From Leucoraja erinacea (lineage: Eukaryota), in NCBI RefSeq assembly GCF_028641065.1, contig NC_073404.1, positions 22,630,001 through 22,694,000 of the forward strand: DNA of 64,000 nucleotides. Reading direction: 5' to 3'. The translations under genes were made by a program, and so were the position numbers. The number at the start of each line of letters is the position of its first letter. Position 1 is the stretch's first letter. The notes beneath the pieces are model-generated. The model did no database searches and was not told where the DNA came from. It saw nothing but the letters and a program-made list of their open reading frames with translations. Below, in pieces: positions 1-64,000 of the stretch.

Positions 1-859
1 TTAGCATCTGTGTCAGATCTGAAGATAAAAAAACAACTCAGTGTTTTCTACATTTGCAGCCTACACGCTTTAGTTTAAATCAAAGTTACCATAAGCACTG
101 AATGGGCTGGCATGGGACCTGCCCAAATCCCTTACTTCCCATGAAAAGCACAAGGATGGAAAATGTCACAGGACAGGGTGTGGAAGCAAAATGTTAAGCT
201 TCGTGGCTGAAATAAAAATCAGTTAGTAGGAGAGGCACCCTCAGTGGTTGATGCTTGCACCATCCCTTCTACTCTCCTCTTTTGCCTTCCCTTATAACTC
301 CTTTTGGTTATTGAATTGCAATTTTCTTTCTCTGACCCCCTCTGCAACTTTTCATAGTTTGCCCGTCGCGATACCTGATGTTATTTTTAAACTCACAAAC
401 ATAAATGTGCAACAGTAAATCACAATTCTTCACCTACTATAATACCCCAGTGAAACCACCTAGCTTGCAAAGGTGTGACAAACAGTACATTCCTTACTAG
501 CCAACAATTGAAAGCACTACATGTCTGGTGAATAAATAAAAGGAAAGCATCATGCTCCAATTCACTCTTTGATCTGGATGGGCTTAGACAAGAACAGCTG
601 TAGTATCACCCCATCCCATCCCCTGCTGCTGTTGCTGCCATGGGCTGTGCAGTGTACTAATTGGGGGGAACAACCGAGAGGCCAGTGTAGGTGTAATCGA
701 AGCAAAGAGCAGAAGCAGCTGCATTAGAACCCTGCTGGGTCAGAGTAACAATAGGATTAGGAGCCCAATGCAGGAGAGTTTCAAAGTCATTCTGCGAGGG
801 TTCTGCAATGTTCTTGAGATAGAGAGGTGAAATAGAGTGGTGGAAGAAGGGTGACGAAA

Positions 860-1510
860 GTGAAAGGATTAGTTCAGATCCTACTGTCGGAGGGCGAGGC
901 AAGGTTCAGAACCATCCTTGAGAGGGCACAGTAAGATTCAGCTCTCACTGATGGAGGGAGAGATAGGTTTAGGATCTGACTGTGGGTGGGAGTGGTGGAG
1001 TTAGGATCTCACTGTTGGAGGGAGAGATGAGATTAGGATCCAACTGTGGCTAGGAGCGGGTGGGATAAGCTCCCACTGTGGGACGGAGTGATGGGGATAG
1101 ATCCGATTGTAGCAGGGAGCGGTGGGGTTACATCCCACTGTGGGGGGGGGGGGCATAGGTGGGGTTAGATCCCATTGCGGAGGCCCATTGCGGAGGGGGT
1201 AGGATCTCACTTTGGGAAGGTGAGATAAGATTAGGACCCCACTGTGGGAGGGAGAGGTGGGATTAGGATCTCACTATGAAAGGCATGAAAGAGCAAGGAT
1301 CCCACCAAGATTCTGGTGCTGTGAGATCCTACAAAGATCATTGTGGGAGCACGTGTTAGGACTGCACAGGGTTCGGCTGCAGCTCCATCCCTGGGTGACG
1401 AAAGTATGGTTAGGATGCCACTGCTGAAGGAAGAGGTGGGTTTAGGAGCTGAAAGGAGGGGGAGGATTAGGATGCAATTATGGGAGGGAGAATAATGATG
1501 TGGGACTGAC
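860..1510. repeat. Degenerate minisatellite, about 38-40 bp unit (GGGGTTAGGATCCCACTGTGGGAGGGAGAGGT-like), roughly 16 copies
   Basis: Recurring ttaggatc(c/t)cactgtggga motif at about 39-bp spacing (e.g. 969, 1001, 1033, 1165, 1199, 1231, 1263). Confidence 0.85.
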
Positions 1511-2632
1511 TGCGGAATGGTTTGGGAGTAAGCAGTTACTTTTTTTTTTAAATTGTTATTTATTTTTCAACAACTGAAACAATAATCTTTACAGGTTTCT
1601 GGGGTCTCAGCATAAGGAGGTGAGTGTTACAAAAGGCATGTTGTATTTCGCCACCTAAGATCCCAGAATGGTACACATAGATTACATAAAATGTACAGCA
1701 CAAAAGCAGCCGCTCAGCCTGACTGGTCCACCTTGGTGGTTATGCTGAACACGGCCTCCTTCCCTGGCAGCTGATCCAGTACTAGCAACGCATCAGTATC
1801 AGAGGCAAAGCCCATTCCTCACTGCAGCAATTCTTCAGAGAGAACTAACTTAGCACAGATCAGTGACAAAGTGTAAGATTTTCCTGGTCTAATTATTTCA
1901 GTGCCATTTACCCCACTGGTCTGAGATGGGAGCTTTAGATCATCTTTCAATGAGGGTTACCCGGAGCTAATATCCAAGTGTTCAATATCAGTAGTATTAT
2001 GATGAAATTAATTACTGGTTTCCACCAGTTTCCATTCAGTTTTAGTGTTCTCCAAGTTGCACAGCTTGAGTCATTCAAATGTGAAAGTCAATTGAAGACA
2101 ATTACCGATCCTTGAGGTGTCTCAGTTAGCCACCTTGTATAATAGAGAAGCCTGCATGTGATTTAAACATGTCCCTGATCAGGAGTGCAAATTTCAAAAC
2201 CCTTATCTACTAAAAAAAAATGTCTTCCTTCTCATTATAAAATAAATGCTAAATCTTTTGATGCAAAAGTACAGAGTCCCCTTTGTCTGACTACAAGGGC
2301 AGTACCAGGATATTCTGCACAGTGGAAATATGTGGCCATGATCCCAATGGTGAGTGGGGCACATCCCTAGACAGATGGATGGAAGGAAGGACAGTGCTGC
2401 TGGATTAATCATATGCTTCGGATTTAAGACATATTTTACATCAAGGATTTGGAACTGTGCTCAGCTCGTTAGTAATAGAACACCAAGAATCAGGAAAGCC
2501 AGACAAAGCTTCTGTATATTACGGCCATCATTGGGACTTCTCCATTTGTCACATACACACACTGCAGAGCTTCAGCAACTAATTCACGGCTCAACTAAAA
2601 CTTGCAGCACAAAACCCAGCCAGCTAGAGATG

Positions 2633-2810
2633 TAATAGGAAGGGACTGCATATGCTGGTTTACACCAAAGGTAGACACTAAATGCTGGAGTAATCAGTGG
2701 GTCAGGCAGCATCTATGGGAACAAGGACAGGTGAGTTTTGTGTCCCTATCCTTTTTTTTTCAGAGATGCTGTCTGATCCACTGGGTTACTCCAGCACTTT
2801 GTGTCTATCT
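2633..2810. mobile_element. Penelope-derived terminal repeat, palindromic copy (degraded)
   Basis: tagacactaaatgctggagtaatcagtgggtcaggcagcatct ... agatgctgtctgatccactgggttactccagcactttgtgtcta inverted arms; same family as 35950, 39037 and 62735. Confidence 0.8.
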
Positions 2811-4829
2811 CAGTTAGACGTGTGTTTTTGTAGGGAAATAAACTTAATTTCCTATTGGATAAATTACCCAAAAAGAGAATAATTTAATAAAATTCCCATT
2901 TCAATAATCAGTTAGCTAAATGACCATTTAATAACACATTGATTGACATCTCCATTGGGTGGGGTAACCAAGCTGTTGGTTACCAAGAAGGGTTGACAGC
3001 ACCATCAACCAGTTTGGATTATTTTACTGTGGAAGTTCTGAGGCAGGATGGAGGCAGTACATCATTGTCACTCATCTTTGCACTCACCGCAGTGGCAATA
3101 TGTTTGGTTTTATTAAAAGACTATAAAGAATTCTGTCTAAACCCCACAGGGTGCAGCAAGGAAGTCTTATTTAGCTGAACAGTTTAGATAGTTTACTGAG
3201 TTTTCAACTTCCACGAAAGAAGGATTATTCACAAATAATTCAATAATGAACCAGGAATCGAATTTGCCTCTAGAAAGAAATGAGATCTTTCCCGAGTGAG
3301 TTTTGTGAAACTCTGGCACTATAATAACTGAGGGGAGTAGCACATGACTTCTCTGCCACAATTTACTTGCAGCTCTTCTCGTTTCACGTTTAAAGCACAC
3401 CCTGTCCTAGAATTCAGTTTGCAACATCTCAAATGAGCGAAGAAATTAAATTAAACAGCCCATAAAGACTGGGGTCACCAACATGATACTCAGACCATGC
3501 TTGAAACTACTATTCCCCAGATATAAACCAATGACTCAACTATATACAGCTCTCAGGGAAATCTTCAGATTTACAACCTACTCCGGTAATTCAAACTTTA
3601 TTCCACCAGGAAAATTTGAATTATCCAATCCTTCAAATGACATTGTGCACAATAATGGTAGTTTAGCACTTCAATGGTTGAAAGGTCAGATAATTAAAAT
3701 TGAGGGATTAGTGTCAATGAATGGATCATAAAAAGTGAGAGTTTCAAAATTGATTTTGGTACAGACACTTATTTTTTTGTTTTGCTGAAGTATATCAAGC
3801 TAATGCCAAAGTAGTAGGAATTGTCAGTCCACTGCGATGGATATCACTCATTGGAACGTCCTATTCCTTATTGCACATTTTTGAGCTGGTAGCATCAACC
3901 TCTCATAACGGGATTTGTAACTTTTCAATCAAGGCATTGACAGTGTTACATCCTCAGGTAGAAACCAGGATCCAGCAGCACTGTCCTTCAATTTAAAGCT
4001 CTCCAAGTTTGGTGACGGCACCAGATAGAGAAAGGTCATCGGGCAGGGGGGGGGGGGGGGGGGGGGGGGGGGGATTACCAGCTCTAGTATTAAGCACGAC
4101 TCATGTAAGTCAGACAAAGGGGGAACTTCAGCAAGGTCAAACAGAAAGGAGATCGGAGGTTGCATCCGAGATCATTGTGGCCTCGTTTAAATAAATCTCT
4201 GGGGATAAGCATTTCTATTACTGTGCAATAAAGTGGACAAAATACCCCAGGTCCTTCTTGTTCATTGAATTTATGCTGCATGTTACAGGATTTTTTAAGG
4301 ATGTGAAAATGTTTCCTTTCTGTGTCTGAAACTCTCATTGAACTTGTCGTTTAATCCACTGCTCTTCACCAGCAGTGCTTGATATTGTAAAGATGTGGAT
4401 GGCTGTCATTGTTGTCAGTTCTGCCCTCTCTGCGAGGATTGCCCTGATTTGTAACTGTGCTGTAGAGCTGATTGTGCTGGTTTATATGTTGCAGTTTGTT
4501 GCAGAAATGAGGGACAGTGCTGTCTCCCGTCTGCTCCCCCAGCCATTGCCTTCTTGTAAAGTATGTTCATGCTTTGGTTGCAAATGGCTTCCTGCGTTGT
4601 GAATTCTTACACAAAATAAACAATTCTGATCAATGATATTGTGTGGTCTACTGCAATTGTTCGCCTTTCAGATGGATCTTTATACAGTAATTACAACATC
4701 CTTCTGAAGGAACAGAAAAGACAAATTGAAAGATGGGTTATTCCCCACCTAATATTTCCTGGAATGTTTTACAGAAGGACTTTACAGAATATACTTGCCA
4801 AATACAGGAGCAAGATTAGGTGAAGAAAA

Positions 4830-5110
4830 ATGAGAAAGGATTTAATTGAAACATACAAATTTTGACAGGGATTATTGTGTAAACGGATTGTCTAGAACAA
4901 GTAATAAAACATTTAGGACCAAAATAAGGGGAGATTTCTTCACTCACTGGGTGATAAACCTTTGTAATTCTCAGCAGCAAAGTGCTGTGGAGGCCAAGTA
5001 CCTGAACCTGTTCGACCTGAATATATTATTAAGAAGATTGCATGGAGAGGCACAACTTGCTCACAGGACTGAATGGCCTACTCCTGTCCTATTTTTTCAA
5101 GTTTCCACAT
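4830..5110 (+). mobile_element. CR1-like LINE 3' end fragment (degraded)
   Basis: Eroded RxDLIETY..FFTHWVINLCNS remnant and gactgaatggcctactcctg 3' tail. Confidence 0.65.
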
Positions 5111-6071
5111 AAAACAAATCCCTATGTATAAAGTTTATTCAAGAGTGTTTAATTGTCACGTGTACCGAAACACAACAATGGAATTTGTAATTTGAATTTC
5201 AATATAAAGAATGAAGTTATTGCTTATTGTCAGCAAGTTACTCTGTTGTCCTTCTTTGATGATGATACTTTATTGTCACTTGAACCTAGCAAAAGTGAAT
5301 TTATTTGTTTTTGCATACAAAGTACACAAAAGAGTCGCAGTCTCTCGGTACTTCAGGAACAAAAGGTGTGGCGACAGAAAGCAATCCAATACTAGCAGTG
5401 GGTGGCACTAGAAGTGCTCAACGATGACACCAGGTATTAGGTCCCATGGCATCAGTGACCACAGGTGACCAATTTGGCAGAGTCCTGAAGGACATGACTC
5501 CAGCAGGTAATTAGTGAAGCAACACAAGAGAACCGTTTAATTGACCACATCATTACTAATCTACTGATTGTTGGTCCACAACAACATGGGTAAAAAGACC
5601 ATCACATGGTTAATGGAAGCAAAGTTCTGTTTCCACACTTTGTGGTACGACAACTGTCTGCTAAATGGGATGGCCTCAGACAAATTTAGCACCTCAATAT
5701 TGGAATCCATGAAGCACCTTGGACTATTAGCAGCAGAAATGTAGTGCCACACCCTGTAACTTTTTGGCCCAGTTTATGCATTATTCTACCATTGTAATCA
5801 AACTATGGGACCAACCCTAGTTCAACAACAAGCAGCACCAAGTAGATCCAACAATGTGAAGCTGCACACAGGACTATATATGTGCTTATAATCCAAAAGG
5901 TGTTAATAGTAGTGAAAAGAAACTACTGGGAAACTCAGCCGATCAGGCAGCATCTGTGGAGGCAGGGCTGCCAACTCTCACGCTTTGAGCGTGAGACTCA
6001 CTCATTTCAGCCAATTCTCACGCCCTCACGCTGAAGACAGAATTCTCACGCTGTCTTCAGTTCCTGCACAG

Positions 6072-6106
6072 CAAGGATCGTATAGCGGAGCTTTATACGA
6101 TCTTTG
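6072..6106. mobile_element. 35-bp hairpin insertion (CAAGGATCGTATA...TATACGATCTTTG) with 8-bp TSD; P-element-like footprint or mini-MITE
   Basis: TSD ctgcacag (6064-6071) and ctgcaaag (6107-6114); the paralogous copy at about 7126 has a single ctgcacag, i.e. the empty site. Confidence 0.75.
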
Positions 6107-6569
6107 CTGCAAAGTTTGTCTCTTTGCGCTATGACAGCGATCTATCTGTGCGATCTGGGGAAGCGTGTTGGTCGACGGCTGTGAGTGACGTCGCGTCTCT
6201 TCTCTCTTGGTTGGATGTGCAGCCGCCGGGTGTCAGCGCATCTGTTTGCCGGCTGTGAGCGCTGCGCTGCCGGCCGCCGCTGCAGCCTCGCTCCCTCCCT
6301 CCTGCCCTTCAACTCACACGGCAGCGCCAGCGCCAGGGCCGCCAATCCACGCTACACCCTGCCCGCCAGACTCCCCATTGGGCAGCCGGGAAGAGAGAGG
6401 GAGGGGGGAAAGAGAGAGAGAGGGAAAGAAAAAAAGGGAGGGATGGAGGCAAGGAGAGACAGGGGGAGAGAATGTAGAAAGGGGATGAAGAGGGAAGGGA
6501 AAGGGAAGAAAAGGGTGGGAGGGGGAGAAAGAGGTGGGATGGGGGTAGGAGGGAGGAAGGGGAGGAGGG

Positions 6570-6855
6570 TGTATGTGTATATGCGTGCTTGTGTGTCCGT
6601 CTCCCTGTGTGTGTCTCCTTGTATGTGTGTGTGTGTGTGTCTGTGTCTGTGTGTGTCTCCCTGTGTGTGTGCGCGTGTCTGTGTGTCTCCCTGTGTGTGT
6701 GTGTGTATGTCTGTGTGTGTGTGTGTCTCCCTGTGTGTGTGTGTGTCTGTGTCCCTGTGTGTGTGTGTGTGTATGTGTGTCTCCCTGTGTGTGTGCACGT
6801 GTCTGTGTCTCCGCGTGTGTGTGTGTATGTCTGTGTGTGTGTGTCCTCGTGTGTG
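6570..6855. repeat. Compound (GT)n microsatellite with repeated gtgtctccctgtgtgt units
   Basis: Directly visible; runs into the N gap. Confidence 0.95.
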
Positions 6856-7026
6856 NNNNNNNNNNNNNNNNNNNNNNNNNNNNNNNNNNNNNNNNNNNNN
6901 NNNNNNNNNNNNNNNNNNNNNNNNNNNNNNNNNNNNNNNNNNNNNNNNNNNNNNNNNNNNNNNNNNNNNNNNNNNNNNNNNNNNNNNNNNNNNNNNNNNN
7001 NNNNNNNNNNNNNNNNNNNNNNNNNN
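6856..7026. other. Assembly gap (171 N)
   Basis: Run of n. Confidence 1.
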
Positions 7027-7999
7027 CCCTGCGCGTCTGTTGTCACATCCTGGCCTTAGACAGGGCTGCCAACTCTCACGCTCGAGAGTCATGCATTTCA
7101 GCCAATTCTCACGCTGTCTTCAGTCCTGCACAGTTTGTCTCTTTTGCGCCACATCAGAGCGATCTGTGTGGTCTGTGGAAGAGCATCAGTTGGCAGCTGT
7201 GAGTGACGTCGCATCTCTTCTCTTCTCTTCTTTCTTGGTTGGATGTGCAGCCGCCAACAACATGAAGCAGCCGGAGATAGAACTAACCAGGTGAATTGGT
7301 TGTAAAACATGAGGGGGATCACAATGAGGCCAAACATCGAGAACAGGGTTCGGCAACCTACGGCACACGGGCCGAATCCGGCCCGTAACCCGAAAAACCA
7401 CGGGGGTTTTTTTCCAATTCGTTTTCGCAGGGTCGGGGCAGGCGAGCCGACCTGATAACTGCAGCCAGTCCCTGGGACGCGAGCTGATCTGGGAACGGCA
7501 GCCAGTCCCTGGGCACACAGAATACCAACTTGATCATTATGGACAAATTGGGCCAGCCATGCACATATTGTAAAACTGACTCTATGCAGATCTGAATGGA
7601 CTTAGAATGACCATTTAAGCAAAATTGCCCCACTTTCCCCATTTTGATTCTTGAGATTAATATCCCTTTGCTCTGTTAACAGCGTTAAAGTATTTATTTT
7701 AGTTTGCTTTAATTTGTTAGGTGATTTTTTGTTCTGCCATAATTTCTGAAATGGTCTTAAAGTAACTTAACTGTTATAAAGCAGTAATAAGTGATTTTTG
7801 CCCAAACAATTGGAACTTGCATAAAATGTTTGCATTATTAGCAGGGCTGCCAACTCTCCCGCATTTCACAAAATTCTCATGCTCTCACGATGATTACAAA
7901 ATTATATAATGAGAATAGGACCTGTTTTGCTTAACAAATAGTGTAGGAAGGAATTGCAGATGCTGTTTTAAACTGAAGATAGACACTAACAACTAGAAA

Positions 8000-8396
8000 C
8001 CCCCCCCATCCCAACTCCTCCCCCCCCCCAACTCCTCCCCCCCATCCCAACTCCTCCCCCCATCCCAACTCCTCCCCCCATCCCAACTCCTCCCCCCATC
8101 CCAACTCCTCCCCCATCCCAACTCCTCCCCCCATCCCAACTCCTCCCCCATCCCAACTCCTCCCCATCCCAACTCCTCCCCATCCCACTCCCCCCCCCCA
8201 TCCCCAACTCCTCCCCCATCCCCTCCTCCCTCATCCAACTCCTCCCCCATCCCAACTCCTCCCCCATCCCAACTCCTCCCCCATCCCAACTCCTCCCCCC
8301 ATCCCAACTCCTCCCCCCCATCCCAACTCCTCCCCCCCATCCCAACTCCTCCCCCCATCCCAACTCCTCCCCCCCCCATCCCAACTCCTCCCCCCA
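8000..8396. repeat. C-rich minisatellite (CATCCCAACTCCTCCCCC), about 17-19 bp unit, roughly 22 copies
   Basis: Directly visible tandem array with a variable-length C run. Confidence 0.97.
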
Positions 8397-8832
8397 CTAC
8401 GCTCCCTCGCAATTTCTCACTCTCAACTCTCACCCAATGTTGGCAGCCCTGGTGGAGGTAAATGGGCAGATGACGTTTTGGGTTGGGACACTTCTTCAGG
8501 CTTGTGATGCCACAACCAAAGGATGAGATCAAAACAACAGCCTAGCCACATCTAAACTTGGATAGCGGTGGACAATAAAATGTCTAAATGGAGCAGGCAG
8601 CTCCAACAACCCCACACTCAGTCATAGTAGGGCCCAGTATGCTATTGCTAATGTTCAGTAAGAAGTGTCAAGTGGGTGATCCATCCTGGGACTAGGGGAG
8701 CTATGGGACCAGACAATGTCCCAGTTGTAAAACTGAGGACTTGCATGCTAGAATTAACCATGCCTTAGCCACAGTGTTCCAGAACACCAATACTGGCATA
8801 TGTTTAACAACGTTGAACATTATCACACATAA

Positions 8833-9030
8833 GGTGGCACAGTGGTGCAGCGGTAGAGTTGTTGCCTTACAGCACCAGAGACCCTGGTTCGATCCAGATT
8901 ACGGGTGCTGTCTGTATGGAGTTTGCACATTCTCCCTGTGACCGCGTGGGTTTTTTCCAGATGCTCTCATTTCCCCCCAGCACTCCAAAGACATGCAGTT
9001 TTCTATGCTAATTGGCTTCTGGTGTGTAGT
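8833..9030 (+). mobile_element. tRNA-derived V-SINE (HE1-like)
   Basis: A-box-like tggtgcagcgg, B-box ggttcgatcc, V-domain-like tctgtatggagtttgcacattctccctgtgaccgcgtgggtttt. Confidence 0.8.
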
Positions 9031-9164
9031 GTGCGGGTGAACGTTATGGAAAATGAAGAACTTTGGGAAAGTGGACTGAATACTACGACTGCAAAAACAA
9101 AAACCTCAAAAGGTGTATTTATGCACAGTATCAGGGTGACCCAGGTTGGTTAATGAAGTAATTT

Positions 9165-9435
9165 AATGATAGGCAATGCGTCCAAACCATGGCTCTATAA
9201 TGAACATTAAAATAAATCACCAAATCAATCAAATCATCTGTTTTGGTGATGTTGGTGAGAATAAACATTGTCCAACCCAACAGAAACTCCCCGCATTTCC
9301 AATAATGGGAGGATGGGTACGTAAACAGTGAGGTTAAAATCTCATCCAAAACATGACACCTCCACTATTCAGCACTACTGCACTGAAATGGCAGCTTAGT
9401 CTCAGCGCTTCAAGCCTCTGGAATTTGAATCATCA
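9165..9435 (-). mobile_element. Deu-domain SINE remnant (SacSINE1/AmnSINE-like)
   Basis: atcatctgttttggtgatgttggtgagaataaacattgtcca is the reverse of the Deu-like core also present at about 15790. Confidence 0.55.
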
Positions 9436-9850
9436 ACTTTGCAAATCAGCTACACGAACAAGGCAAACAACTTCTCATCTCCCATCCTACAACCCACCCA
9501 CGCCAACAGATATTCAGTTATTTCCACCATATCTGTCATCATCTCATGAACATCCACCCATCTCTTGCCATCTTTGCATTTTCCAGTAACAGAAGTGGGT
9601 ATTTAACACTTTAGCACATTCTCCCATTCATTGAGATCAAAGCTAATCCATGATATTAATCTACATCCCTCAATGCATTTGGTTATCAAATAGCAGAGAT
9701 AAATTTACGTGATCTAATATTAATTGTTGGATGCAAACAATATCTACCGCCCCTTCCAATGAAAAGTAAAATAGCGCTAAATGTTTAAATTATGTCCTCA
9801 GTACTTGGCTAGCAAACGAGTAGAAATAACATCCATCTACTCCAATTGCC

Positions 9851-11901
9851 TTTTTTAAAAAATATATATATTTTTATTTGTACAGTAAATTACAATACTA
9901 CCCAAACATATGTCTTAATACATTTTTTGTACCGCTTTAAGAAAAAGTAAAGAAAGTAAAGAAAGTGTGCAAGTCGTGAAGGTGCAGGAGAGTGTTGAGA
10001 AAAGAAAGCCCATTAGAAAAGAAGTTAGAGAAGGAAGTAAAGAAAGAAAGAAGACCCTAGAAAAGAAGGAAAAAGAAAGGAGAAACAATCGCTCTATTAT
10101 AACATTAAACTCCGCAGAAAGGGGACTACCAACCAAGTCTGTTTTTGTTGTTTTGTTTTTTACCAGTTGCCAGATCCTGGTACCCTTTATTTATTTACTT
10201 ATTTATTTATTTTTTAGATTACTATTGCACCTTATGCTTGTAATAGTTCCAAAAACATAGACCACGTTTTTTGGAAGTGGTCTGGTTTGCCTGCTAAGAG
10301 GAATCTCATCTCTTCCAGATGTAGTGTTTCAAACATATTTGATATCCACAGTTTTATTGTTGATGTAGGCGCATTTTTCCAGAATTTAAGTATAAGCTTT
10401 TTTCCCATTATTAGCCCGTAATTGAGTAAATTCTTCTGAAACACGTTTAGTTCAGGGTTACCTTCCGATATTCCAAAAATAATCCATTCTGGTTTTGGTA
10501 CCAGTTTTATTTTAATTAATTTTGTAAAGATGTCAAATATTTCATTCCAGAATTTTTGTATTTTTGTACAAAAAACAAAAGAATGCGCTATGGTAGATTC
10601 TTGACACAGACATTTATCACAAATGGGTGAGACATTAGGGAAGAGTTTATTTATTTTAGTTTTTGAATAATATAGTCTATATAATGTTTTGAATTGGATG
10701 AGAGTATGTCGTACGTTGATCGAACATTTATGCACCTGTAATAAGTGATTATCCCAGCTCTCTTTGAAATTTTTATAGCTAATTCTTGTTCCCAGTCTCT
10801 TCTAATTCCATCAGTTGTGGGTATTTCTATATTTAAGATGATGTTATATAAGTACGATATTAGATTCGCTGATTCCGCCTTTGTCTTCATTGCTTCATCC
10901 AGTAAGTCTGTAGGCATATTATGATAGTCTTTTGTGTATTTTTTCAGATAATCACGAATTTGAAGATATTTAAAATATTGATTATATTTCAAATTATATT
11001 TCAGTTGTAGTTGTTGAAATGATAGTAATTTTCCCAATTCATACAGATCTCCGAGTGTTTTGATTCCCATTCTTTCCCATTGTATAAACGATTTGTCTAT
11101 AATTGATGGTTTAAACGATGGATTATTAACTATTGGTATTAAAAGAGATAGGTTTCTTAATTTTAGATTCTGTTTTATTTGTTTCCATGTTCTAATTGTG
11201 CTATGTATAATTGGATTTTTATTATAATTTTTGTTATTCAGATGTATTGGTGAGAGGAGAGTCGCTCCTATATTACACGGAGAGCAGTCCTCTCTTTCCA
11301 TTACAATCCAGTCCACCTGCTGGGCAGAATTGTTCAGCAGGTGAATCATATTTTTAATATTTACTGCCCAATTATAATACATAAGGTTAGGGAGCGCTAG
11401 ACCACCCAACTCTTTTCGTTTATTAAGGTGTGCTCTTTGTATTCTATGGGATTTATAATCCCATATAAAATTTGTAATGTCCGAGTCCAATTTTTTGAAA
11501 CACTTTTTTGGGAGATATATAGGTATTGATTGAAATAGGTATAGGATTTGTGGTAAAAAGATCATTTTTATAGCGTTTATTCTGCCTATTAGGGACATCG
11601 GAAGTGTTTTCCAGAATTTAATCAAATTATTTAGTTTCTTAAGTAAGGGATTATAATTGGCTTTAAACATATCATGGCAGTTTCTGGTAATTTCAATTCC
11701 CAGATATTTGAATTTTTCTGTGGCTACTTTAAAGGGGAATTTCCGGAGGTGTGTTGAGTCGTTGGGTTTTATCGACATAATTTCACGTTTGTTCCAGTTT
11801 ATTCTATATCCTGAGAAGGATCCAAAGTCCTCAATTAAATTTAATATGTTTGGTATACTAATTTGTGGTTTTGTGATGTACAATAGTACATCATCGGCGT
11901 A
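9851..11901 (-). mobile_element. L1-clade LINE, 5'-truncated ORF2 (RT C-terminal half plus CCHC finger) and 3' UTR
   Basis: YADDVLL at the 5' junction, 410-aa ORF (FSGYRINWNK, FKYLGI, GGLALPN) and 167-aa ORF (CDKC..HSFVFC) split by one frameshift near 10755; aataaa and A-rich tail on the minus strand near 9851-9880. Confidence 0.93.
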
Positions 11902-11904
11902 GGT

Positions 11905-12200
11905 TTTAGTGTGATTATTTGAGTTTGTCTGGGTCTTAATGTACTTTTAAACAATTGTCCCTTCACGCCACAATTATTGCAACCAGAACCTTTGTGTGTG
12001 CAGCCATCAGCTTGATATAACTTGCCACCACAGTGATGACATCTTCCCCTCTGGTTGTTCTTCCCCTTTCTCAAGGATGCTGGGGGCAATCGTATTAGCA
12101 CTCTGGGCCTTTGCTTGGTGATAATGATCCTGTGCTTGCTGTACTGCAGTCGCCGTTACTTGGGCAATATCAAATGTCTGCCTGACATCCACAGATCAGC
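11905..12200 (-). mobile_element. Gypsy-type LTR retrotransposon gag remnant (two degenerate zinc knuckles)
   Basis: CHHCGGKLYQADGCTHKGSGCNNCGVKGQL preceded in another frame by TFDIAQVTATAVQQA, resembling Gypsy gag C-termini. Confidence 0.6.
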
Positions 12201-12710
12201 CACTGAGACGGCTACGAAATACGCAATCCATAACCTACATCATGAATCATTTAACAATCCACATCAAACCCACTACAAATTCTTCAACGATTTCACCTAA
12301 ATGCTGATTATAGCTATTAAACTGTCATTACAGCATTATTGGACTAGTTGCAAAGTTCATCGGTATTTCTTGACACCTAGAAGTCAGAGTAAAATGTATC
12401 TCTTGCATTCTGTAAAGTCAAGGGAAATGAAAAGGGATTCTATCCTTTTTGATATTATACACGTATCATTCGATTGAACAATGGAAAGAATCTAAAGTAT
12501 CATCTTTGATCATCTGAACATACACTGTTACAGTGCAATGATGCAAATACAGAAACTTATCAGTGAAATCCAATTCAATCTTGGCAACTTTATTGCTAAA
12601 GGGGTCCAGTAAAAAACAAAACTATCTAAAAAAAAACAAGCAAAATTCCTCATGTAATCATGTTGCCGATTATGTCAGGACGTAGTACATGTGAACTGAG
12701 TGGAAACTAA

Positions 12711-13062
12711 AGGGCCTGTCCCACGAGCATGCGGCAAGCGCAACCCAACGTGGTCGCTTGAGCCATATGGCCTCGCAGGGCCGGTCCCACTTCGATCGCC
12801 GGAGCCGTATGGGGTTTTGCGGAGCTGGTCCCGACATCGCGCGGGGCTCCGAAAAACTGACACTGATGTCCAAAAATTCCACGTGGCAACGGCCTGCAGC
12901 CACATTGAGGCCGTAAGCACCGCCTCGACGCGCGTGCGCAGCATTTCGATGCCGTACATCACTCGCGAACTTCACGTCAACTCGTACGGGATCATTCGGC
13001 CTCCACGCGGCCCCCCGCTTCCGGTTTGGTCGCGCTTGCCGCATGCTCGTGGGACAGGCCCT
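12711..13062. mobile_element. PIF/Harbinger-type MITE
   Basis: TIR agggcctgtcccacgagcatgcggcaagcgc / gcgcttgccgcatgctcgtgggacaggccct; TAA and TTA flanks; CpG-rich, so young. Confidence 0.85.
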
Positions 13063-13379
13063 TTACACTGTTCAGTAGTGTTCAACCAAATATTTTCTCT
13101 GCAAGGCCACCATTTTCTTTCATTGAGGAAGTTTCCCTCAATCAGCACCTGCAGTCTCTTGTGGTGCCACCATTTTCTCATCATTCATCCACTAAAGGGA
13201 CTTGCTCCAAATATTTGAAGAGGTCTGGCCTCTCGAAGCATTACCAAATACATCCAGACCAATTGTTGTTTCAAAGATACATCCTCGACGTGCATAGAGC
13301 TGGTTAGTAGGGAATTCTCCGTGCTGACAAGTCAAACAGCAACCAAAACAAACCGAAAACCTAGTCACATCTCTCATTG

Positions 13380-13528
13380 TTTAAGAAGGAACTTCAGATG
13401 CTGGAAAATCTGGAGAAACTCAGCGGGTGCAGCAGCATCTATGGAGCGAAGGAAAAAGGCAACGTTTCGGGCCAAAACCCTTCTTCAGTCTCAAGATGGG
13501 TTTCGGCCCGAAACGTTGCATTTTTCAC
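13380..13528 (-). mobile_element. Penelope-derived hammerhead-bearing repeat with partial inverted copy and 11-bp TSD
   Basis: TSD ctctcattgtt at 13371-13381 and 13529-13539; caacgtttcgggccaaaaccc...gggtttcggcccgaaacgttg inverted arms. Confidence 0.8.
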
Positions 13529-14666
13529 CTCTCATTGTTCTCTGTGGAATCCTGTCACTCCCCAATTGTCTCCTGCATTTCTTCACTATACATCATTTTG
13601 AAGTTCCCATTAATGGATGCGTACAGTTTATTTCCCATTTTTAACTACAATCTGGGTTATTATTTTATATGGTAATTAACCATTTTATAAAATTAGATAT
13701 CCCATGAATTTATACAATTTCAAATCTTTCACATAGAAATAGGCCAAACATTCAAAAAATGTTAAAAAATATCAAAGTTCTATCATGTATTGCAATAATA
13801 CACCACATTCAAGCTCCTCATACAAGGTCCATTGTGGGCAATAGCTCATAATGCTCAGCACTTTTTTAGAACTGTGATGAGGAAGTCAGAGACCCACTGA
13901 GGGAATGATCGTACACCTGACTTCATGCTCCAACCATGGATTCACCATCAAATACCAGATCATTCCAAGCTGAAGTGGTAAATATGTTTGATATCTGGCT
14001 CTTCAGCTTTGACACCAGCCATGCAGTAAAAGGTTCAGGTTAGTTTGTTCATTTTTCTTTATTTCACATAGTTAAAATACATTAAACAGTAAATTAAAAC
14101 AAAGTTTAATTATTTTAATTTTCTTTAATTTATTTAAATCCACTTAAACAGTTCTTAAATTTCTCTATCTGCAACATTTAAAAACTGTGAAAATGCCTGA
14201 CAGCAGCTCGCTACCAAAACTCACCAGGACAGTGCTACGTTCTCCTGCCCAAAGCCTGGTCGTGACTTGCAGCCCTGCTTCCCTTCACAGAAAGGCTGCA
14301 GAGTGGAGCAGCCCCAGTCTGACCCATCTTAAGGGTTCTGCAGCAGGAAGGAAGAGCATGGGCCACATGTCTGGACAAAGGGTGCGATCAAACCCTGTAT
14401 CTAAGTCAATGGGATCTGTGCATTGTTGCTGCAGATCTAGTTACAACTGGTTGCAATGGAAAATAACAATTCTGTAAACCTGTCTACTGGACAAAATACC
14501 TATTTTTGTCCTGACAAATCACGCTGCCACTATGTCTCCTGGCCCCTACTACATTCCATGCTGTTCAGTCTCTGACCGATCAGAAGGCTGAAGACGGAGG
14601 CATCATATGCTCATTAACTAAAACACAATTGATCACAGCTGTCACTTGGAAATGGCTTTGTTATTT

Positions 14667-15232
14667 AAGGCAGACAAAAATGCCGGAGAAACTCGGCGGG
14701 TGAGGCAGCATCTATGAAGCGAAGGAAATAGGCAACGTTTCGGGTCGAAACCCTTCTTCAATGATGTGAGGGGGGGGGGGGGGGGGGGGAAGAAAGGAAG
14801 AGGAGGAGCCAGTGGGCTGAGGGAGAGTAGAGAAGATACGAGGTGCTGCTCCTCCAATTTATGGTGGTCCTCACTCTGGCCATGGAGGAGGCCCAGGACA
14901 GAGAGGTCGGATTCGGAATGGGATGGGGTGTTGAAGTGCTGAGCCACCGGGAGATCAGTTTGGTTATTGCGAACCGAGCGGAGGTGTTGGGCGAAGCGAT
15001 CACCAAGCCTGCACTTGGTCTCACCGAAGTAGAGCTGTTGACATCCAGAGCAGCGGATGCAATAGATGAGGTTGGAGAAGGTGCAGGTGAACCTCTGCCG
15101 CACCTGGAAAGACTGCTTGGGTCCTTGAATGGAGTCATGGGGGGAGGTAAAGCGACTAGTGTAGCATTTCTTGCGGTTGCAAGGGGAAGTGCCCGGAGAG
15201 TGGTTCAGGTGGAAAGGGACGAATTGAGTGAA
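14667..15232 (-). mobile_element. Penelope-like retroelement 3' fragment: GIY-YIG endonuclease plus terminal repeat
   Basis: NLIYCIRC...LYFGET..RLGDRFAQH..PVAQHFN (GIY-YIG), followed by the gaagaagggtttcgacccgaaacgttgcc repeat. Confidence 0.9.
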
Positions 15233-15649
15233 ATGATTTGTGTTTCCATCTGCTATTATCCCAAATAATAATTAATGCTGTAGGAAGAAACATGACTAGA
15301 AACACTGCCTCTGGTATAATAAAGCCTTATTCAATTACAACTTATCATACAAGAGCATCAAAATTATAAAGGAAGCTATCCATAGTTCCAAATATAATGC
15401 AATTTGAGCACCAATTCTGGTCAGCAAAAGGACTAAACAAAAAGGGGCAACGTAAAAGATGACGACAGCTATAAAACCGATCACAGATGTACACGGTTAA
15501 ATTATTTAGAAAAGTGATACGAACGTACAAATTATTAAATTGTACGTGCATGTCACTGTGACTTAATCTGTGTCATATCTTTGAGGAAGAAGGCTGTGCA
15601 TCCAATACCCACTCCACAGACCTAGACACAAAACGTAATGTAGAAGCAA

Positions 15650-15900
15650 GGATGTGCTATATTATTGGAATTGCTATCTTTCACTTGAATGATTAACCTA
15701 AGACTCGGTTCAACTCCTCCTGTAAGAGTGTAAGAGTCCACGGCATTCTCTGGAGACCTATTACCATTCTTGGTATCTAGCCATTTTTTATCCTACAATT
15801 AACATCACCAAAGCAAATAATCTTGAAATTCTCACATTACTGTTTCCAGGAGCTTTCTGTGTACAAATTGGTTGCTAATGATTACACTTCAAAATATTTC
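15650..15900 (+). mobile_element. Deu-domain SINE remnant
   Basis: ttatcctacaattaacatcaccaaagcaaataatct...ggagctttctgtgtacaaattggttgc resembles the Deu core. Confidence 0.55.
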
Positions 15901-17340
15901 AGTGAATATAAATAGGGCTTAATTTATTTGTTTTAACCAAGCTAAAATTAAAAAAAAATCACAAGCCTACTTAGAATTTATTACTCTTTCATCGTTGATA
16001 CTTCAAATGTTGCATATAGCTTACAACACATGTAGCTTACAAGACATGTATACTGACTGCAGACCAATTCCACTTCCTTGTAGAGAGGTTATTGTAGGAG
16101 GTGCTGGTCAGTGGAATAAGAAAAGTGGGGGAGGGAGGAGTAGAAACGTGGATAGAAATACAGCAAATGGCTGACCTAGCCAACGGTATGTGTGATCACA
16201 TGAAAGAAAGGGAGATTCTTATGAAATGTATTCACTTTCTGAATTTACAATCGCAATCATGTTCCTGGCAAGAAAACCGAGTCTAAAGGGTCACATTTGG
16301 TGCAAAACCCATCCCTGGCATGTTTCAAAGGGAGCTTGCTGTAACTGCTGTGCAAGTTTAAACAAAGCGGCAGCGTAAAGTTTGAAATCTATTACTTAGA
16401 GTTAAGATTGTCCTTTTATCGCTATGTCCAAGTAGCAGGGTCCCTCTTAAAATCAAAGTAAATAACTGAAAAGCTGTACCTTATTACCAACGGAAAATTC
16501 TGTTACTTTGCTATTTTGATTTAGTTACACTCACCGAACGTTGCTCCTTCTTTGATGACTGATACTTCTAATAACCAAAATTAATTGTTTCATGGAACAC
16601 AAATATAAACTTAAGTGCTGGGCTGAAAACAAAGTTTTAAAATGTTAAGCCACATACAGGAGGAATAAAGGGGTATCATAAACCCAAATAAATGGAACAA
16701 CATTTTAGGAGGGGCGTGAAATATTTTGATTGCTATTATATAAAAAGATGCTATATGGCACCTTTAGCAATATAAACCATAGATATATATCCAGGCAATA
16801 AGGTCCCAAACCTAAATGCTCAACTAATCGGGCTTGTTAAATTTTAGCCTGACCAGTGGAGTAGTTGAGTATTTGATCATTTTATTTTATGCATGTCTCT
16901 GTGCCATTTTGCTTTTGGATTTATACAAAAATTGTGGATGGTTTCTGCATGGTTCTACATTTTGAATATTCATCACTTCAATACAAAATTAAACTCTGTA
17001 AACAATTGTTCAAAATTCCACAAAACATTGCCAGTTTCTATACGCAACACATTAGTAATACGCATTGCTGCTGTGGAACAAAACAATAAAAGACCAAGTA
17101 CAAAGTTTGAAAATGTATATATTCTCATTTATAGACATTCCGCTGCAGCCAAAACAGATTAAAATTCAGTCCTGGGCATCAATTTTGGTCGTTCTTGAGG
17201 TTCCCTTACACAGGTGGAATATAATGGCATGGGCTACGGTACCCACATAGTACAAGATATCATAAAGTGAAGTCATAGACATTCATCAGTCGAGAGACCC
17301 CAAAATCACAGGAAATGGAAGGCAACCTGGTTTGTTGCAG

Positions 17341-17797
17341 TTATTGATTTTTTGTACAAATTACATCTAATGCATTCTTCGCATCATCGATCTGCTGCTG
17401 CAACCTCTCGCGCATTGCTTCTGTTGTTGCTTTCTTTAGTCTGCCTTCCATTTCTTCAATAACTGCACGGTAACCCACCACATTGTGGAATACCCGAATA
17501 GCACGATCGCCACTGGAAACTAAGAACCTACTGTTGATGTCAAAAGCCAAGCCAACAATGTCCTCGCCGTGCACATTTAGGAATTCTTCCTCCTGCCTGC
17601 CCATCTTGGTGTTGTGCATTGTGATGTTGAAGCCATTGGAAATAGCTACCACCCTGGCATCAGGAGAAAGAGCGATTCGGCAAGAATCAGAAACATCGTA
17701 CTTCATAGTTAACAACAAGTATGGGTCTTGCTGCTGTTTGTACTGAACATCGGTGTCCCACAGCTTCCAGGTGCCATCTTTTGAAACTGTTGCCATT
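17341..17797 (-). CDS. TBL2: TBL2 exon 7 (last coding exon; MATVSKDGTWKLW...CTKNQ stop)
   Basis: AG acceptor at 17798-17799 on minus, phase 2, TAA at 17341-17343. Confidence 0.95.
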
Positions 17798-20700
17798 CTA
17801 TCCAGGAAACAAATAATGATATATTTTTGAAATAACCATAGTCTGTACTTTTGTTAAAACAATATTTTAGACCACAATCCATAGCATTAGCAATTCTGAC
17901 CAATTACTAATTTCTTTTTTTAATCATTCTTGCCCGCAAGTTAATAATTTATTAAATTAATCCAATTACCAGCTAAAATTGTGACATTTTTTGCAGCTCT
18001 TGGCACCTTAATAATCTTGCTCGAAAAGCCAAATGCAATCAACAAGTGGAAGCAGCCAAATGAAATGACACACTAAATAGTCACAACTGATATTAGTTCA
18101 CATTTATCTTTTCAAACCATATGACATTTTAGCATGCTAGGCAAATTCTCTTATCTAAAGCACGATAAAACATATTTAGGAGTCCTGTCTCCTTTGGATT
18201 TTTCATCAGTCATCTTAATGTATGTCTTCTGGTTTTCAAATCTACTACAGATGAGAACAGTTGCCTTTTGTTTACTCCAGTGGATCCTTGAAGAATGTGA
18301 ACACTCTACAAAATTTTCTCTCAACCCATTCTTTTCCAAAGTGAACACCACCAGCTTCTCCAGATTACCCATTAAATAAAGCGCCTCTTCTCTGGAACCA
18401 CTCGTGAATTGCTTCTGCACCCCAAAACTTTCACACCCGCTCCAAAGAGAAGTATTGAGAAATGGAAACAAAATTCTAGTTGTGGATTGTATGTTTTACA
18501 AAAATTCAATGCAACTTCACGACATATAGTGCCCTCGATAGTGTTTGGGACAAAGACCCATCATTTATTTATTTGCCTCTGTACTCCACAATTTGAGATT
18601 TGTAATATAAATAATTAAATGTGGTTAAAGAGCACATTGTCGGATTTTAATAAAGGCCATTTTTATACATTTTGGTTTCACCAAGTAGAAATTACAGCAG
18701 TGTTTATACATAGCCCCCCCCCCCCCCTCCCCCATTTCGGGGAACCATAATGTTTGGGACACATGGCTTCACAGGTAATTGCTCTGGTGTTTAATTGCCT
18801 CCTTAATGCAGGCACAAGAGAGCTCTCAGCACCTAATCTTTCTTCCAGTCTTTCCATCACCTTTGGAAACTTTTATTGCTGTTTATCAACATGAGGACCA
18901 AAGTTATGCCAATGAAAGTCAAAAAAGCCATTATGAAACTGAGAAACAAGAATAAAGCTGTTAGAGACATCAGCCAAACCTTAGGCTTACCAAAATCAAA
19001 TGTTAGGAACATCATTAAGAAGAAAGAGAGCACTGGTAAGCTTACTAATCGCAAAGGGACTGGCAGGCCAAGGAAGACCTCCACAGCCGATGACAGAAGA
19101 ATTCCCTCTATATTAAAGAAAAATCCCCAAACACCTGTCCGACAGATCAGAAACACTCTTCAGGAGTCAGGTGTGGATTTGTCAATGACCACCGTTCACA
19201 GAAGAATTCATGAACAGAAATACAGAGCCTACACTGCAAGATGCAAACCACTGGTTAGCCGTAAAAATAGGATGGCCGGGTTATAGTTTGCCAAGAAGTA
19301 CTTAATAGAGCAACTACAGTTCTAGAAAAATGGTCTCGTGGACAGAAGAGACGAAGTTAACATATCAGAGTGATGGCAAGAGCAGATGGAGGAGAGAAGG
19401 AACTGTTCAAGATCCAAACCATACCACCTCATCTGTGAAACACGGTGGTGGGGGTGTTATGGCCTGGGCATGTATGGCTGCTGAAGGTACTGACTCGCAT
19501 ATCTTCAATGATGATACAACTGCTGATGGTAGTAGCATAATTAAATCTGAAGTGTATAGACACATCCTACCTGCTCAAGTTCAAACAAATGCCTCAAATC
19601 TCATTGGTCGGTGATTCATTCTACAGCAAGACAATGAACCCAAATATACTGCTTAAACAAAGGAGTTTTTCAAAGCTAAGAAATGGTCAATTCTGGAGTC
19701 GCCAAGTCAATCACCCAATCTGAACCCAATTGAGCATGCCTTTTATATGCTGAAGAGAAAACTGAAGGGGACTAGCCCCCAAAACAAACATAAGCTAAAG
19801 ATGGCTGCAATACAGGCCTGGCAGAGTATCACCAGAGAAGACACCCAGCAACTGGCGATGTCCATGAATCGCAGACCTCAAGCAGTCATTGCATGCAAAG
19901 GACATGCAACAAAATACTAAATATGACTACTTTCATTTACATGACATTGCTGTGATCCAAACGTTATGGTGCCCTGAAATGTGGGTGCTATATATAAACA
20001 CTGCTGTAATTTCTACATGGAGAAACCAAAATGTATAAAAATGCTGTTATTAAAATCTGACTGTATGCACTTTGACCACATGTGGATTTTTTTTCTATTA
20101 CAAATACCAAATTGTGGAGTAGAGGTAAATAAATAAAGGATGGGTCTTTGTCCCAAACATTATGGAGGCCATTGTTCCATTTATAATGTCCAGGCTCACA
20201 TTTGCCCTTGTAATTGATTTCTCAACTTTCCTGTTATCTTCCAAGATTCATGTGCATTCACTCCACATCCCACTATATAGTTTAATCTAACATCCTGTAT
20301 CCAGATTTGGTCGCACCACTTTGTAAAAAGATCATAGAAGAGCATTTAATGACTGCAGCAAACTCAAGACACTTAAACCTGTGGAATACAAGAATAATTA
20401 GAGTCAATTAGTTTTTCTGCAGAGCACAAAACAGGCCTTTTGCACCATCAAGTGCACACTGCTTTTTTACCCACCTGCGCTGATTCTATTGGCCCACCTT
20501 AGGTCTGTATGCATCTATGCCTTACCTATTCTAGTAGCTGTCCAAATGCCTCTTAAGCCGTATTTGAATCTACCGTCTGCTCTGACAGCACATTCCCTAC
20601 TGTCTGCCTTCAAAATCCACCAACAAGTTACAGCTCGTTCAAAATGCTGCAGCTCGGCTTGTAAATACCAAGAAAAGGAAACATCTAACCTCAGTATTAT

Positions 20701-23700
20701 ACTACAGGTTCACAATCTTTTATCCGAAATTCCGAAAACCGAAAAGCTCCGAAAACCCAACATTTTTAACTGCCGGGATCAAGGCGCAAACTCGCGACCT
20801 TGCGGCCACGACCCGAGCACTGAGCCACCGCTAAAAATCTACGCTAAAAATCTTCCATTCCGAAATCCGAAAAATTCCGAAATCCGAAAAGTGTCTGGTC
20901 CCAAGGTTTTCGGATAAGAGATTGTGAACCTGTACCTTCATTGGCTCCCTGTGAGATTCAGGATAGACTATAAAGTCCTCCTTCTTGTCAAAAAGCCCCA
21001 AATGGCTTAGGGAAGGCATATTTTACAGAATCCCTCCTTCCCTAAGCCCCTACTCGAGTGCTCAGGTCTTCTGATGCCGGCCTGTTAGCCTCTCAATGCC
21101 GCAGCAATAAGAACATTGATGAAGCAGCCTTTTTCAATTATGCCCCCAAGCTGTGGAATACCCTACCCAGGGCTATGAGACATCCACTCAGTTGACATTT
21201 TTAAACGGCAGCTAAAAACTTATCTTTTCAATTCAGCTTTTAACTGACTTTACTTCTTCTGATGACATTGTAAAAAATACCTTTTTTCTCTTGTATTTAT
21301 CAGCATAGACTTCAGCAGCTTATGTGCTCATATAGTATATGGGACTCTGTATTTTACCTCAGTGTTTTTGTTTTGTATCCCTTTTACACCCTCAATTCTT
21401 TTATTTTTTAATATATTTATATAAATCTGTGCTCTTTATGTCCTTACCATTTTTAATTGTATTTTTGTTTAGACCTGGGATTTTGTGAAAAGCACTTTGG
21501 GTTGCATTCAATTGTATGAAACGTGCTATATAAATAAAGTTATTATTATTATTATTATTTTAAAAAACTTCCAATTCAGAACTTCTTTGAAACTCCTTCC
21601 TCTCATTATGCATTCTTTATTTTTAATGCCCCTACCATGGGCAATAAATTGTATCTATCCTATCTATACCTCATAAAATGTTATATACCACTACATACAT
21701 CTCTACTCAGCCTCCTCTGTCCAGGGAAATTAAGCCCAGCCTATGCAGTCTCTCCCCATAATGAAAACCTTCCAAACCTGTTGAATCACCTCTACAATCT
21801 CTCGAGCACGATTTGTCAATTAGAGTTGTGCACAATACTTCAAAGTGCGGTCTTACCAGTGTTTTGTAAAGTTGCACAATATAAAAACACAATTTCCCAA
21901 CTCTATAACTGTATGTCCTAATCTATAAATCCAAGTATGCCATATTCCTTCTTCACCACCCTGTCAACCCTTGTTGCCATTTTCCGGGAACATTCAGTTC
22001 CCTGCCATTTACTGTATACGCGTGGAGTATTGTGTGCAGTTTTGGTCTCCAAATTTGAGGAAGGACATTCTTGCTGTTGTGGGAGTGCAGTGTAAGTTCA
22101 CACAGTTAATTCCAGGGATGGCGGGACTGTCATATGCTGAGAGAATGGAGTGGCTGGGCTTGTATACTCTGGAATTTAGAAGGATGAGAGGGAATGAAAT
22201 ATACGATTATTAAGGGTTTGGACACGCTAGAGACGGGAAACATGTTCCTGATGTTGGGGGAGTCTAGAACCAGGGGCCACAGTTTAAGAATAAGGGGTAA
22301 GCCATTTAGAACAGAGATGAGGAAACATTTTTTCACACAGAAAGTTGTGAGTCTGTGGAATTCTCTGCAGTGGAAGCCGGTTCTCCGGATACTTTCAAGA
22401 GAGTGCTATATAGGGCTCCGAAAGATAGCGGAGTCAGGGGATATGGGGAGAAGGCAGGAATGGGTTACTGATTGTGGATGATCAGCCATGATCACATTGA
22501 ATGGCAGTGCTGGCTCTATGTCAATTGCATTACCTTATTAAGGTAATTGTACCTATTGTCTATTGCCTTACCCTTATTAAACTTCCCAAAATGTTTCACC
22601 TTGTTTCACCAAATGTTTCACCACAGGGTTAAATTCCACCTGGCAATGCTTCATACAACTTTCCATTTTGCTGCATCCTTTGACAAATGGCCTCACTATT
22701 CACAACACTACTAATGTTCTGTAATTATAAACTTATTAATCATACTTCCTACATTTAGAAACAAGTTGTTAATAACAAACAGGAAAGATCCCAGCACTGA
22801 TTCCTGTGGTACACTACTGGCCACAGTCAACCAAAAAGATTCCTTCAACCAGCACCCTCTGCCTCCTATTACCAAACCAACTTTGTATCCAATTTGCTCC
22901 CATTTGCATTAAGTTTCCAGATATGCCCCATGTAGGGCCCTATTAAATGTCTTACTAAAGTCCATACAGACAACATCTCGCACCCTGCCTTTGTCAATCT
23001 TCTTTAGTTAACTGCTCACAAAACTTAAACAATTTAGAGAGAATTTCTCCTCACAATGCCATACTGACTACCCCTGATCAGACCCTGCCTTTCCAATGTA
23101 TATAAATCCCATCCCTTAAAATGTTCTACAATTACCTTAAAACCGATTTAAGGCTTATTGCCCTGTGATTACCTGTCTTATCCCTGCTGCCCTTCTCGAA
23201 TAAAGTTTATTGGCTATCCTCTAGTCTTCTGGTACCTCCCATCTGTTACTAGCAAATGGTATAAAATCACCATTTGGGTCCAGTCATCTTTTCCCTTCCC
23301 ATTGCAATGTGGGAATTAGCCATCCTTATTGATTAATGGAAATACTGCAAATAATGAAGCTTTTCAACTCCATTCTTGTAAGTAAACAATAGTTATTAGG
23401 CCAAGAAAGATCTAAACAAGTTCACTTAAATTGTATGTACACAGTTCTAGATTATATATCAAGAGTTCATATAGGCCCACTTGCCTACTCGTACCGAATG
23501 AAATTAATTTTCTGCAAGAATTCAAAATATAGGTACGCTCTTAACGAAGGTCAATGTTGCAGGTCACAAAAGACAGGTCTTACCTTCTGGAGTCATTGGA
23601 GAAACTAAATGAGTAAATCCCAGCCGAATGCCCTTTTAGATCAAAGGCTCTCACGACCTCTCGGAATTCTCCTGATTTGCTAAAACAAACTTCCCAAACC

Positions 23701-26700
23701 TTCACATCCGGTGTAAAACCACAGGAAGCCACAAACCTGCAGAAAAGCAAATCAACCGTGATCTATGGAATATAGTAATTTTACAGTCTTTAAAAGCTGT
23801 ACAAATCTGCTATCACCATAATCATTCCTTGGACACTATTACAGTGAGTGTACACAAAATAAAGCAATTGCTCCAACACACCCAAAACACTAACACTGAA
23901 ACGCTGTTTGATCAGAACCCAAGGGTTTGGACACTGTTACTCCTCTCCTCCTGTGAAGAGCACGCGGCATTATTGCTGGACCAGCACATTTACGGTTGAA
24001 AAATAAATTAAAAATAACTGCACAATGCTGACCTTCCACAAGGAGACACGGTGGCATAAGCATTATTCATTTGGTTAGTGTTAATTGTAGTAAGGACCTC
24101 TCCTTTTAGATCCCAGATTAGGATGGTAGTATCATTGGAGGCAGACATAATGAACTTTCCTAAAATTGAAATAAGACACACTGTTATTATATTTTGGTCC
24201 ATATACATTTTCTCTGTACACAGCATTTATAGATGATTGTTACATAGTAAAGAAAGGACTAACAGCAGGTAATCAAACTTGTAAATGCACACAGGCTGCA
24301 GAGTCCCTACACATGGATTTACACATGTCATTTCCAATCAGCAATCCTATTATTTCAGTCAGGCACTCACAATATTCCTTCGCACATGGTGGGGAGAAAG
24401 TATGGCAAGTCATCCCAAAACATTGTCTCTTATTTCAAAATTTAGTACAAAGGGACTTGGAGACTTTAGCATAGGGGTGCGATGGAGTGAAGGAGATATT
24501 TACAAAACATACTGTATTTGGGAATGGAGGGAGAATATTCCCATACAAATATAATGAATGATACTTTGGTTAACTTTGGCAACCAACAGCAACTAACCAA
24601 AAGCTGGTTGACACTAGCCCAAGGATCGATCAGATGGGTGAAATTTGCAAATCAATATATACCTGTTTCGGCAATTCCAATATTGATAATGGGAGCTTTG
24701 TGCCTCTTTGGAAAATCTTCTGGTGCAGCAGTGAATGTGAACGAACCATCATCCCTTTTAGTCATTTTAAAAACACGGATTGTTTCTTCATTTGCTAGCC
24801 ATGCGATGAAGGCTCTTCAGTGATGGAATTAAAAAGAAAATGACATTAAAACACCGCTCGTACATGTAGATTGTCGCAAAAGAATAATGATCAAACAGTG
24901 AAGGATCAGAACCGGCTGCAATTGAAACCAAATTAGAAACTGCCAAATCCTTGCCACCAACTCCCAAGTCTCACTGAACCAAAGCAAATGGGATTTTGTA
25001 TGATGTTCCCAGAGTATTCAAACAACATTCTTCCTTGGCACACAGCTGCTAAATCTAAATGGCATACCCCAAAAAAACAATGAGATAAGAACAAGATTGA
25101 AATCTCTGATTAACAGTTTAATACATCATATTTTACCTAGAATCAGGGCTGAAGCATACATGTGTAGCATGATCAAGTTCAACATTAGCTCGCATACAAC
25201 GATGATCACGTTCAAGAAAATCTTTTGTGCTCCAAATCCGAACTGTACGGTCATCAGCACAGGAGGCCAGGTACTTTCCATTGCTACTAAAATCTAGACA
25301 GCTGATATTCGCGCTGTGGCCCTTAAAAACAAAATTCACAATTCAAACTTAACTATTACAATCACTGATAAAGCATGCATGCTTACGGTGATGCCTCTTT
25401 ATTATTTTTAATAAACGTCATTCATCTTTCATATAAAAAGGGATTTGGAAAAAAACATTATTCAAAGTGTTCTCATTTCATTAGAAAAGTTCATAAATAT
25501 ACCTATGATTATGAGCAGTTAAAACTGCTTATAAGCATGGTTAGTGAACTTACTTTATAAATAATCCTACTACGCTGATCAATTATAAAAAGGAAGGGCT
25601 GCAAAACTCTGAGCAATAAGACCAAATACAATAATGAATTCAAAACAATAAGGCTACAAGGGTAGTCTAAATTGTTAGGAAGTTGTTGCTTAGGTTGGAA
25701 ATATTAGATGATCCTAACTTAAAAATTGTTTTATTGAGGCAAATATGATGACCTATCTTAGCAGGTATTATAGCAAAGAGCTTTCCTTCAAATCACCGCC
25801 CAAATGATAAATTATATGGATTGGAATTTGTATTGCTCTGCACCTTCAAGTTACAGTGAAATGAAGTTATTCATTTTTTTCTGGATCACCATGTATTCAA
25901 TTGATGTTTCTTTGAAGAGGTAATGCTGGTCACTGATCAGTTCATTTGATGGAATATGTTGTATGGTTCATAGTCTTAAAACCATTTTCAGCCATATAAA
26001 AGAATGGAACATAGAAATGTCTAAGATAAACTTTGACGTAATTTTCTGCATTATAGTAGGTAAATTAAAGTTGTTGTTGAACCTTAGAACTTACACATAT
26101 TTTGCTTTATTTCCCCCATTTTCAGTGTTCCCAGTGATAGTATGTAACACATATGCTGAAGCAGGTAATGTGTTGCTTTATAACTTTGACGTTCCTTACC
26201 TTCAGTGAAGTGGCCAGCAAAGGGTGGGTAAACACGTGTTGCTGCAACTTTTCTTTGCGTGAACGTAGCAACTTTTGCTTCTTTGATGCTACATTTCGAT
26301 CGTTCACACCATTACTGACTTTACCGTCTTCTGCATAAAATAACAGGCAACTTCAGTTCTCCAATCTTTTACAATAATTCAGTTGAAAAGCCTTCTAGAA
26401 TCATAGTGTTCAACTACATAATCTGTTCATCCATTAAGTTAGGAAGAGGGGCTGAGGTTGCAGCCCAAAAAAGGGTGCAAGCAAAAACACCACATAACAT
26501 TTCAGCCATAATTAAACTCTGACAGAGACAGACATTATAAACAAAACAAATTGGTGGTGGTTGTGGGGGCATGTAGTTGGAAAATTCAATATTCATATTT
26601 CATAACGTTGGGTTGTAAACTACCCAAGCAGAATATAAAGGGGTGACTGAACCAAAGAACTGTGGCTGGAGTGGTTCCTGCGGTAGGTAGAAGGGGGTGT

Positions 26701-28444
26701 AGATGGGAAGATATGACTGGTGATGGAATCATGTTGGAGATGGCAGAAATGTCAGAGAACAATGTGTTGGATGTGGAGGCTGGTGAGGTGAAAGGCAATG
26801 ACCATGGGAATTCTGTCCTTGTTCTGTCTAGGGTCCTTAATTTGTGCTTTGTTTAACTCCTCCAAATTGGTGAGACCAAGAGCAGACTCTTTCCTCGGCC
26901 ACCTGACTCTATCTGCCAATCAATCCGTCCTCACCTGGATCCACAAAGCACTTGTCAATTCTTGCCCCATCCCTCCCTCTCACCTCTTTACCCTGGCTAC
27001 CACCCTTCTACTCTTTTAATCCAAATATGGGTATTGACTTGAAACGTTGAGTGTACAATTCCTTCCGTAGATGATGCCTTATCCGAGGAATTCCTCCAGC
27101 AGCTTGTATTTTTTTTCTTGATTCTATTTGTCAATACTTGTCATGCCCTCTCGTTTCTACATCATGTCCCTTTTATTATTATACAAAGTAACATCAGAGT
27201 AATATTGCTACACGAGCTTAAAAGCAGTGGGTGGCATTCAAGGAAGAGATACTGACTGATGTTTTGGATTGATTCATTACCATCGTTATTTTACAACTAC
27301 ACCATCGTTCAAAGACAAAACGTCAGATTCCACACCTATGTATCACATAGCTCTCACCTACAACCTATCTTTTCCTCCACTCTTTCCAGATTGAGGGTCT
27401 GCCTGATCACTATCCACCGGATTAGTTCAACAGACCATGGGTATGTAATTTCCAGAAAAAACAAGTAAGCTATCCCTCTTCTCTTACGTTTAGAAAAACT
27501 GAGAGGTGACAGATTTGTCTGAAACTATGGGGTGGGCTATTGATTATATTAACCTTCCCTAAATGTCATTGTGCTTTGGGAGCAAAATAACATTTTTGGT
27601 CATTTGCAAGTCTGAAGAAGGGTCTCGACCCAAAATGTCACCTATTCCTTTTCTCCAGAGATGCTGCCTTACCCGCTGAATTACTCCAGCTTTTTGTCTC
27701 ATGCCCAAGCAGCTTCTTATTTTGTGTCAAAGAACCATGTAGCAGGGAAACGGGCACTTCGGCCCAACTCTTCCATGATGACTATGCTTCATCTGAGCTT
27801 GTCCCATTTGCCTGCATTTTGGCCCATATTTTTCTGAACCTTTCCTATCCATTTACCTGTCTGACTGTTCCTGCCTCAACTACCTCCTCTGGCAGCTGGT
27901 GCCTCTGTTAACTCCTCTGGCAGCTCGTCTCATACACCCTCCACCTTGTGAGTAAAAACGGTGTCCCTTCAAGTTCCAGTAAATCTTTCCCCTCTCACCT
28001 TAAATCTGTCTTTTGGTTTTTGATTCCCCTAACTTGGGCAACCGACTGTACATGCACCCTATCTATTCCCCTTATGATTTTACACATCTATAAGATCATA
28101 TTTTGTGTTGAGAATGTTTCTATGAACTTGCTTTGAAGTCCTATTGAAGTATTGGTCGATGTGCTGGGCTTTGCTCTGTCCCCATTGACTGGGGGATGGA
28201 TAGTGGAGCGGCTGTCCAGTCCTCCGGCCGCTGGAGAGCGCTGGCGATCCCGCTCCATTCAAGGCCTCGGCCGCCGCCAATACCCGCAGACCGGCCGGCC
28301 ATTCAGCCCCTTACCGTCGCTGCTGCTGTTGCCACCGCCGCTCTCCTGCGGCAGGGTCTTTCGCGACCCGCTCACCACCACCGTGATGAGGAGAATGAGC
28401 GCCCCCAGGAACAGGGACAGGGCGACGACACCGAACGGCTCCAT
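17341..28444 (-). CDS. TBL2: Transducin beta-like protein 2 (N-terminal TM anchor plus WD40 repeats); 7 coding exons, 1335 nt, 444 aa
   Basis: Exon lengths 130+131+185+152+127+153+457 with GT-AG sites and consistent phases; motifs FTHPLLATSLKGHS, DFSSNGKYLASCADDRTVRIWSTKDFL, CGFTPDVKVWEV, ATVSKDGTWKLWDTDV recognised as TBL2. Confidence 0.95.
18527..20174 (+). mobile_element. Full-length Tc1 transposon (about 1.65 kb) with IR/DR-type long inverted repeats and a disrupted transposase (18891-19920)
   Basis: Inverted ends agtgccctc..gtttgggacaaagacc / ggtctttgtcccaaacattatggaggccattg; inner repeats near 18745 and 19955; GRPRKT, VKHGGGGVMAWACM, QQDNEPK, SPNLNPIE motifs; several stops and frameshifts; in TBL2 intron 6. 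Confidence 0.95.
20705..20932. mobile_element. Tigger/pogo-type MITE, TA TSD
   Basis: ta|caggttcacaatcttttatccgaaa ... tttcggataagagattgtgaacctg|ta. Confidence 0.88.
20935..21558 (+). mobile_element. L2-type LINE 3' end with (TTA)n tail
   Basis: LHWLPVRFRIDYKVLL, AFFNYAPKLWNTLP, FKRQLKTYLF; aataaagttattattatt tail. Confidence 0.85.
21580..23300 (-). mobile_element. Old CR1 LINE RT fragment, interrupted by a younger CR1 piece in the opposite orientation
   Basis: LYKTLVRPHFE on minus at about 21860; further eroded RT sequence at 22560-23250. Confidence 0.7.
22021..22520 (+). mobile_element. CR1 LINE 3' fragment (younger)
   Basis: VEYCVQFWSPNLRKDILA...LGLYTLEFRRMRG; SRTRGHSLRIRG. Confidence 0.9.
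23584..23736 (-). CDS. TBL2: TBL2 exon 6 (FVASCGFTPDVKVWEVCF...GHSAGIYSFSFSNDSR)
   Basis: 153 nt; gcag acceptor, gtaag donor, phase 2-2. Confidence 0.95.
24033..24159 (-). CDS. TBL2: TBL2 exon 5 (KFIMSASNDTTILIWDLKGEVL...VSPCG)
   Basis: 127 nt, GT-AG, phase 1-2. Confidence 0.95.
24663..24814 (-). CDS. TBL2: TBL2 exon 4 (AFIAWLANEETIRVFKMTKRDDGSF...NIGIAET)
   Basis: 152 nt, GT-AG, phase 2-1. Confidence 0.94.
25137..25321 (-). CDS. TBL2: TBL2 exon 3 (GHSANISCLDFSSNGKYLASCADD...FSPDS)
   Basis: 185 nt, GT-AG, phase 0-2. Confidence 0.95.
26200..26330 (-). CDS. TBL2: TBL2 exon 2 (DGKVSNG...FTHPLLATSLK)
   Basis: 131 nt; ttttatgcag acceptor, gtaag donor, phase 1-0. Confidence 0.93.
26560..27120. 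mobile_element. Degraded Penelope-like fragments
   Basis: Eroded PLE-like C-terminal coding sequence on minus (26560-26830) and a gaaacgtt...gatgatgcctt...ttcctccagca terminal-repeat remnant (27030-27110). Confidence 0.5.
27608..27700 (+). mobile_element. Penelope terminal repeat with CpG-decayed hammerhead core
   Basis: ctgaagaagggtctcgacccaaaatgtcacct. Confidence 0.8.
27730..28100 (-). mobile_element. CR1 LINE 3' end
   Basis: Reverse of the typical CR1 3' tail (cttcggcccaact...tcccatttgcctgcat...tctttcccctctcaccttaaa). Confidence 0.7.
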
Positions 28445-28860
28445 TCGAACGACTGTACGGCAACGTCGGCGCGCGTGGCAGCGGCGCGTCGACACGTCGA
28501 TGGGGAGTGATTGCGCCCGTACGTCAGCACGTCGGGTGGGGAAGGCGGATTGCGTCGATGTGTCAACACGTCGGGAAGGGGGGGGGGGGGCGAAGAGATT
28601 GCGTCCATACGTCAGCGCGCAGGTCGGCGGCGGCGTTGGACGTCCCTGGAGCCGCGGGCTGCTCGGTGCGCGTCCCCTGCCCCGGGCACGTGCACGCGCG
28701 CGCCCAACATTCAAAGCCCGGCGCGCGCCCCGAGCCCGGGATGGAGCCGCCATTTGCGGGCGGCAGAGGTTCCTCTGTCAGTCGGGACATGATGGAGCGC
28801 ACGGTGGACGATAGCGCCGCAGAGGCCGTCACTTCAGGTCCTGATTGCAGATCAGCCCCA
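28150..28860 (-). promoter_or_regulatory. CpG island spanning the TBL2 promoter and exon 1
   Basis: High GC and dense CpG in an otherwise CpG-depleted window; surrounds the TBL2 ATG. Confidence 0.85.
28315..28444 (-). CDS. TBL2: TBL2 exon 1 coding part (MEPFGVVALSLFLGALILLITVVV..., signal anchor)
   Basis: ATG at 28444, hydrophobic helix, donor G|gtaag, 130 nt, phase 1 matching exon 2. Confidence 0.9.
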
Positions 28861-29711
28861 GGTATTTGGGGACATTTGGGCTGTGAAGAGATCTCTCCAT
28901 GACAAATCCTGAGTGCATTTTCCCCAAGATCTATGAATAACCGTTAGCAATGACCGAAAAATACATTTCCCGACGAAATTGTGTATTTCCACAAGTGTGC
29001 TAAATCTAGCTGAATATTGATTACAAAAGAAACTCGTGCATTCACTAAAACAATCTAGAATTGCCTCACACCCCTCATGTTAAGCTTTCTCCTTGCAGGT
29101 ACTCCTTAATTTATGAATGTTCCACCTCATTTTACAAAGCCGATTTCACTAAAACGAACAATCGTTAACGTTATGGGGCAGGGAGGAGATAAAGCTGGCA
29201 ATTATAGATAATAGGAACTACTGCTAAATATAAACATCAGTCAACGACCTATTTTCTGAACCCAATATTGACATTGTAAGTGTGTCACCAGAACAGTGAA
29301 TTACAAGTAATAGTGGCAATTGAAATCATAGGCGCAACTGTTATCTATCTAGATGACCATTCAATACTTGACAGCTGCAGTATGCCGGCACAGGCAGTTT
29401 GAAATGAGAGACCACAGGCATTCGACACCACGGGGTCTATTTGGTATGATTGCTCCATGAAATTAACCCCGGTAATTACATAATCAACTTTAAAATGGAC
29501 TGCAAAAACTAAAATAGACTTCAATTGTGTGTAATAGCCACGTGGGGGTGGGGTGGTGCAATTTCAATCATGTATATATATATCTATTCACCACTATTGT
29601 TTCCTGTAGAATGAGACCCTTGAGGGTGCATCCTGTGTTTCGAAAGGGAGAGATGTTATAAGATGAAGAATTGTGAAAGGGTTAAAGAGTCAAGAGCATT
29701 TTATTGTCATA

Positions 29712-30604
29712 CTAGACCAAGGAGGACCCGTTGGGTCCCGTCCCCTCAACGGGGGGGGGGGGGGGGGATGGCCTGCGGCGTCACACATACTAACCACCCC
29801 CACACACACACACACACTAACCCCCCCCCATTTGATATCGTAAACATAATATCCATTCGCTCCTTTTGCCCCCTCCCCCTCCCAATCCACTCACACATAG
29901 CCCCCAACTATGCAGGCGCAGCTAGAGAGGGAGGGGGTAGAGAGGGCAGAGAGACAGAGAGGGCAGAGAGAGAGTGAAAAGGAGGAATGGAGGAATGGGG
30001 GGGGCGAACGGAGGGGAGGAGACCAGAGGGGAGTGGGAAGAGAGAGGAAGGATTGGGGTTGAAGGCAAAAGAGCCCCATGGGTCAATACAAACATATGGA
30101 GATCCTTCCTGTCCCTCTCGCTCACGCACACATATGCATATCAGCACCCGGCGACACATGCGTCCGGGCGTCGACTCGAGGACCGAGCGGTGCGGCCGGC
30201 GGGCGTCGACCCGAGGTCCACAAGTTCGGCCGCTCCAGTACAGGGCCCGACTTCATCTCCGGGCTCGTTCTTTCTGCGTCCTTTGAATAACCAGGAGGGG
30301 GGAGGGGTCGGGAGGTGACATCACTCGAAGTGCGTGGAAGATTGTGTGTGAGGGCGCCGAGCAGAACCATTGTGACGTCATCAGCGAGAACTGCTCGTTT
30401 TAAATTCAGTCTTTTGATATTTTTAAACATTTTCAGTAATGTCGAGAAATAAAGCATTACATTTTCAGATAATGTGATTTTGGACTCGACGGGAAAAATG
30501 TCAACCGGAATATGTAAATATTTTATTGTTACCGTAAGTTTTTTTGTGAAGATGTAAAAACATATATACACACGTACAAGATCAGACTTTTAATAAGTAT
30601 ATGA
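29712..30604 (-). mobile_element. Non-autonomous Helitron (893 bp)
   Basis: On minus: A|TCATATACTTATTAAAAG 5' end; 3' hairpin GGACCC-AAC-GGGTCC 8 nt before CTAG|T; no TSD; flanks rejoin as ttattgtcata|tgtccaaaacagaacaatgaaattctt, a LINE tail also seen at about 63430. Confidence 0.85.
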
Positions 30605-31019
30605 TGTCCAAAACAGAACAATGAAATTCTTACCTACAGCATCACAACAGAATATGTAAACATGGAAAACTCTGTAAACAATATAAACAATGTAATAAAT
30701 GAAATAAAAAATGAAGTTAAAAGTTATATATGTGTAATATACATATATTTGTATAGGAACTATATCACACACACAAAAGCAATAATAGTGTAAAAAGACA
30801 ATGTATAGAAGATGAGAAGCAATGGTATGTGTCATGAATTTGCTAAAAACATTCAAGGCCAATTCCATCAAAAGATGGCTAAACCAGCGTTATTGCAAGG
30901 AAGGGTGGGAGAGCATACACCATGGTGGCAGAACATTTTCCACAGGAGCTGAAACAAATAATCAGGAAAGATGGTTCCCCAAAACTTGTGTTTAAGTACT
31001 TAAGTCCAAGAAAATAAAT

Positions 31020-31550
31020 TGTCCTATTGCAGTTATATAAGTTGTTGGGGAAGGAACATCTAGAGTACTGTGTTCAGTTTTGGTCGCCATGTTATAGGGT
31101 GCAGGGAAGTTTTAAGAGTCTGATGCCAGGACCAGAGGGCCTGAGCTCTAGGGAGAGGTTGAGCAGACTAGGACTTTATTCCTTGGAGCGCAGGAGGATG
31201 AGGGGTGATCTTATAGTGGTATGCCAAGCCATGAGAGGGTAAATGCACAGTCTTTTACCCAGAGTATGGGAATAAAGAACCAGAGGACATCGGTTTAAGA
31301 TGAGGGGAGAAAGATTTAATAGGAACCTGAAGGGTTACTTTTTTTATACAAACGGTGGTGGGTGTATGGAACGAGCTTCTGGAGGAAGGTCTTGAGGCAG
31401 TTATTATCACAATGTTGAAGAAGCATTTAGACAGGTAAATGGATAGGATACTTTTAGAGGGATATGGACCAAATGCAGGCTAGATAGGGCATGTTGGTCG
31501 GCATAGGCAAGTTGGGCCAAAAGGCCTATTTCCTCGCTGTATGACTATAA
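31020..31550 (+). mobile_element. CR1 LINE 3' fragment
   Basis: LYKLLGKEHLEYCVQFWSPCY...LGLYSLERRRMRGDLI. Confidence 0.85.
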
Positions 31551-33546
31551 AGTGAATAACATAGGCCTCTTTTGGAAGTGGATGCTGGATGTTATCTGAA
31601 AGAAAGAGAAAACTGCTCTCGACTTCAAGGGAGCCAAAGATTACCAAACATTAGCACGATCATGCAGGAGTTAGCACTGCTGCCTCAAACTGAAAGGGTC
31701 CAGGTTCAGGTTCTGTGAATGGAATTTGCATATTGTCTACTGTGTGTGAGTTTCCACGGAGTGCTTCCTGCACGTCTCAAGAATATACTAATAATTAAAT
31801 TGGCAATAGTAAATTGTCCAAAATGTAGATAAGTGACCAAGAATCAAATTGAATTTGCTAGCTGTGTGTCATGCTGTCTTCCAGTTGGTGGAAGGATTCC
31901 TGCAGAAACATCATCGCTCCAACTCCTGCACATAATTTGCTGGTATGTTTGAAAAAATATAGTACCTTCTTCCCTTCATTTTGTATTGGGTCATACTAAG
32001 TTCACCTGCAGTAGACACACTACCCTTCCCCTTTAAGAGGTGTAGTTTGCTTTGAATTAGTAGCACATGAACGCGCTCTCTTGTAGGGCAAAAATCAAAT
32101 GAATGACTGGATTAGACCAGGGCTACGACCAAACCATTGCTATCCTGAAAGATACTGAACAGCTCAAATACCAGCCAACAAGTTGCTCCTGATAATTTCT
32201 GTAATTCAACTAATTTAGATATTTTTCCCATTGTTTGCCCCAACCTTTCTCATCCATCTTTCTCTTCACTGCTCGACTAACCTTCCCATTGTAAAAAGAT
32301 TAGAATGAAAAATATTGGTTAATCAAATAATACTGATTCCGCCAGATTTTCTATGCAGATTGTTTTTCATCAAAGGAATGCTTACAAATCTTCAACTCCC
32401 TTGGATAATAAAGTCATGATTAGAAAAAGTTTATTCAAACTAAAATAAAAACCTCTCATTCTTTTTTGTCTCCAGTCAAAATGCTGTTCATTGATGTTAC
32501 TTTATTATTTTTGACAGCGTGGTGTGGGAAAGCAGTGCCTTGAGAGTTATGTGGAGGATCAAGTACTCTGTTCACAAAGCATGTTCTAAGGCACATTGCC
32601 TGCTGGTTCCTTATTAATCTTAATAAGATCAAGGCTCCAGTAATTAAATTTCATCTGAATAGGATGCAGAGTCGAAAGATCACATATAATCATACACATG
32701 AAGCATCTCTGTGAAGAAAAAATGTCATTGAACTTTATTGAGTGCTTGTATTTTAAACTTCAATTGCACAAAATGCAGTTATTTAAAAAATGAATTAAAA
32801 GCAGCTCACTTCTGAGTTGTCTCTGCAGTTCTGTCAGGTAATGCAGTGAAGCAATCTGTATTAAAGCAGCAATGTCAAGCATCAAAAGGAGATGTATGTG
32901 AAATTTATCTACAGTAATTTAAAAAAATAAGGCAACTGAACCAAACAACTGAAGTTCAACAAGACTTAAATTCTCTGAGAAATTTCTGTAAAACAGTCTG
33001 AAGAAGGGTTCTGTTGCTTGACCCGCTGAGTTACTTCAGCACTTTGTGTCTATTTTCAGTATAAACCAGCATATGCAGTTCCTTCCTGAACACAAGTCTG
33101 TAAATTTCCTCCGTATGGACTAACTAACTCTCAAAACTAACCCAGACTAAACTTAAATAAAGATTACGTTGAGAATTGGTTATGAAGATTTACAAAGTAT
33201 CCTTTTGGCAAAGCAACATCAGCTCTGTCACAATGTAATTGTTATACTCTTCTGATGGTCTGATGTTCATAGTTTTAGGAGTGGGTTAATTTAGATGGAG
33301 TCCCCTTCAGTATAGATTATTTTGTTCAAAAAATTACTCCAATGTGTAAAGAATGTGAATGATTTAATCCCGCATCAGCCCTCCGGCTGCGTGATTTTTT
33401 GAATAATCATTCAGTATATTGTATAGGAAAAATACAATGTTTATCAGCACCCGGAGGTCTTGATTTACATCCTATTGGTAATGCCTCGATCTTCTGGCAT
33501 AAAACCTTGATCCTGGGATTGATTCCAACGGAAACCATGATCTTAA

Positions 33547-33818
33547 AGGGGCTGTCCCACTGCGGCGACCTAATCTGCGAGTTTAGAAGAGTTTGTCCTG
33601 GACTCAAACTCGTAGCATGGTCGACACAGGTCCAAGGAGGTCATATGAGGTCACTGGAACTCTCCTGTGTGTATGTGTGCGGTCAGTTGATCCAGCTCGC
33701 GGTTACATCGCTGACGGTCGATCCAGCTCGAGGTTTTCCAGGCAAGTGCCCTCGAGCTTGAAGGTCGAAGACATTCTTCTGAACTTGCAGATTAGGTTGC
33801 CGCAGTGGGACAGCACCT
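33547..33818. mobile_element. PIF/Harbinger-type MITE, related to the 12711 element
   Basis: TIR aggggctgtcccactgcggcgacctaatctgc / gcagattaggttgccgcagtgggacagcacct, flanked by (t)taa and tta(a). Confidence 0.8.
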
Positions 33819-33994
33819 TTAATTGCCACTCTATCTACCCTGCAGACTTTGGATGCAGTCAATAATACTCAGAATTCAACCAGGGAAGCAATGTGTCAAC
33901 CAGCTCCCCAGGATTCAACCACAAGCAAACTACACTCTTGGCTAAAATATCCCCTTATAAATAGTCCAAATCAAATGGCTCGCATAACCTTCAG

Positions 33995-34400
33995 TTCATA
34001 AGATTATGTGATAGGAGAAGAATAAGGCCAATCGGCCCATCATCTACTCTGCCATTCAATCATGGCTGATCTATCTCTCCATCCTAACCCCATTTTCCTG
34101 CCTTCTCCCCATAACCTCTGACATCAAGAATCTATATCTGCCTTAAAAATATCTACTGACTTGGCATCCACAGCCTTCAGTGGAAAATAATTCCAGAAAT
34201 TTATCAGAAATTCATCCTCATCTCCTTCCTAAAAGAATGTCCTTTAATTCTGAGGCTATGACCTAGACTCTCCCACTAGTGGAAACGTCCTCTTCACGTC
34301 CACTCCATCCAAGCCTTTCACTATTCGGTATGTTTCAATGAGGTGTATGAATCATTCTTCTAAACTCCAGCGAGTTACGGCCAAGTGCCGTCAAACGCTC
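33995..34400 (-). mobile_element. CR1 LINE 3' fragment
   Basis: Reverse of the CR1 tail (gccattcaatcatggctgatct..., ctagactctcccactagtggaaac). Confidence 0.8.
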
Positions 34401-35320
34401 CTTGTCAGACTTCACGCCTTGAACAAGTTCTCCTTGTTATCATTTTTCTCTACCTTACATTAAGTAATTAAGTTTGCCTGTTCAATTGAATGTTATTTCT
34501 TCTTGCCCCTTTGTGTTACACAGTAGTATAATAAAATTTCCTGTGAAACTTGTGAGTTTAAAGGAAGTAGGAAATATATAAACTCTCATGACACTTGCTC
34601 CCACTGCAAATCACTTCATATTCTTGACCTCTGGTCTTCCAAACTCCAACTCCAGTTCCTGCTTCACACTCCGCGCACAATCTGGTCCCAGTCCCAGCCA
34701 CATGGTGGACTCCTGCTTCTGGTCACTTGCACTTTGGTACTCCTGCTCACATTCTGGACCAATAAATGACCCAAATGCTGAACCGTCAGGATTGTTGACA
34801 ACCATATGCCAGATTTTTATAATTCCTTTTAGAAAACCATATGATGAAGATCCTGTGGAGAATAGCTTATCAAAATAACCTCTGCTCTGAAAACTCAGTT
34901 GTGTCATACTTGGACTGTTATTGGACTGATACCTATGTGTCCAGTTAATTTTAAATCGCAAATATTAATTTGAATTTAAGATAGCAAGAGTTTACACGTT
35001 TGTCAGTTTACAAAAACATTATTATAATTAGTATTTTTCCCAGCTGAAATGTAGGATGGAATCTGAACTGTCTATCTCAATGCCGTAATTCATTAAGATT
35101 TCTTTGATGAAATCTGATATTAGAACGACTATTAGAAAGGCTCCTCTGAGTGATGACTAATGTCGAATCAGAAGGTTTTCGGCACATCAGTAACCTATTA
35201 AATGCGATTGGTTCAATCATTACTCACCAGATTTGTATTAATAGGCCAGTCCCTCACTCTGTCAGGTGTAATCTCAGCTCTTTCATGCTGGTGCATTCCC
35301 CATCTATCTACTGGGTTACA

Positions 35321-35443
35321 ATGAAACAATCTACATCTCCACCATCAATCACATCTCCATCTCAAACTGTGGCAATCAACAATGCTGCAGACATCAGCGT
35401 GATCACTGTGTACTTTGTGATAGTCATCGGCATCGGACTGTGG
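35321..35443 (+). CDS. SLC5A2: SLC5A exon 1 (MKQST...[22 protein letters not shown])
   Basis: acaATGa context, donor tgg|gtaagg; an alternative in-frame ATG lies at 35285. Confidence 0.85.
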
Positions 35444-38400
35444 GTAAGGATTTACTCCCTCAAACTTTTGGAATTATTTTCTACTTGCAATTTTTTCCTT
35501 GTGCGGAATGTGTAACACAATTGGCCATATTTTAATTCAATATTTATTCTCCATTTCTCTTCCTGAAGATCTGATCAGCCTGGCTCATTATTGGATCCAG
35601 TAAAACTACTGTAATTTTGGGATAACTTCTTGGTTCTCTGCATTGAAACAGTTTCACTCTGCCAGCCAGATGCAAGTAAGAATATTAGAAGTTGAAACAG
35701 AAGTAGGCTATTAGGATCTTGGTGCCTGCTCTGTAATTGAATAAGATCATGAATGATTATGTATCTCAGCTTCACGTAGCTGCACTAACCTCCATACCCC
35801 TTAATTTGCTTAATATGTTAACAACCTTTCCATTTCCGTCTTGAATCTACTCAACAACTGAGCCTCGAGAGTCTTCTTGGGTGGTGAATGCAAAGATTCT
35901 CATTTAAATGGTTAATCCCGTAATTTGAAACTGACCCCTAGTTCAGTATAGTTTAAGAAAGAACTGCAGATGCTGGAAAAATCGAAGGTAGACACAAATG
36001 CTGGAGAAACTCAGCGGGCGAGGCAGCATCTATGGAACGAAGGAATAGGTGACGTTTCGGGTCGAGACCCTTCAGTCTGAAGAAGGGTCTCGACCCAAAA
36101 TGTCACCTATTCCTTTGCTCCATAGATGCTGCCTCACCCGCTGAGTTTCTCCAGCATTTTTGTCTACCTAGTTCAGTGTACCTTAGTTTGGGTAAACATC
36201 ATCTACAAGATGTCTGCCCAATCACCAGATAATGCAAACTGGTTTGCTTAACCTCTCTTCATAAAACCAACCTACCATTTCAAGAGACACAAGAGACAGC
36301 AGATGCTGGAATATTGAGTAAAACACAAAGTCCTTGAGGAACTCAGCTGATCAGGGAACATTTGCCGAAGGAATAGACAGGCGACGTTTTGGGTCGGGAC
36401 CCTTATTCACCTGTTCATTCCTTCACCAGATGCTGGCTGTCCTGCTGAGTTCCTCCAGCACTGTGTGTTTTCTATCATTTCAGGAAATGATCTGGGTATG
36501 ATTTCCATTCTGCGCGATATTGAAAAACAGATGCACCGGCCACACTGTCTGCAGACTTACTGCTCAATTAGGAGTGGAATAGTGGAATACTATTCCACTC
36601 CCAACACTGGGATACAGTTCCACTGCTCCCATTGGGGATTTTATATCCTGTAGTTCCACATTAGAATACATGTTCATACCCAGTAACAAGAACTATTGCT
36701 CATGCAGTAATGTAAGATTACAGTATGGCTGCCTCTTCCTGAGGTACTTCCCACCGTTCCACATTGGGGTACTTGTAACCCACGTCCAATAGTCCTTTAG
36801 TACCATACTAGATTACTATCTTAGTGCTGTACCATTCCTTTGTCTGATAGTGAAGTACAGATCTTCTGATCTATCCGGGTTCTGCTTTGGGGTGCAGTTC
36901 CACAGCGTCACAGCGAGTAAAATTCCATTCTAATTGATATTCTTCCACTGTACTTAATTGAATACTGTTCCACTGCACATTACTAGATGCTGTTATACTG
37001 CCACCTACAGTGTACATTTCCGCTGCTCTTTACTGCATACTGTTTCACTGCCCCTTGCTGGGTGCATTTCCACTTCTCTTCATTGGGCACAGTTCCAGTG
37101 CCCATTACTGTGTACATTTCAACTGTCTCTTACTGAGGTTCAGATCAATAGACCCTGACTGGGTACACTTCCAATTTCACATACAAGGCACAATTTCACT
37201 GCCTCTTACTGACTCCATGCTCCTGAATCAAATAAGGAAGTTCCACTACCCCTTACTAGCTTCTGTTACAATGCCTTTTTATGGTTACAGTTCCACTACC
37301 ATTACATGTTATAATACTACTCTCCTCCATTGTGGGGTATTGTTCTGCTTCATCGTGGTTGGAAGTCCATCACCTCTTAATGGCTGCTATGAGTCTGAGC
37401 AAGACCTAAGGTATGAGCCCAGACAGCCTACTGTCTCCGCCTCTTCCTTTCTTCCCCCCCCCCTCCCCACTCCACATCAGTCTGAATAAGGGTCTCAACC
37501 GGAAATGTCGCCTATTCCTTCGCTCCATAGATGCTGCCTCACCTGCTGAGTTTCTCCAGCATTTTTGTCTACCCAGAATTCTTAACATCCGTATAATTGA
37601 ACCCTTGGGAAAGATACCTAGGTCCTCTATTATCAGAGCAATTTGCAGCAGTCGAATCTTTTGTAGGGATTATATGCCCTTTAGATGTAACCTAACTAAT
37701 TTACGTTGATGATTACAGCTATGTTCAGAATAAACTGTGGATTTATTTTTAGCGGAAGCCATGGGCTCACTCCACCTACCTCCTGTTGGCCAATTGGAAT
37801 AATGTTCCCTTCCTGTTTTAGGGTTGTACTTCAGTAACTGAAGGACCAATTCTGGGTCTGTTCTGATCCTTTTCATTTTACCTGAGGTGTATGGTTAAAA
37901 CACACACTATATGAAGTGCCTGGATTGCACCCTATTTCTCCAATTGACCTCAATATCTTTGGTAAAAATCGGACAGGTATTTTGCTCCTGGTCAGTTTTA
38001 GTAATGCCTACTCTGTGAACTAGGGCATCAGAGAAGGGCAGGGTTTAAGCACCAATGATTCTCCTCACAGCAAACATCTCACTCTTGTTCTTTGGCCAAT
38101 GGGTGTCCTCTTGAATGAGACTGTGGAAAGCACCCATCACCTATAGAATCCATTGCAGCAATGATCCATCCTCTCCAGAAATGGCTAGAAAATCAGAGGA
38201 AAGCATTTGGAAAAGCTTCAACCAATACTTTGGTACCAGTTGAGTGAGATTTTGTGAATTGATTTTAACATCAAGCAAACTTTGCAGGGCTAATCCTGAA
38301 GCTGCAATTCCTGTGCATATCTGGTCACGACTACATGGATTGAAGGAGGCATGTCAAATTATTCCATTTTTATGCCAGATGGAATGTAAATGCAGTTTCA

Positions 38401-41400
38401 TTTGAACCCTCTTTTGGATTTTGTACCAGCAATATTTTATGAACCCTCTTTAATCATAAATTAAAAAAAAACTTGAAACTAGTAACTTGGTAAGTGCATA
38501 GGAAGGAACTGCAGATGCTGGTTTACACTGAAGGTAGACACAAAATGCTAGAGTAAAGCATCTGTGGAAAGAAAAATGGTTAATTGGATCCAACCCTTAT
38601 CTGAATTCATAGTGTAGTGAGTCAGCTCTGACCGCACTATTGGCTGTTGGTGCTGTACTGATTAGAATATTCAAGTGTAGTACAAAGGCACTGTACATAG
38701 TCTCTATAGTATTCCTGGGATCTTGTTGATGATATTAGCTCCCTTATGCATTGCATAATAGTTATTTTGTACACTATTCCCCTCAGAATTGGTTGACAAT
38801 GTGCTTCATGTAAGTGTACACCTTGCACCTTACCAATGCAGTAACATGTTGACATTTGTTGGGATTAAAAATTGAAACAGGTCTGTTCATTTTAGAGCAT
38901 GGTGGGATTTTTCACAATGGGGGATCCAAGAACAAAATATAAAAGATTCCTGCAATAATTGCAAGAAAACAATATCTGACAAAGAGCTCTGATATTTATT
39001 GATTTTCAATGTAATAATGTTAGTGTTTACTACAAGGTAGACAAAAATGCTGGAGAAACTCAGTGGGTGAGGCAGCATCTATGGAACAAAGGAAATAGGC
39101 AACGTTTCGGGCTGAAACCCTTCTTCAGACCCGAAACGTTGCCTATTTCCTTCGCTCCATAGATGCTGCCTCACACGCTGAGTTTCTCCAGCATTTTTGT
39201 CTACCTTCGATTTTCCAGCATCTTCAGTTCCTTCTTAAACAAAAGTGTTTACTACAAGTGTCAGAACAACTAAAGTGAAAAGGAAGTAAAAAAATTGTTG
39301 AAAGAATCCCCTAAATCTTTCAGCAGCACAGAGGTTAACAATTTAAGTTATTACTGAATAGATAGGACATGGTTTATGAGTAGAACATCATCAATCTACA
39401 TTTCAGAATATTCCATCTGACCCTCGAAGAGTTCACAGAGCAGAGAGGTCAAAGGTCCCACAAATAATTACAAGGGAACATTACTGAGGAATTTTAATTG
39501 CTCCTCATTTAGCACAGTTGGCCATGTAAGCTAAAGATTCAAGAGATTTTTTGCATCAAATACTTTGTTTATTTAGTTTATTGACTGGAACAGGCCAATG
39601 CTTTGGAAGAAGTCCAGCAGAACAGTTCATGTGATCTGATATAAAGGCCAGTAAATAAAAATGCTTAGGAAAGAACTGCAGATGCTGGTTTAAATTGAAG
39701 GTAGACACAAAATGCTGGAGTAACTCAGCTGGGACAGGCAGCATCTCTGGAAAGAAGGAATGGGTGACGTTTCGGGTTGAGACCCTTCTTCAGACTAAAA
39801 TAAATGATATAAATCAAAATAAATAAATACATTCGGAGCAAATAAAAATGCTCCTCTTGTTTGAAGCTATTTCTACCAGAGATAGCCTAAACATTGCCAG
39901 GAAGATGCCATTAGCATTGGAGAATAGAAAAGCCACAAAATTATGTGAGGGTTTCCAAGAAGTACAGTAACACGTATTAAATTAACACGAGCACAACTGG
40001 AACTTAAGGAACTGTTTCTCTAAAACAAAGAAGTTTGTTTCCTATTCTTTATTCATCCTTTCACTTCTAGAATATTTACTGTTTTGAACATTCACCTCAA
40101 TCACTAAGTTTTGCCAGCTGTTGCAAACTGCCCATAGCAAGCACGATTACCTGCCCTTCGAAAAATTGAATACAATCTGATTTGTTGTCTATATATCTTG
40201 TTTATATTTTATTTAGTCCATGTTCAAGACCAACCGTGGAACAGTGGGTGGGTACTTCTTGGCCGGGAGGAACATGAAATGGTACACTGTAAGCGACTGC
40301 TATTTTATTGATTTAATTTATTTGATAACAGCTTATTAAATTATAGTAACTGCATTGTCAGAAATCTGACATCTTAAGGAAGCTAAAATTACCTTTGTGT
40401 TCATTCATGAAGATGCCACTGTTAAGCAATAGGTCGCAGTTGACAGACAAGTCACAGTCTAAATACATGAACATATAAATGGTTTAGATTGAATCAAAGT
40501 CTATAAGCAGCAGGAATTTGACTTTATGCTTTATGATTGCAAGCAGCAACAGGTAGCTTTTAAGCTGATTTGGACAAACCAGAAATTTCTCAATTATATT
40601 GGATTAATTTGGCCTGTTACGTAATCGCTGCATGCTCAAAATAGCCTCAACGTGTATAGAGCACAATACTTTTGTTTTGACAGCTAATTGTCCATTCTTG
40701 CATTAGAAATAAGTTTTAAGGACTTTTTCAGTGGCAAAAAAATCTCACTTTCTCAATTGCATTTCCAGGTTGGAGCCTCGCTTTTTGCCAGTAACATTGG
40801 AAGTGGCCACTTTGTTGGTTTGGCAGGCACAGGGGCAGCAAATGGGTTGGCAGTCGGTGGCTTTGAGTGGAATGTAAGTACAATGAGACAATTCAAAGAC
40901 ATTTAACATTTTAGGAATCTTGACTGGATCACTGGGATTCCATTTTCCTAAAGATGGGCCTCTTCATATATCCTGGTCAACTTGGCACAAGTTCTGTCCT
41001 GATGCTGGATCCCGTCCGCACTCAGATACTGACTTGAGGTTGATGAAGGGTCTCAACCTAAAAAGTTGCCCAGGGGAATTACTTACCCTGATGCCACCTG
41101 ACCTATTGAGTTCCTCCAGCACTTTATGCTTTGTTCAAGATTCCAGCATCTGCAGTTTTTTGTGTCTCCATTTTACTGCTCCATTGCAAATCTCCTCAAA
41201 CTATGCCTACTCTGAAGAAGTTCCAGGTGCGGCAGAGGTTCACCTGCACCTCCTCCAACCTCATCTATTGCATCCGTTGCTCTAGGTGTCAGCTGCTCTA
41301 CATCGGTAAGACCAAGCATAGGCTTCACCCAACACCTCCGCTCGGTTCGCAATAACCAACCTGATCTCCTGGTGGCTCAGTACTTCAACTCCCCCTCCCA

Positions 41401-44400
41401 TTCCGAATCCGACCTTTCTGTCCTGGGCCTCCTCCATGGCCAGAGTGAGGTCCACCGTAAATTGGAGGAGTAGCACCTCATATTTTGCTTGGATAGTTTA
41501 CACCCCAGCGGTATGAACAATGACTTCTCCAATTTTAGGTAGTCCCTGCTTTCTCCTTCTTTACCATCCCCTTCCCAGCTCTCCCACAGCCCACTGTCTC
41601 TGCCTCTTCCTTTCTTCTTCCTGCCACCTCCGCCTCCACATCAGTCTGAAGAAGAGTTTCGACCCGAAACGTGGCCTATTTCCTTCACTCCATAGAACCT
41701 GCCTCACCCGCTGAGTTTTTCCAGCACTTTGCCTACCTTCAATTTTCCAACATTTTCCTTCTTAAACAACTGAATAAGTTCTCCTCCTCTCTCTGACAGG
41801 GGTTCTGTGAGACCCCCTCACACTGCTCCTCCACTGTGATTCCCACTGCTCTCCCGCTGTTCAGGTCTGAAGAAGGAACACAACCAAAAACGTTCCCTTT
41901 CAAACCCTTTCCCAGATACTCCTGAACTCTTCAACACTTTAGGCCTTGCTCAAGATTACAGCACCTGCAGTTTCTAGTGTATTTATTATCCTACTCTCAT
42001 CAATTATCTTTGCATCTTCTATATTCATTTATTTAGACCCTGAGGAATCAGATGCATACATCCCATGTCAATTGGATATGGCGCCTTTGATGAAACTTGT
42101 TTAAAGTTTGTCACCACATAGCTGCTTCTTTAGACTTTAGACTTTACTTTAGACTCTGGAGGTACAGAGCAGCTCGCCGTGCCGACCAGCAATCACCCCG
42201 TACACTAGCACTATCCTACACACTGATGACAATTTTCAATTTCACCAAAGACATTCCTTCCCCATCTGCTTGAACCCATTTTTCCCCTAAAAGCATCACA
42301 TTCCTGAGTTTTTCTCCCCATTTTCAAGTGACAATCAATTCATACATGGTATCACCTAATCATAATTCTTCTGGTTTGTTCACCAAAGTCATACGCAGGG
42401 ACACTAGTTCTGGTTTACTTGGTGCAAGATCGAAGATTTACGGATTCTTGGAACACAACAGGAACCTCGTTGCTGTGCCCCAGTATAGATTCATATTGAC
42501 ATAATCCTCCCTCGTGTTCACACCAACTTTAGTGATGTCTTGTACTCTGTCCCCTTCTCATAACTCTCTTGGTCGACAAAATGTGGAATGATCTGTCATA
42601 TTTAACATTGGGATTTGTTTCCCACAGGCCTTGTTTATTGTGCTACTTCTGGGTTGGCTTTTTGTTCCAGTGTACCTGACAGCTGGGGTAAGTATGAGAC
42701 TATTTCAAATGAACTGTTTCAGCAGTTGTTTCAGACAGCTATTAGACGATACATGGAAATATGCAAATTACAAATGACAGGTATAGGAATATTATATACA
42801 ATATGTAGTATGTACTATATACAAAAATATATACCAAGATGCAAAAATCAAATATCAGAGGGCATAGATTTAAAGTGAGAGGGGCAAAGTTTAAAGGAGA
42901 TGAGCGGAGAAACTTACACAGAGGGTGGTGAGTGCCAGGAACATGCTGCCAGGGTTGGTGGTTGGTGGTTAAGGCGGAGGAATATGAATTATGCGCAGGT
43001 AGATAAGAGCTGGTCTTGGCATCATGTTCGGCATATACACTCTGGGCCAAAGGGCCTGATCTTGTGCTGTACTGTTCTCTTTCTATGTTCTAATCTTTCT
43101 CCAGAGGATTGATTCAAACACAATCTCCAAAATGGAAGGACTCTATACCCAACACATTGTGTCACCTAGGGTTCTGAAGCTGCATTCAATGCTGGATTTC
43201 ATAAGTGAAAAGATAGTGGGGTTAATATGGATTTTAATTCTTGTGAGTGAAAATAATTGAGCAGCATTTCATATAGATTTTCTCTTTGTAATTCGCAGCA
43301 ATTTCAAAATATTGATCTCATCCCTTGTACATATCATCATGTAGTCAAAAATAAAGGTGACATTTGGTTCATTTGAATGTTTCTGGGAAATTATTTTCCT
43401 GTGTAATCAAATACTGGCTTAGGTTTTTAACTTTGAATTTGTTGATTCAGTAACTAGGCAAAAATGCTTGGACATTATTTGATAATTTCACCTGTGCCTT
43501 TTCCCAGGTCATCACCATGCCACAGTACCTAATGAAAAGGTTCGGAGGAAACCGAATTAGACTGTACCTCTCCCTCATTTCTCTTTTCCTTTACATATTT
43601 ACCAAGATTTCGGTAAGTATCTCATCATGTGCACATGACATTCAGGCAGGTCTCCGATGTGACACCTGCTCATAAAAGTTGTTCTTATGGGGAAATGTAT
43701 TCTTTAAGAATGCCCGATAGTCAAACGCTGTTTATGAAAGGATTTCCAGGATACCAGAAGGGTTAAGGTTCCCATTGGGAAGACTCCTGTTAATTGATGT
43801 TTATTTACTGATGGTGATATGTTGTGTTTTCGCTGACAGGTGGACATGTTCTCTGGAGCAGTTTTCATCCAACAAGCTTTGGGGTGGAACATCTATGTTG
43901 CAGTAATTGCATTGCTGATTATTACTTGTATCTACACTGTCTCAGGTAGGCACTAAAGATCAGACAGAGGAATATTGAGTTTACATGAAGCATTCTGTAG
44001 GCTGCCACTCCAGAAAATGGACAATACAAATTGTGATTAGTTAAGATGTCAGAGGGAGGATTGGAGGGAAGATTGGGGAAGATTAGCTACTAGGGCCCTG
44101 TGAGGTTTGGTAGTTCAGGGAGAATGGACTATGATTGGGCGATAGCCGTTGCGGGTTTGTCAGTAATAGATGATCAGTCGGGATGAGAAGGGGAATGGTC
44201 AGGAAGAGGAATTGATCATTGGAAGGGAAGTCGGTAGTTGGTGGGGTATTGGCACTTGGTTGTTTGTGGTACTGGGAGGGTCTAGATTGAGAAAGCAGAT
44301 TGATGGAGGTATTGGTGAAGTAATATTGACAGATCACTAGTCTGGATTGGATTAGGTCAGTAGGTTTGGTGGGGCTGGGCAAGGGTGACGCTTGGTGAAC

Positions 44401-47400
44401 TTCACTACCAGGTTTGGGGGATGGAACTGGGACACAAGGACGTGTTTGATTAGTATATTACTTAAAGAGGCAACCATGAGATGAGATTATAGAAGTGGCT
44501 CAGAACCTTTTCAGGCAAGGTCCATATGTGATTGCACATATCCATGTCCTTTCTTCATTATTGCATATGTTGCATTTGAAATCTGGAATGTAAATCAAGG
44601 ACTCTGTGCATTACACAGAGAGTTTCAGTTTACCTTTTATTTTTCATTCTGTAGTGCACAGTAGCACGTCAGTACTTGGTCTAACCTCTGGATAGTTATG
44701 TCCCCCATTCCTCTTCTCTTCTCCTCACCAATAGGATGATCCCACTGTAATGCTGATGTCACCATTGATGGAAAGAACCAGATGTAGCATCTTCATGAAA
44801 TGAATGATAAACTTCTGCAGTATTTCCAGAATGATAATCTGTTCCAGTCAATAAACTAACATCTTAATGAGGGTCATTGACATGATGTTCTTCTTTAATT
44901 TTTAGCTTACGCTGATATTTGTGCTAAGTGTCCAGGAAATTAAAATTCCTCAATAATATAATTATTCTTTTGACCTTTGACTCTTGCACTCTGCCAGGAT
45001 TTTCTGGATCAAATGGAATATTCTGAAATGCTACTGATAATGTTTTTACTCATAAATTAAGTACGCTACTTGCCATCCTAGTAATAAATTGCACGTTTAA
45101 CCTTTAAGCTGTAAGAACATTTGAGATAACTGCAGAATTCTAGGGTTTTTTTCTTTCGAGGTCAATTCTTTTTTATGGCTGAGCAAACTTGGAATGGAAA
45201 TCAAATAATTCTACATAAACTTCAGGAAAACTGTTCAAAATTTATAATACCTCTAATGTGATCTCCTCTACAAATAGGCAAGCCAAAGAGAGATAGGGTC
45301 AGCACTTCAGGATACTGCTTTGTTCAATCCACAAGGGTGACTCCGAGCTTACAGTGCCTGTCACTTTAATTCTTCATCCCACTCTCACTCTTTAAGGCCA
45401 GTAGATAGGCCTGTTCGGTGAACTTTTGTAACTTTGTCGGTGCCAAATCGTGGCGACACTTGTGTACTGCCTAGGTGAGGTCTGCTACATGATTTTACTG
45501 GGATGTATGCAAATCAAAGCATTTCACTGTACCTAGGTTGACTATTGTTGAATTGTGGAACGGGCAATCCTCATTCACTCCCTGACTCTTTCATGCTCTG
45601 TGACTAATGAACGTATACGATCTAGATGCTGCCTCAGTCATAAAGGATGGTGAAAGGTGATGTAATATTGTGGTGGGAATGGGATGGGGAAGAGGGAGGG
45701 TAGGTGCCCAATGGGAAAATACTAGAGTGATTTCTGCAGGGCCATTTGATCTCGTCCTGTGCAGTAGGTTGTTGGAGAGAGAGAGACATATTATCTCCCC
45801 AGTATCTCAAATACCCTCTCACCCACAGGGAAACTCAACAGCAGACAATTGGCAAACAATAGCAGACAGTTGGCAAATCAAATATTAAGAAGATTTGAGT
45901 GATTTAATAAGGTTCTCCTCAGCAGTGGAGCCTCAAGAATCGTGGTCCGAGATGGAAGAGGAGAACCATTTAGCAAAGATGCATCATCCCTTGAAAGGGA
46001 TTGCACAGTGGAAAAGGCACATGTCCTGTTTTTGTGTAATATCTGTTTATCTTTGGTTGCAGGAGGCCTGGCTGCATTGATGTACACGGACACAGTACAG
46101 ACATTTGTGATCATTGCTGGAGCTTTTGTGCTGATGGGATACTGTAAGAAGGTCATCCTTTATACCTTGCAGATAAGAAAGCATTACACATTTGCCCTCT
46201 TCCCCTCAGTGCTTCACCAAGCTTTAACTATAAGTGACTGAGCCAACTAGACTAGGAAGGGCCCAGGCCCTGCACTGATCTCAGAAAGGGTAAGCGATTG
46301 GCTCCATTGTGATCTCAGTGTTCCTGGGTTAGCAAAACCCTTCTAATCAGTATCAAGTAACTGCTCCTGGAAAGTACATGTGTGGATTTGAGTTTGGACC
46401 CAATGATGATGTCTTCTACTATGGTGACTTTCTGGCAGTAACTGTATGGATCAGGTATAAGAGAACATCTGGTTCTTATGAGGTAGTGGAGAGGACAAGA
46501 GATGAGAAGACACCCACTTCTCATACCAGACATGAAGAATGCTGAATTGTTCTTGTTATTTTACATTTCCTTTCTTACAAATCTTATGTGTATTTTCTCT
46601 TTATCATTTTGCCCAGCATCTTGGGCGTGGAAATAATGAAAACAGCAATTTGTTATGTAGTGTCACAAAGTGCCCCAAAAGAGGTTATTAAAAAAAAAAG
46701 AGCACTTGGGATTGGCCGTAATGTACTTAAATAAATTGAGAAATGGTCAAAGGACAGAACACAGAGAGTTGGAATAAAGATCTTGAGACATAGGAGCAGG
46801 ATTAGGCCAATAGGCCCATGGAGTCTGCTCCGCCATTCGATCGTGGCTGATCTATTTTCCCTCTCAACCCCATTCTCCTGTCTTTTCCCCATAACCTTTG
46901 ACACCCAAACAAATCAAAAACTATCAATCTCCGCTTCAAGAATATCCAAAGACTTGGCCTCCACCACCAATAAATTCCACAGATTCACCACTCTCCGGTT
47001 AAGTTCTTCCTTGGGGTGAAAGGATGATGTAAAGTTGGGAACCGAGAACTAGCAGGGATTGGGAATCAGTGTGTGTAAGGACAAGTCAGTCATCTAGTAG
47101 AATAATTGACGTTACCAAATCCAAGCATGAATGGATGGCAAATAGGCTAAAGGATGCAAATCAAGTTACTGCTGAGGAATTTATGGTAGAGTGAGGCAGT
47201 CTATTGAGAGGATGCATTAGGTTTAATGTTGTGATCATTACTGTTTCTAAAGTACATAAATGGTGTGAATATAATAATTTTATTCAGTTGCTTAACTTTT
47301 CTAAACAATAAAGGTCAGAGGCAGCTCAGGATATGTGAAGAATAAAATACGCTGGTGGTCAGAGAACCTGCAGATGAATGTATCTGTGTATACATTTAAA

Positions 47401-50400
47401 TGTTGCACGTAGCATGGATAACAGACAGATTCTAATGATGTTGTTTCAAGAGACAGACCAATGCTGAGCATAATCAGCAAAGGCATCGGAACATTGAACT
47501 ACATTGTCTGAACTGTGGGATATCAAGTAAAGTAGAAGTAATCAAACTTTATGGTGCTATGGTAACATCTTCGATTTTATGTTCAATTCTTGTTGCCAAG
47601 TAACAAGACATTTAAGTATTGGAGACATGAGTGACAGGAAATATGAATGTGATCTCTGGAGAATGTCGGGATTCTTCAACCTATTAAGTAATCTGACAAG
47701 TAATTTTACAGAGATTAATTCATACAGTTGATATTAGAAATAATACAAATACATTATATATTTAAATTTAGTAGTACTGGATCAAGGTCACAAAAAGTGA
47801 TAATTGTGGAATAAACTTCCAGCTGAAGATGGAATACAGAAGGAAGTAGGGCTCTAGGATCTTTATTAATGGTTTAATTAAATTGATTTGATGAGTAAGG
47901 GTGTTAGGGGTTATGGGGAGAAGGCAGGAGAATGAGGTTGAGAGCAAAAGATAGATCAGCCATGATTAAATGGCTGAGTAGACATGATGGGCCGAATGAC
48001 CTAATTCTGCTCCTAAAACCTATGAACGTGTCAGAGGCATTCGTCTCCTGTAATTACTTTGCAAATTTCCCATTAATGCATTGATTTCTTTTTTGCTTCT
48101 CACAGCTTTCCATGAAGTTGGGGGCTATCAGGCATTGTTTGCCAAGTACAAGGATGCCGTGCCAATTCTTCATGATTCAATAGATCCTTCCCGCTATAAC
48201 ATCTCTGACAAGTGCTATCTTCCTCGTGCTGACGCATTCAATCTTCTGCGAGATGCAGTCAGTGGCGACTTACCCTGGCCAGGATTGATCTTTGGTATAA
48301 GCATCATTGGAGTTTGGTTCTGGTGCAGTGATCAGGTAAGTTGCTGAGTAGCCAATATGACTTTGATCCCCAGGCCTCAACAAATTATTTCCTTTTAGAA
48401 ACTTCTCCACAAGCATCCGTATACATCTGCCCTTTCACCTGTGGATTTAAATAATTGGTGTGTTAAGTACACTGTTCTTCCCTAAAATAATGGAATCAAT
48501 CTTTCAATTCTTCACTGACAATATATTATTAGGCTTCAGGCAATAACAGACTTGTCCCTATGATACAATCTGATGCATGCCCAAGAAGTGAAGCATCAAA
48601 TTATATCTAAGAGGAGATCGGATGTGAGTAGGAGGGGGAATAACGAAGATGATGGAAGATATAATCAATGAGTTTTCATGAGATAATGGACCCGAATGAC
48701 AAACAGAATAGTGCTATTAATGGTGAGACAGGATGGCATAGGGTGCATATTAACGTATGAATGAGAGGAGTGGAAAATCGAGTATAACTGCTAGAATGGT
48801 GAGGTACACACTGGAGAAACAACAGATTACAGATGCTGGAAATCAGAAGTAAAGTTAAATCAAACTGAGTACAGATGACTCGTCGTGACCCAAAATGTTG
48901 ATTATCCATTTCCCTTCACAGATGCTGCAACCTGCTGAGTTCCTCTAGCAGATTGTTTTTGCATTAATTTTAGACTACTTCAGATATTTCTCCCATTTTT
49001 TTTTTTAATATGCATCTCTTCCAGGTCATCATCCAACGATGCTTAGCTGCTAAGAACCTGACACACGTGAAGGCTGGTTGTGTTCTATGTGGTTACATAA
49101 AGTTGTTGCCCATGTATCTGATGGTCTTGCCGGGCATGATCAGTCGAATTCTATACCCAGGTAAGGTTTCTTTATCAAATGGCTATTTATTCCATGCATG
49201 AACATTTCTGTGAGGAAACATGAAAACTAAAAATGTTACAGATTATTGCTGAGGCCTTCCCTCAGGTTAGCACTCAGCTGGATTAGTGTGGTGTAGATTG
49301 GTTCAAGAACCTGATACTGACCGGAGATGAGGGTGGAAGTTGAAGGGCGTTAATTAGCCAGCGAGGTGAACGGTAATAAAATGGGGGTAATTGCTCAGAG
49401 TGCTCTATCTGGTCGAGCAATATTTATGTGACAAAGAGTTTTATTCTTTCCAGCATGTCAATCAATAGTTGATTAAAATTTGGGATAATACTAAATGGTT
49501 TCATTATAAGGAGTTAATTTGGGACATTTTTTGAAACAGCAATGCAGTTCATTCTAAAGAGCTTCCATTTTGTCCCGTAGATGAGGTTGCATGTGTTGTG
49601 CCAGAGGAATGTGAGAAGATATGTGGCACTCCAGTTGGTTGCTCGAACATTGCCTACCCAAAGATGGTGGTTGCCCTGATGCCCAAGGGTAAACAATCTG
49701 TTTCACTGTAACCAAGCTACAAATAGCTCAAATTGTATTCCCCCCCTCTCCCTGAAGCTTCTCTGTGTTCAATTTAGAATTTATCTCACCAATTCCTCTG
49801 GCTGTTGCTGCTCTCTTTTCACCTGCATGGATGCTGACTGCCCTCTGGTATATTACCTGTACCTTGCGTAAGGGAAATTAATTCATTGAAAGAGAAATCA
49901 TAATGGATCACGATTCCATATCAATCAATTGCAAAACATACAGCACTTTCCCACAGTGGTCTATGAGCATTGATCATAACCTTACCACAGCCTCATTGGA
50001 GCCAATTGCAACCTTAGTAAGGTAGTTATCCCTCCCTGCCACTCACTGCATGATAGAGTACTGCTCAATCGTAAATAAGTGTGCTCAACTTCTCATTTCA
50101 ACTCAGAGATCTCCTTCAGTTCTTAAGGGACTCTTTACATCACTCCACTCCTCCCTTAATACTTCAGTATTAAAATCCAAATTTGGTGCTATGATTTTAA
50201 TATTTCTTTATTTCTATTATCTTCACCTACTTTTTACATTTTAATCCTGTGCCTTGCCTTTAATTTGGTGTAGAATGCCACTGTTTTTGGAGACTAATCA
50301 TCTTAGCTCTACAATGTGAGTTGCTCAGGTTAGAGTCCTAGGCTCACCCATCTCCAGCTGACTTGCTGATGGTCATAGATAGACACAAAATGCTGGAGTA

Positions 50401-53400
50401 ACTCAATGGGACAGGCATCATCTCTGGAACTTTTTACATTTTAATCCTGAGCCTTGTCTTTAATTTGAGAGAGAATGCCACTGTGGTTGGAAACTAATCA
50501 TCTTATCTCCAGAGATCTCTTTGATCCAGAGATGCTGCCTGTCCTGCTGAGTTACTCCAGCATTTTGTGTCTGTCTTCAGTGTAAATCTGCACCTGCAAT
50601 TCCTTCCAACACCACTGATGGCCATCATTAGATCATAATAATAATAATATATTTTATTGTCATTGCACACAAGTGCAACGAGATTTGGTATGCAGCTTCC
50701 ATCCGATGTCATAACTTAAATAACTAATACAATTTAGATTTAGATACCCCGAGAACATGGTTTGTAAAAAGAACATTAAAACAGTAAAACAGTCAAAACA
50801 GTGGATCAACAAACTTTTATTCAGAGGTGAAGCTAAGCAGGCATGGACTAATGCATCATACGGTTATAAAAGTGGCCACCAGTTTAAGTATAAATGGGTC
50901 AAAACTGCAATGTTAGTGGTACAACTCTACTGGAGTTCTCTACTCTACTGGTGAAAACAAGTAAATTACTTTTATACCTGAATTTAATCATCAATTATCT
51001 ATTTGTAGCAATTTGATAGAACTGAATGGTGTGCCAGATCATTTCAAAGAGCATTACTGTGGGTCTGGAATCAATGGCAGGCCAGGGAAAGGTAAAAATC
51101 CTCTAGAGGGATATTAATAAATCAAGTAGACTTTTACAACAATCCAGTAACCTCATGAATCAAGATACTAGGTTTTTATTCTCAGCATACTTCATTCACT
51201 GAATTTAAATTGCCTAGTTTACGAGATGACCTTTGTACTCATGTCTCTGTGTTAACAGTCCAGGTCTCTGCGTTGCTAGTTCAGTAGCATAATTTGGATG
51301 CAAATGTTCCCAAGCAGTCTATCCTAATCTTCGCACTGTTCCCAGTATGTCTACATTTTACATCTACACTTTCCCCATTGTGTCCTTTTTATATATACCC
51401 ATAGTTTTCAGGTGGTACTTTATTCATCCTCAATGTGTAAGAAGGAACTGCAGATGCTGGTTTAAACTGAAGATAGACACAAAAATTTGGAGTAATTCTG
51501 TGGGTCAAACAGCATCTCTGGAGAATATGAATAGGTGGCGTTTCAGGTCTGAAGAAAGGTCTCAATCCGCAACTTCACCTATTCTCCAGAGATGCTGTTC
51601 GACCCGCTGAGTTACTCCAGCTTTTTGTGTTCATCCATACTGAGTTGTTCTGGTGGCAGATTGTTGCTATTGTTCAGTATGTCTCCTTGATGCATGATTA
51701 ATTTAAATTTGCTTGGCTCCCCTGTACAGGGCTTCGTGGTTTAATGCTTGCAGTTATGCTAGCAGCTCTCATGAGTTCACTGGCATCCATCTTCAATAGC
51801 AGCAGCACTCTCTTCACCATGGACATCTGGGCAAGAATCCGGAAGGAAGCCAGCAACAAGGAACTAATGATTGTTGGCAGGTGAATGGTCATTAACAGAA
51901 TCAAAGAAATGTTTCGCAAGAGAATTACAGACGAATGAAGACATTTTGGCACATCACAGCTCATCAATCTTGAAGATATTAACCCCTGCAACATTTTGAT
52001 TGTTAGTTAAATAATTCCAGGAATTTTAGTTCACTGCAGCCGGAAATAATTACACATGTTGCTCATTGTTCGAAAGATTGAGTGAATTATCTTCTTCTAA
52101 TCTTACTGGCTGTACATGGCTACATTTTGACCGCAGTGCCATTACAATCACAAAGTCATATGCAACCTCTCTTTCTACATTATCTTATTCTTAAATATCA
52201 TGGCTAGGATTTATTTCAGGAAACAGTGCAAAAGAGGAATCAAGGGTACAAATTGATGTTTGTCTATTGCTTTACAATTGTTTACTTATGTTTGGTTACT
52301 TCATATATGAAGTTTGTATGTGTATAATAGTTGTATGTATATATATGTCTGTAGGTATTATGGAAAATTGCCTGGGGTAGTATTATTATTATTAATTAAT
52401 TGATTTTTAAATATGGTAGAAGTGTTGGGGAAAAGGGGTGAGATTTAATAAGTTATTCTTCTTCTCACTCCTTTTCGAGCTTGTACAGACAGAGTTGGAC
52501 ATTGGAAATTTGCTTTTTGTTCTTTTCATTGCTTGTAAATATTGATTGTAATGTCCAATTGTTTGATAATTTCGATTTTGTTACTATTAATGTCTTTAAT
52601 GTCTTTACTTGTTCGGAATAAATAAAATAAATAAATAAATAAATAAATAAATGTACATATGCAAAATAGAACTAATCATAGCAACAGGTATGAATCGCAA
52701 ATTTCCTTGTTCTGTTCCTCAGGATCTGGATTCTCTGTATTGTCACGATCAGCATTGCATGGATACCTGTGGTCCAGGCAGCACAAAGTGGACAACTCTT
52801 CGACTATATCCAGTCTGTCACCAGTTACTTGGCACCACCCATTGGCGCAGTTGTCCTGCTAGGTGTCTTTGTGAAAAGGATCAATGAGCCAGTAAGTAGC
52901 TATTCTGATATAAGAGTGACTGATGGAAATGTATAATATCCTATTCATCTCCAGATTGATCCCTTATCATTCCCAGAACAAATACAACATGTTAGATACA
53001 ATGTGAAGCACCTGCCATACTTCCCTTTGAGACACACATTAGCCAGGTGCACAAAGTGTTGGGCATGGATCAACCGGGTTCAATATTTTAAAGAAAATGT
53101 GGTATAGTTCTAATGAAGGGGTCTCAAATTTGGAACATAAACCAAATACCCTGAGTTACACACCTCGTATCGACCTGGCTGTTGATGGATATATCAGGTC
53201 TGAGAGTGGAGCTTATCTTTGTGATGGGCAGGTAAAGATGAATGCTGATGACCAGAAGTTCTGCCCTTCACAACAGAATTGGAACTGATTTGAACAAGTA
53301 TGAACGGAGAATAAGCTACCTGCCATAGAGAGCGCCCATAGTCTGAAAGACTGTTGTCTTTTCATTTATATTTTTTCTGTCAGCTGTGCTTCTGAGCAAG

Positions 53401-56400
53401 ATTCTGAAAGCTGCCTTTCTCTAGTTTCAGGCAAGGAAATCATCTTCTCCCCTTCCTTCTATTAAGGAACTGTAATTATGCAATTTAAATTGCCGTGGAT
53501 ATTTTCATAATTTATCAATAAAATGAAGTCAGAAATAGAGCAGAAGTCTGTGGAAATTAAAGGAGTCAGAATAAGTACACAAGAAAAAAGTAGTAACTAA
53601 ACCTGGGAGGTACTCTGTCACTGGGAGTACAGACAATGCAACTACTTCTTGAATCTACCCTGGTGACAGGTTACTTTCACTGTATAACCTCCTCATTCCC
53701 AGTATCTGCTCCTCCTCCATGACCGGCATTTGACTGAATAAGTGAAACAGTGGCTGACGATACAAACCGTTGCCAAACAGTGGACGAACCAGACTCTTGA
53801 TTTTTTTTCCTTCTCCTGTGTTAATATTTTTCAGAGGAATTGGAACCAATGTTCAATTTTCTCTCAATGTTCATCTTGCACTTCCCCAGTGATGTTCTTC
53901 CTGGATTCCTGAGAGTCATGGAGTAAGAGCCACAATCCTACAAATTAGGGCGGCACACAGGGCCAGAGGCCAGGGTGTGACTGTGTGAAGTTTGCACGTT
54001 CTCCCTGTGAGCACGTGGGTGTCCTCTGGCTGCTCCGGTTTCCTCCCACTTCCCAAAGATGTGCGGGTGTGTAGGTTAATTGGCCTCTGTAAATTCTCCC
54101 TCGTGTGTAGGCAGTGGATGATAAAGTGGGATGACGTAGAACTGGTGTGAATGAGTAAATTCACTTCACTGCACCTTATGGTGCATGTGACAAATACATT
54201 TGAAATTGATTTCATTTGATTGATAGTCGGCATGGACTTAGTGAGTTGAAGAGCCTATTTCTATGCTGTATTTTTCAATCAATCATCAATCAAGTTACTC
54301 CTCGTTGTTTTGACTTATTCCAATGGGTGCTGGAGAGACATATAACCTTACTTTGATTCATTGAGATACACAATACTCATTTTCCACCCTGCTTTGCTTA
54401 AAAGGATAACTGTCTTAAATTTTAAAGGATCCTTAGATGATTAAAAGATCCTCAGATAATTACTTTTTCTGATAATTATACTAATGGAGTGGTTATTTCT
54501 TTAGTTCTTTCACTAAACTACACTTTAAGACTTTCATGGTTTCCTTCGCCTGAAGTTAGATTAAAACTGAGTAATGAATCAGTCTTTCCATGCTTAATAT
54601 CTGATTTTCCATAAGTAAAAACCCTCTCAGAGGTGATAGAGGATTATGATTAACATGCAGGCTTGTCCCAAAAATTACTTACTGCCATTGGTTTATAGGA
54701 TTGTTAGTAACTTTAATAATAATTGCTATAGATGAGCATACTTGCTGCTAGTTGTGATTTTACTCTGCAGGGTGCCTTCTGGGGTTTGATCGGAGGTCTG
54801 GCCATGGGTCTCTGTCGCATGATAGCCGAGTTTGTCTATGGCACGGGCAGCTGCATCTTCCCATCCTCTTGCCCCTTTATCTTCTGTGGCATCCACTACC
54901 TCCATTTTGCCATCATTTTGTTCAGCTGCACATGTATCCTGGTCCTCATCATCTCCTTCTGCACTCCAAAGATCGAAGAAAAACATGTGAGTTTTTGTTG
55001 ATTATTAATTGGCTTCTATTTCACAACGAAGAAAGGCATAATATTTATCGCAATGTGCTTGTCTCATTAACTATTTTTATCTTTCTATTTCCGATAGCAG
55101 CAGGAGTAACCCATTTGCGTCATCAATCAATATAATTCTGATGGACAGAAAATGCTGAAGAAACTCAGCAGGAGATGCAGCATCTATGGAGAGAAGGAAT
55201 AGGCGATGTTTCAGGTCGAGACCCTTCTTCAGTCTGAGTGCACCTTGGTGTACAAGTTCATCTGAAGAAGGGTCTCAACCCGAAACGTCGCCTATTCCTT
55301 CTTTCCAAAGATGCTGCCTCACCCGCTGAGTTTCTCCAGCATTTTTTTGTCTACATTCAATTGTTCCACCATCTGCAGTTATTTCTTAAATATAATTCTG
55401 GTCTTCTTCTACCTCACCACACTTCCTCACATTCCTTAATACCTTAATTCCTTAGTAGCTTCACTGTCAGAATTTTTAAGTCTTAAAAATGTGGTAACTG
55501 AGCACCTGAAATAGAGAGTAGTGATATTGTGATTTATTATTGTCATGTGCAACAAGATACCGTGGGCTATCCAGTTAAATAATACACAAATGCAACAGGT
55601 AAGTGCAGAAAGTAAAAGGAAACTGAGTGCCGCATATAGTGTTACAGCTACAGAGGAAGTGCAGATGAAAAAGATTGCAAGATTGGGTGATCGATAATAG
55701 AGGATTTTTTGTGCGACTGGTTGGCTGTGGCTAGAGAAGTTTAATTGGGATCAGTTTTGGCGCCCTTGCAGTTTGTACATGAATGGTTTGGATGTCGATG
55801 AAGAAGGCATGATCAGGAAGTTTGCAGTTGCCACTTTTGGTGAAGTTGTTGATATCGTGGAGAGTTGTCATAGGATATAGAATGATGCCGATGAAATTGG
55901 CTGAGAAATGGCAGATGGAGTTTAATCCAGATAATTGTGGTGTACAAGTCCATCTGTAACCAGTTCTCAGTCCATGTTGATGTCCCATGAGCCCTAATTA
56001 TGTGCCTCTTGTGTGGCATTTTCTCTTGTGAATTTTATCAATCAGATGTGCTGCATCTACTTCTCTTTATCTGTTGATCTGCGATTGGCTCAGTTTAAAT
56101 TTCTCATGGTAAAAGATACTGATAGAAGAAAGGAGAAAAAAGAGAATGAGAGAGAGTTTGAGTTTTTGTTTAATTTATTGTCACATGTACTAAGGTACAG
56201 GGAAAGCTTTTGTTGCGTGTTAACCTGTTTGCGGAAAGACAATATACATGATTACAATTGAGCCGTCTACAGTGTACAGATGCACGATCAAGGGAATAAC
56301 ATGAATAATATTTAGTGCAAGATAAAGCCAGTAGAGTCCGATCAAAGATAGTCCAAGGGTCTCCAATTAAGTAAGTAGTAGTTCAGGACTGCTCTTTAGT

Positions 56401-59400
56401 TGTTGTTAGGATGGTTCAGTTGCTTGATAACAGCTGGGAAGAAACTGTCCCTGAATCTGGAAAATCTGGAATCCGAAGAGGTGAATAAAGATGTGTGAAT
56501 GAGAGGAGAGAGACAATGAGGTGAAGGGAGTGAAGAGGCACCCTGGTGTACCTACAGAGGAGGGCAGACAGCAACGGAAGAGGAAAAAGAGACTAATTGC
56601 TAGCAGCAGAAGATAGACGGAGAAACACTAAAATGGCAAGAGACTGAGATAAATTAGGAGGCAATGTAAAAAAGCAGATTATAAAGGATGAGATAATGAA
56701 GATAGAGACATGGATCTAAAGACAGAGAGAGTCAACAAAGAGGAAAAGATAAACAGATTGGCAAAAATGAGCTAAAACATAATGAGAATAAGATATCTTT
56801 GAGGTGTAACAGATGGCAGATGAACAAGTCCAATGGATGTGGTGCAAACAGACTTCCAGAAAGACATCGATAATCTACTACACAGAAAACATTTTTTGGA
56901 GGAAATTAAGTGGCATAGAATTGAAGTTTTATGGTAAACAAGATGAAAAACTTGCCTGAAGGGAAGGAACAGATGGCAGGATTTTTAAACATTAATTGCC
57001 AGGAAACATTAACTTCTATTCTGGGACCACTTTGGTTGACTGTGCACTTGAATAATTTGTATATAAAGCCAGGGACAGTGAAGTCCAAGTTTGCAGATGA
57101 TACTAAGCAGGCAGAGTAAATGATTATGATTTGAAATTAAAGCTTGGTGAGGTTTACAAGATATTTAAAGCAGCTTCTAAGAATGATATGGACATATAAA
57201 GAATGTAAAAGCCAAGACATAATGAAACTGGATAAAATTGGATGGGTTTCATTATCAGAGTCACAGAAATGATACTAATTGTACATATTTGGGTCTTCAG
57301 CTCCATCGCCTGGTGTACAGCCTTCGCTACAGCCAGGCTGAAAGGGTTGACCTGGACGTTATTGAAATGGTGAAGCCAACTCTGAAAGTACAAGAAGAAG
57401 TAGAAAACAGCACAGTTGACATGCACCCAGTGATAACAGGTAGTAAGGCTGGAAATTTATAGCTACTAAGGTTACAGGGGAACTAGAAACGGACCAAAGC
57501 AAAGAAAAGTTATGAAAAAATAGTGGCAGGTTAACATTTTTAACAATCCAAAGATGTTTTAAATTTACAAAAGGAACAAGAGTATAACTAACTCTTTATT
57601 GTATCAACTTGATAGGCCAATGGCTTCCTTTTGTGTGTAAGTTTTCTATGATTCTAAGGGGGGGGGGGGGAAGGAAGACTGGGGAGCTTTATTAAATGTT
57701 CAGAGAACTGATAATTGAACACAACACAAGGAAATTATTTTGATTAATGAGTTCCTTGTGAGGCAAGACATTGCATAAAACTTGATTACACACAGAGAAA
57801 TGATTGTGAATGCTGAAGCCATGATTATTGTATCCAGTAAAAAATAAATGGATACTTAGTTGAAAGACTGAAGGTTTAGTTGTGGAGTAACATGGGCCCT
57901 TAGCAAATAGGCCCTTAGGTCTAATTCGTCCATGTCAACCAAAAGCACCCTCCTAAGCTGGTCCTATTTGACCATGTTAACCCTATTTCCTTCTAAACCT
58001 TTTCTATCAATGTAATTGTCTCTTAAATGTTGTTATTGTACATGCCTCTACCACTTTCCCTGGTAGCTCGTTCCATATAGACACTACCCTCTGTGTGGAG
58101 GTTGCCCCACAGGTCCTATTTAAATCTTTCCCACTCTCGCCTTAAACCTATGCCCTATTGTGTTTGATTCCCCTTCCCTTGGAAAAAGAGTGTGTGAATT
58201 CACACTCTATGCCCCTCGTAATTTTATGCTCTTCTATCCGGACACCCCACAGTTCTCCTAAAAGTCCAATCAATAAAGTCCTCGCCTGCCCAAACTCTCC
58301 CCATAACTTAGGCCGTCGAGTCCTGCCAACATTCTGGTAAGTCTCCTTTGCACTTGTTCCAGCTTAATGATGTATTTCCTATAACAGGGTAACGAAAACT
58401 GTACAGAATACTCCAAGTTTGGCCTCACCAATGTCTTGCATTGCTGATATTTAGCATTCCAACTCCTGTACTCAGAGCCCTGACTGATGAAGGTCAGCAC
58501 ATCAAATGCCTTCTTCATCAATCTTCCTGGAATGCTATTTAGATTGTACTACGTACTTGTACTCCTGGATCTCTCTGCACTGCAACATTCCCCAGAGTCC
58601 TACTGTTCAATGTGAAAGTCCTACCCTGGTTAGACATCCCATTAAATGCAAAATTGTATTCATCTGAATTGAACACCACTTGCCATGCGTCAGCTCACTT
58701 ACCTGGCTGATCGAGATCTTGTAATTGTTGACAACCTTCTTCACTGATACGATGCTTCCTTTTTTAGTGTCATCATCAAACTTAGTAATCATATCATGTA
58801 TATTATCATCCCAATTGTTTAAATAAATGATGAGCATCAATTCCTGTGGCACATCATTAGTCACTTGCCGCCACTCTGTAAACAGCCTAAAACTATCACC
58901 CTCTGCTTCCTCACATCAAGCCGATGATCTTATTTGCTAGCTCCCCCTGGATCCCATGCGATCTAACCTTCCTGACCAGCCTACCATGCAGGACTCTGTC
59001 AAAGGCCATTGTGATGTCTAGGTGCCAGTGCCCCTTGAGGCCAAAAGCTGAAGCTTTAAGACCACCAAAACCTCCTCTTTGGTAATTCATATATCTTGCA
59101 AGACATCACAATTCATTTGCTTCAATTCCTGAGGAATATTCATGAAATATTTCACGTATCTCCAGTAGCTCAGCACATATGTGTCGATGCTGATCCTTAT
59201 GAAGACATCGTTTCTCCCTGGCCACCATATTACTTTTATTTAACCTGTGAAATATCTTGGGATTTCTCTTTACCTAGCTTGCCAGATCTATATCACCTAC
59301 TTTTTTTCTCCTCCTAAGTGTACTCCATATACTCGTTAGTTGGACATACATGGGTCAAATTAGGAGAGAATATATTGGATTTTGCTGGGTACATGGAAAT

Positions 59401-59915
59401 GTCATCTGATGAATGGTATTGATCAGCAAAGTTTACAGATGAAAGGATATGAAATAGTATGGCTGGAACTCAAATGACCTTGGGGCTTGGATATAAGCAG
59501 CCCTGCTTGAATAAGCCTAATTGTTCCAAAGTTAGATGTGTGCGGTAGTTCACGTGAATATGATGCCGACACTCGGTTTAAACCAGCATCTGCAGTTCCT
59601 TCCTACACACTCTAATTTTGGATCTGAGATTTGTCATCTGAATGAGCTCAGTTTTAAATTTCAACAATTCACTATTTATATTTTCCAGCTGAGGAAGAAA
59701 AACCAAGGAAGAAAAAGAATGTTTTTATCATTTGTTGTGCTTGGTTCTGTGGCATTAGCTCAGAGCCAGTGCCCGAACCAACAGCAGAGGAGAAGGCAGA
59801 AGCTATGAGGAAAATGACTGACATAAGTGAAGGAACCATCTGGAGCAGAGTGGTTAACATCAATGTCATTATTATGATGTGTGTTGCTGTCTTTCTGTGG
59901 GGCTATTATGCTTAA
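35321..59915 (+). CDS. SLC5A2: Sodium/glucose cotransporter, SGLT2-like (SLC5A1/SLC5A2 group); 15 coding exons, 2028 nt, 675 aa
   Basis: Exons 123,72,105,60,105,106,81,230,136,108,151,169,216,139,227 nt, all GT-AG and in phase; SGLT2-type motifs [58 protein letters not shown]. The family call is firm; strict orthology to SLC5A2 is uncertain. Confidence 0.85.
35950..36168. mobile_element. Penelope-derived palindromic hammerhead element with TSD
   Basis: Near-perfect inverted arms around cccttcagtctgaagaaggg; TSD cctagttcagt at 35937-35947 and 36167-36177. Confidence 0.88.
36283..36480. mobile_element. Older Penelope-derived palindromic repeat
   Basis: cagatgctgg..ggaactcagc..gacgttttgggtcgggaccctt..gctgagttcctccagcac. 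Confidence 0.7.
36540..37370. repeat. Highly degenerate minisatellite (CAGTTCCACTGCCCCTTACTGGG-like, about 25 bp)
   Basis: ttccac(t/a) followed by tactg/attggg recurring many times at about 25-30 bp spacing. Confidence 0.65.
37405..37573 (+). mobile_element. Penelope 3' terminal repeat
   Basis: ccacatcagtctgaataagggtctcaaccggaaatgtcgcctattccttcgctccatagatgctgcc. Confidence 0.8.
39037..39243. mobile_element. Penelope-derived palindromic hammerhead element with 15-bp TSD
   Basis: TSD agtgtttactacaag at 39022-39036 and 39244-39258. Confidence 0.9.
39300..39630. repeat. Unclassified repeat, inverted partner of 44800-45140
   Basis: Collinear reverse-complement matches, e.g. ttagtttattgactggaacag/ctgttccagtcaataaactaa and catttcagaatattccat/atggaatattctgaaatg. 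Confidence 0.85.
39762..39796 (-). ncRNA. Putative minimal hammerhead ribozyme core in a Penelope terminal repeat (copy about 39663-39796)
   Basis: Minus strand reads AGU-CUGAAGA-A-GGGUCUCAACCC-GAAAC-GUC-ACCC: conserved core, stem II and GUC cleavage triplet. Confidence 0.65.
40217..40288 (+). CDS. SLC5A2: SLC5A exon 2 ([24 protein letters not shown])
   Basis: 72 nt, tttag| ... |gtaagc. Confidence 0.93.
40769..40873 (+). CDS. SLC5A2: SLC5A exon 3 ([20 protein letters not shown]...GFEWN)
   Basis: 105 nt, GT-AG. Confidence 0.95.
41224..41769 (+). mobile_element. Penelope-like 3' fragment (GIY-YIG endonuclease remnant plus hammerhead terminal repeat)
   Basis: [31 protein letters not shown]; probable TSD ctgaagaagttc / ctgaataagttc at 41212 and 41770. 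Confidence 0.88.
42628..42687 (+). CDS. SLC5A2: SLC5A exon 4 ([20 protein letters not shown])
   Basis: 60 nt, GT-AG. Confidence 0.95.
42860..43090 (+). mobile_element. CR1 LINE 3' tail
   Basis: agagggcatagatttaaagtgagaggggcaaagtttaaagga...gggccaaagggcctg. Confidence 0.7.
43508..43612 (+). CDS. SLC5A2: SLC5A exon 5 ([22 protein letters not shown]...TKIS)
   Basis: 105 nt, GT-AG. Confidence 0.95.
43840..43945 (+). CDS. SLC5A2: SLC5A exon 6 ([19 protein letters not shown]...YTVS)
   Basis: 106 nt, GT-AG. Confidence 0.95.
44800..45140. repeat. Unclassified repeat, inverted partner of 39300-39630
   Basis: Also aattaaaattcctca/tgaggaattttaatt, gacctttgac/gtcaaaggtc and tttagcttac/gtaagctaaa. Confidence 0.85.
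46063..46143 (+). CDS. SLC5A2: SLC5A exon 7 ([26 protein letters not shown])
   Basis: 81 nt, GT-AG. Confidence 0.95.
46785..47000 (-). mobile_element. CR1 LINE 3' tail
   Basis: cataggagcaggattaggcca...gccattcgatcgtggctgatctattttccctctcaacccc; a plus-strand copy lies at about 47885-48025. Confidence 0.75.
48106..48335 (+). CDS. SLC5A2: SLC5A exon 8 (FHEVGGY...[24 protein letters not shown])
   Basis: 230 nt, GT-AG. Confidence 0.95.
49025..49160 (+). CDS. SLC5A2: SLC5A exon 9 ([19 protein letters not shown]...ISRILYP)
   Basis: 136 nt, GT-AG. Confidence 0.95.
49581..49688 (+). CDS. SLC5A2: SLC5A exon 10 ([35 protein letters not shown])
   Basis: 108 nt, GT-AG. Confidence 0.95.
50377..50612. 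mobile_element. Penelope-derived palindrome with a locally templated spacer
   Basis: Inverted arms gacacaaaatgctggagtaactca..catctctgg / ccagagatgctgcc..tgagttactccagcattttgtgtc; the spacer copies 50229-50305. Confidence 0.8.
51435..51632. mobile_element. Penelope-derived palindromic repeat
   Basis: aggtctgaagaaaggtctc core flanked by cagcatctctggaga / tctccagagatgctg arms. Confidence 0.8.
51730..51880 (+). CDS. SLC5A2: SLC5A exon 11 ([33 protein letters not shown]...MIVG)
   Basis: 151 nt, GT-AG. Confidence 0.95.
52290..52651 (+). mobile_element. LINE 3' UTR with (AAAT)n tail
   Basis: ggggtgagatttaataag..cttctcactccttttcgagc stem-loop-like motif, ending in (aaat)n. Confidence 0.55.
52723..52891 (+). 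CDS. SLC5A2: SLC5A exon 12 (IWILCIV...[16 protein letters not shown]...RINEP)
   Basis: 169 nt, GT-AG. Confidence 0.95.
53948..54150 (+). mobile_element. V-SINE (HE1-like), internally deleted
   Basis: ctgtgtgaagtttgcacgttctccctgtgagcacgtgggt..ctccggtttcctcccac V-domain-like sequence. Confidence 0.75.
54771..54986 (+). CDS. SLC5A2: SLC5A exon 13 ([10 protein letters not shown]...CTPKIEEKH)
   Basis: 216 nt, GT-AG. Confidence 0.95.
55141..55388. mobile_element. Penelope-derived palindromic element with two opposed hammerhead cores and 12-bp TSD
   Basis: TSD aatataattctg at 55129-55140 and 55389-55400; intact plus-strand core ctgaaga-a-gggtctcaaccc-gaaac-gtc at 55262-55289. Confidence 0.88.
57301..57439 (+). 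CDS. SLC5A2: SLC5A exon 14 ([19 protein letters not shown]...HPVIT)
   Basis: 139 nt, ttcag| ... cag|gtagt, phase 0-1. Confidence 0.9.
57890..59030 (-). mobile_element. CR1 LINE RT 3' fragment (degraded)
   Basis: ITKFDDDTK (FADDTK remnant), [14 protein letters not shown]. Confidence 0.8.
59689..59915 (+). CDS. SLC5A2: SLC5A exon 15 (EEEKPRKK...WFCG...DISE...VFLWGYYA stop)
   Basis: 227 nt, ttccag acceptor, TAA at 59913-59915. Confidence 0.95.
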
Positions 59916-60229
59916 TAAAATATTATTTTAAAACTGCTTTATCTTAATTCAATTTATTGTTGCCTAATAGGTTTTAACAAGCCTTTTGTTTTTGTTAATC
60001 TATCTGGTTAGCTTTTTGGATAGATTGGATAGTTGGCCTAATACCTTCATTATCCCCTTTCAAAGGTTGTTAATCTTGTGAAGATTAACAATCGCACATG
60101 CTATCATGATCTACAGCTACTCACAATACATACCTTTACTTGTGGAGGATGGATAAAAACATAGAAGTACAAAAAGGAAAAATCCAAACATTGAAGGTAC
60201 AAGAAGCAGATGCTGGTTTACTTTGTACC

Positions 60230-60512
60230 TCTTGACTTAAAGCTATGCCCTCTCTAGGATCCGATATTTCCATCAAGGGGAAAAGATACTGACTGTCTAC
60301 CCTATCTCCGCCTCTCATAATATTATATACTTCTAGCAGTTCTCCTCTCAACCACCGAGAAAACAACCCATGTCTATCCAACCTCCCCCTGTAGCAGAAA
60401 CTCTCCAAGCAGCATTCTGGCAAACCTCCTCTGCATCCTCTCCAACGCCTCTACATGCTTCCTGTAATGGGGCAAGCAGAACTGCGCACAATACTCCAAA
60501 TGCAGCCTAAGC
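60230..60512 (-). mobile_element. CR1 LINE fragment
   Basis: LRGELLEVYNIMRGGDRVDSQYLFP. Confidence 0.75.
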
Positions 60513-61199
60513 AATAGAGCTTTGGCCTTGACATATTGGGTTTGAGCCTTGACCTTTGTTGTCCTTCCATCTATGTTCAGATCAACTGTTAGACTATGTA
60601 GCTAACACTGAATAAGGCATCTAAAATAAATGACAACATAAGAACCCTTTTCATAAAACAGTATTTCCAAACTACTTTAGTTGCTCTTTTGCTGAATATC
60701 AGTTCATATAATTTCTTGGCTCACTGATCGAAATGGTTTTCCAGATTTAACGTTATCAAAATCGGTCATGTCATCTAATCTGCTTTAACTCTGGGACACT
60801 GCCATGTCCTCATTAATGTAACGTCACTGGGACCGGGTACAAGTTAAGATACGGAAAACAGAATGTTGGAATGAAGTAAATGGGAAGCAATGGTCACCAG
60901 GGGAGTAGGGAGCAGAATCTTTTTATTTCATAGCGCTTTAAATGTGTGATTCTTGTTTGTTTTTTTAGTTTGTAAAGAAAATATATTGCTAATTTTATTT
61001 TTAATATTATTTTCATTTTGAATACATTAAGTAGGAGTTCATGAATGTGTGAAAGACCGAGTTGGTTGGCAGTCTCATAACTTCCAATGCCTTTCTGGGG
61101 GTGCAGTGCAGGCAGCTATTTATGCTGGGAGAGAGCTTACACTGAGCTGGGGTTCAGTGAGCTGGCGTTCAGCCTCTCGGAGGAAAACTGTGTCCAAAC

Positions 61200-61247
61200 C
61201 AAAGATTCTAGAGGAGATCCTCTAGAGTAGATCCTCTAGTATATTTG
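61200..61247. mobile_element. 48-bp hairpin insertion (CAAAGATTCTAGAGGA...TCCTCTAGTATATTTG) with 8-bp TSD GTCCAAAC
   Basis: TSD at 61192-61199 and 61248-61255. Confidence 0.7.
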
Positions 61248-61282
61248 GTCCAAACCACAGTGGAAGGAACATCAAGATTAAA

Positions 61283-61465
61283 TTACACAAAATGCTGGAG
61301 GAACTCAGCGGGCCAGGCTGGAGGATATGGACAGGTGACGCATCCATGGGTAGGTGAAGACACGTCACCTATCCACATTCTCCAGAGATGCTGCCGGGCC
61401 CACTGAGTTACCCCAGCACTTTGTGTCCTTTTATGTAAAGCAGTATCTGCAGTTTCTTATTTCTA
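61283..61465. mobile_element. Penelope-derived palindromic repeat (older)
   Basis: acacaaaatgctggaggaactcagcgggcc / gggcccactgagttaccccagcactttgtgt arms. Confidence 0.7.
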
Positions 61466-61507
61466 CAGCATGATCCGAGGAATGTGGGGTAGTGATCTGT
61501 CACTGTA

Positions 61508-62247
61508 TAGGGTGATTTCACTAAAGGTCACTGGAGCGTAGATCCGCACCCACGTGACCAAAATTCTCAAGTGGAGGACACTCGAGGGTTCGGTACATGT
61601 TAGTGGATGGGAAAAAACACATTTTCCCACCCGTTAAAAACATAGAAAACGTCGAGGTTGTGAGCTGCAATTTACTGTGCCAGTCGGGGTGACCGTGAGG
61701 CACAGCTACCTAGATTTACAGGGGAAAAAAAAGATAGCAAGTAAGGTAAATTCAAGAGGGAACTGAAGGTGCCAAACCGGTGATAATGAACAGCCGACAT
61801 TTGCCGTGGATATTTACAGGTCCAAAATATCAGGAATTATCACGTTTGCTCGCTGAATTTATCAAAAGTAAGTTAATAATGCCTTACTTTTGATGAAATT
61901 CAGCGAGCAAACGTGATAATTCCCGATATTTTGGACCTGTAAATATCCACGGCAAATGTCGGCTGTTCATTTCCGGCGGTTTGGCACCTTCAGTTCCCTC
62001 TTGAATTTACCTTACTTGCTATCTTTTTTTTCCCTGTAAATCTAGGTAGCTGTGCCTCACGGTCACCCCGACTGGCACAGTAAATTGCAGCTCACAACCT
62101 CGCCGTTTTCTATGTTTTTAACGGGTGGGAAAATGCGTTTTTTCCCATCCACTAACATGTACCGAACCCTCGAGTGTCCTCCACTTGAGAATTTTGGTCA
62201 CGTGGGTGCGGATATACGCTCCAGTGACCTTTAGTGAAATCACCCTA
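61508..62247. mobile_element. 740-bp foldback (palindromic) Tc1/mariner-type MITE, TA TSD
   Basis: ta|tagggtgatttcactaaaggtcactggagcg ... cgctccagtgacctttagtgaaatcacccta|ta; near-identical arms of about 365 bp with a 10-nt loop at 61873-61882. Confidence 0.92.
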
Positions 62248-62539
62248 TACTGCATAAAATACAAACATCCTGTCGACCTGGTTAACAAAAATCGGGTTTG
62301 ATAATATTGTCAGTGCATTGTATTTTTCAACTCTATAGACTAGAGTTTTGCATTTTTCCCAGTTTTTAAGAAGGCTGCATTACCGAAATTGTTTGAAAGT
62401 GATTGATATTGAATGGTGGGGGCCCCACTACACGATGAAATGTGAGGCGATGACGTTGCCCTTTTAATTAACCATTTGAGACCGGGCGCTAGTCTCTGGG
62501 GGAAGTCTTCCATTAATTGCAGACTGCAGCGCTTTGCAC

Positions 62540-62569
62540 CAAAGATCCTGCTCTGCTATAGGATCTTTG
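62540..62569. mobile_element. 30-bp hairpin insertion (CAAAGATCCT...AGGATCTTTG) with perfect 8-bp TSD CTTTGCAC
   Basis: TSD at 62532-62539 and 62570-62577. Confidence 0.78.
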
Positions 62570-62734
62570 CTTTGCACCGGTCGCTCTGCTGGAGCGGCGA
62601 TCCTCGGACCGCCGGAGGAGGCAATCGCAGCACATTTGGATCCTGCAATTGGAGGTGAATGTCAGGCGGGCGGCGTGACGCAGCGCATCCCGGGGGTAAG
62701 TGGCGTTGAAGAGGCCCGACACGTAGCGCTCAGT

Positions 62735-62940
62735 TACACAGAAAAGCTGGAGAAACTCAGCGGGTGCAGCAGCATCTATGGAGCGAAGGAAATAGGCAAC
62801 GTTTCGGGCCGAAACCCTTGGTTTCGGCCCGAAACGTTGCCTATTTCCTTCGCTCCATAGATGCTGCTGCACCCGCTGAGTTTCTCCAGCTTTTCTGTGT
62901 AACCTTCGATTCTCCAGCATCTGCAGTTCCCTCTTAAACA
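62735..62940. mobile_element. Very young Penelope-derived palindrome with 14-bp TSD
   Basis: TSD acgtagcgctcagt at 62721-62734 and 62941-62954; arms of about 80 bp that look identical by eye, CpGs intact. Confidence 0.92.
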
Positions 62941-63279
62941 ACGTAGCGCTCAGTGCCGGCTGAATGAAATCAGGATGTAAACTGATACAATGTATTCCCC
63001 TCCCCGGGTACTGGCTCCGGGCGGCACCACCGCCACGACTGGCGGCTGCCCGCAGCCCTAGGTCTAATGCATGTCTGGCTGCCCCGTGTCCTTGTTTGCA
63101 CCGAGTGACTGACTGTTTCTAAAACCCCTTGAGTTTCTCCAACACTTGTGTCTACCTTCGAGTTTCCAGCATCTGCAGTTCCTTCTGAAACATTGTAGCG
63201 AGTTCCCCAACTCCCTACCCCAGGGGAACGGAGGTGCTCAAATCTCACCCTTCCGACCCAATGATTATTGCTTCCGACT

Positions 63280-63365
63280 GCTCCATTGATGCATTTCGTT
63301 GTCTCTGTACTGTACACTGACAATGACAATTAAAATTGAATCTGAATCTGAATCTGAATCTGAAC
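63280..63365 (+). mobile_element. LINE 3' end with (GAATCT)n tail (Rex1/RTE-like)
   Basis: gcatttcgttgtctctgtactgtacactgacaatgacaattaaaattgaatctgaatctgaatct. Confidence 0.6.
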
Positions 63366-63559
63366 CGGCTCCCACCTAGGAAGTGATCTCATTTTAAAAT
63401 CACTTTGAGACTCAAGAATCAAGATCCTGTTTAATGATCACATATCCCGAAAATGGAACAATGAAATTCTTTACTTGTAGCACGCAACAGGTTTGTAAAC
63501 ATATTGAATATTGATAATGTATAAAAACAAAAATAATAATAATACACACAATACTACAG

Positions 63560-64000
63560 AGACCATCGCGTAAAAGAAGGGGCCCTTCGGCCCAAATGTC
63601 TGTGCCGAACATGATGCCAAGACCATAACTTATCTAGCAATTTTCAGGGACCCGGACTATAGGTTCCACAGTCGATCTGCCATTTTTCACAATTCCTTCT
63701 CTCCAGCGATGCTGCATCACCCGCTGAGTTACTCCAGCATTTTGTGTCTACCTTCGATTTAAACCAGCATCTGCAGTTCTTTCTTCCCCATGAATTATCT
63801 ACCTGCACCGTGCACATAACCCATATTCCTCCATTCCTTGCATATCCACATGCCTATCCAAAAGTGTTTTAAATACCATTAACGTATCTGCTTCAACCAC
63901 CAACCCGTTCCAGGCACTGATCACCTTTTCCATAAAACAAACTTGCCCTGCACATCTCTTTTAAACTTTGTCCCTCTCACCTTAAAGCTATGCCCTCTAG
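63560..64000 (-). mobile_element. CR1 3' tail interrupted by a Penelope terminal repeat (about 63690-63790)
   Basis: ggcccttcggccc...ttatcta|insert|ttatctacctgcac...ctcaccttaaagctatgccctctag. Confidence 0.7.

Follow-up and report, generated by a model that had tools for sequence, protein, structure and literature searches.

The window, by which we mean the whole stretch of 64,000 nucleotides of Leucoraja erinacea DNA that was analyzed, carries exons of TBL2, a WD40 gene, at 17341 to 25342 on the reverse strand and exons of a sodium:solute symporter gene at 40688 to 52933 on the forward strand. At the protein level, one TBL2 exon shares 98% identity with Amblyraja radiata and 88% with a stingray, which marks the window as skate DNA. 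A broken Tc1-type transposase, in HTH and DDE pieces, lies in a TBL2 intron (18837 to 19917, forward strand), and the reverse transcriptase fragment of a LINE is found at 10232 to 11946 on the reverse strand. This analysis concerns a short hairpin insert inside a further repeat, along with two other inserts in the window, and the features are as follows.

5963 to 8451, no strand assigned: the host, a composite non-autonomous element with terminal inverted repeats (TIRs), with left ends at 5963, 7061, and 7842 and a right end at 8451.
6064 to 6071, forward strand: left 8-bp target duplication, CTGCACAG, present as a single copy at the related empty site.
6072 to 6106, no strand assigned: hairpin insert of 35 bp with inverted ends of about 15 bp, equal to the 33-bp paralog form plus two extra T's.
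6107 to 6114, forward strand: right copy of the duplication, CTGCAAAG, matching the left copy at 7 of 8 positions with the mismatch at 6112.
7126 to 7133, forward strand: related empty site with one copy of the 8-mer, in the second left end of the host, 76% identical.
61192 to 61255, no strand assigned: insert of 48 bp (61200 to 61247) with its perfect 8-bp duplications.
62532 to 62577, no strand assigned: insert of 30 bp (62540 to 62569) with its perfect 8-bp duplications, of the same family as the insert at 6072.

The host element, which may be hAT-like by resemblance, ends in 13-bp inverted repeats and sits within a SINE, flanked by a 7-bp duplication. It contains short subterminal repeats, microsatellites, an assembly gap (6856 to 7026), and an 18-bp tandem array (7990 to 8400), and the 35-bp insert is positioned about 110 bp inside it. 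The original prediction was of a 35-bp hairpin between 8-bp duplications at 6064 to 6114, and this is borne out by the sequence, as is its origin by insertion with an 8-bp duplication. Indeed, the segment from 7061 to 7255 aligns to 5963 to 6227 and has one copy of the 8-mer and no insert. The predicted empty site stands in part: 7126 to 7133 is a valid related empty site with a single 8-mer, but it lies in a diverged paralog within a multi-copy repeat and is not the pre-insertion allele.

The terminal arms of the 35-bp insert pair at 12 of 13 positions, and folding of its DNA gave a z score of -6.5, with 0 of 200 shuffled sequences equally stable. In the 33-bp form, the arms pair over 15 positions with 3 bases in between. 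The 20-nt TIR that had been proposed was probably mis-parsed, as the perfect inverted repeat extends over about 15 bp and the 20-mer crosses the center of the insert. In the window, the same variant letter is found at position 9 of both arms (6080 and 6098), while public contigs have the family letter at 6080 nearly always and are mixed at 6098; arm-to-arm conversion in the hairpin is possibly behind the shared variant. The site at 6072 is junk DNA within another repeat, without sign of function.

Public contigs from 4 of 24 sequencing runs (X1, X4, X15, and X18) were aligned on positions 5500 to 6400; X1 is possibly the window's own source sample and was left out of the independent counts. 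Each run yielded 63 to 109 contigs with loose ends before 5963, indicating that the host element is multi-copy, and the contigs break at this repeat. The insert was found with host flank in contigs from X1 (records 2, 3, and 4), X15 (records 10 to 13), and X18 (records 18 and 20), corresponding to organism labels A, D, and E, and insert-free contigs, with joints from 6068 to 6071, were found in X1 and X4. Record 10 of X15 represents another locus, because it has 397 letters of unrelated flank ahead of the host start. Since several host copies and three organism labels carry the insert, it is old and was copied along with the host. We infer that the event at 6072 took place once, in an ancestral host copy that was then amplified, and that the insert is older than the divergence among at least some of the skates. 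This argues against the description of the system as recently active for 6072, and a recent private insertion there is ruled out by the insert being common to labels A, D, and E. An assembly artefact at the nearby gap is also ruled out, since a contig spans 6036 to 6203 with no gap (record 4 of X1, 1 difference from the window in 168).

The two letters absent at 6091 to 6093 define the 33-bp form, which was read in 6, 8, 4, and 0 contigs of X1, X15, X18, and X4, respectively, where the count of 0 does not show absence because no X4 contig extends over 6093. The window copy of the insert gained two T's after the 33-bp form. The family letter, C, at 6080 was read in 21, 17, 15, and 6 contigs of the same runs (6 to 21 per run, contig depth not being copy number). 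Depth in X1 drops from 1430 to 568 between 6080 and 6091, which could mean that contigs end there or that long elements depart from the alignment. At 6112, the one mismatch between the duplications, X1 contigs read C in 6401 of 6485 of the depth, and the A of the window is therefore likely the derived letter. One X18 contig carries a separate 28-letter member of this insert family in another copy of the host, at host position 6295 to 6302; it has an 8-bp duplication, and its first letter departs from that of the family.

The window was scanned for CA...TG inserts of 20 to 70 bp with arms pairing at no fewer than 8 of 10 positions and an 8-bp duplication with at most 1 mismatch. Exactly three inserts were found (6072, 61200, and 62540), against a mean chance level of 0.1 per window in order-4 Markov simulations (n = 40), in which matches with these ends occurred in 0 of 40. 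Duplications of 7, 9, or 10 bp gave no matches in the same window scan, a 6-bp variant gave one unrelated match, and allowing two mismatches in the 8-bp duplication added one match, which is SINE-derived. The inserts at 61200 and 62540 that had been named alongside 6072 are real, each with perfect flanking duplications, and the claim that one family of ends runs across all three was also upheld. Without its 14-nt tandem duplication, the 61200 insert is reduced to a core of 34 bp whose arms pair at 14 of 17 positions; what it has in common with the 6072 insert is the outermost 7 bases and a portion of the arm, the inner arm having diverged. The 62540 insert can be derived from the 33-bp form by loss of 3 bases from one arm, or parsed as 20 plus 10 nt of the two ends. 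It may be younger than the 6072 event, having a perfect duplication and perfect 10-bp arms.

A copy outside the window was encountered in a 3-kb, AT-rich metagenome contig, L003, where one of 12 metagenome matches to the 20-mer proved to be a full 33-bp hairpin with the same center (2962 to 2994). This 33-mer is identical at 29 of 33 positions to the window copy without its two T's. Its flanking duplication matches at 2 of 8 positions directly and at 7 of 8 if 3 bases are skipped, and the palindrome runs 3 bases into the flanks. An 8-bp duplication thus accompanies 3 of 3 window inserts and, as a fourth, the X18 insert, with L003 having no clean one. A 9-bp tandem duplication adjoins the family member in this contig (2940 to 3005). 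In our reading, L003 is animal-like non-coding DNA; apart from the inserts and a single match of 17 bp, it has no SINE or other repeat in common with the window. This suggests that the 33-bp family is present in another animal, and one short contig cannot show horizontal transfer.

In the 64-kb window, the end motif matched five times, with four matches within the three short inserts and one without a partner, and no TIR-plus-duplication element of 70 to 300 bp with these ends was detected. Likewise, no long element with these ends was found in the window or in the prokaryote, virus, or metagenome collections. Pattern scans of viral contigs returned 0, 1, and 17 stretches, none with a partner end and duplication, and of the 11 matches in prokaryote genomes and 12 in metagenomes, 22 of 23 had no partner end. 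Those 22 look like chance or coding matches, leaving L003 as the only real family member. A Pfam search covered 378 of the 391 window open reading frames (ORFs) of at least 55 amino acids, the others being 6 that cross the N gap and 7 within the tandem repeat at 7.9 to 8.5 kb; it returned only RT, Tc1, WD40, and SSF domains plus weak noise, with no P, THAP, or hAT domain. Rfam gave 0 matches on the window, and no P-transposase domain was found in 5 prokaryote genomes. That skates have P-type transposase genes is supported by a supplement row that lists Thap9-5 (LE16602), with the P-transposase domain PF12017, as annotated and expressed in little skate, a gene not linked to these ends (PMC10115646). 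The suffix "-5" in that row hints at several such gene models in this species. Among the titles and abstracts listed in literature searches, none concerned these ends or P footprints in skates, though Repbase or Dfam may have an entry, and a full-text search with five 14-mers of the ends led to two articles, on gut microbiota and H. pylori.

Taken together, we favor, at a probability of roughly 0.55, the reading that the insert is the excision scar of a DNA transposon of the P superfamily, a membership that is putative, and that it works like a P donor-site footprint. Fly P footprints keep about 16 bp of each end. Of the two cuts made by the Drosophila P transposase, one falls at the 3' end of the element and the other, on the opposite strand, 17 bp into the inverted repeat (PMC7776569, PMC2577343). 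The enzyme makes an 8-bp duplication, and the donor break is repaired by homologous recombination or by nonhomologous end joining (NHEJ) (PMC7776569), with NHEJ footprints consisting of overhang sequence between the duplications (PMC3878927). From this geometry, a scar of at most 34 bp made only of outer ends is predicted; the 17-nt stagger is, in the cited accounts, shown only for the fly enzyme. At the skate site, a P-superfamily transposon would have inserted at 6072 with an 8-bp duplication, and later excision would have left some 17 nt from either end on the chromosome, which repair then joined. Such overhangs joined over one shared base would give 33 bp; joined blunt they would give the 34 bp of the 61200 core, the 14-nt duplication there being presumably later or repair-templated; and joined over a 3-base match they would give the 28 bp of the X18 insert. 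The scar, without internal transposase-binding sites, would be immobile, and that at 6072 would have spread only as a passenger of host element copying, later gaining 2 bases.

Several observations favor this scar reading. The predicted correspondence of length to two 17-nt P-type overhangs holds for the common 33-bp form and for the 34-bp core at 61200. Independent inserts measure 33 (35 in the window), 30, 28, 33, and 48 bp, and 4 of 5 directly consist of at most 34 bp of outer ends only, as does the fifth, at 61200, without its duplication. The retained ends of 33, 34, and 28 bp all fit 17-plus-17 joins, with a 20-plus-13 parse of the 33 bp also possible; as 22 microhomology joins can be drawn for 17-nt ends, the 28-bp fit is weak on its own. 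Two families with different inner arms arrive at 33 and 34 bp, and a length set by the enzyme is simpler than two mini-elements of equal size. The inserts also have CA...TG inverted ends, as in Drosophila P and Pdre2, a feature not unique to P, and the 61200 site agrees with the P target consensus core at 6 of 8 positions.

The resemblance to characterized P systems is partial. Repair products at P donor sites in Drosophila melanogaster have the same 8-bp duplication, the same CA...TG ends, a length equal to two 17-nt overhangs, and the same target letters, T at 2 and A at 7 (PMC7776569, PMC2577343, PMC3878927). In contrast, the skate inserts have unrelated end sequence, only a putative parent, and a natural origin, being old and fixed in the germ line of a vertebrate. 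The closest vertebrate system is zebrafish Pdre2 and its zfTHAP9, with 13-bp TIRs and a similar combination of CA...TG ends and 8-bp duplication, but the TIR sequence is another one and the Pdre copies described there are internally deleted elements rather than 33-bp scars (PMC10983969). The account of zfTHAP9 excision in cells given in that paper is of flanking deletions, with no kept ends reported (PMC10983969), and these deletions would count against the scar model. Other evidence also counts against it. All three target sites in the window are nTnnnnAn (background 0.085 each; the X18 site has no A in the window's copy), which fits the hAT rule as much as the P rule and counts against P specificity. 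The P target consensus core is matched at only 3 and 4 of 8 positions by the two sites other than 61200, and the ATR/WAT ends of the 14-bp palindromic fly target motif fit no flank (3 sites only). For scars, three short inserts to zero long ends across 64 kb is a high ratio. A simple 17-nt join does not yield the 30 bp of 62540, which call for a later 3-bp deletion or the 20-plus-10 parse. Finally, the missing parent element and the unclean duplication of L003 weigh on the same side.

The strongest competitor, which we nevertheless consider unlikely, is a fixed 33-bp mini-MITE made of two inverted ends only and mobilized in trans by a transposase of P or hAT type, with the 35-, 30-, and 28-bp forms as later indels and 61200 as a second such family. 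It draws on the same shortage of long ends in the window, on the strong hairpin, and on the ease with which 35 bp reads as the 33-bp form plus 2 and the 28- and 30-bp forms read as deletions. TIR-only mini-elements do exist, such as the 80-bp human MADE1. Uniform short copies had been set out beforehand as a sign of such an element, and uniformity was found in part: three of the independent inserts, at the host site, 62540, and L003, have one central junction in common, which is expected of a fixed mini-element and argues against scars. However, the many 33-bp contigs trace to one host-copied event and hence are no proof of uniformity, and coincidence would be required for two sequence families both to measure 33 to 34 bp. 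Moreover, P elements require more than 100 bp of each end for movement (PMC1562414), so a 33-bp P derivative should not transpose; ends of P and P-MITEs alike are stated to need about 100 bp or more, and the smallest named P-MITE of Anopheles gambiae is about 205 bp (PMC1562414). The P-MITEs of A. gambiae and BuT5 of Drosophila are, like the skate inserts, non-coding and TIR bounded with an 8-bp duplication, and belong to the P superfamily, but they run from about 200 bp to 2.4 kb with subterminal sequence, whereas the skate inserts comprise only the outermost 15 to 17 bp (PMC1562414, PMC3698922).

A further reading, which we judge improbable, is that the insert is the collapsed remainder, after internal deletion, of a longer transposon with an 8-bp duplication, whether hAT or other, its body lost by aborted gap repair or by slippage between short TIR matches. 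Non-autonomous hAT elements have the same duplication length and the same nTnnnnAn preference (PMC3878927), seen here at 3 of 3 sites. Under the 20-plus-13 (6072) and 20-plus-10 (62540) parses, one end contributes exactly 20 nt to each insert; at 61200, the 14-nt duplication resembles aborted synthesis; and microhomology-mediated miniaturization has a precedent in Tc1/mariner (PMC3814204). Such collapse is expected to leave a wide range of sizes, whereas 5 of 5 independent inserts measure 28 to 34 bp when the 61200 duplication is set aside, and the 70- to 300-bp intermediates sought in the window scan did not appear. hAT elements need subterminal repeats, for which the 28- to 35-bp inserts have no room. 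A hAT excision footprint as such is ruled out: in hAT excision, as described in PMC3878927, it is the flanks that acquire hairpins, and the resulting footprints derive from flank sequence and retain no transposon ends. A hAT origin would therefore require the insert to be a mini-element or a deletion product. An origin by local fold-back repair or by chance, with no transposon involved, is very improbable and largely refuted, for although L003 has no clean duplication and a palindrome reaching into its flanks, the flanks do not template the insert, these ends are found again at unrelated sites where the 8-bp duplications are exact, and the simulations gave none.

Short hairpin scars between 8-bp duplications are a mark known mainly from fruit-fly experiments, and vertebrate P-type transposons have been described mainly from zebrafish Pdre and domesticated THAP9. 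Cartilaginous fishes are reported to be poor in DNA transposons, which make up 0.93% in A. radiata; scars this short would, we believe, escape standard repeat annotation. As P footprints, the inserts would testify to a past invasion of skates by P elements, make the cut geometry of a vertebrate P transposase readable without biochemistry, and offer skate phylogeny homoplasy-poor markers. As mobile 33-bp units, on the other hand, they would rank among the smallest transposing elements known. Tentatively, and with more doubt than confidence, we also entertain a wider possibility, in which skates hold a dense germ-line record of P scars from at least two undescribed families, a vertebrate enzyme made the 17-nt cut, and the L003 copy arose via horizontal transfer between marine animals. 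Were this true, the 17-nt stagger that was measured for the fly enzyme would have operated in a vertebrate too, and, were the window typical, a skate genome would hold tens of thousands of scar sites; 3 inserts per 64 kb scales to about 100,000 per 2.2-Gb genome, a very rough figure from one selected window.

The window also contains larger palindromes. Head-to-head SINE palindromes with arms of 78 to 88 nt occur at 62733 to 62903, 35986 to 36169, 39034 to 39207, and 55149 to 55345, and in one of them the arms are 100% complementary and 3 nt apart. A 746-bp palindrome of 96.5% (61505 to 62250), with TATA at both ends and a single copy in the window, is MITE-like and lies between the inserts at 61200 and 62540.

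What the first reader, a model, noticed from the sequence alone, without database searches (positions are those of the whole stretch)
35937..62954. Protein-free palindromic Penelope mini-elements inserting with 11-15 bp TSDs
Seen: 150-250 bp insertions made only of two inverted copies of the Penelope terminal repeat, one arm usually about 30-40 nt longer and ending ...cagcatctgcagttccttcttaaac. TSDs are ctctcattgtt (13371), cctagttcagt (35937), agtgtttactacaag (39022), aatataattctg (55129) and acgtagcgctcagt (62721). The arm junction differs in every copy and usually falls within or beside the hammerhead motif. Established: PLEs often show an inverted partial repeat at the 5' end. Inference: each palindrome forms de novo at insertion (twin priming or template switch on a short, possibly ribozyme-processed RNA), giving a retrozyme-like system that seeds hairpins throughout introns.
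Basis: partly seen in the sequence, partly recalled or inferred. Interest (0 to 1): 0.7.

Follow-up and report, generated by a model that had tools for sequence, protein, structure and literature searches.

The report
Stub palindromes of a Penelope retrotransposon
These 170-270 base mirror-image insertions in a cartilaginous-fish genome are the cut-down ends of a Penelope-type jumping gene, each likely assembled at its landing site from two short copies; the structure is known, but such dense examples could test how these elements insert.

Summary
The five palindromes and their target-site duplications (TSDs) are real. All five TSDs sit at the stated coordinates; 1 of 3000 random site pairs reached 11 bp or more. 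Five older palindromes also occur in the window.

The arms are the hammerhead-bearing 3' end of a Neptune-like Penelope element (PLE). Two window copies are still joined to its GIY-YIG endonuclease, one with the same tail and a 12-bp TSD. Inverted truncated copy, 30-40 bp one-sided tail and TSD are published PLE hallmarks.

De novo formation is supported: sister arms share subfamily variants (5 of 5), junctions vary within one subfamily, and one junction holds DNA copied from its own flank. The retrozyme reading is not: there are no tandem units, and all 10 arms of the five named copies run 13-33 nt past the predicted cut site. Junctions recur rather than always differing, with 3-4 nt microhomology in 5 of 7.

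All 10 pairs have exactly one tail, suggesting coordinated priming from both target strands. No genome was held, so there is no genome-wide test. The scan reported the same kind of element before in a shark genome (e1-7858806).

The parts
13371..13539 (.). Palindromic PLE stub: TSD 13371-13381/13529-13539; tailed arm 13378-13488 (-); internally deleted tailless arm 13489-13530 (+); joint -28/-29 with 4-nt microhomology
35937..36177 (.). Palindromic PLE stub in intron 1 of slc5a2-like gene: TSD 35937-35947/36167-36177; tailed arm 35951-36073 (-); tailless arm 36074-36169 (+); joint -23/-31 (or -28/-29 with a later 3-nt loss)
39022..39258 (.). Palindromic PLE stub in intron 1: TSD 39022-39036/39244-39258; tailless arm 39034-39130 (-); tailed arm 39128-39241 (+); joint -30/-13 with 3-nt microhomology
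55129..55400 (.). Palindromic PLE stub, intronic: TSD 55129-55140/55389-55400; tailless arm 55141-55232 (-); 23-nt spacer 55238-55260 between two TCTGA; tailed arm 55261-55390 (+)
62721..62954 (.). Youngest palindromic stub (arms 100% complementary over 84 nt): TSD 62721-62734/62941-62954; tailless arm 62733-62819 (-); tailed arm 62820-62940 (+); blunt joint -22/-19
51433..51635 (.). Older palindromic stub, one tail; same joint (-13/-30) as the 39022 copy; best flanking repeat only 7 bp
36272..36482 (.). Older palindromic stub, one tail, 11-bp TSD with 1 mismatch; tailless arm starts at -2..+1 (compatible with the cut site)
50366..50625 (.). Older palindromic stub, one tail, 11-bp TSD with 1 mismatch; spacer 50429-50505 is an 88% copy of the neighbouring flank 50229-50305
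2634..2812 (.). Older palindromic stub, one tail, no clear TSD; joint -13/about +1
61283..61468 (.). Older palindromic stub, one tail, about 20-nt spacer, no clear TSD; arms start about -4/-5
41212..41781 (+). 5'-truncated parent-type copy: GIY-YIG endonuclease end (frameshifted), pyrimidine tract, hammerhead arm, tail, 12-bp TSD with 1 mismatch (41212/41770)
14660..15271 (-). 5'-truncated parent-type copy: Cys linker plus GIY-YIG endonuclease (similarity 14843-15196) joined to a tailless hammerhead arm
37424..37574 (+). Solo tailless arm with upstream pyrimidine tract
39661..39794 (-). Solo tailed arm starting at about -30, intact minimal hammerhead core

Best explanation
These are extremely 5'-truncated insertions of a Neptune-like Penelope retrotransposon, each likely built at the landing site when both nicked target strands prime short cDNAs that are then joined head to head. 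SHOWN HERE: the arm is the 3' end of a GIY-YIG-coding PLE; one TSD brackets both arms; sister arms share subfamily variants; exactly one arm is tailed; joints vary and recur. FROM THE LITERATURE (a Poseidon PLE, PMC11167929): the enzyme cuts and extends both strands and starts reverse transcription at two internal RNA sites that bound the tail. INFERRED STEPS: (1) the enzyme makes a staggered cut of about 7-15 nt; (2) one strand primes at the tail-end site (about +100 from the hammerhead cut site) and the other at the tail-start site (about +63 to +65) on uncleaved RNA; (3) both cDNAs stop within about 130 nt, often at -27 to -33, which may be the 5' end of the transcript, so that the stubs would be run-off copies of the first terminal repeat of an ordinary mRNA; (4) their free 3' ends are joined through 2-4 nt microhomology, bluntly, or with filler that can be copied from nearby host DNA; (5) fill-in makes the TSD. 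The products are dead stubs; in introns they would form long RNA hairpins as a by-product.
For: (1) Parent element: the arm adjoins GIY-YIG coding sequence at 14660-15271 and 41221-41769. Pfam GIY-YIG scores E 0.0095 for the fragment and 2.4e-5 for relative P0008, which is 43% identical over 127 aa. The closest relatives are skate and ray proteins, 58-79% identical. The fragment has a C-x4-C-x2-C linker upstream of the CxxCxxC-containing core, which Craig 2021 gives for Neptune/Nematis and as absent in Penelope/Poseidon. (2) The ORF-linked copy 41221 has the same tail and a 12-bp TSD. (3) Sister arms match at diagnostic sites in 5 of 5 named copies across 4 haplotypes; random pairing gives 3/945. 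(4) 13371 and 62721 belong to one young subfamily (2 differences) but have different joints. (5) The 50377 joint holds a 77-nt, 88% copy of its own flank. (6) One tail in 10 of 10 pairs; at most 0.001 if each arm chose its start independently. (7) Microhomology of 3 nt or more at 5 of 7 direct joints against a null of 7.4%, p 4e-5. (8) Solo tailless copies end at the same place as the short arms, as expected of a true second start site. (9) In reads laid at 80% likeness, bulk RNA depth over the ORF end is about half that over the arm (about 1500 against 2700-3000 per direction), and contig depth is similar over both, so ORF-linked copies are common.
Against: (1) The sample is 10 pairs from one window; no genome was held and four collection scans found no further copies. 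(2) The microhomology count depends on the reference: 5 of 7 with the majority G at -13, but 2 of 7 (p 0.07) with the private A of copy 39662. Three pairs with spacers were left out of this count. (3) Recurrent joints could also come from later hairpin-tip deletions. (4) By raw distance over the shared core, the sister was the nearest arm for only 5 of 18 arms; the concordance rests on four or five diagnostic sites that I picked by eye. (5) Gene conversion between arms would also make sisters alike. (6) Finished inserts cannot separate two primed cDNAs from fold-back of one. (7) The biochemistry is from a Poseidon, not a Neptune, element. (8) Three of the five older pairs lack a clear TSD. (9) A transcript start at about -30 is untested, and one search listed no place where many molecules begin or end.
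Confidence: 0.62

Rival explanations
1. Fold-back or self-priming: one cDNA primed at the tail end folds on itself through a short palindrome or microhomology and copies itself back to make the second arm (related to the self-priming proposed by Arkhipova 2013).
For: Sister arms share variants. Microhomology at joints, and the CAG-T-CTG mini-palindrome at -32..-26, could seed a fold-back. One-tail asymmetry follows if copying stops early. PMC3846280 reads junction palindromes as self-priming (passages).
Against: The short arm ends at about +63 to +65, the same place as solo tailless copies 14660 and 37424, which suggests an RT start site rather than a chance stop. In 4 of the 5 named copies the tailless arm reaches as far or further 5' than the tailed arm, including sequence the tailed arm lacks (for example -30 against -13 in 39022), which simple self-copying cannot supply without later deletion. 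The 62721 joint is blunt.
Confidence: 0.2
2. A separate non-autonomous short RNA (about -33 to +100), SINE- or retrozyme-like and possibly circularised after hammerhead cleavage, is mobilised in trans and supplies the stubs.
For: 8 of 20 paired arms and 3 solo copies start at -27 to -33, and no paired arm passes -33. RNA depth rises about tenfold at 41631-41651. A ligated circle would also let RT read through the cut site. A 2026 preprint derives animal retrozymes from PLE terminal repeats.
Against: No tandem hammerhead units in the window, and tandem units define non-LTR retrozymes. Only 2 of 20 arms are compatible with a start at the cut site. The depth step is confounded, because the loose ends there read as another subfamily's pyrimidine tract (agreement 0.46-0.66). 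The arms share haplotypes with ORF-linked copies.
Confidence: 0.12
3. One or a few master palindromes were amplified as a MITE-like unit.
For: Breakpoints recur between copies.
Against: Recurrent joints occur across different subfamilies, while copies of one subfamily have different joints. One joint contains local flank DNA. TSD length varies.
Confidence: 0.03
4. Two independent insertions landed next to each other, or the palindromes are assembly artefacts.
For: The family is dense, with more than 20 fragments in 64 kb.
Against: A single TSD brackets both arms in 5 of 5 named copies; sister arms are concordant; arms have diverged with age (0-24%), unlike a fold-back assembly artefact; an opposite-strand joint is seen in raw RNA reads (211 reads, 69 starts).
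Confidence: 0.03

Closest known systems
EN+ Penelope-like element insertions with inverted 5'-truncated pLTR and tail (PMC3846280 passages; PMC8557442 passages)
   Same: Head-to-head inverted truncated copy, 30-40 bp tail on one end only, TSD of similar size (8-10 bp in Adineta), microhomology joints, hammerhead in the terminal repeat.
   Different: Here both copies are cut down to 45-130 nt with no ORF between them, at 10 pairs per 64 kb; the passages I saw draw ORF-containing arrangements.
Dual minimal hammerheads on opposite strands 100-700 bp apart, ascribed to truncated PLEs, in Schistosoma (PMC4209133, parts 1-2 of 4 read)
   Same: Same CUGANGA-N-stem II-GAAA-palindromic CG-UH core, opposite-strand pairs, thousands of solo motifs in vertebrates.
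   Different: Here the cores abut or overlap at the centre; TSDs, tails and joints were not described in the parts read.
Poseidon PAc of Anolis, in vitro (PMC11167929, parts 1-2 of 4 read)
   Same: Two RT start sites bounding the tail; both strands cut and extended; ribozyme cleavage not needed.
   Different: Different clade; the text read does not analyse inverted products.
Non-LTR retrozymes (PMC7229834 passages; bioRxiv 10.64898/2026.07.22.740005 parts 1-2 of 5)
   Same: Short, non-coding, type I hammerhead, PLE-related.
   Different: Retrozymes are head-to-tail tandem units of 150-450 bp processed to circles; these are head-to-head pairs, and 2 of the 5 named copies have no intact core.
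L1 twin priming
   Same: Two target strands prime; inverted product, TSD, microhomology at the joint.
   Different: In L1 the two segments cover adjacent parts of one RNA; here both arms cover the same 75-95 nt, which needs strand displacement or two RNAs.

Membership tests
EN+ Penelope-like element | GIY-YIG endonuclease with internal cysteines, at the C-terminal end of the ORF next to the terminal repeat | tested here: met
   Linked copies at 14660-15271 and 41221-41769; Pfam GIY-YIG E 0.0095, below the curated cut-off for this decayed fragment; relative P0008 passes the cut-off.
EN+ Penelope-like element | PLE-type reverse transcriptase upstream of the endonuclease | tested here: inconclusive
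   No RT core in the window. A 60-aa piece at 26644-26823 matches the region upstream of the endonuclease in P0003. No tree was built.
EN+ Penelope-like element | Minimal type I hammerhead in the terminal repeat | tested here: met
   5 descriptor hits in the window, all in this repeat, against 0-1 in 20 shuffles. Rfam gave 0 hits. Cleavage was not tested.
EN+ Penelope-like element | Inverted truncated copy, one-sided 30-40 bp tail, variable-length TSD | tested here: met
   10 of 10 pairs have one tail; exact TSD in 5 of 10, one-mismatch 11-bp TSD in 2 more.
EN+ Penelope-like element | Full-length or partial tandem pLTR-ORF-pLTR copy | not testable with these tools
   No genome held; none in the window.
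Neptune clade | CX2-5CxxC linker motif upstream of the endonuclease | tested here: met
   C-x4-C-x2-C in the window fragment and in P0001/P0003; motif per PMC8557442. The motif is shared with Nematis and Naiad.
Neptune clade | Placement in the RT phylogeny | not tested
   No RT sequence of this family was obtained.
Non-LTR retrozyme | Head-to-tail tandem units, each with a type I hammerhead | tested here: not met
   No such array among 29 tandem-repeat rows; window only.
Non-LTR retrozyme | Self-cleaved monomeric or circular RNA as intermediate | tested here: inconclusive
   16 of 20 arms cross the cut site, which excludes a linear cleaved template but not a ligated circle. No small-RNA or RNase R data were available.
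MITE or single master palindrome | Uniform centre and fixed TSD length | tested here: not met
   At least 6 joint classes and 11-15 bp TSDs.

The most novel reading that the evidence does not exclude
Every stub records one RNA primed twice by a dimeric Neptune enzyme, one active site at each of the two start sites flanking the tail, with both cDNAs running off the transcript's 5' end about 30 nt upstream of the hammerhead cut site. The strict one-tail rule would then be the genomic footprint of an asymmetric, overlapping form of twin priming distinct from L1's. At this window's density the family would offer a very large natural data set that resolves how PLE inverted repeats arise.
Probability: 0.3. 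Interest if true: 0.6.

Novelty: new member of a known kind. Interest (0 to 1): 0.33.

Why it matters
The anatomy is textbook PLE, so a specialist would not be surprised that it exists. What remains open, according to PMC8557442, is how PLE tandem and inverted structures form. Short, TSD-bounded, datable stubs at 10 per 64 kb make that question testable by a genome census of tail asymmetry, joint position, microhomology and filler origin. A side effect worth checking is a high load of intronic double-stranded RNA in skates and rays. Repeat annotators could also mistake these stubs for MITEs or SINEs.

Tried and rejected
(1) Whole genome: none held.
(2) Collection scans for more copies found nothing: metagenomes, viral contigs, prokaryote genomes.
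(3) Rfam at gathering threshold: 0 hits. PDB sequence search with the endonuclease frame: 0 hits. The first Pfam scan of the whole 209-aa frame gave 0 families; the trimmed fragment gave a weak GIY-YIG hit.
(4) Single arms do not fold better than shuffles (z 0.16-0.71), so a monomeric ribozyme fold is not shown.
(5) I considered an intron ending at the CAG just before the hammerhead core (41540-41644). No such splice joint was among the 15 of 148 joints displayed, so this is unsupported; 133 joints were not shown.
(6) The read lay did not give a genome-wide joint catalogue. Only one opposite-strand joint was displayed (41560/41669), and no place with many molecule ends was listed.
(7) A-to-I editing cannot be judged: reads came from many loci at 80% likeness, and C>T, T>C and G>A changes dominate.
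(8) No run holding the stretch was on record as RNA (no RNA holder listed). The two RNA runs laid came in by species label.
(9) Nearest-neighbour distance did not pair most sisters.
(10) Paper searches listed no paper on ORF-less PLE palindromes in elasmobranchs or on twin priming in PLEs. Repbase, Dfam, subscription papers and supplements (none opened; bioRxiv supplements are closed) may already describe this family.
Full report
OBSERVATION. The five insertions are present as described. A search for the longest direct repeat at the element borders returned exact TSDs of 11, 11, 15, 12 and 14 bp at 13371/13529, 35937/36167, 39022/39244, 55129/55389 and 62721/62941. One of 3000 random site pairs reached 11 bp or more. 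Arms are 89-100% complementary. A BLAST of the arm over the window adds five older inverted pairs (2634, 36272, 50366, 51433, 61283) and more than a dozen solo fragments. Two of the older pairs keep an 11-bp TSD with one mismatch; three have none that is clear. Up to 4 nt of a TSD overlap an element end, so true staggers are about 7-15 nt. Three of the five named copies lie in introns of an slc5a2-like gene; two lie outside its coding span.

WHAT IT IS. The arm is the 3' end of a Penelope-like element. At 14660-15271 (-) and 41221-41769 (+) it directly follows a frame with a C-x4-C-x2-C linker and a cysteine-bearing GIY-YIG domain. The fragment scores weakly with Pfam GIY-YIG (E 0.0095) and is 43% identical to P0008, which passes the cut-off. 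Its best relatives are skate and ray proteins, so the host is likely a batoid fish. The linker motif points to Neptune or Nematis rather than Penelope/Poseidon (PMC8557442 passages); no RT tree was made. Copy 41221 has the same tail and a 12-bp TSD with one mismatch, so ORF-bearing and ORF-less copies share ends and insertion signature. The sense strand carries a minimal hammerhead, CTGAAGA-A-stem II-GAAA-CG-TH: 5 descriptor hits in the window, all in this repeat, against 0-1 in shuffles. It is the type described in PMC4209133. Rfam has no hit and single arms fold no better than shuffles.

ANATOMY. Positions are relative to the predicted cut site. Tailless arms end at about +63 to +65 and tailed arms at about +100. 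Each of the 10 pairs has exactly one tail; the chance is at most 0.001 if arms chose their start independently. Arm starts (tailed/tailless) are: 13371 -28/-29; 35937 -23/-31; 39022 -13/-30; 55129 -29/-28 with a spacer; 62721 -19/-22; 51434 -13/-30; 36296 -27/about +1; 2636 -13/about +1; 61283 -5/-4 with a spacer; 50377 about +14/+14 with a spacer (read from the alignment by eye). So 16 of 20 arms cross the cut site, 2 are compatible with starting at it, and 2 start 3' of it. A linear ribozyme-cleaved template is excluded for most arms; a ligated circle is not. Joints recur across subfamilies. Of the 7 direct joints (the 3 with spacers left out), 5 have 3-4 nt microhomology against a 7.4% null (p 4e-5). 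With the private base of copy 39662 at -13 in the reference the count falls to 2 of 7 (p 0.07); the arms concerned carry the majority base.

DE NOVO OR MASTER. Sister arms agree at diagnostic sites in 5 of 5 named copies over four haplotypes (3/945 by random pairing; sites chosen by eye). By raw distance the sister was nearest for only 5 of 18 arms, so that test is weak. Copies 13371 and 62721 differ at 2 sites yet have different joints. The 50377 joint contains a 77-nt, 88% copy of DNA 60-140 nt upstream of its own TSD, which an amplified master would not carry. Together these support assembly at the insertion site.

OUTSIDE DATA. No genome was held and four collection scans were empty. I laid 4 of the 24 listed runs on 41190-41800 at 80% likeness. 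Tens of thousands of contigs and reads fit. Bulk RNA depth was about 1500 per direction on the endonuclease end and 2700-3000 on the arm, and contig depth was similar on both; this is not a copy number. A depth step near -33 is confounded by another subfamily's upstream tract. Fifteen of 148 joints were displayed: one was an opposite-strand joint in RNA, and none matched my suspected intron. Editing could not be judged.

MECHANISM. PMC11167929 (parts 1-2 of 4) shows for a Poseidon PLE that both target strands are cut and extended, that RT starts at two internal sites bounding the tail, and that hammerhead cleavage is dispensable. Applied here by inference: each target strand primes at one of the two sites, both cDNAs stop within about 130 nt, and the ends are joined by microhomology, bluntly or with filler. 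The pile-up of starts at -27 to -33 (8 of 20 paired arms, 3 solos, none beyond -33 among pairs) may mark the transcript's 5' end, which would make the stubs run-off copies of the first terminal repeat; this is untested. I put 0.62 on this scheme, 0.2 on fold-back, 0.12 on a separate short or circular RNA, and 0.03 each on a master palindrome and on coincidence or artefact. That the stubs are truncated PLE insertions I put at about 0.92.

COMPARISON WITH WHAT IS KNOWN. An inverted truncated copy, a 30-40 bp one-sided tail and a short TSD are described in PMC3846280 and PMC8557442 (passages) and in a curation guide (PMC8969392 passages). Opposite-strand hammerhead pairs from truncated PLEs are noted in PMC4209133. 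Non-LTR retrozymes are defined by head-to-tail units (PMC7229834 passages; bioRxiv 10.64898/2026.07.22.740005 parts 1-2 of 5 and passages), and none is in the window. L1 twin priming is recalled, not read. Eight paper searches listed nothing on ORF-less PLE palindromes in elasmobranchs. Repeat databases and supplements were not seen and may hold this family. An earlier scan report (e1-7858806) reached a similar reading in a shark genome; it is an unchecked AI note and not independent support.

VERDICT. A real feature and a new member of a known kind. Interest 0.33, mainly as material for testing how PLE inverted repeats form.

Noticed in passing
window 61505-62250: A 745-bp near-perfect palindrome (arm segments of 227 and 139 nt, 96-98% complementary) with no match to the PLE arm; likely a young non-autonomous DNA transposon or foldback element.
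   Followed up: no
window 12708-13065: Element with 42-nt terminal inverted repeats at 95%, MITE-like.
   Followed up: no
window 50429-50505: The spacer between PLE arms is an 88% copy of host DNA 60-140 nt upstream of the insertion site (50229-50305), in the same orientation: a locally templated filler.
   Followed up: yes
window 55238-55260: 23-nt spacer between two TCTGA at the joint; a 12-mer of it also occurs at 55938, about 540 nt past the right TSD, possibly local templating or chance.
   Followed up: partly
window 41540-41644: A GT donor-like site after the endonuclease stop, a 100-nt pyrimidine tract and a CAG one base before the hammerhead core resemble the intron end described for Drosophila Penelope; no splice joint was among those displayed.
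   Followed up: partly
window 41560/41669 (run X24): An abundant opposite-strand joint in bulk RNA (211 reads, 69 starts) shows a transcribed inverted copy from this family whose one arm reaches about 85 nt upstream of the hammerhead core.
   Followed up: no
window 35321-59912 (+) and 17341-17853 (-): Host genes: 15 coding exon matches of a sodium/glucose cotransporter 2-like gene and an exon of a WD40 protein.
   Followed up: partly
window 10232-11946 (-) and 18837-19286 (+): LINE-type RT fragment (Pfam RVT_1) and a frame that looks like a Tc1-type transposase start (family recalled, not tested).
   Followed up: no

Follow-up and report, generated by a model that had tools for sequence, protein, structure and literature searches.

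A minimal hammerhead core at the head of a Penelope-like pseudo-LTR, likely spread passively as 5'-truncated insertions

The 64-kb window, the whole stretch of DNA analysed here, contains a family of short repeats that carry a minimal type I hammerhead core. In our reading, to which we give a probability of about 85%, this core heads a pseudo-LTR that belongs to a Penelope-like retroelement, likely of the Neptune clade, and its copies have likely spread passively as 5'-truncated insertions predicted not to self-cleave alone. What is found is the minimal hammerhead of Penelope-like elements in a known arrangement, described in 2014, and it extends that observation to a skate-type genome, with a family that covers 5.5% of the window.

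Hammerhead cores and the repeat that carries them

The headline core runs on the minus strand from C3 at 39793 to C17 at 39766 (standard numbering), and the original prediction gave the 35 nt at 39762-39796 (minus) without error. Its parts are as follows.

39766..39793, minus: minimal type I hammerhead core, with the predicted cut 3' of C17 (39766)
39793-39787, 39786, and 39785-39782 with 39777-39774, minus: CUGAAGA, the extra A, and stem II
39773-39770, 39770-39767 and 39766, minus: GAAA, the palindromic ACGU, and C17
39795-39794 with 39765-39764, minus: stem I, 2 bp only

The proposal that this is a hammerhead core of the minimal type, in which an ACGU palindrome replaces helix III and an extra A follows A9, is upheld. 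A structural descriptor (core, stem II of at least 3 bp, helix-III closing pair and UH) applied to the whole window identifies four intact motifs, at 39766-39793, 39101-39128 and 13461-13488 on the minus strand and at 55262-55289 on the plus strand, versus a mean of 0.21 (maximum 2) in 100 dinucleotide shuffles of the window; the four are copies of one repeat, not independent occurrences, and count as a single event. A search with hammerhead models had been proposed together with the original prediction. It succeeded with this descriptor and failed with the covariance models of Rfam, which gave no hammerhead-family match for the whole window at E up to 5, nor for 39640-39860 at E up to 10. On the inverted pairs of the family, Rfam returns weak miRNA-hairpin matches only, all under gathering scores.

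The core (C3 U4 G5 A6 N7 G8 A9...G12 A13 A14 A15.1...U16.1 H17) is complete in 4 of 17 core-spanning arms, the headline copy included. All four intact copies have the ACGU palindrome (15.2-16.2) and no loop 3, and A15.1-U16.1 is present in each of the 16 aligned rows. An extra nucleotide follows A9, and helix II, 89% paired over the 16 aligned copies, opens with a 10.1-11.1 pair that is G-C in 11 and G-U in 2 of them. The second intact core expected at 55262-55289 (plus) and the expected GUU-triplet variant, which lies at 39101-39128 (minus), are both present. Decayed copies also exist where they had been noticed: C3 is changed at 14740, the copies at 27612 and 36077 have G12A, that at 37482 has G8U, position 17 is G at 41645, and both A13 and 16.2 are changed at 51549. 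The 13470 copy had been counted among the decayed ones, but its core is intact (GUU), though without stem I.

The hammerhead stands at the head of a unit of ~135-140 bp, delimited by a search of the window with a profile built from five window copies. The profile matches 37 arms at 27 loci (3,512 bases, 5.5% of the window), confirming the suspected high-copy family, and none in the reversed window, which served as control. The density is one locus per 2.4 kb; 17 of the loci are single arms and 10 are head-to-head pairs. Twenty of the 37 arms begin at profile positions 2-10, and the core begins at position 6. In the public run X1, 269,054 contigs match the unit, with a summed depth of 1.7-1.9e7 versus 25-60 in unique flank, where summed contig depth is not copy number and gives an order of magnitude only. 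The four public runs are contigs, with X15 and X19 guessed to be RNA, and are silent on expression, strand and RNA ends. Contig depth and window density together point to a family of ~10^5-10^6 copies genome-wide. The main copies in the window are listed here.

39666..39796, minus: whole unit (pseudo-LTR with tail), antisense in the first intron of SLC5A2; contig loose ends at 39666 and 39796
39653..39665 and 39840-39852, unstranded: AT-rich 13-bp direct repeat, likely a target-site duplication
55141..55394, unstranded: head-to-head inverted insertion; plus arm 55259-55394 with the intact core 55262-55289, tail-less minus arm, 12-bp flanking repeat
39028..39244, unstranded: head-to-head inverted insertion; intact GUU core 39101-39128 (minus), GTC-overlap joint, 15-bp flanking repeat
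13374..13579, unstranded: head-to-head inverted insertion; intact GUU core 13461-13488 (minus) without stem I, CAG-T-CTG joint
35947..36169, unstranded: head-to-head inverted insertion; CAG-T-CTG joint, 11-bp flanking repeat, both cores broken
51431..51631, unstranded: head-to-head inverted insertion; GTC joint, broken core, origin of the AGGU in the original prediction
62734..62942, unstranded: head-to-head inverted insertion; arms 98% identical, joint inside stem II (no CUGA), 14-bp flanking repeat
14662..15199, minus: longer 5'-truncated copy; linker zinc finger and GIY-YIG remnant (15199-14843), C/T-rich tract, tail-less pseudo-LTR (14760-14662, C3 changed)
41215..41772, plus: longer copy, truncated at its 5' end; the GIY-YIG remnant (41215-41539) is broken and is followed by a stop (41540-41542) and a C/T-rich tract of ~100 nt that ends in CAG
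41641-41772, plus: pseudo-LTR with tail of the preceding copy; core from 41646, G at position 17
37430..37573, plus: copy with its native C/T-rich upstream tract; tail-less pseudo-LTR, G8U
27609..27699, plus: single tail-less copy, G12A

At the headline locus, 43 AT-rich bases (39797-39839) separate the 5' end of the unit from the second flank repeat and adjoin a 6-bp inverted copy of the flank.

Link to a Penelope-like element and to known hammerheads

Two copies of the unit (14662-14760, minus, and 41641-41772, plus) follow protein remnants across a C/T-rich tract. The remnant has nine relatives among longer proteins, with 51-78% identity; the best is from little skate and the others are from rays and a shark, and one of them (P0003) fuses the RT end to the endonuclease. 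The alignment contains the GIY-YIG motif, a CxxC plus two His, and a CX4CxxC linker. This linker zinc finger is found in relatives P0001-P0003, and its last Cys is altered in the window copy. The Pfam GIY-YIG match is weak (E 0.023; 15.4 bits versus a curated cut-off of 22.6). In all four public runs there are contigs that span the join of endonuclease end and tract, or that of tract and core. Since the unit follows a GIY-YIG remnant in two copies, it is the pseudo-LTR of a Penelope-like element, and the adjoining endonuclease remnants show the Penelope-like link that had been put forward from the core alone. The 64-kb window holds no full-length element, and neither its RT nor its 5' pseudo-LTR.

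According to excerpts of PMC8557442, a CCHH motif occurs in Penelope-type endonucleases and a linker finger (CX2-5CxxC) in Neptune and Nematis. Neptune is preferred over Nematis because the survey in bioRxiv 10.64898/2026.07.22.740005, in its accessible part, reports only Neptune and Poseidon in vertebrates; judging from these sequence features, the element likely belongs to the Neptune clade.

The window also contains an older Penelope remnant, with a protein linker region at 26644-26823 (minus) and an old pseudo-LTR with its own C/T-rich tract at 27020-27107 (plus). Four chondrichthyan gene models (P0001, P0004, P0005 and P0006) contain the endonuclease piece, one of them named receptor-transporting protein 3-like and one mucin-2; here the piece is likely a mis-annotation or an exonised element. 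Pattern scans of metagenome, viral and prokaryote collections gave 0 matches. A scan with P0003 recovered 29 metagenome loci of distant relatives, none of which matches the window repeat profile and one of which has a minimal hammerhead, opposite in strand to its RT match. At L013:1583-1615 (minus), on a metagenome contig, there is a textbook minimal hammerhead with a stem II of 7 bp, a stem I of 4 bp and a palindromic helix III; a Penelope-type RT match lies ~1.2 kb away, on the other strand.

The consulted parts of PMC4209133 (Cervera and De la Pena 2014) report minimal hammerheads from three kinds of element (Xena, Poseidon and Neptune), within their pseudo-LTRs, mostly as dispersed singles with some close opposite-strand pairs; there the monomer gave no cleavage and dimers cleaved weakly. 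The window family shares with these hammerheads the complete core, the lack of a helix III loop, the palindromic 15.2-16.2, the extra base between 9 and 10.1, G10.1-C11.1, the site after the endonuclease, and the prevalence of dispersed singles alongside close opposite-strand pairs. It differs in helix II, which has 4 bp in the window versus 7-8 in Schistosoma, and in helix I, which has 2 bp versus the typical 4-5, although 2 bp are also given for D. virilis Penelope in the same source. As to density, the window has 27 loci in 64 kb, whereas that paper's excerpts credit the coelacanth and Xenopus genomes with 4,000-9,000 motifs each. Its text parts and supplement table that we examined make no mention of cartilaginous fishes. 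By title and abstract start we found no paper on the family in cartilaginous fishes; Repbase/Dfam or paper supplements may contain one.

A second comparison is with Poseidon of Anolis carolinensis, for which the available text of PMC11167929 (Frangieh et al. 2024) describes a protein-assisted ribozyme whose cleavage is dispensable for insertion in vitro. Shared features are the pseudo-LTR hammerhead, two 3' end points that delimit the tail, and AT-rich targets. Unlike Anolis Poseidon, as portrayed there, the window element has a linker zinc finger of the Neptune/Nematis type. The Anolis ORF starts at the ribozyme, whereas young window copies read CUGAAGA, with no AUG in the core.

Insertion anatomy and a possible route of spread

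All 10 head-to-head pairs are asymmetric, with one arm ending at profile positions 127-140 and the other at 88-114 (P = 0.002, even odds), and in each of them one arm only carries a tail of 30-40 bp. Flanking direct repeats of 11-15 bp are found at 5 of 15 loci examined; therefore each inverted pair is likely one insertion. A CAG-T-CTG micro-palindrome that straddles the 5' edge of the core is the joint at 13486 and 36072 and, with a spacer, at 55236. A GTC overlap is the joint at 39128 and 51549. Inverted 5'-truncated copies with a one-sided tail of 30-40 bp are described for Penelope-like elements in PMC8557442. The in vitro work of PMC11167929 mapped the tail to the interval that separates two RT start sites, and found nicking and extension on both strands of the DNA.

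This anatomy suggests how the copies could arise. The element protein would nick AT-rich DNA, and the RT would start ~100 or 135-140 nt downstream of the core 5' end, that is, without or with the tail. Most cDNAs would run through the core and end within a few bases of it on the upstream side, at or close to the C/T-rich tract. Where both strands are primed, a short overlap (CAG-T-CTG or GTC) could link the two cDNAs into a head-to-head pair in which one arm has the tail; such joining would be twin priming followed by annealing of both cDNA ends. The ribozyme would likely matter, if at all, only in the source-element RNA, as a dimer or with the element protein, and copies would decay once inserted. 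Stalling at the C-rich tract or short master copies may explain why the cDNAs end slightly upstream of the core instead of at the cut site.

Other origins of the 5' ends were considered and rejected. Only 2 of 37 arms begin at profile 33-35, as copies starting at the cleavage site would, and both lie at inversion junctions. No contig loose ends occur at the cut site among the best 24 of ~3,600 rows. If the C/T-rich tract were an intron (GT 41539 to CAG 41643) that sets the 5' end, a spliced joint would be expected; the best 15 of 1,372 joints include none. Removal of this intron would not repair stem I either, as by inspection the spliced join retains the same two pairs.

The strongest alternative, which we nevertheless consider rather improbable, is that the short unit is a non-autonomous element separate from the pseudo-LTR (retrozyme- or SINE-like), with its own masters, instead of a product of repeated truncation of a long RNA. 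Excerpts of PMC7229834 and bioRxiv 10.64898/2026.07.22.740005 present animal non-LTR retrozymes which, like the window unit, are short non-coding repeats with a type I hammerhead and ties to Penelope; the latter source reports that retrozymes derive from pseudo-LTRs, finds them in its one chondrichthyan and records cleavage in 1 of 9 Xenopus dimers. The 5' ends cluster sharply (20 of 37 arms), and the summed X1 depth is several-fold higher on the unit (1.7-1.9e7) than on the endonuclease part (1.2-3.9e6), both as a separate element would predict. Head-to-tail joints of ~131 bp are found in three of the four public runs (28 contigs in X1, 26 in X4 and 2 in X15) and show dimer-competent, retrozyme-like arrays elsewhere in such genomes, at low frequency. 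Yet retrozymes, as PMC7229834 portrays them in part, form head-to-tail arrays with classically canonical hammerheads, whereas the window has singles and head-to-head pairs with a minimal core, and none of its 27 loci is a head-to-tail array with a hammerhead per unit. The 5' ends are off the cleavage site, where a retrozyme monomer needs them, and the joints vary by locus, with the same joint in different subfamilies (39128 and 51549). Under this alternative, too, the unit is still a Penelope derivative.

Cleavage competence and the SLC5A2 host gene

Stem I is short in most intact copies. It has 2 bp in the headline copy, 1 bp in the 55262 copy and 0 in the 13488 copy; where the native upstream tract is retained, at 37.5 and 41.6 kb, it consists of 2 bp, two mismatches and 2 bp. 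The 39128 copy has a 4-bp stem I of other letters, which is a product of the inversion junction. Over four positions, 53% of helix I cells are paired in the 16 aligned copies. A 4-bp AGGU/ACCU stem I had been assembled by combining copies, but no intact copy has it: AGGU immediately precedes the core in two copies only, one at 51549, whose AGGU is the reverse complement of the adjacent inverted arm, and one at 41866, which is old and broken. Older arms read ACCUG after the cut site, which with the AGGU of 41866 leaves room for an ancestral stem I of 4-5 bp, again by combining copies.

Covariation in stems I and II, which the original prediction called for, does not exceed shuffles in the 16 aligned copies. 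One of 10 pairs is changed on both sides and 372 of 500 shuffles reach as high, a comparison to which 16 close copies lend little power; stem II has no covariation, with changes on one side only. Thirteen of the 17 core-spanning arms are broken. The catalytic G12 belongs to a CpG; 8 of 25 arms have it changed, versus 65 of 235 at other CpG positions. Core positions outside CpG are changed less than the unit body, with 3 of 107 versus 8.2 expected in 11 young arms (P = 0.038) and 10 of 184 versus 26.1 expected in 19 arms; these counts rest on arms that cover at least 8 of the 10 core columns, some changes at C3 were lost to edge trimming, and differences between subfamilies are not independent. 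The low non-CpG change counts against our reading and points to some constraint, which we place in the source lineage and not in the copies once inserted.

In the predicted folds the core pairs with the pyrimidine-rich stretch that follows it. Structures compatible with a hammerhead make up a share of 1.5e-4 in the headline copy and no more than 1.1e-3 in any of the eight copies folded, and a two-strand double hammerhead is predicted at -6.1 kcal/mol versus -19.1 for the best dimer fold, where the ViennaRNA energies omit tertiary contacts and protein help. On these models the scattered copies are likely inert.

Many of the copies lie within one gene.

35321..59912, plus: SLC5A2-like sodium/glucose cotransporter, a 675-aa protein mapped to 15 coding segments

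Its introns hold 20 of the 37 repeat arms, 12 sense and 8 antisense. Seven of the sense arms span the core, and one (55262) is intact. The original prediction placed copies on the sense strand of the SLC5A transcript, which holds for 55262 and fails for the headline copy; that copy and the core at 39.1 kb lie antisense in intron 1. The 55262 core is the right arm of an inverted pair and would lie in a predicted hairpin of ~100 bp (-150.8 kcal/mol) in the pre-mRNA. Six inverted pairs are found in SLC5A2 introns (35947-36169, 36292-36478, 39028-39244, 50368-50611, 51431-51631 and 55141-55394), and the three folded give predicted hairpins of -147 to -167 kcal/mol. Such intronic hairpins are possible substrates for A-to-I editing. 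Cleavage of the SLC5A2 pre-mRNA appears unlikely from the predicted folds, and the family matters little for SLC5A2.

It had further been proposed that the repeats are an active self-cleaving RNA family, whose sense copies would cut host pre-mRNAs such as SLC5A2 as inter-copy dimers or with protein. Four complete cores, a modest excess of conservation at non-CpG core positions and very many potential partners (269,054 X1 contigs) speak for it, as does the anole Penelope hammerhead, which cleaves with its protein according to the available portion of PMC11167929. We nevertheless regard this as very unlikely. The native stem I has 0-2 bp, G12 decays at the CpG rate, and the 16 aligned copies show no covariation. 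Only 1 of 7 core-spanning sense arms is intact, and that arm is predicted to pair with its own inverted arm in the -150.8 kcal/mol hairpin. The arms of a head-to-head pair are on opposite strands, so no double hammerhead is possible between them.

An origin of the palindromic forms as DNA-transposon MITEs, with a hammerhead match by chance, would fit the long terminal-to-centre inverted repeats, the flanking duplications and the absence of an Rfam hammerhead match, but is largely refuted, given that 17 of 27 loci are single arms, the tail makes the arms unequal, the duplications vary from 11 to 15 bp, the unit follows a GIY-YIG remnant (a known place for such ribozymes), and all four unforced traits in the PMC4209133 excerpts that are readable from one family are present, bar covariation.

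Returning to passive spread of a Penelope-like pseudo-LTR, a bolder reading, which we hold to be less likely than not, is that a skate-lineage Neptune-type element reached ~10^5-10^6 end pieces after its hammerhead lost most of stem I, and that the CAG-T-CTG 5' flank of the ribozyme became a twin-priming joint. If this were true, each copy in the genome would bear witness that Penelope spread can do without cleavage, and the introns would carry many dsRNA hairpins of ~100 bp (six in SLC5A2 alone), like inverted Alus. It would also offer a large natural data set on the need for the hammerhead in Penelope transposition and on the origin of inverted insertions; the function of Penelope hammerheads is called unclear in the consulted sections of PMC8557442.

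Several other features of the window were identified. On the minus strand, 17341-17853 holds a WD40 exon (Pfam) and 28259-28777 what is likely a first exon, its N-terminus hydrophobic; both may belong to a TBL2-like gene. A LINE-type reverse transcriptase remnant (RVT_1; 10232-11946, minus) is unrelated to the Penelope element. A Tc1/mariner transposase remnant (18530-20171) lies between 237-bp inverted repeats, and an AT-rich palindrome of ~137 bp at 61810-61946, outside the hammerhead repeat family, is possibly a MITE.
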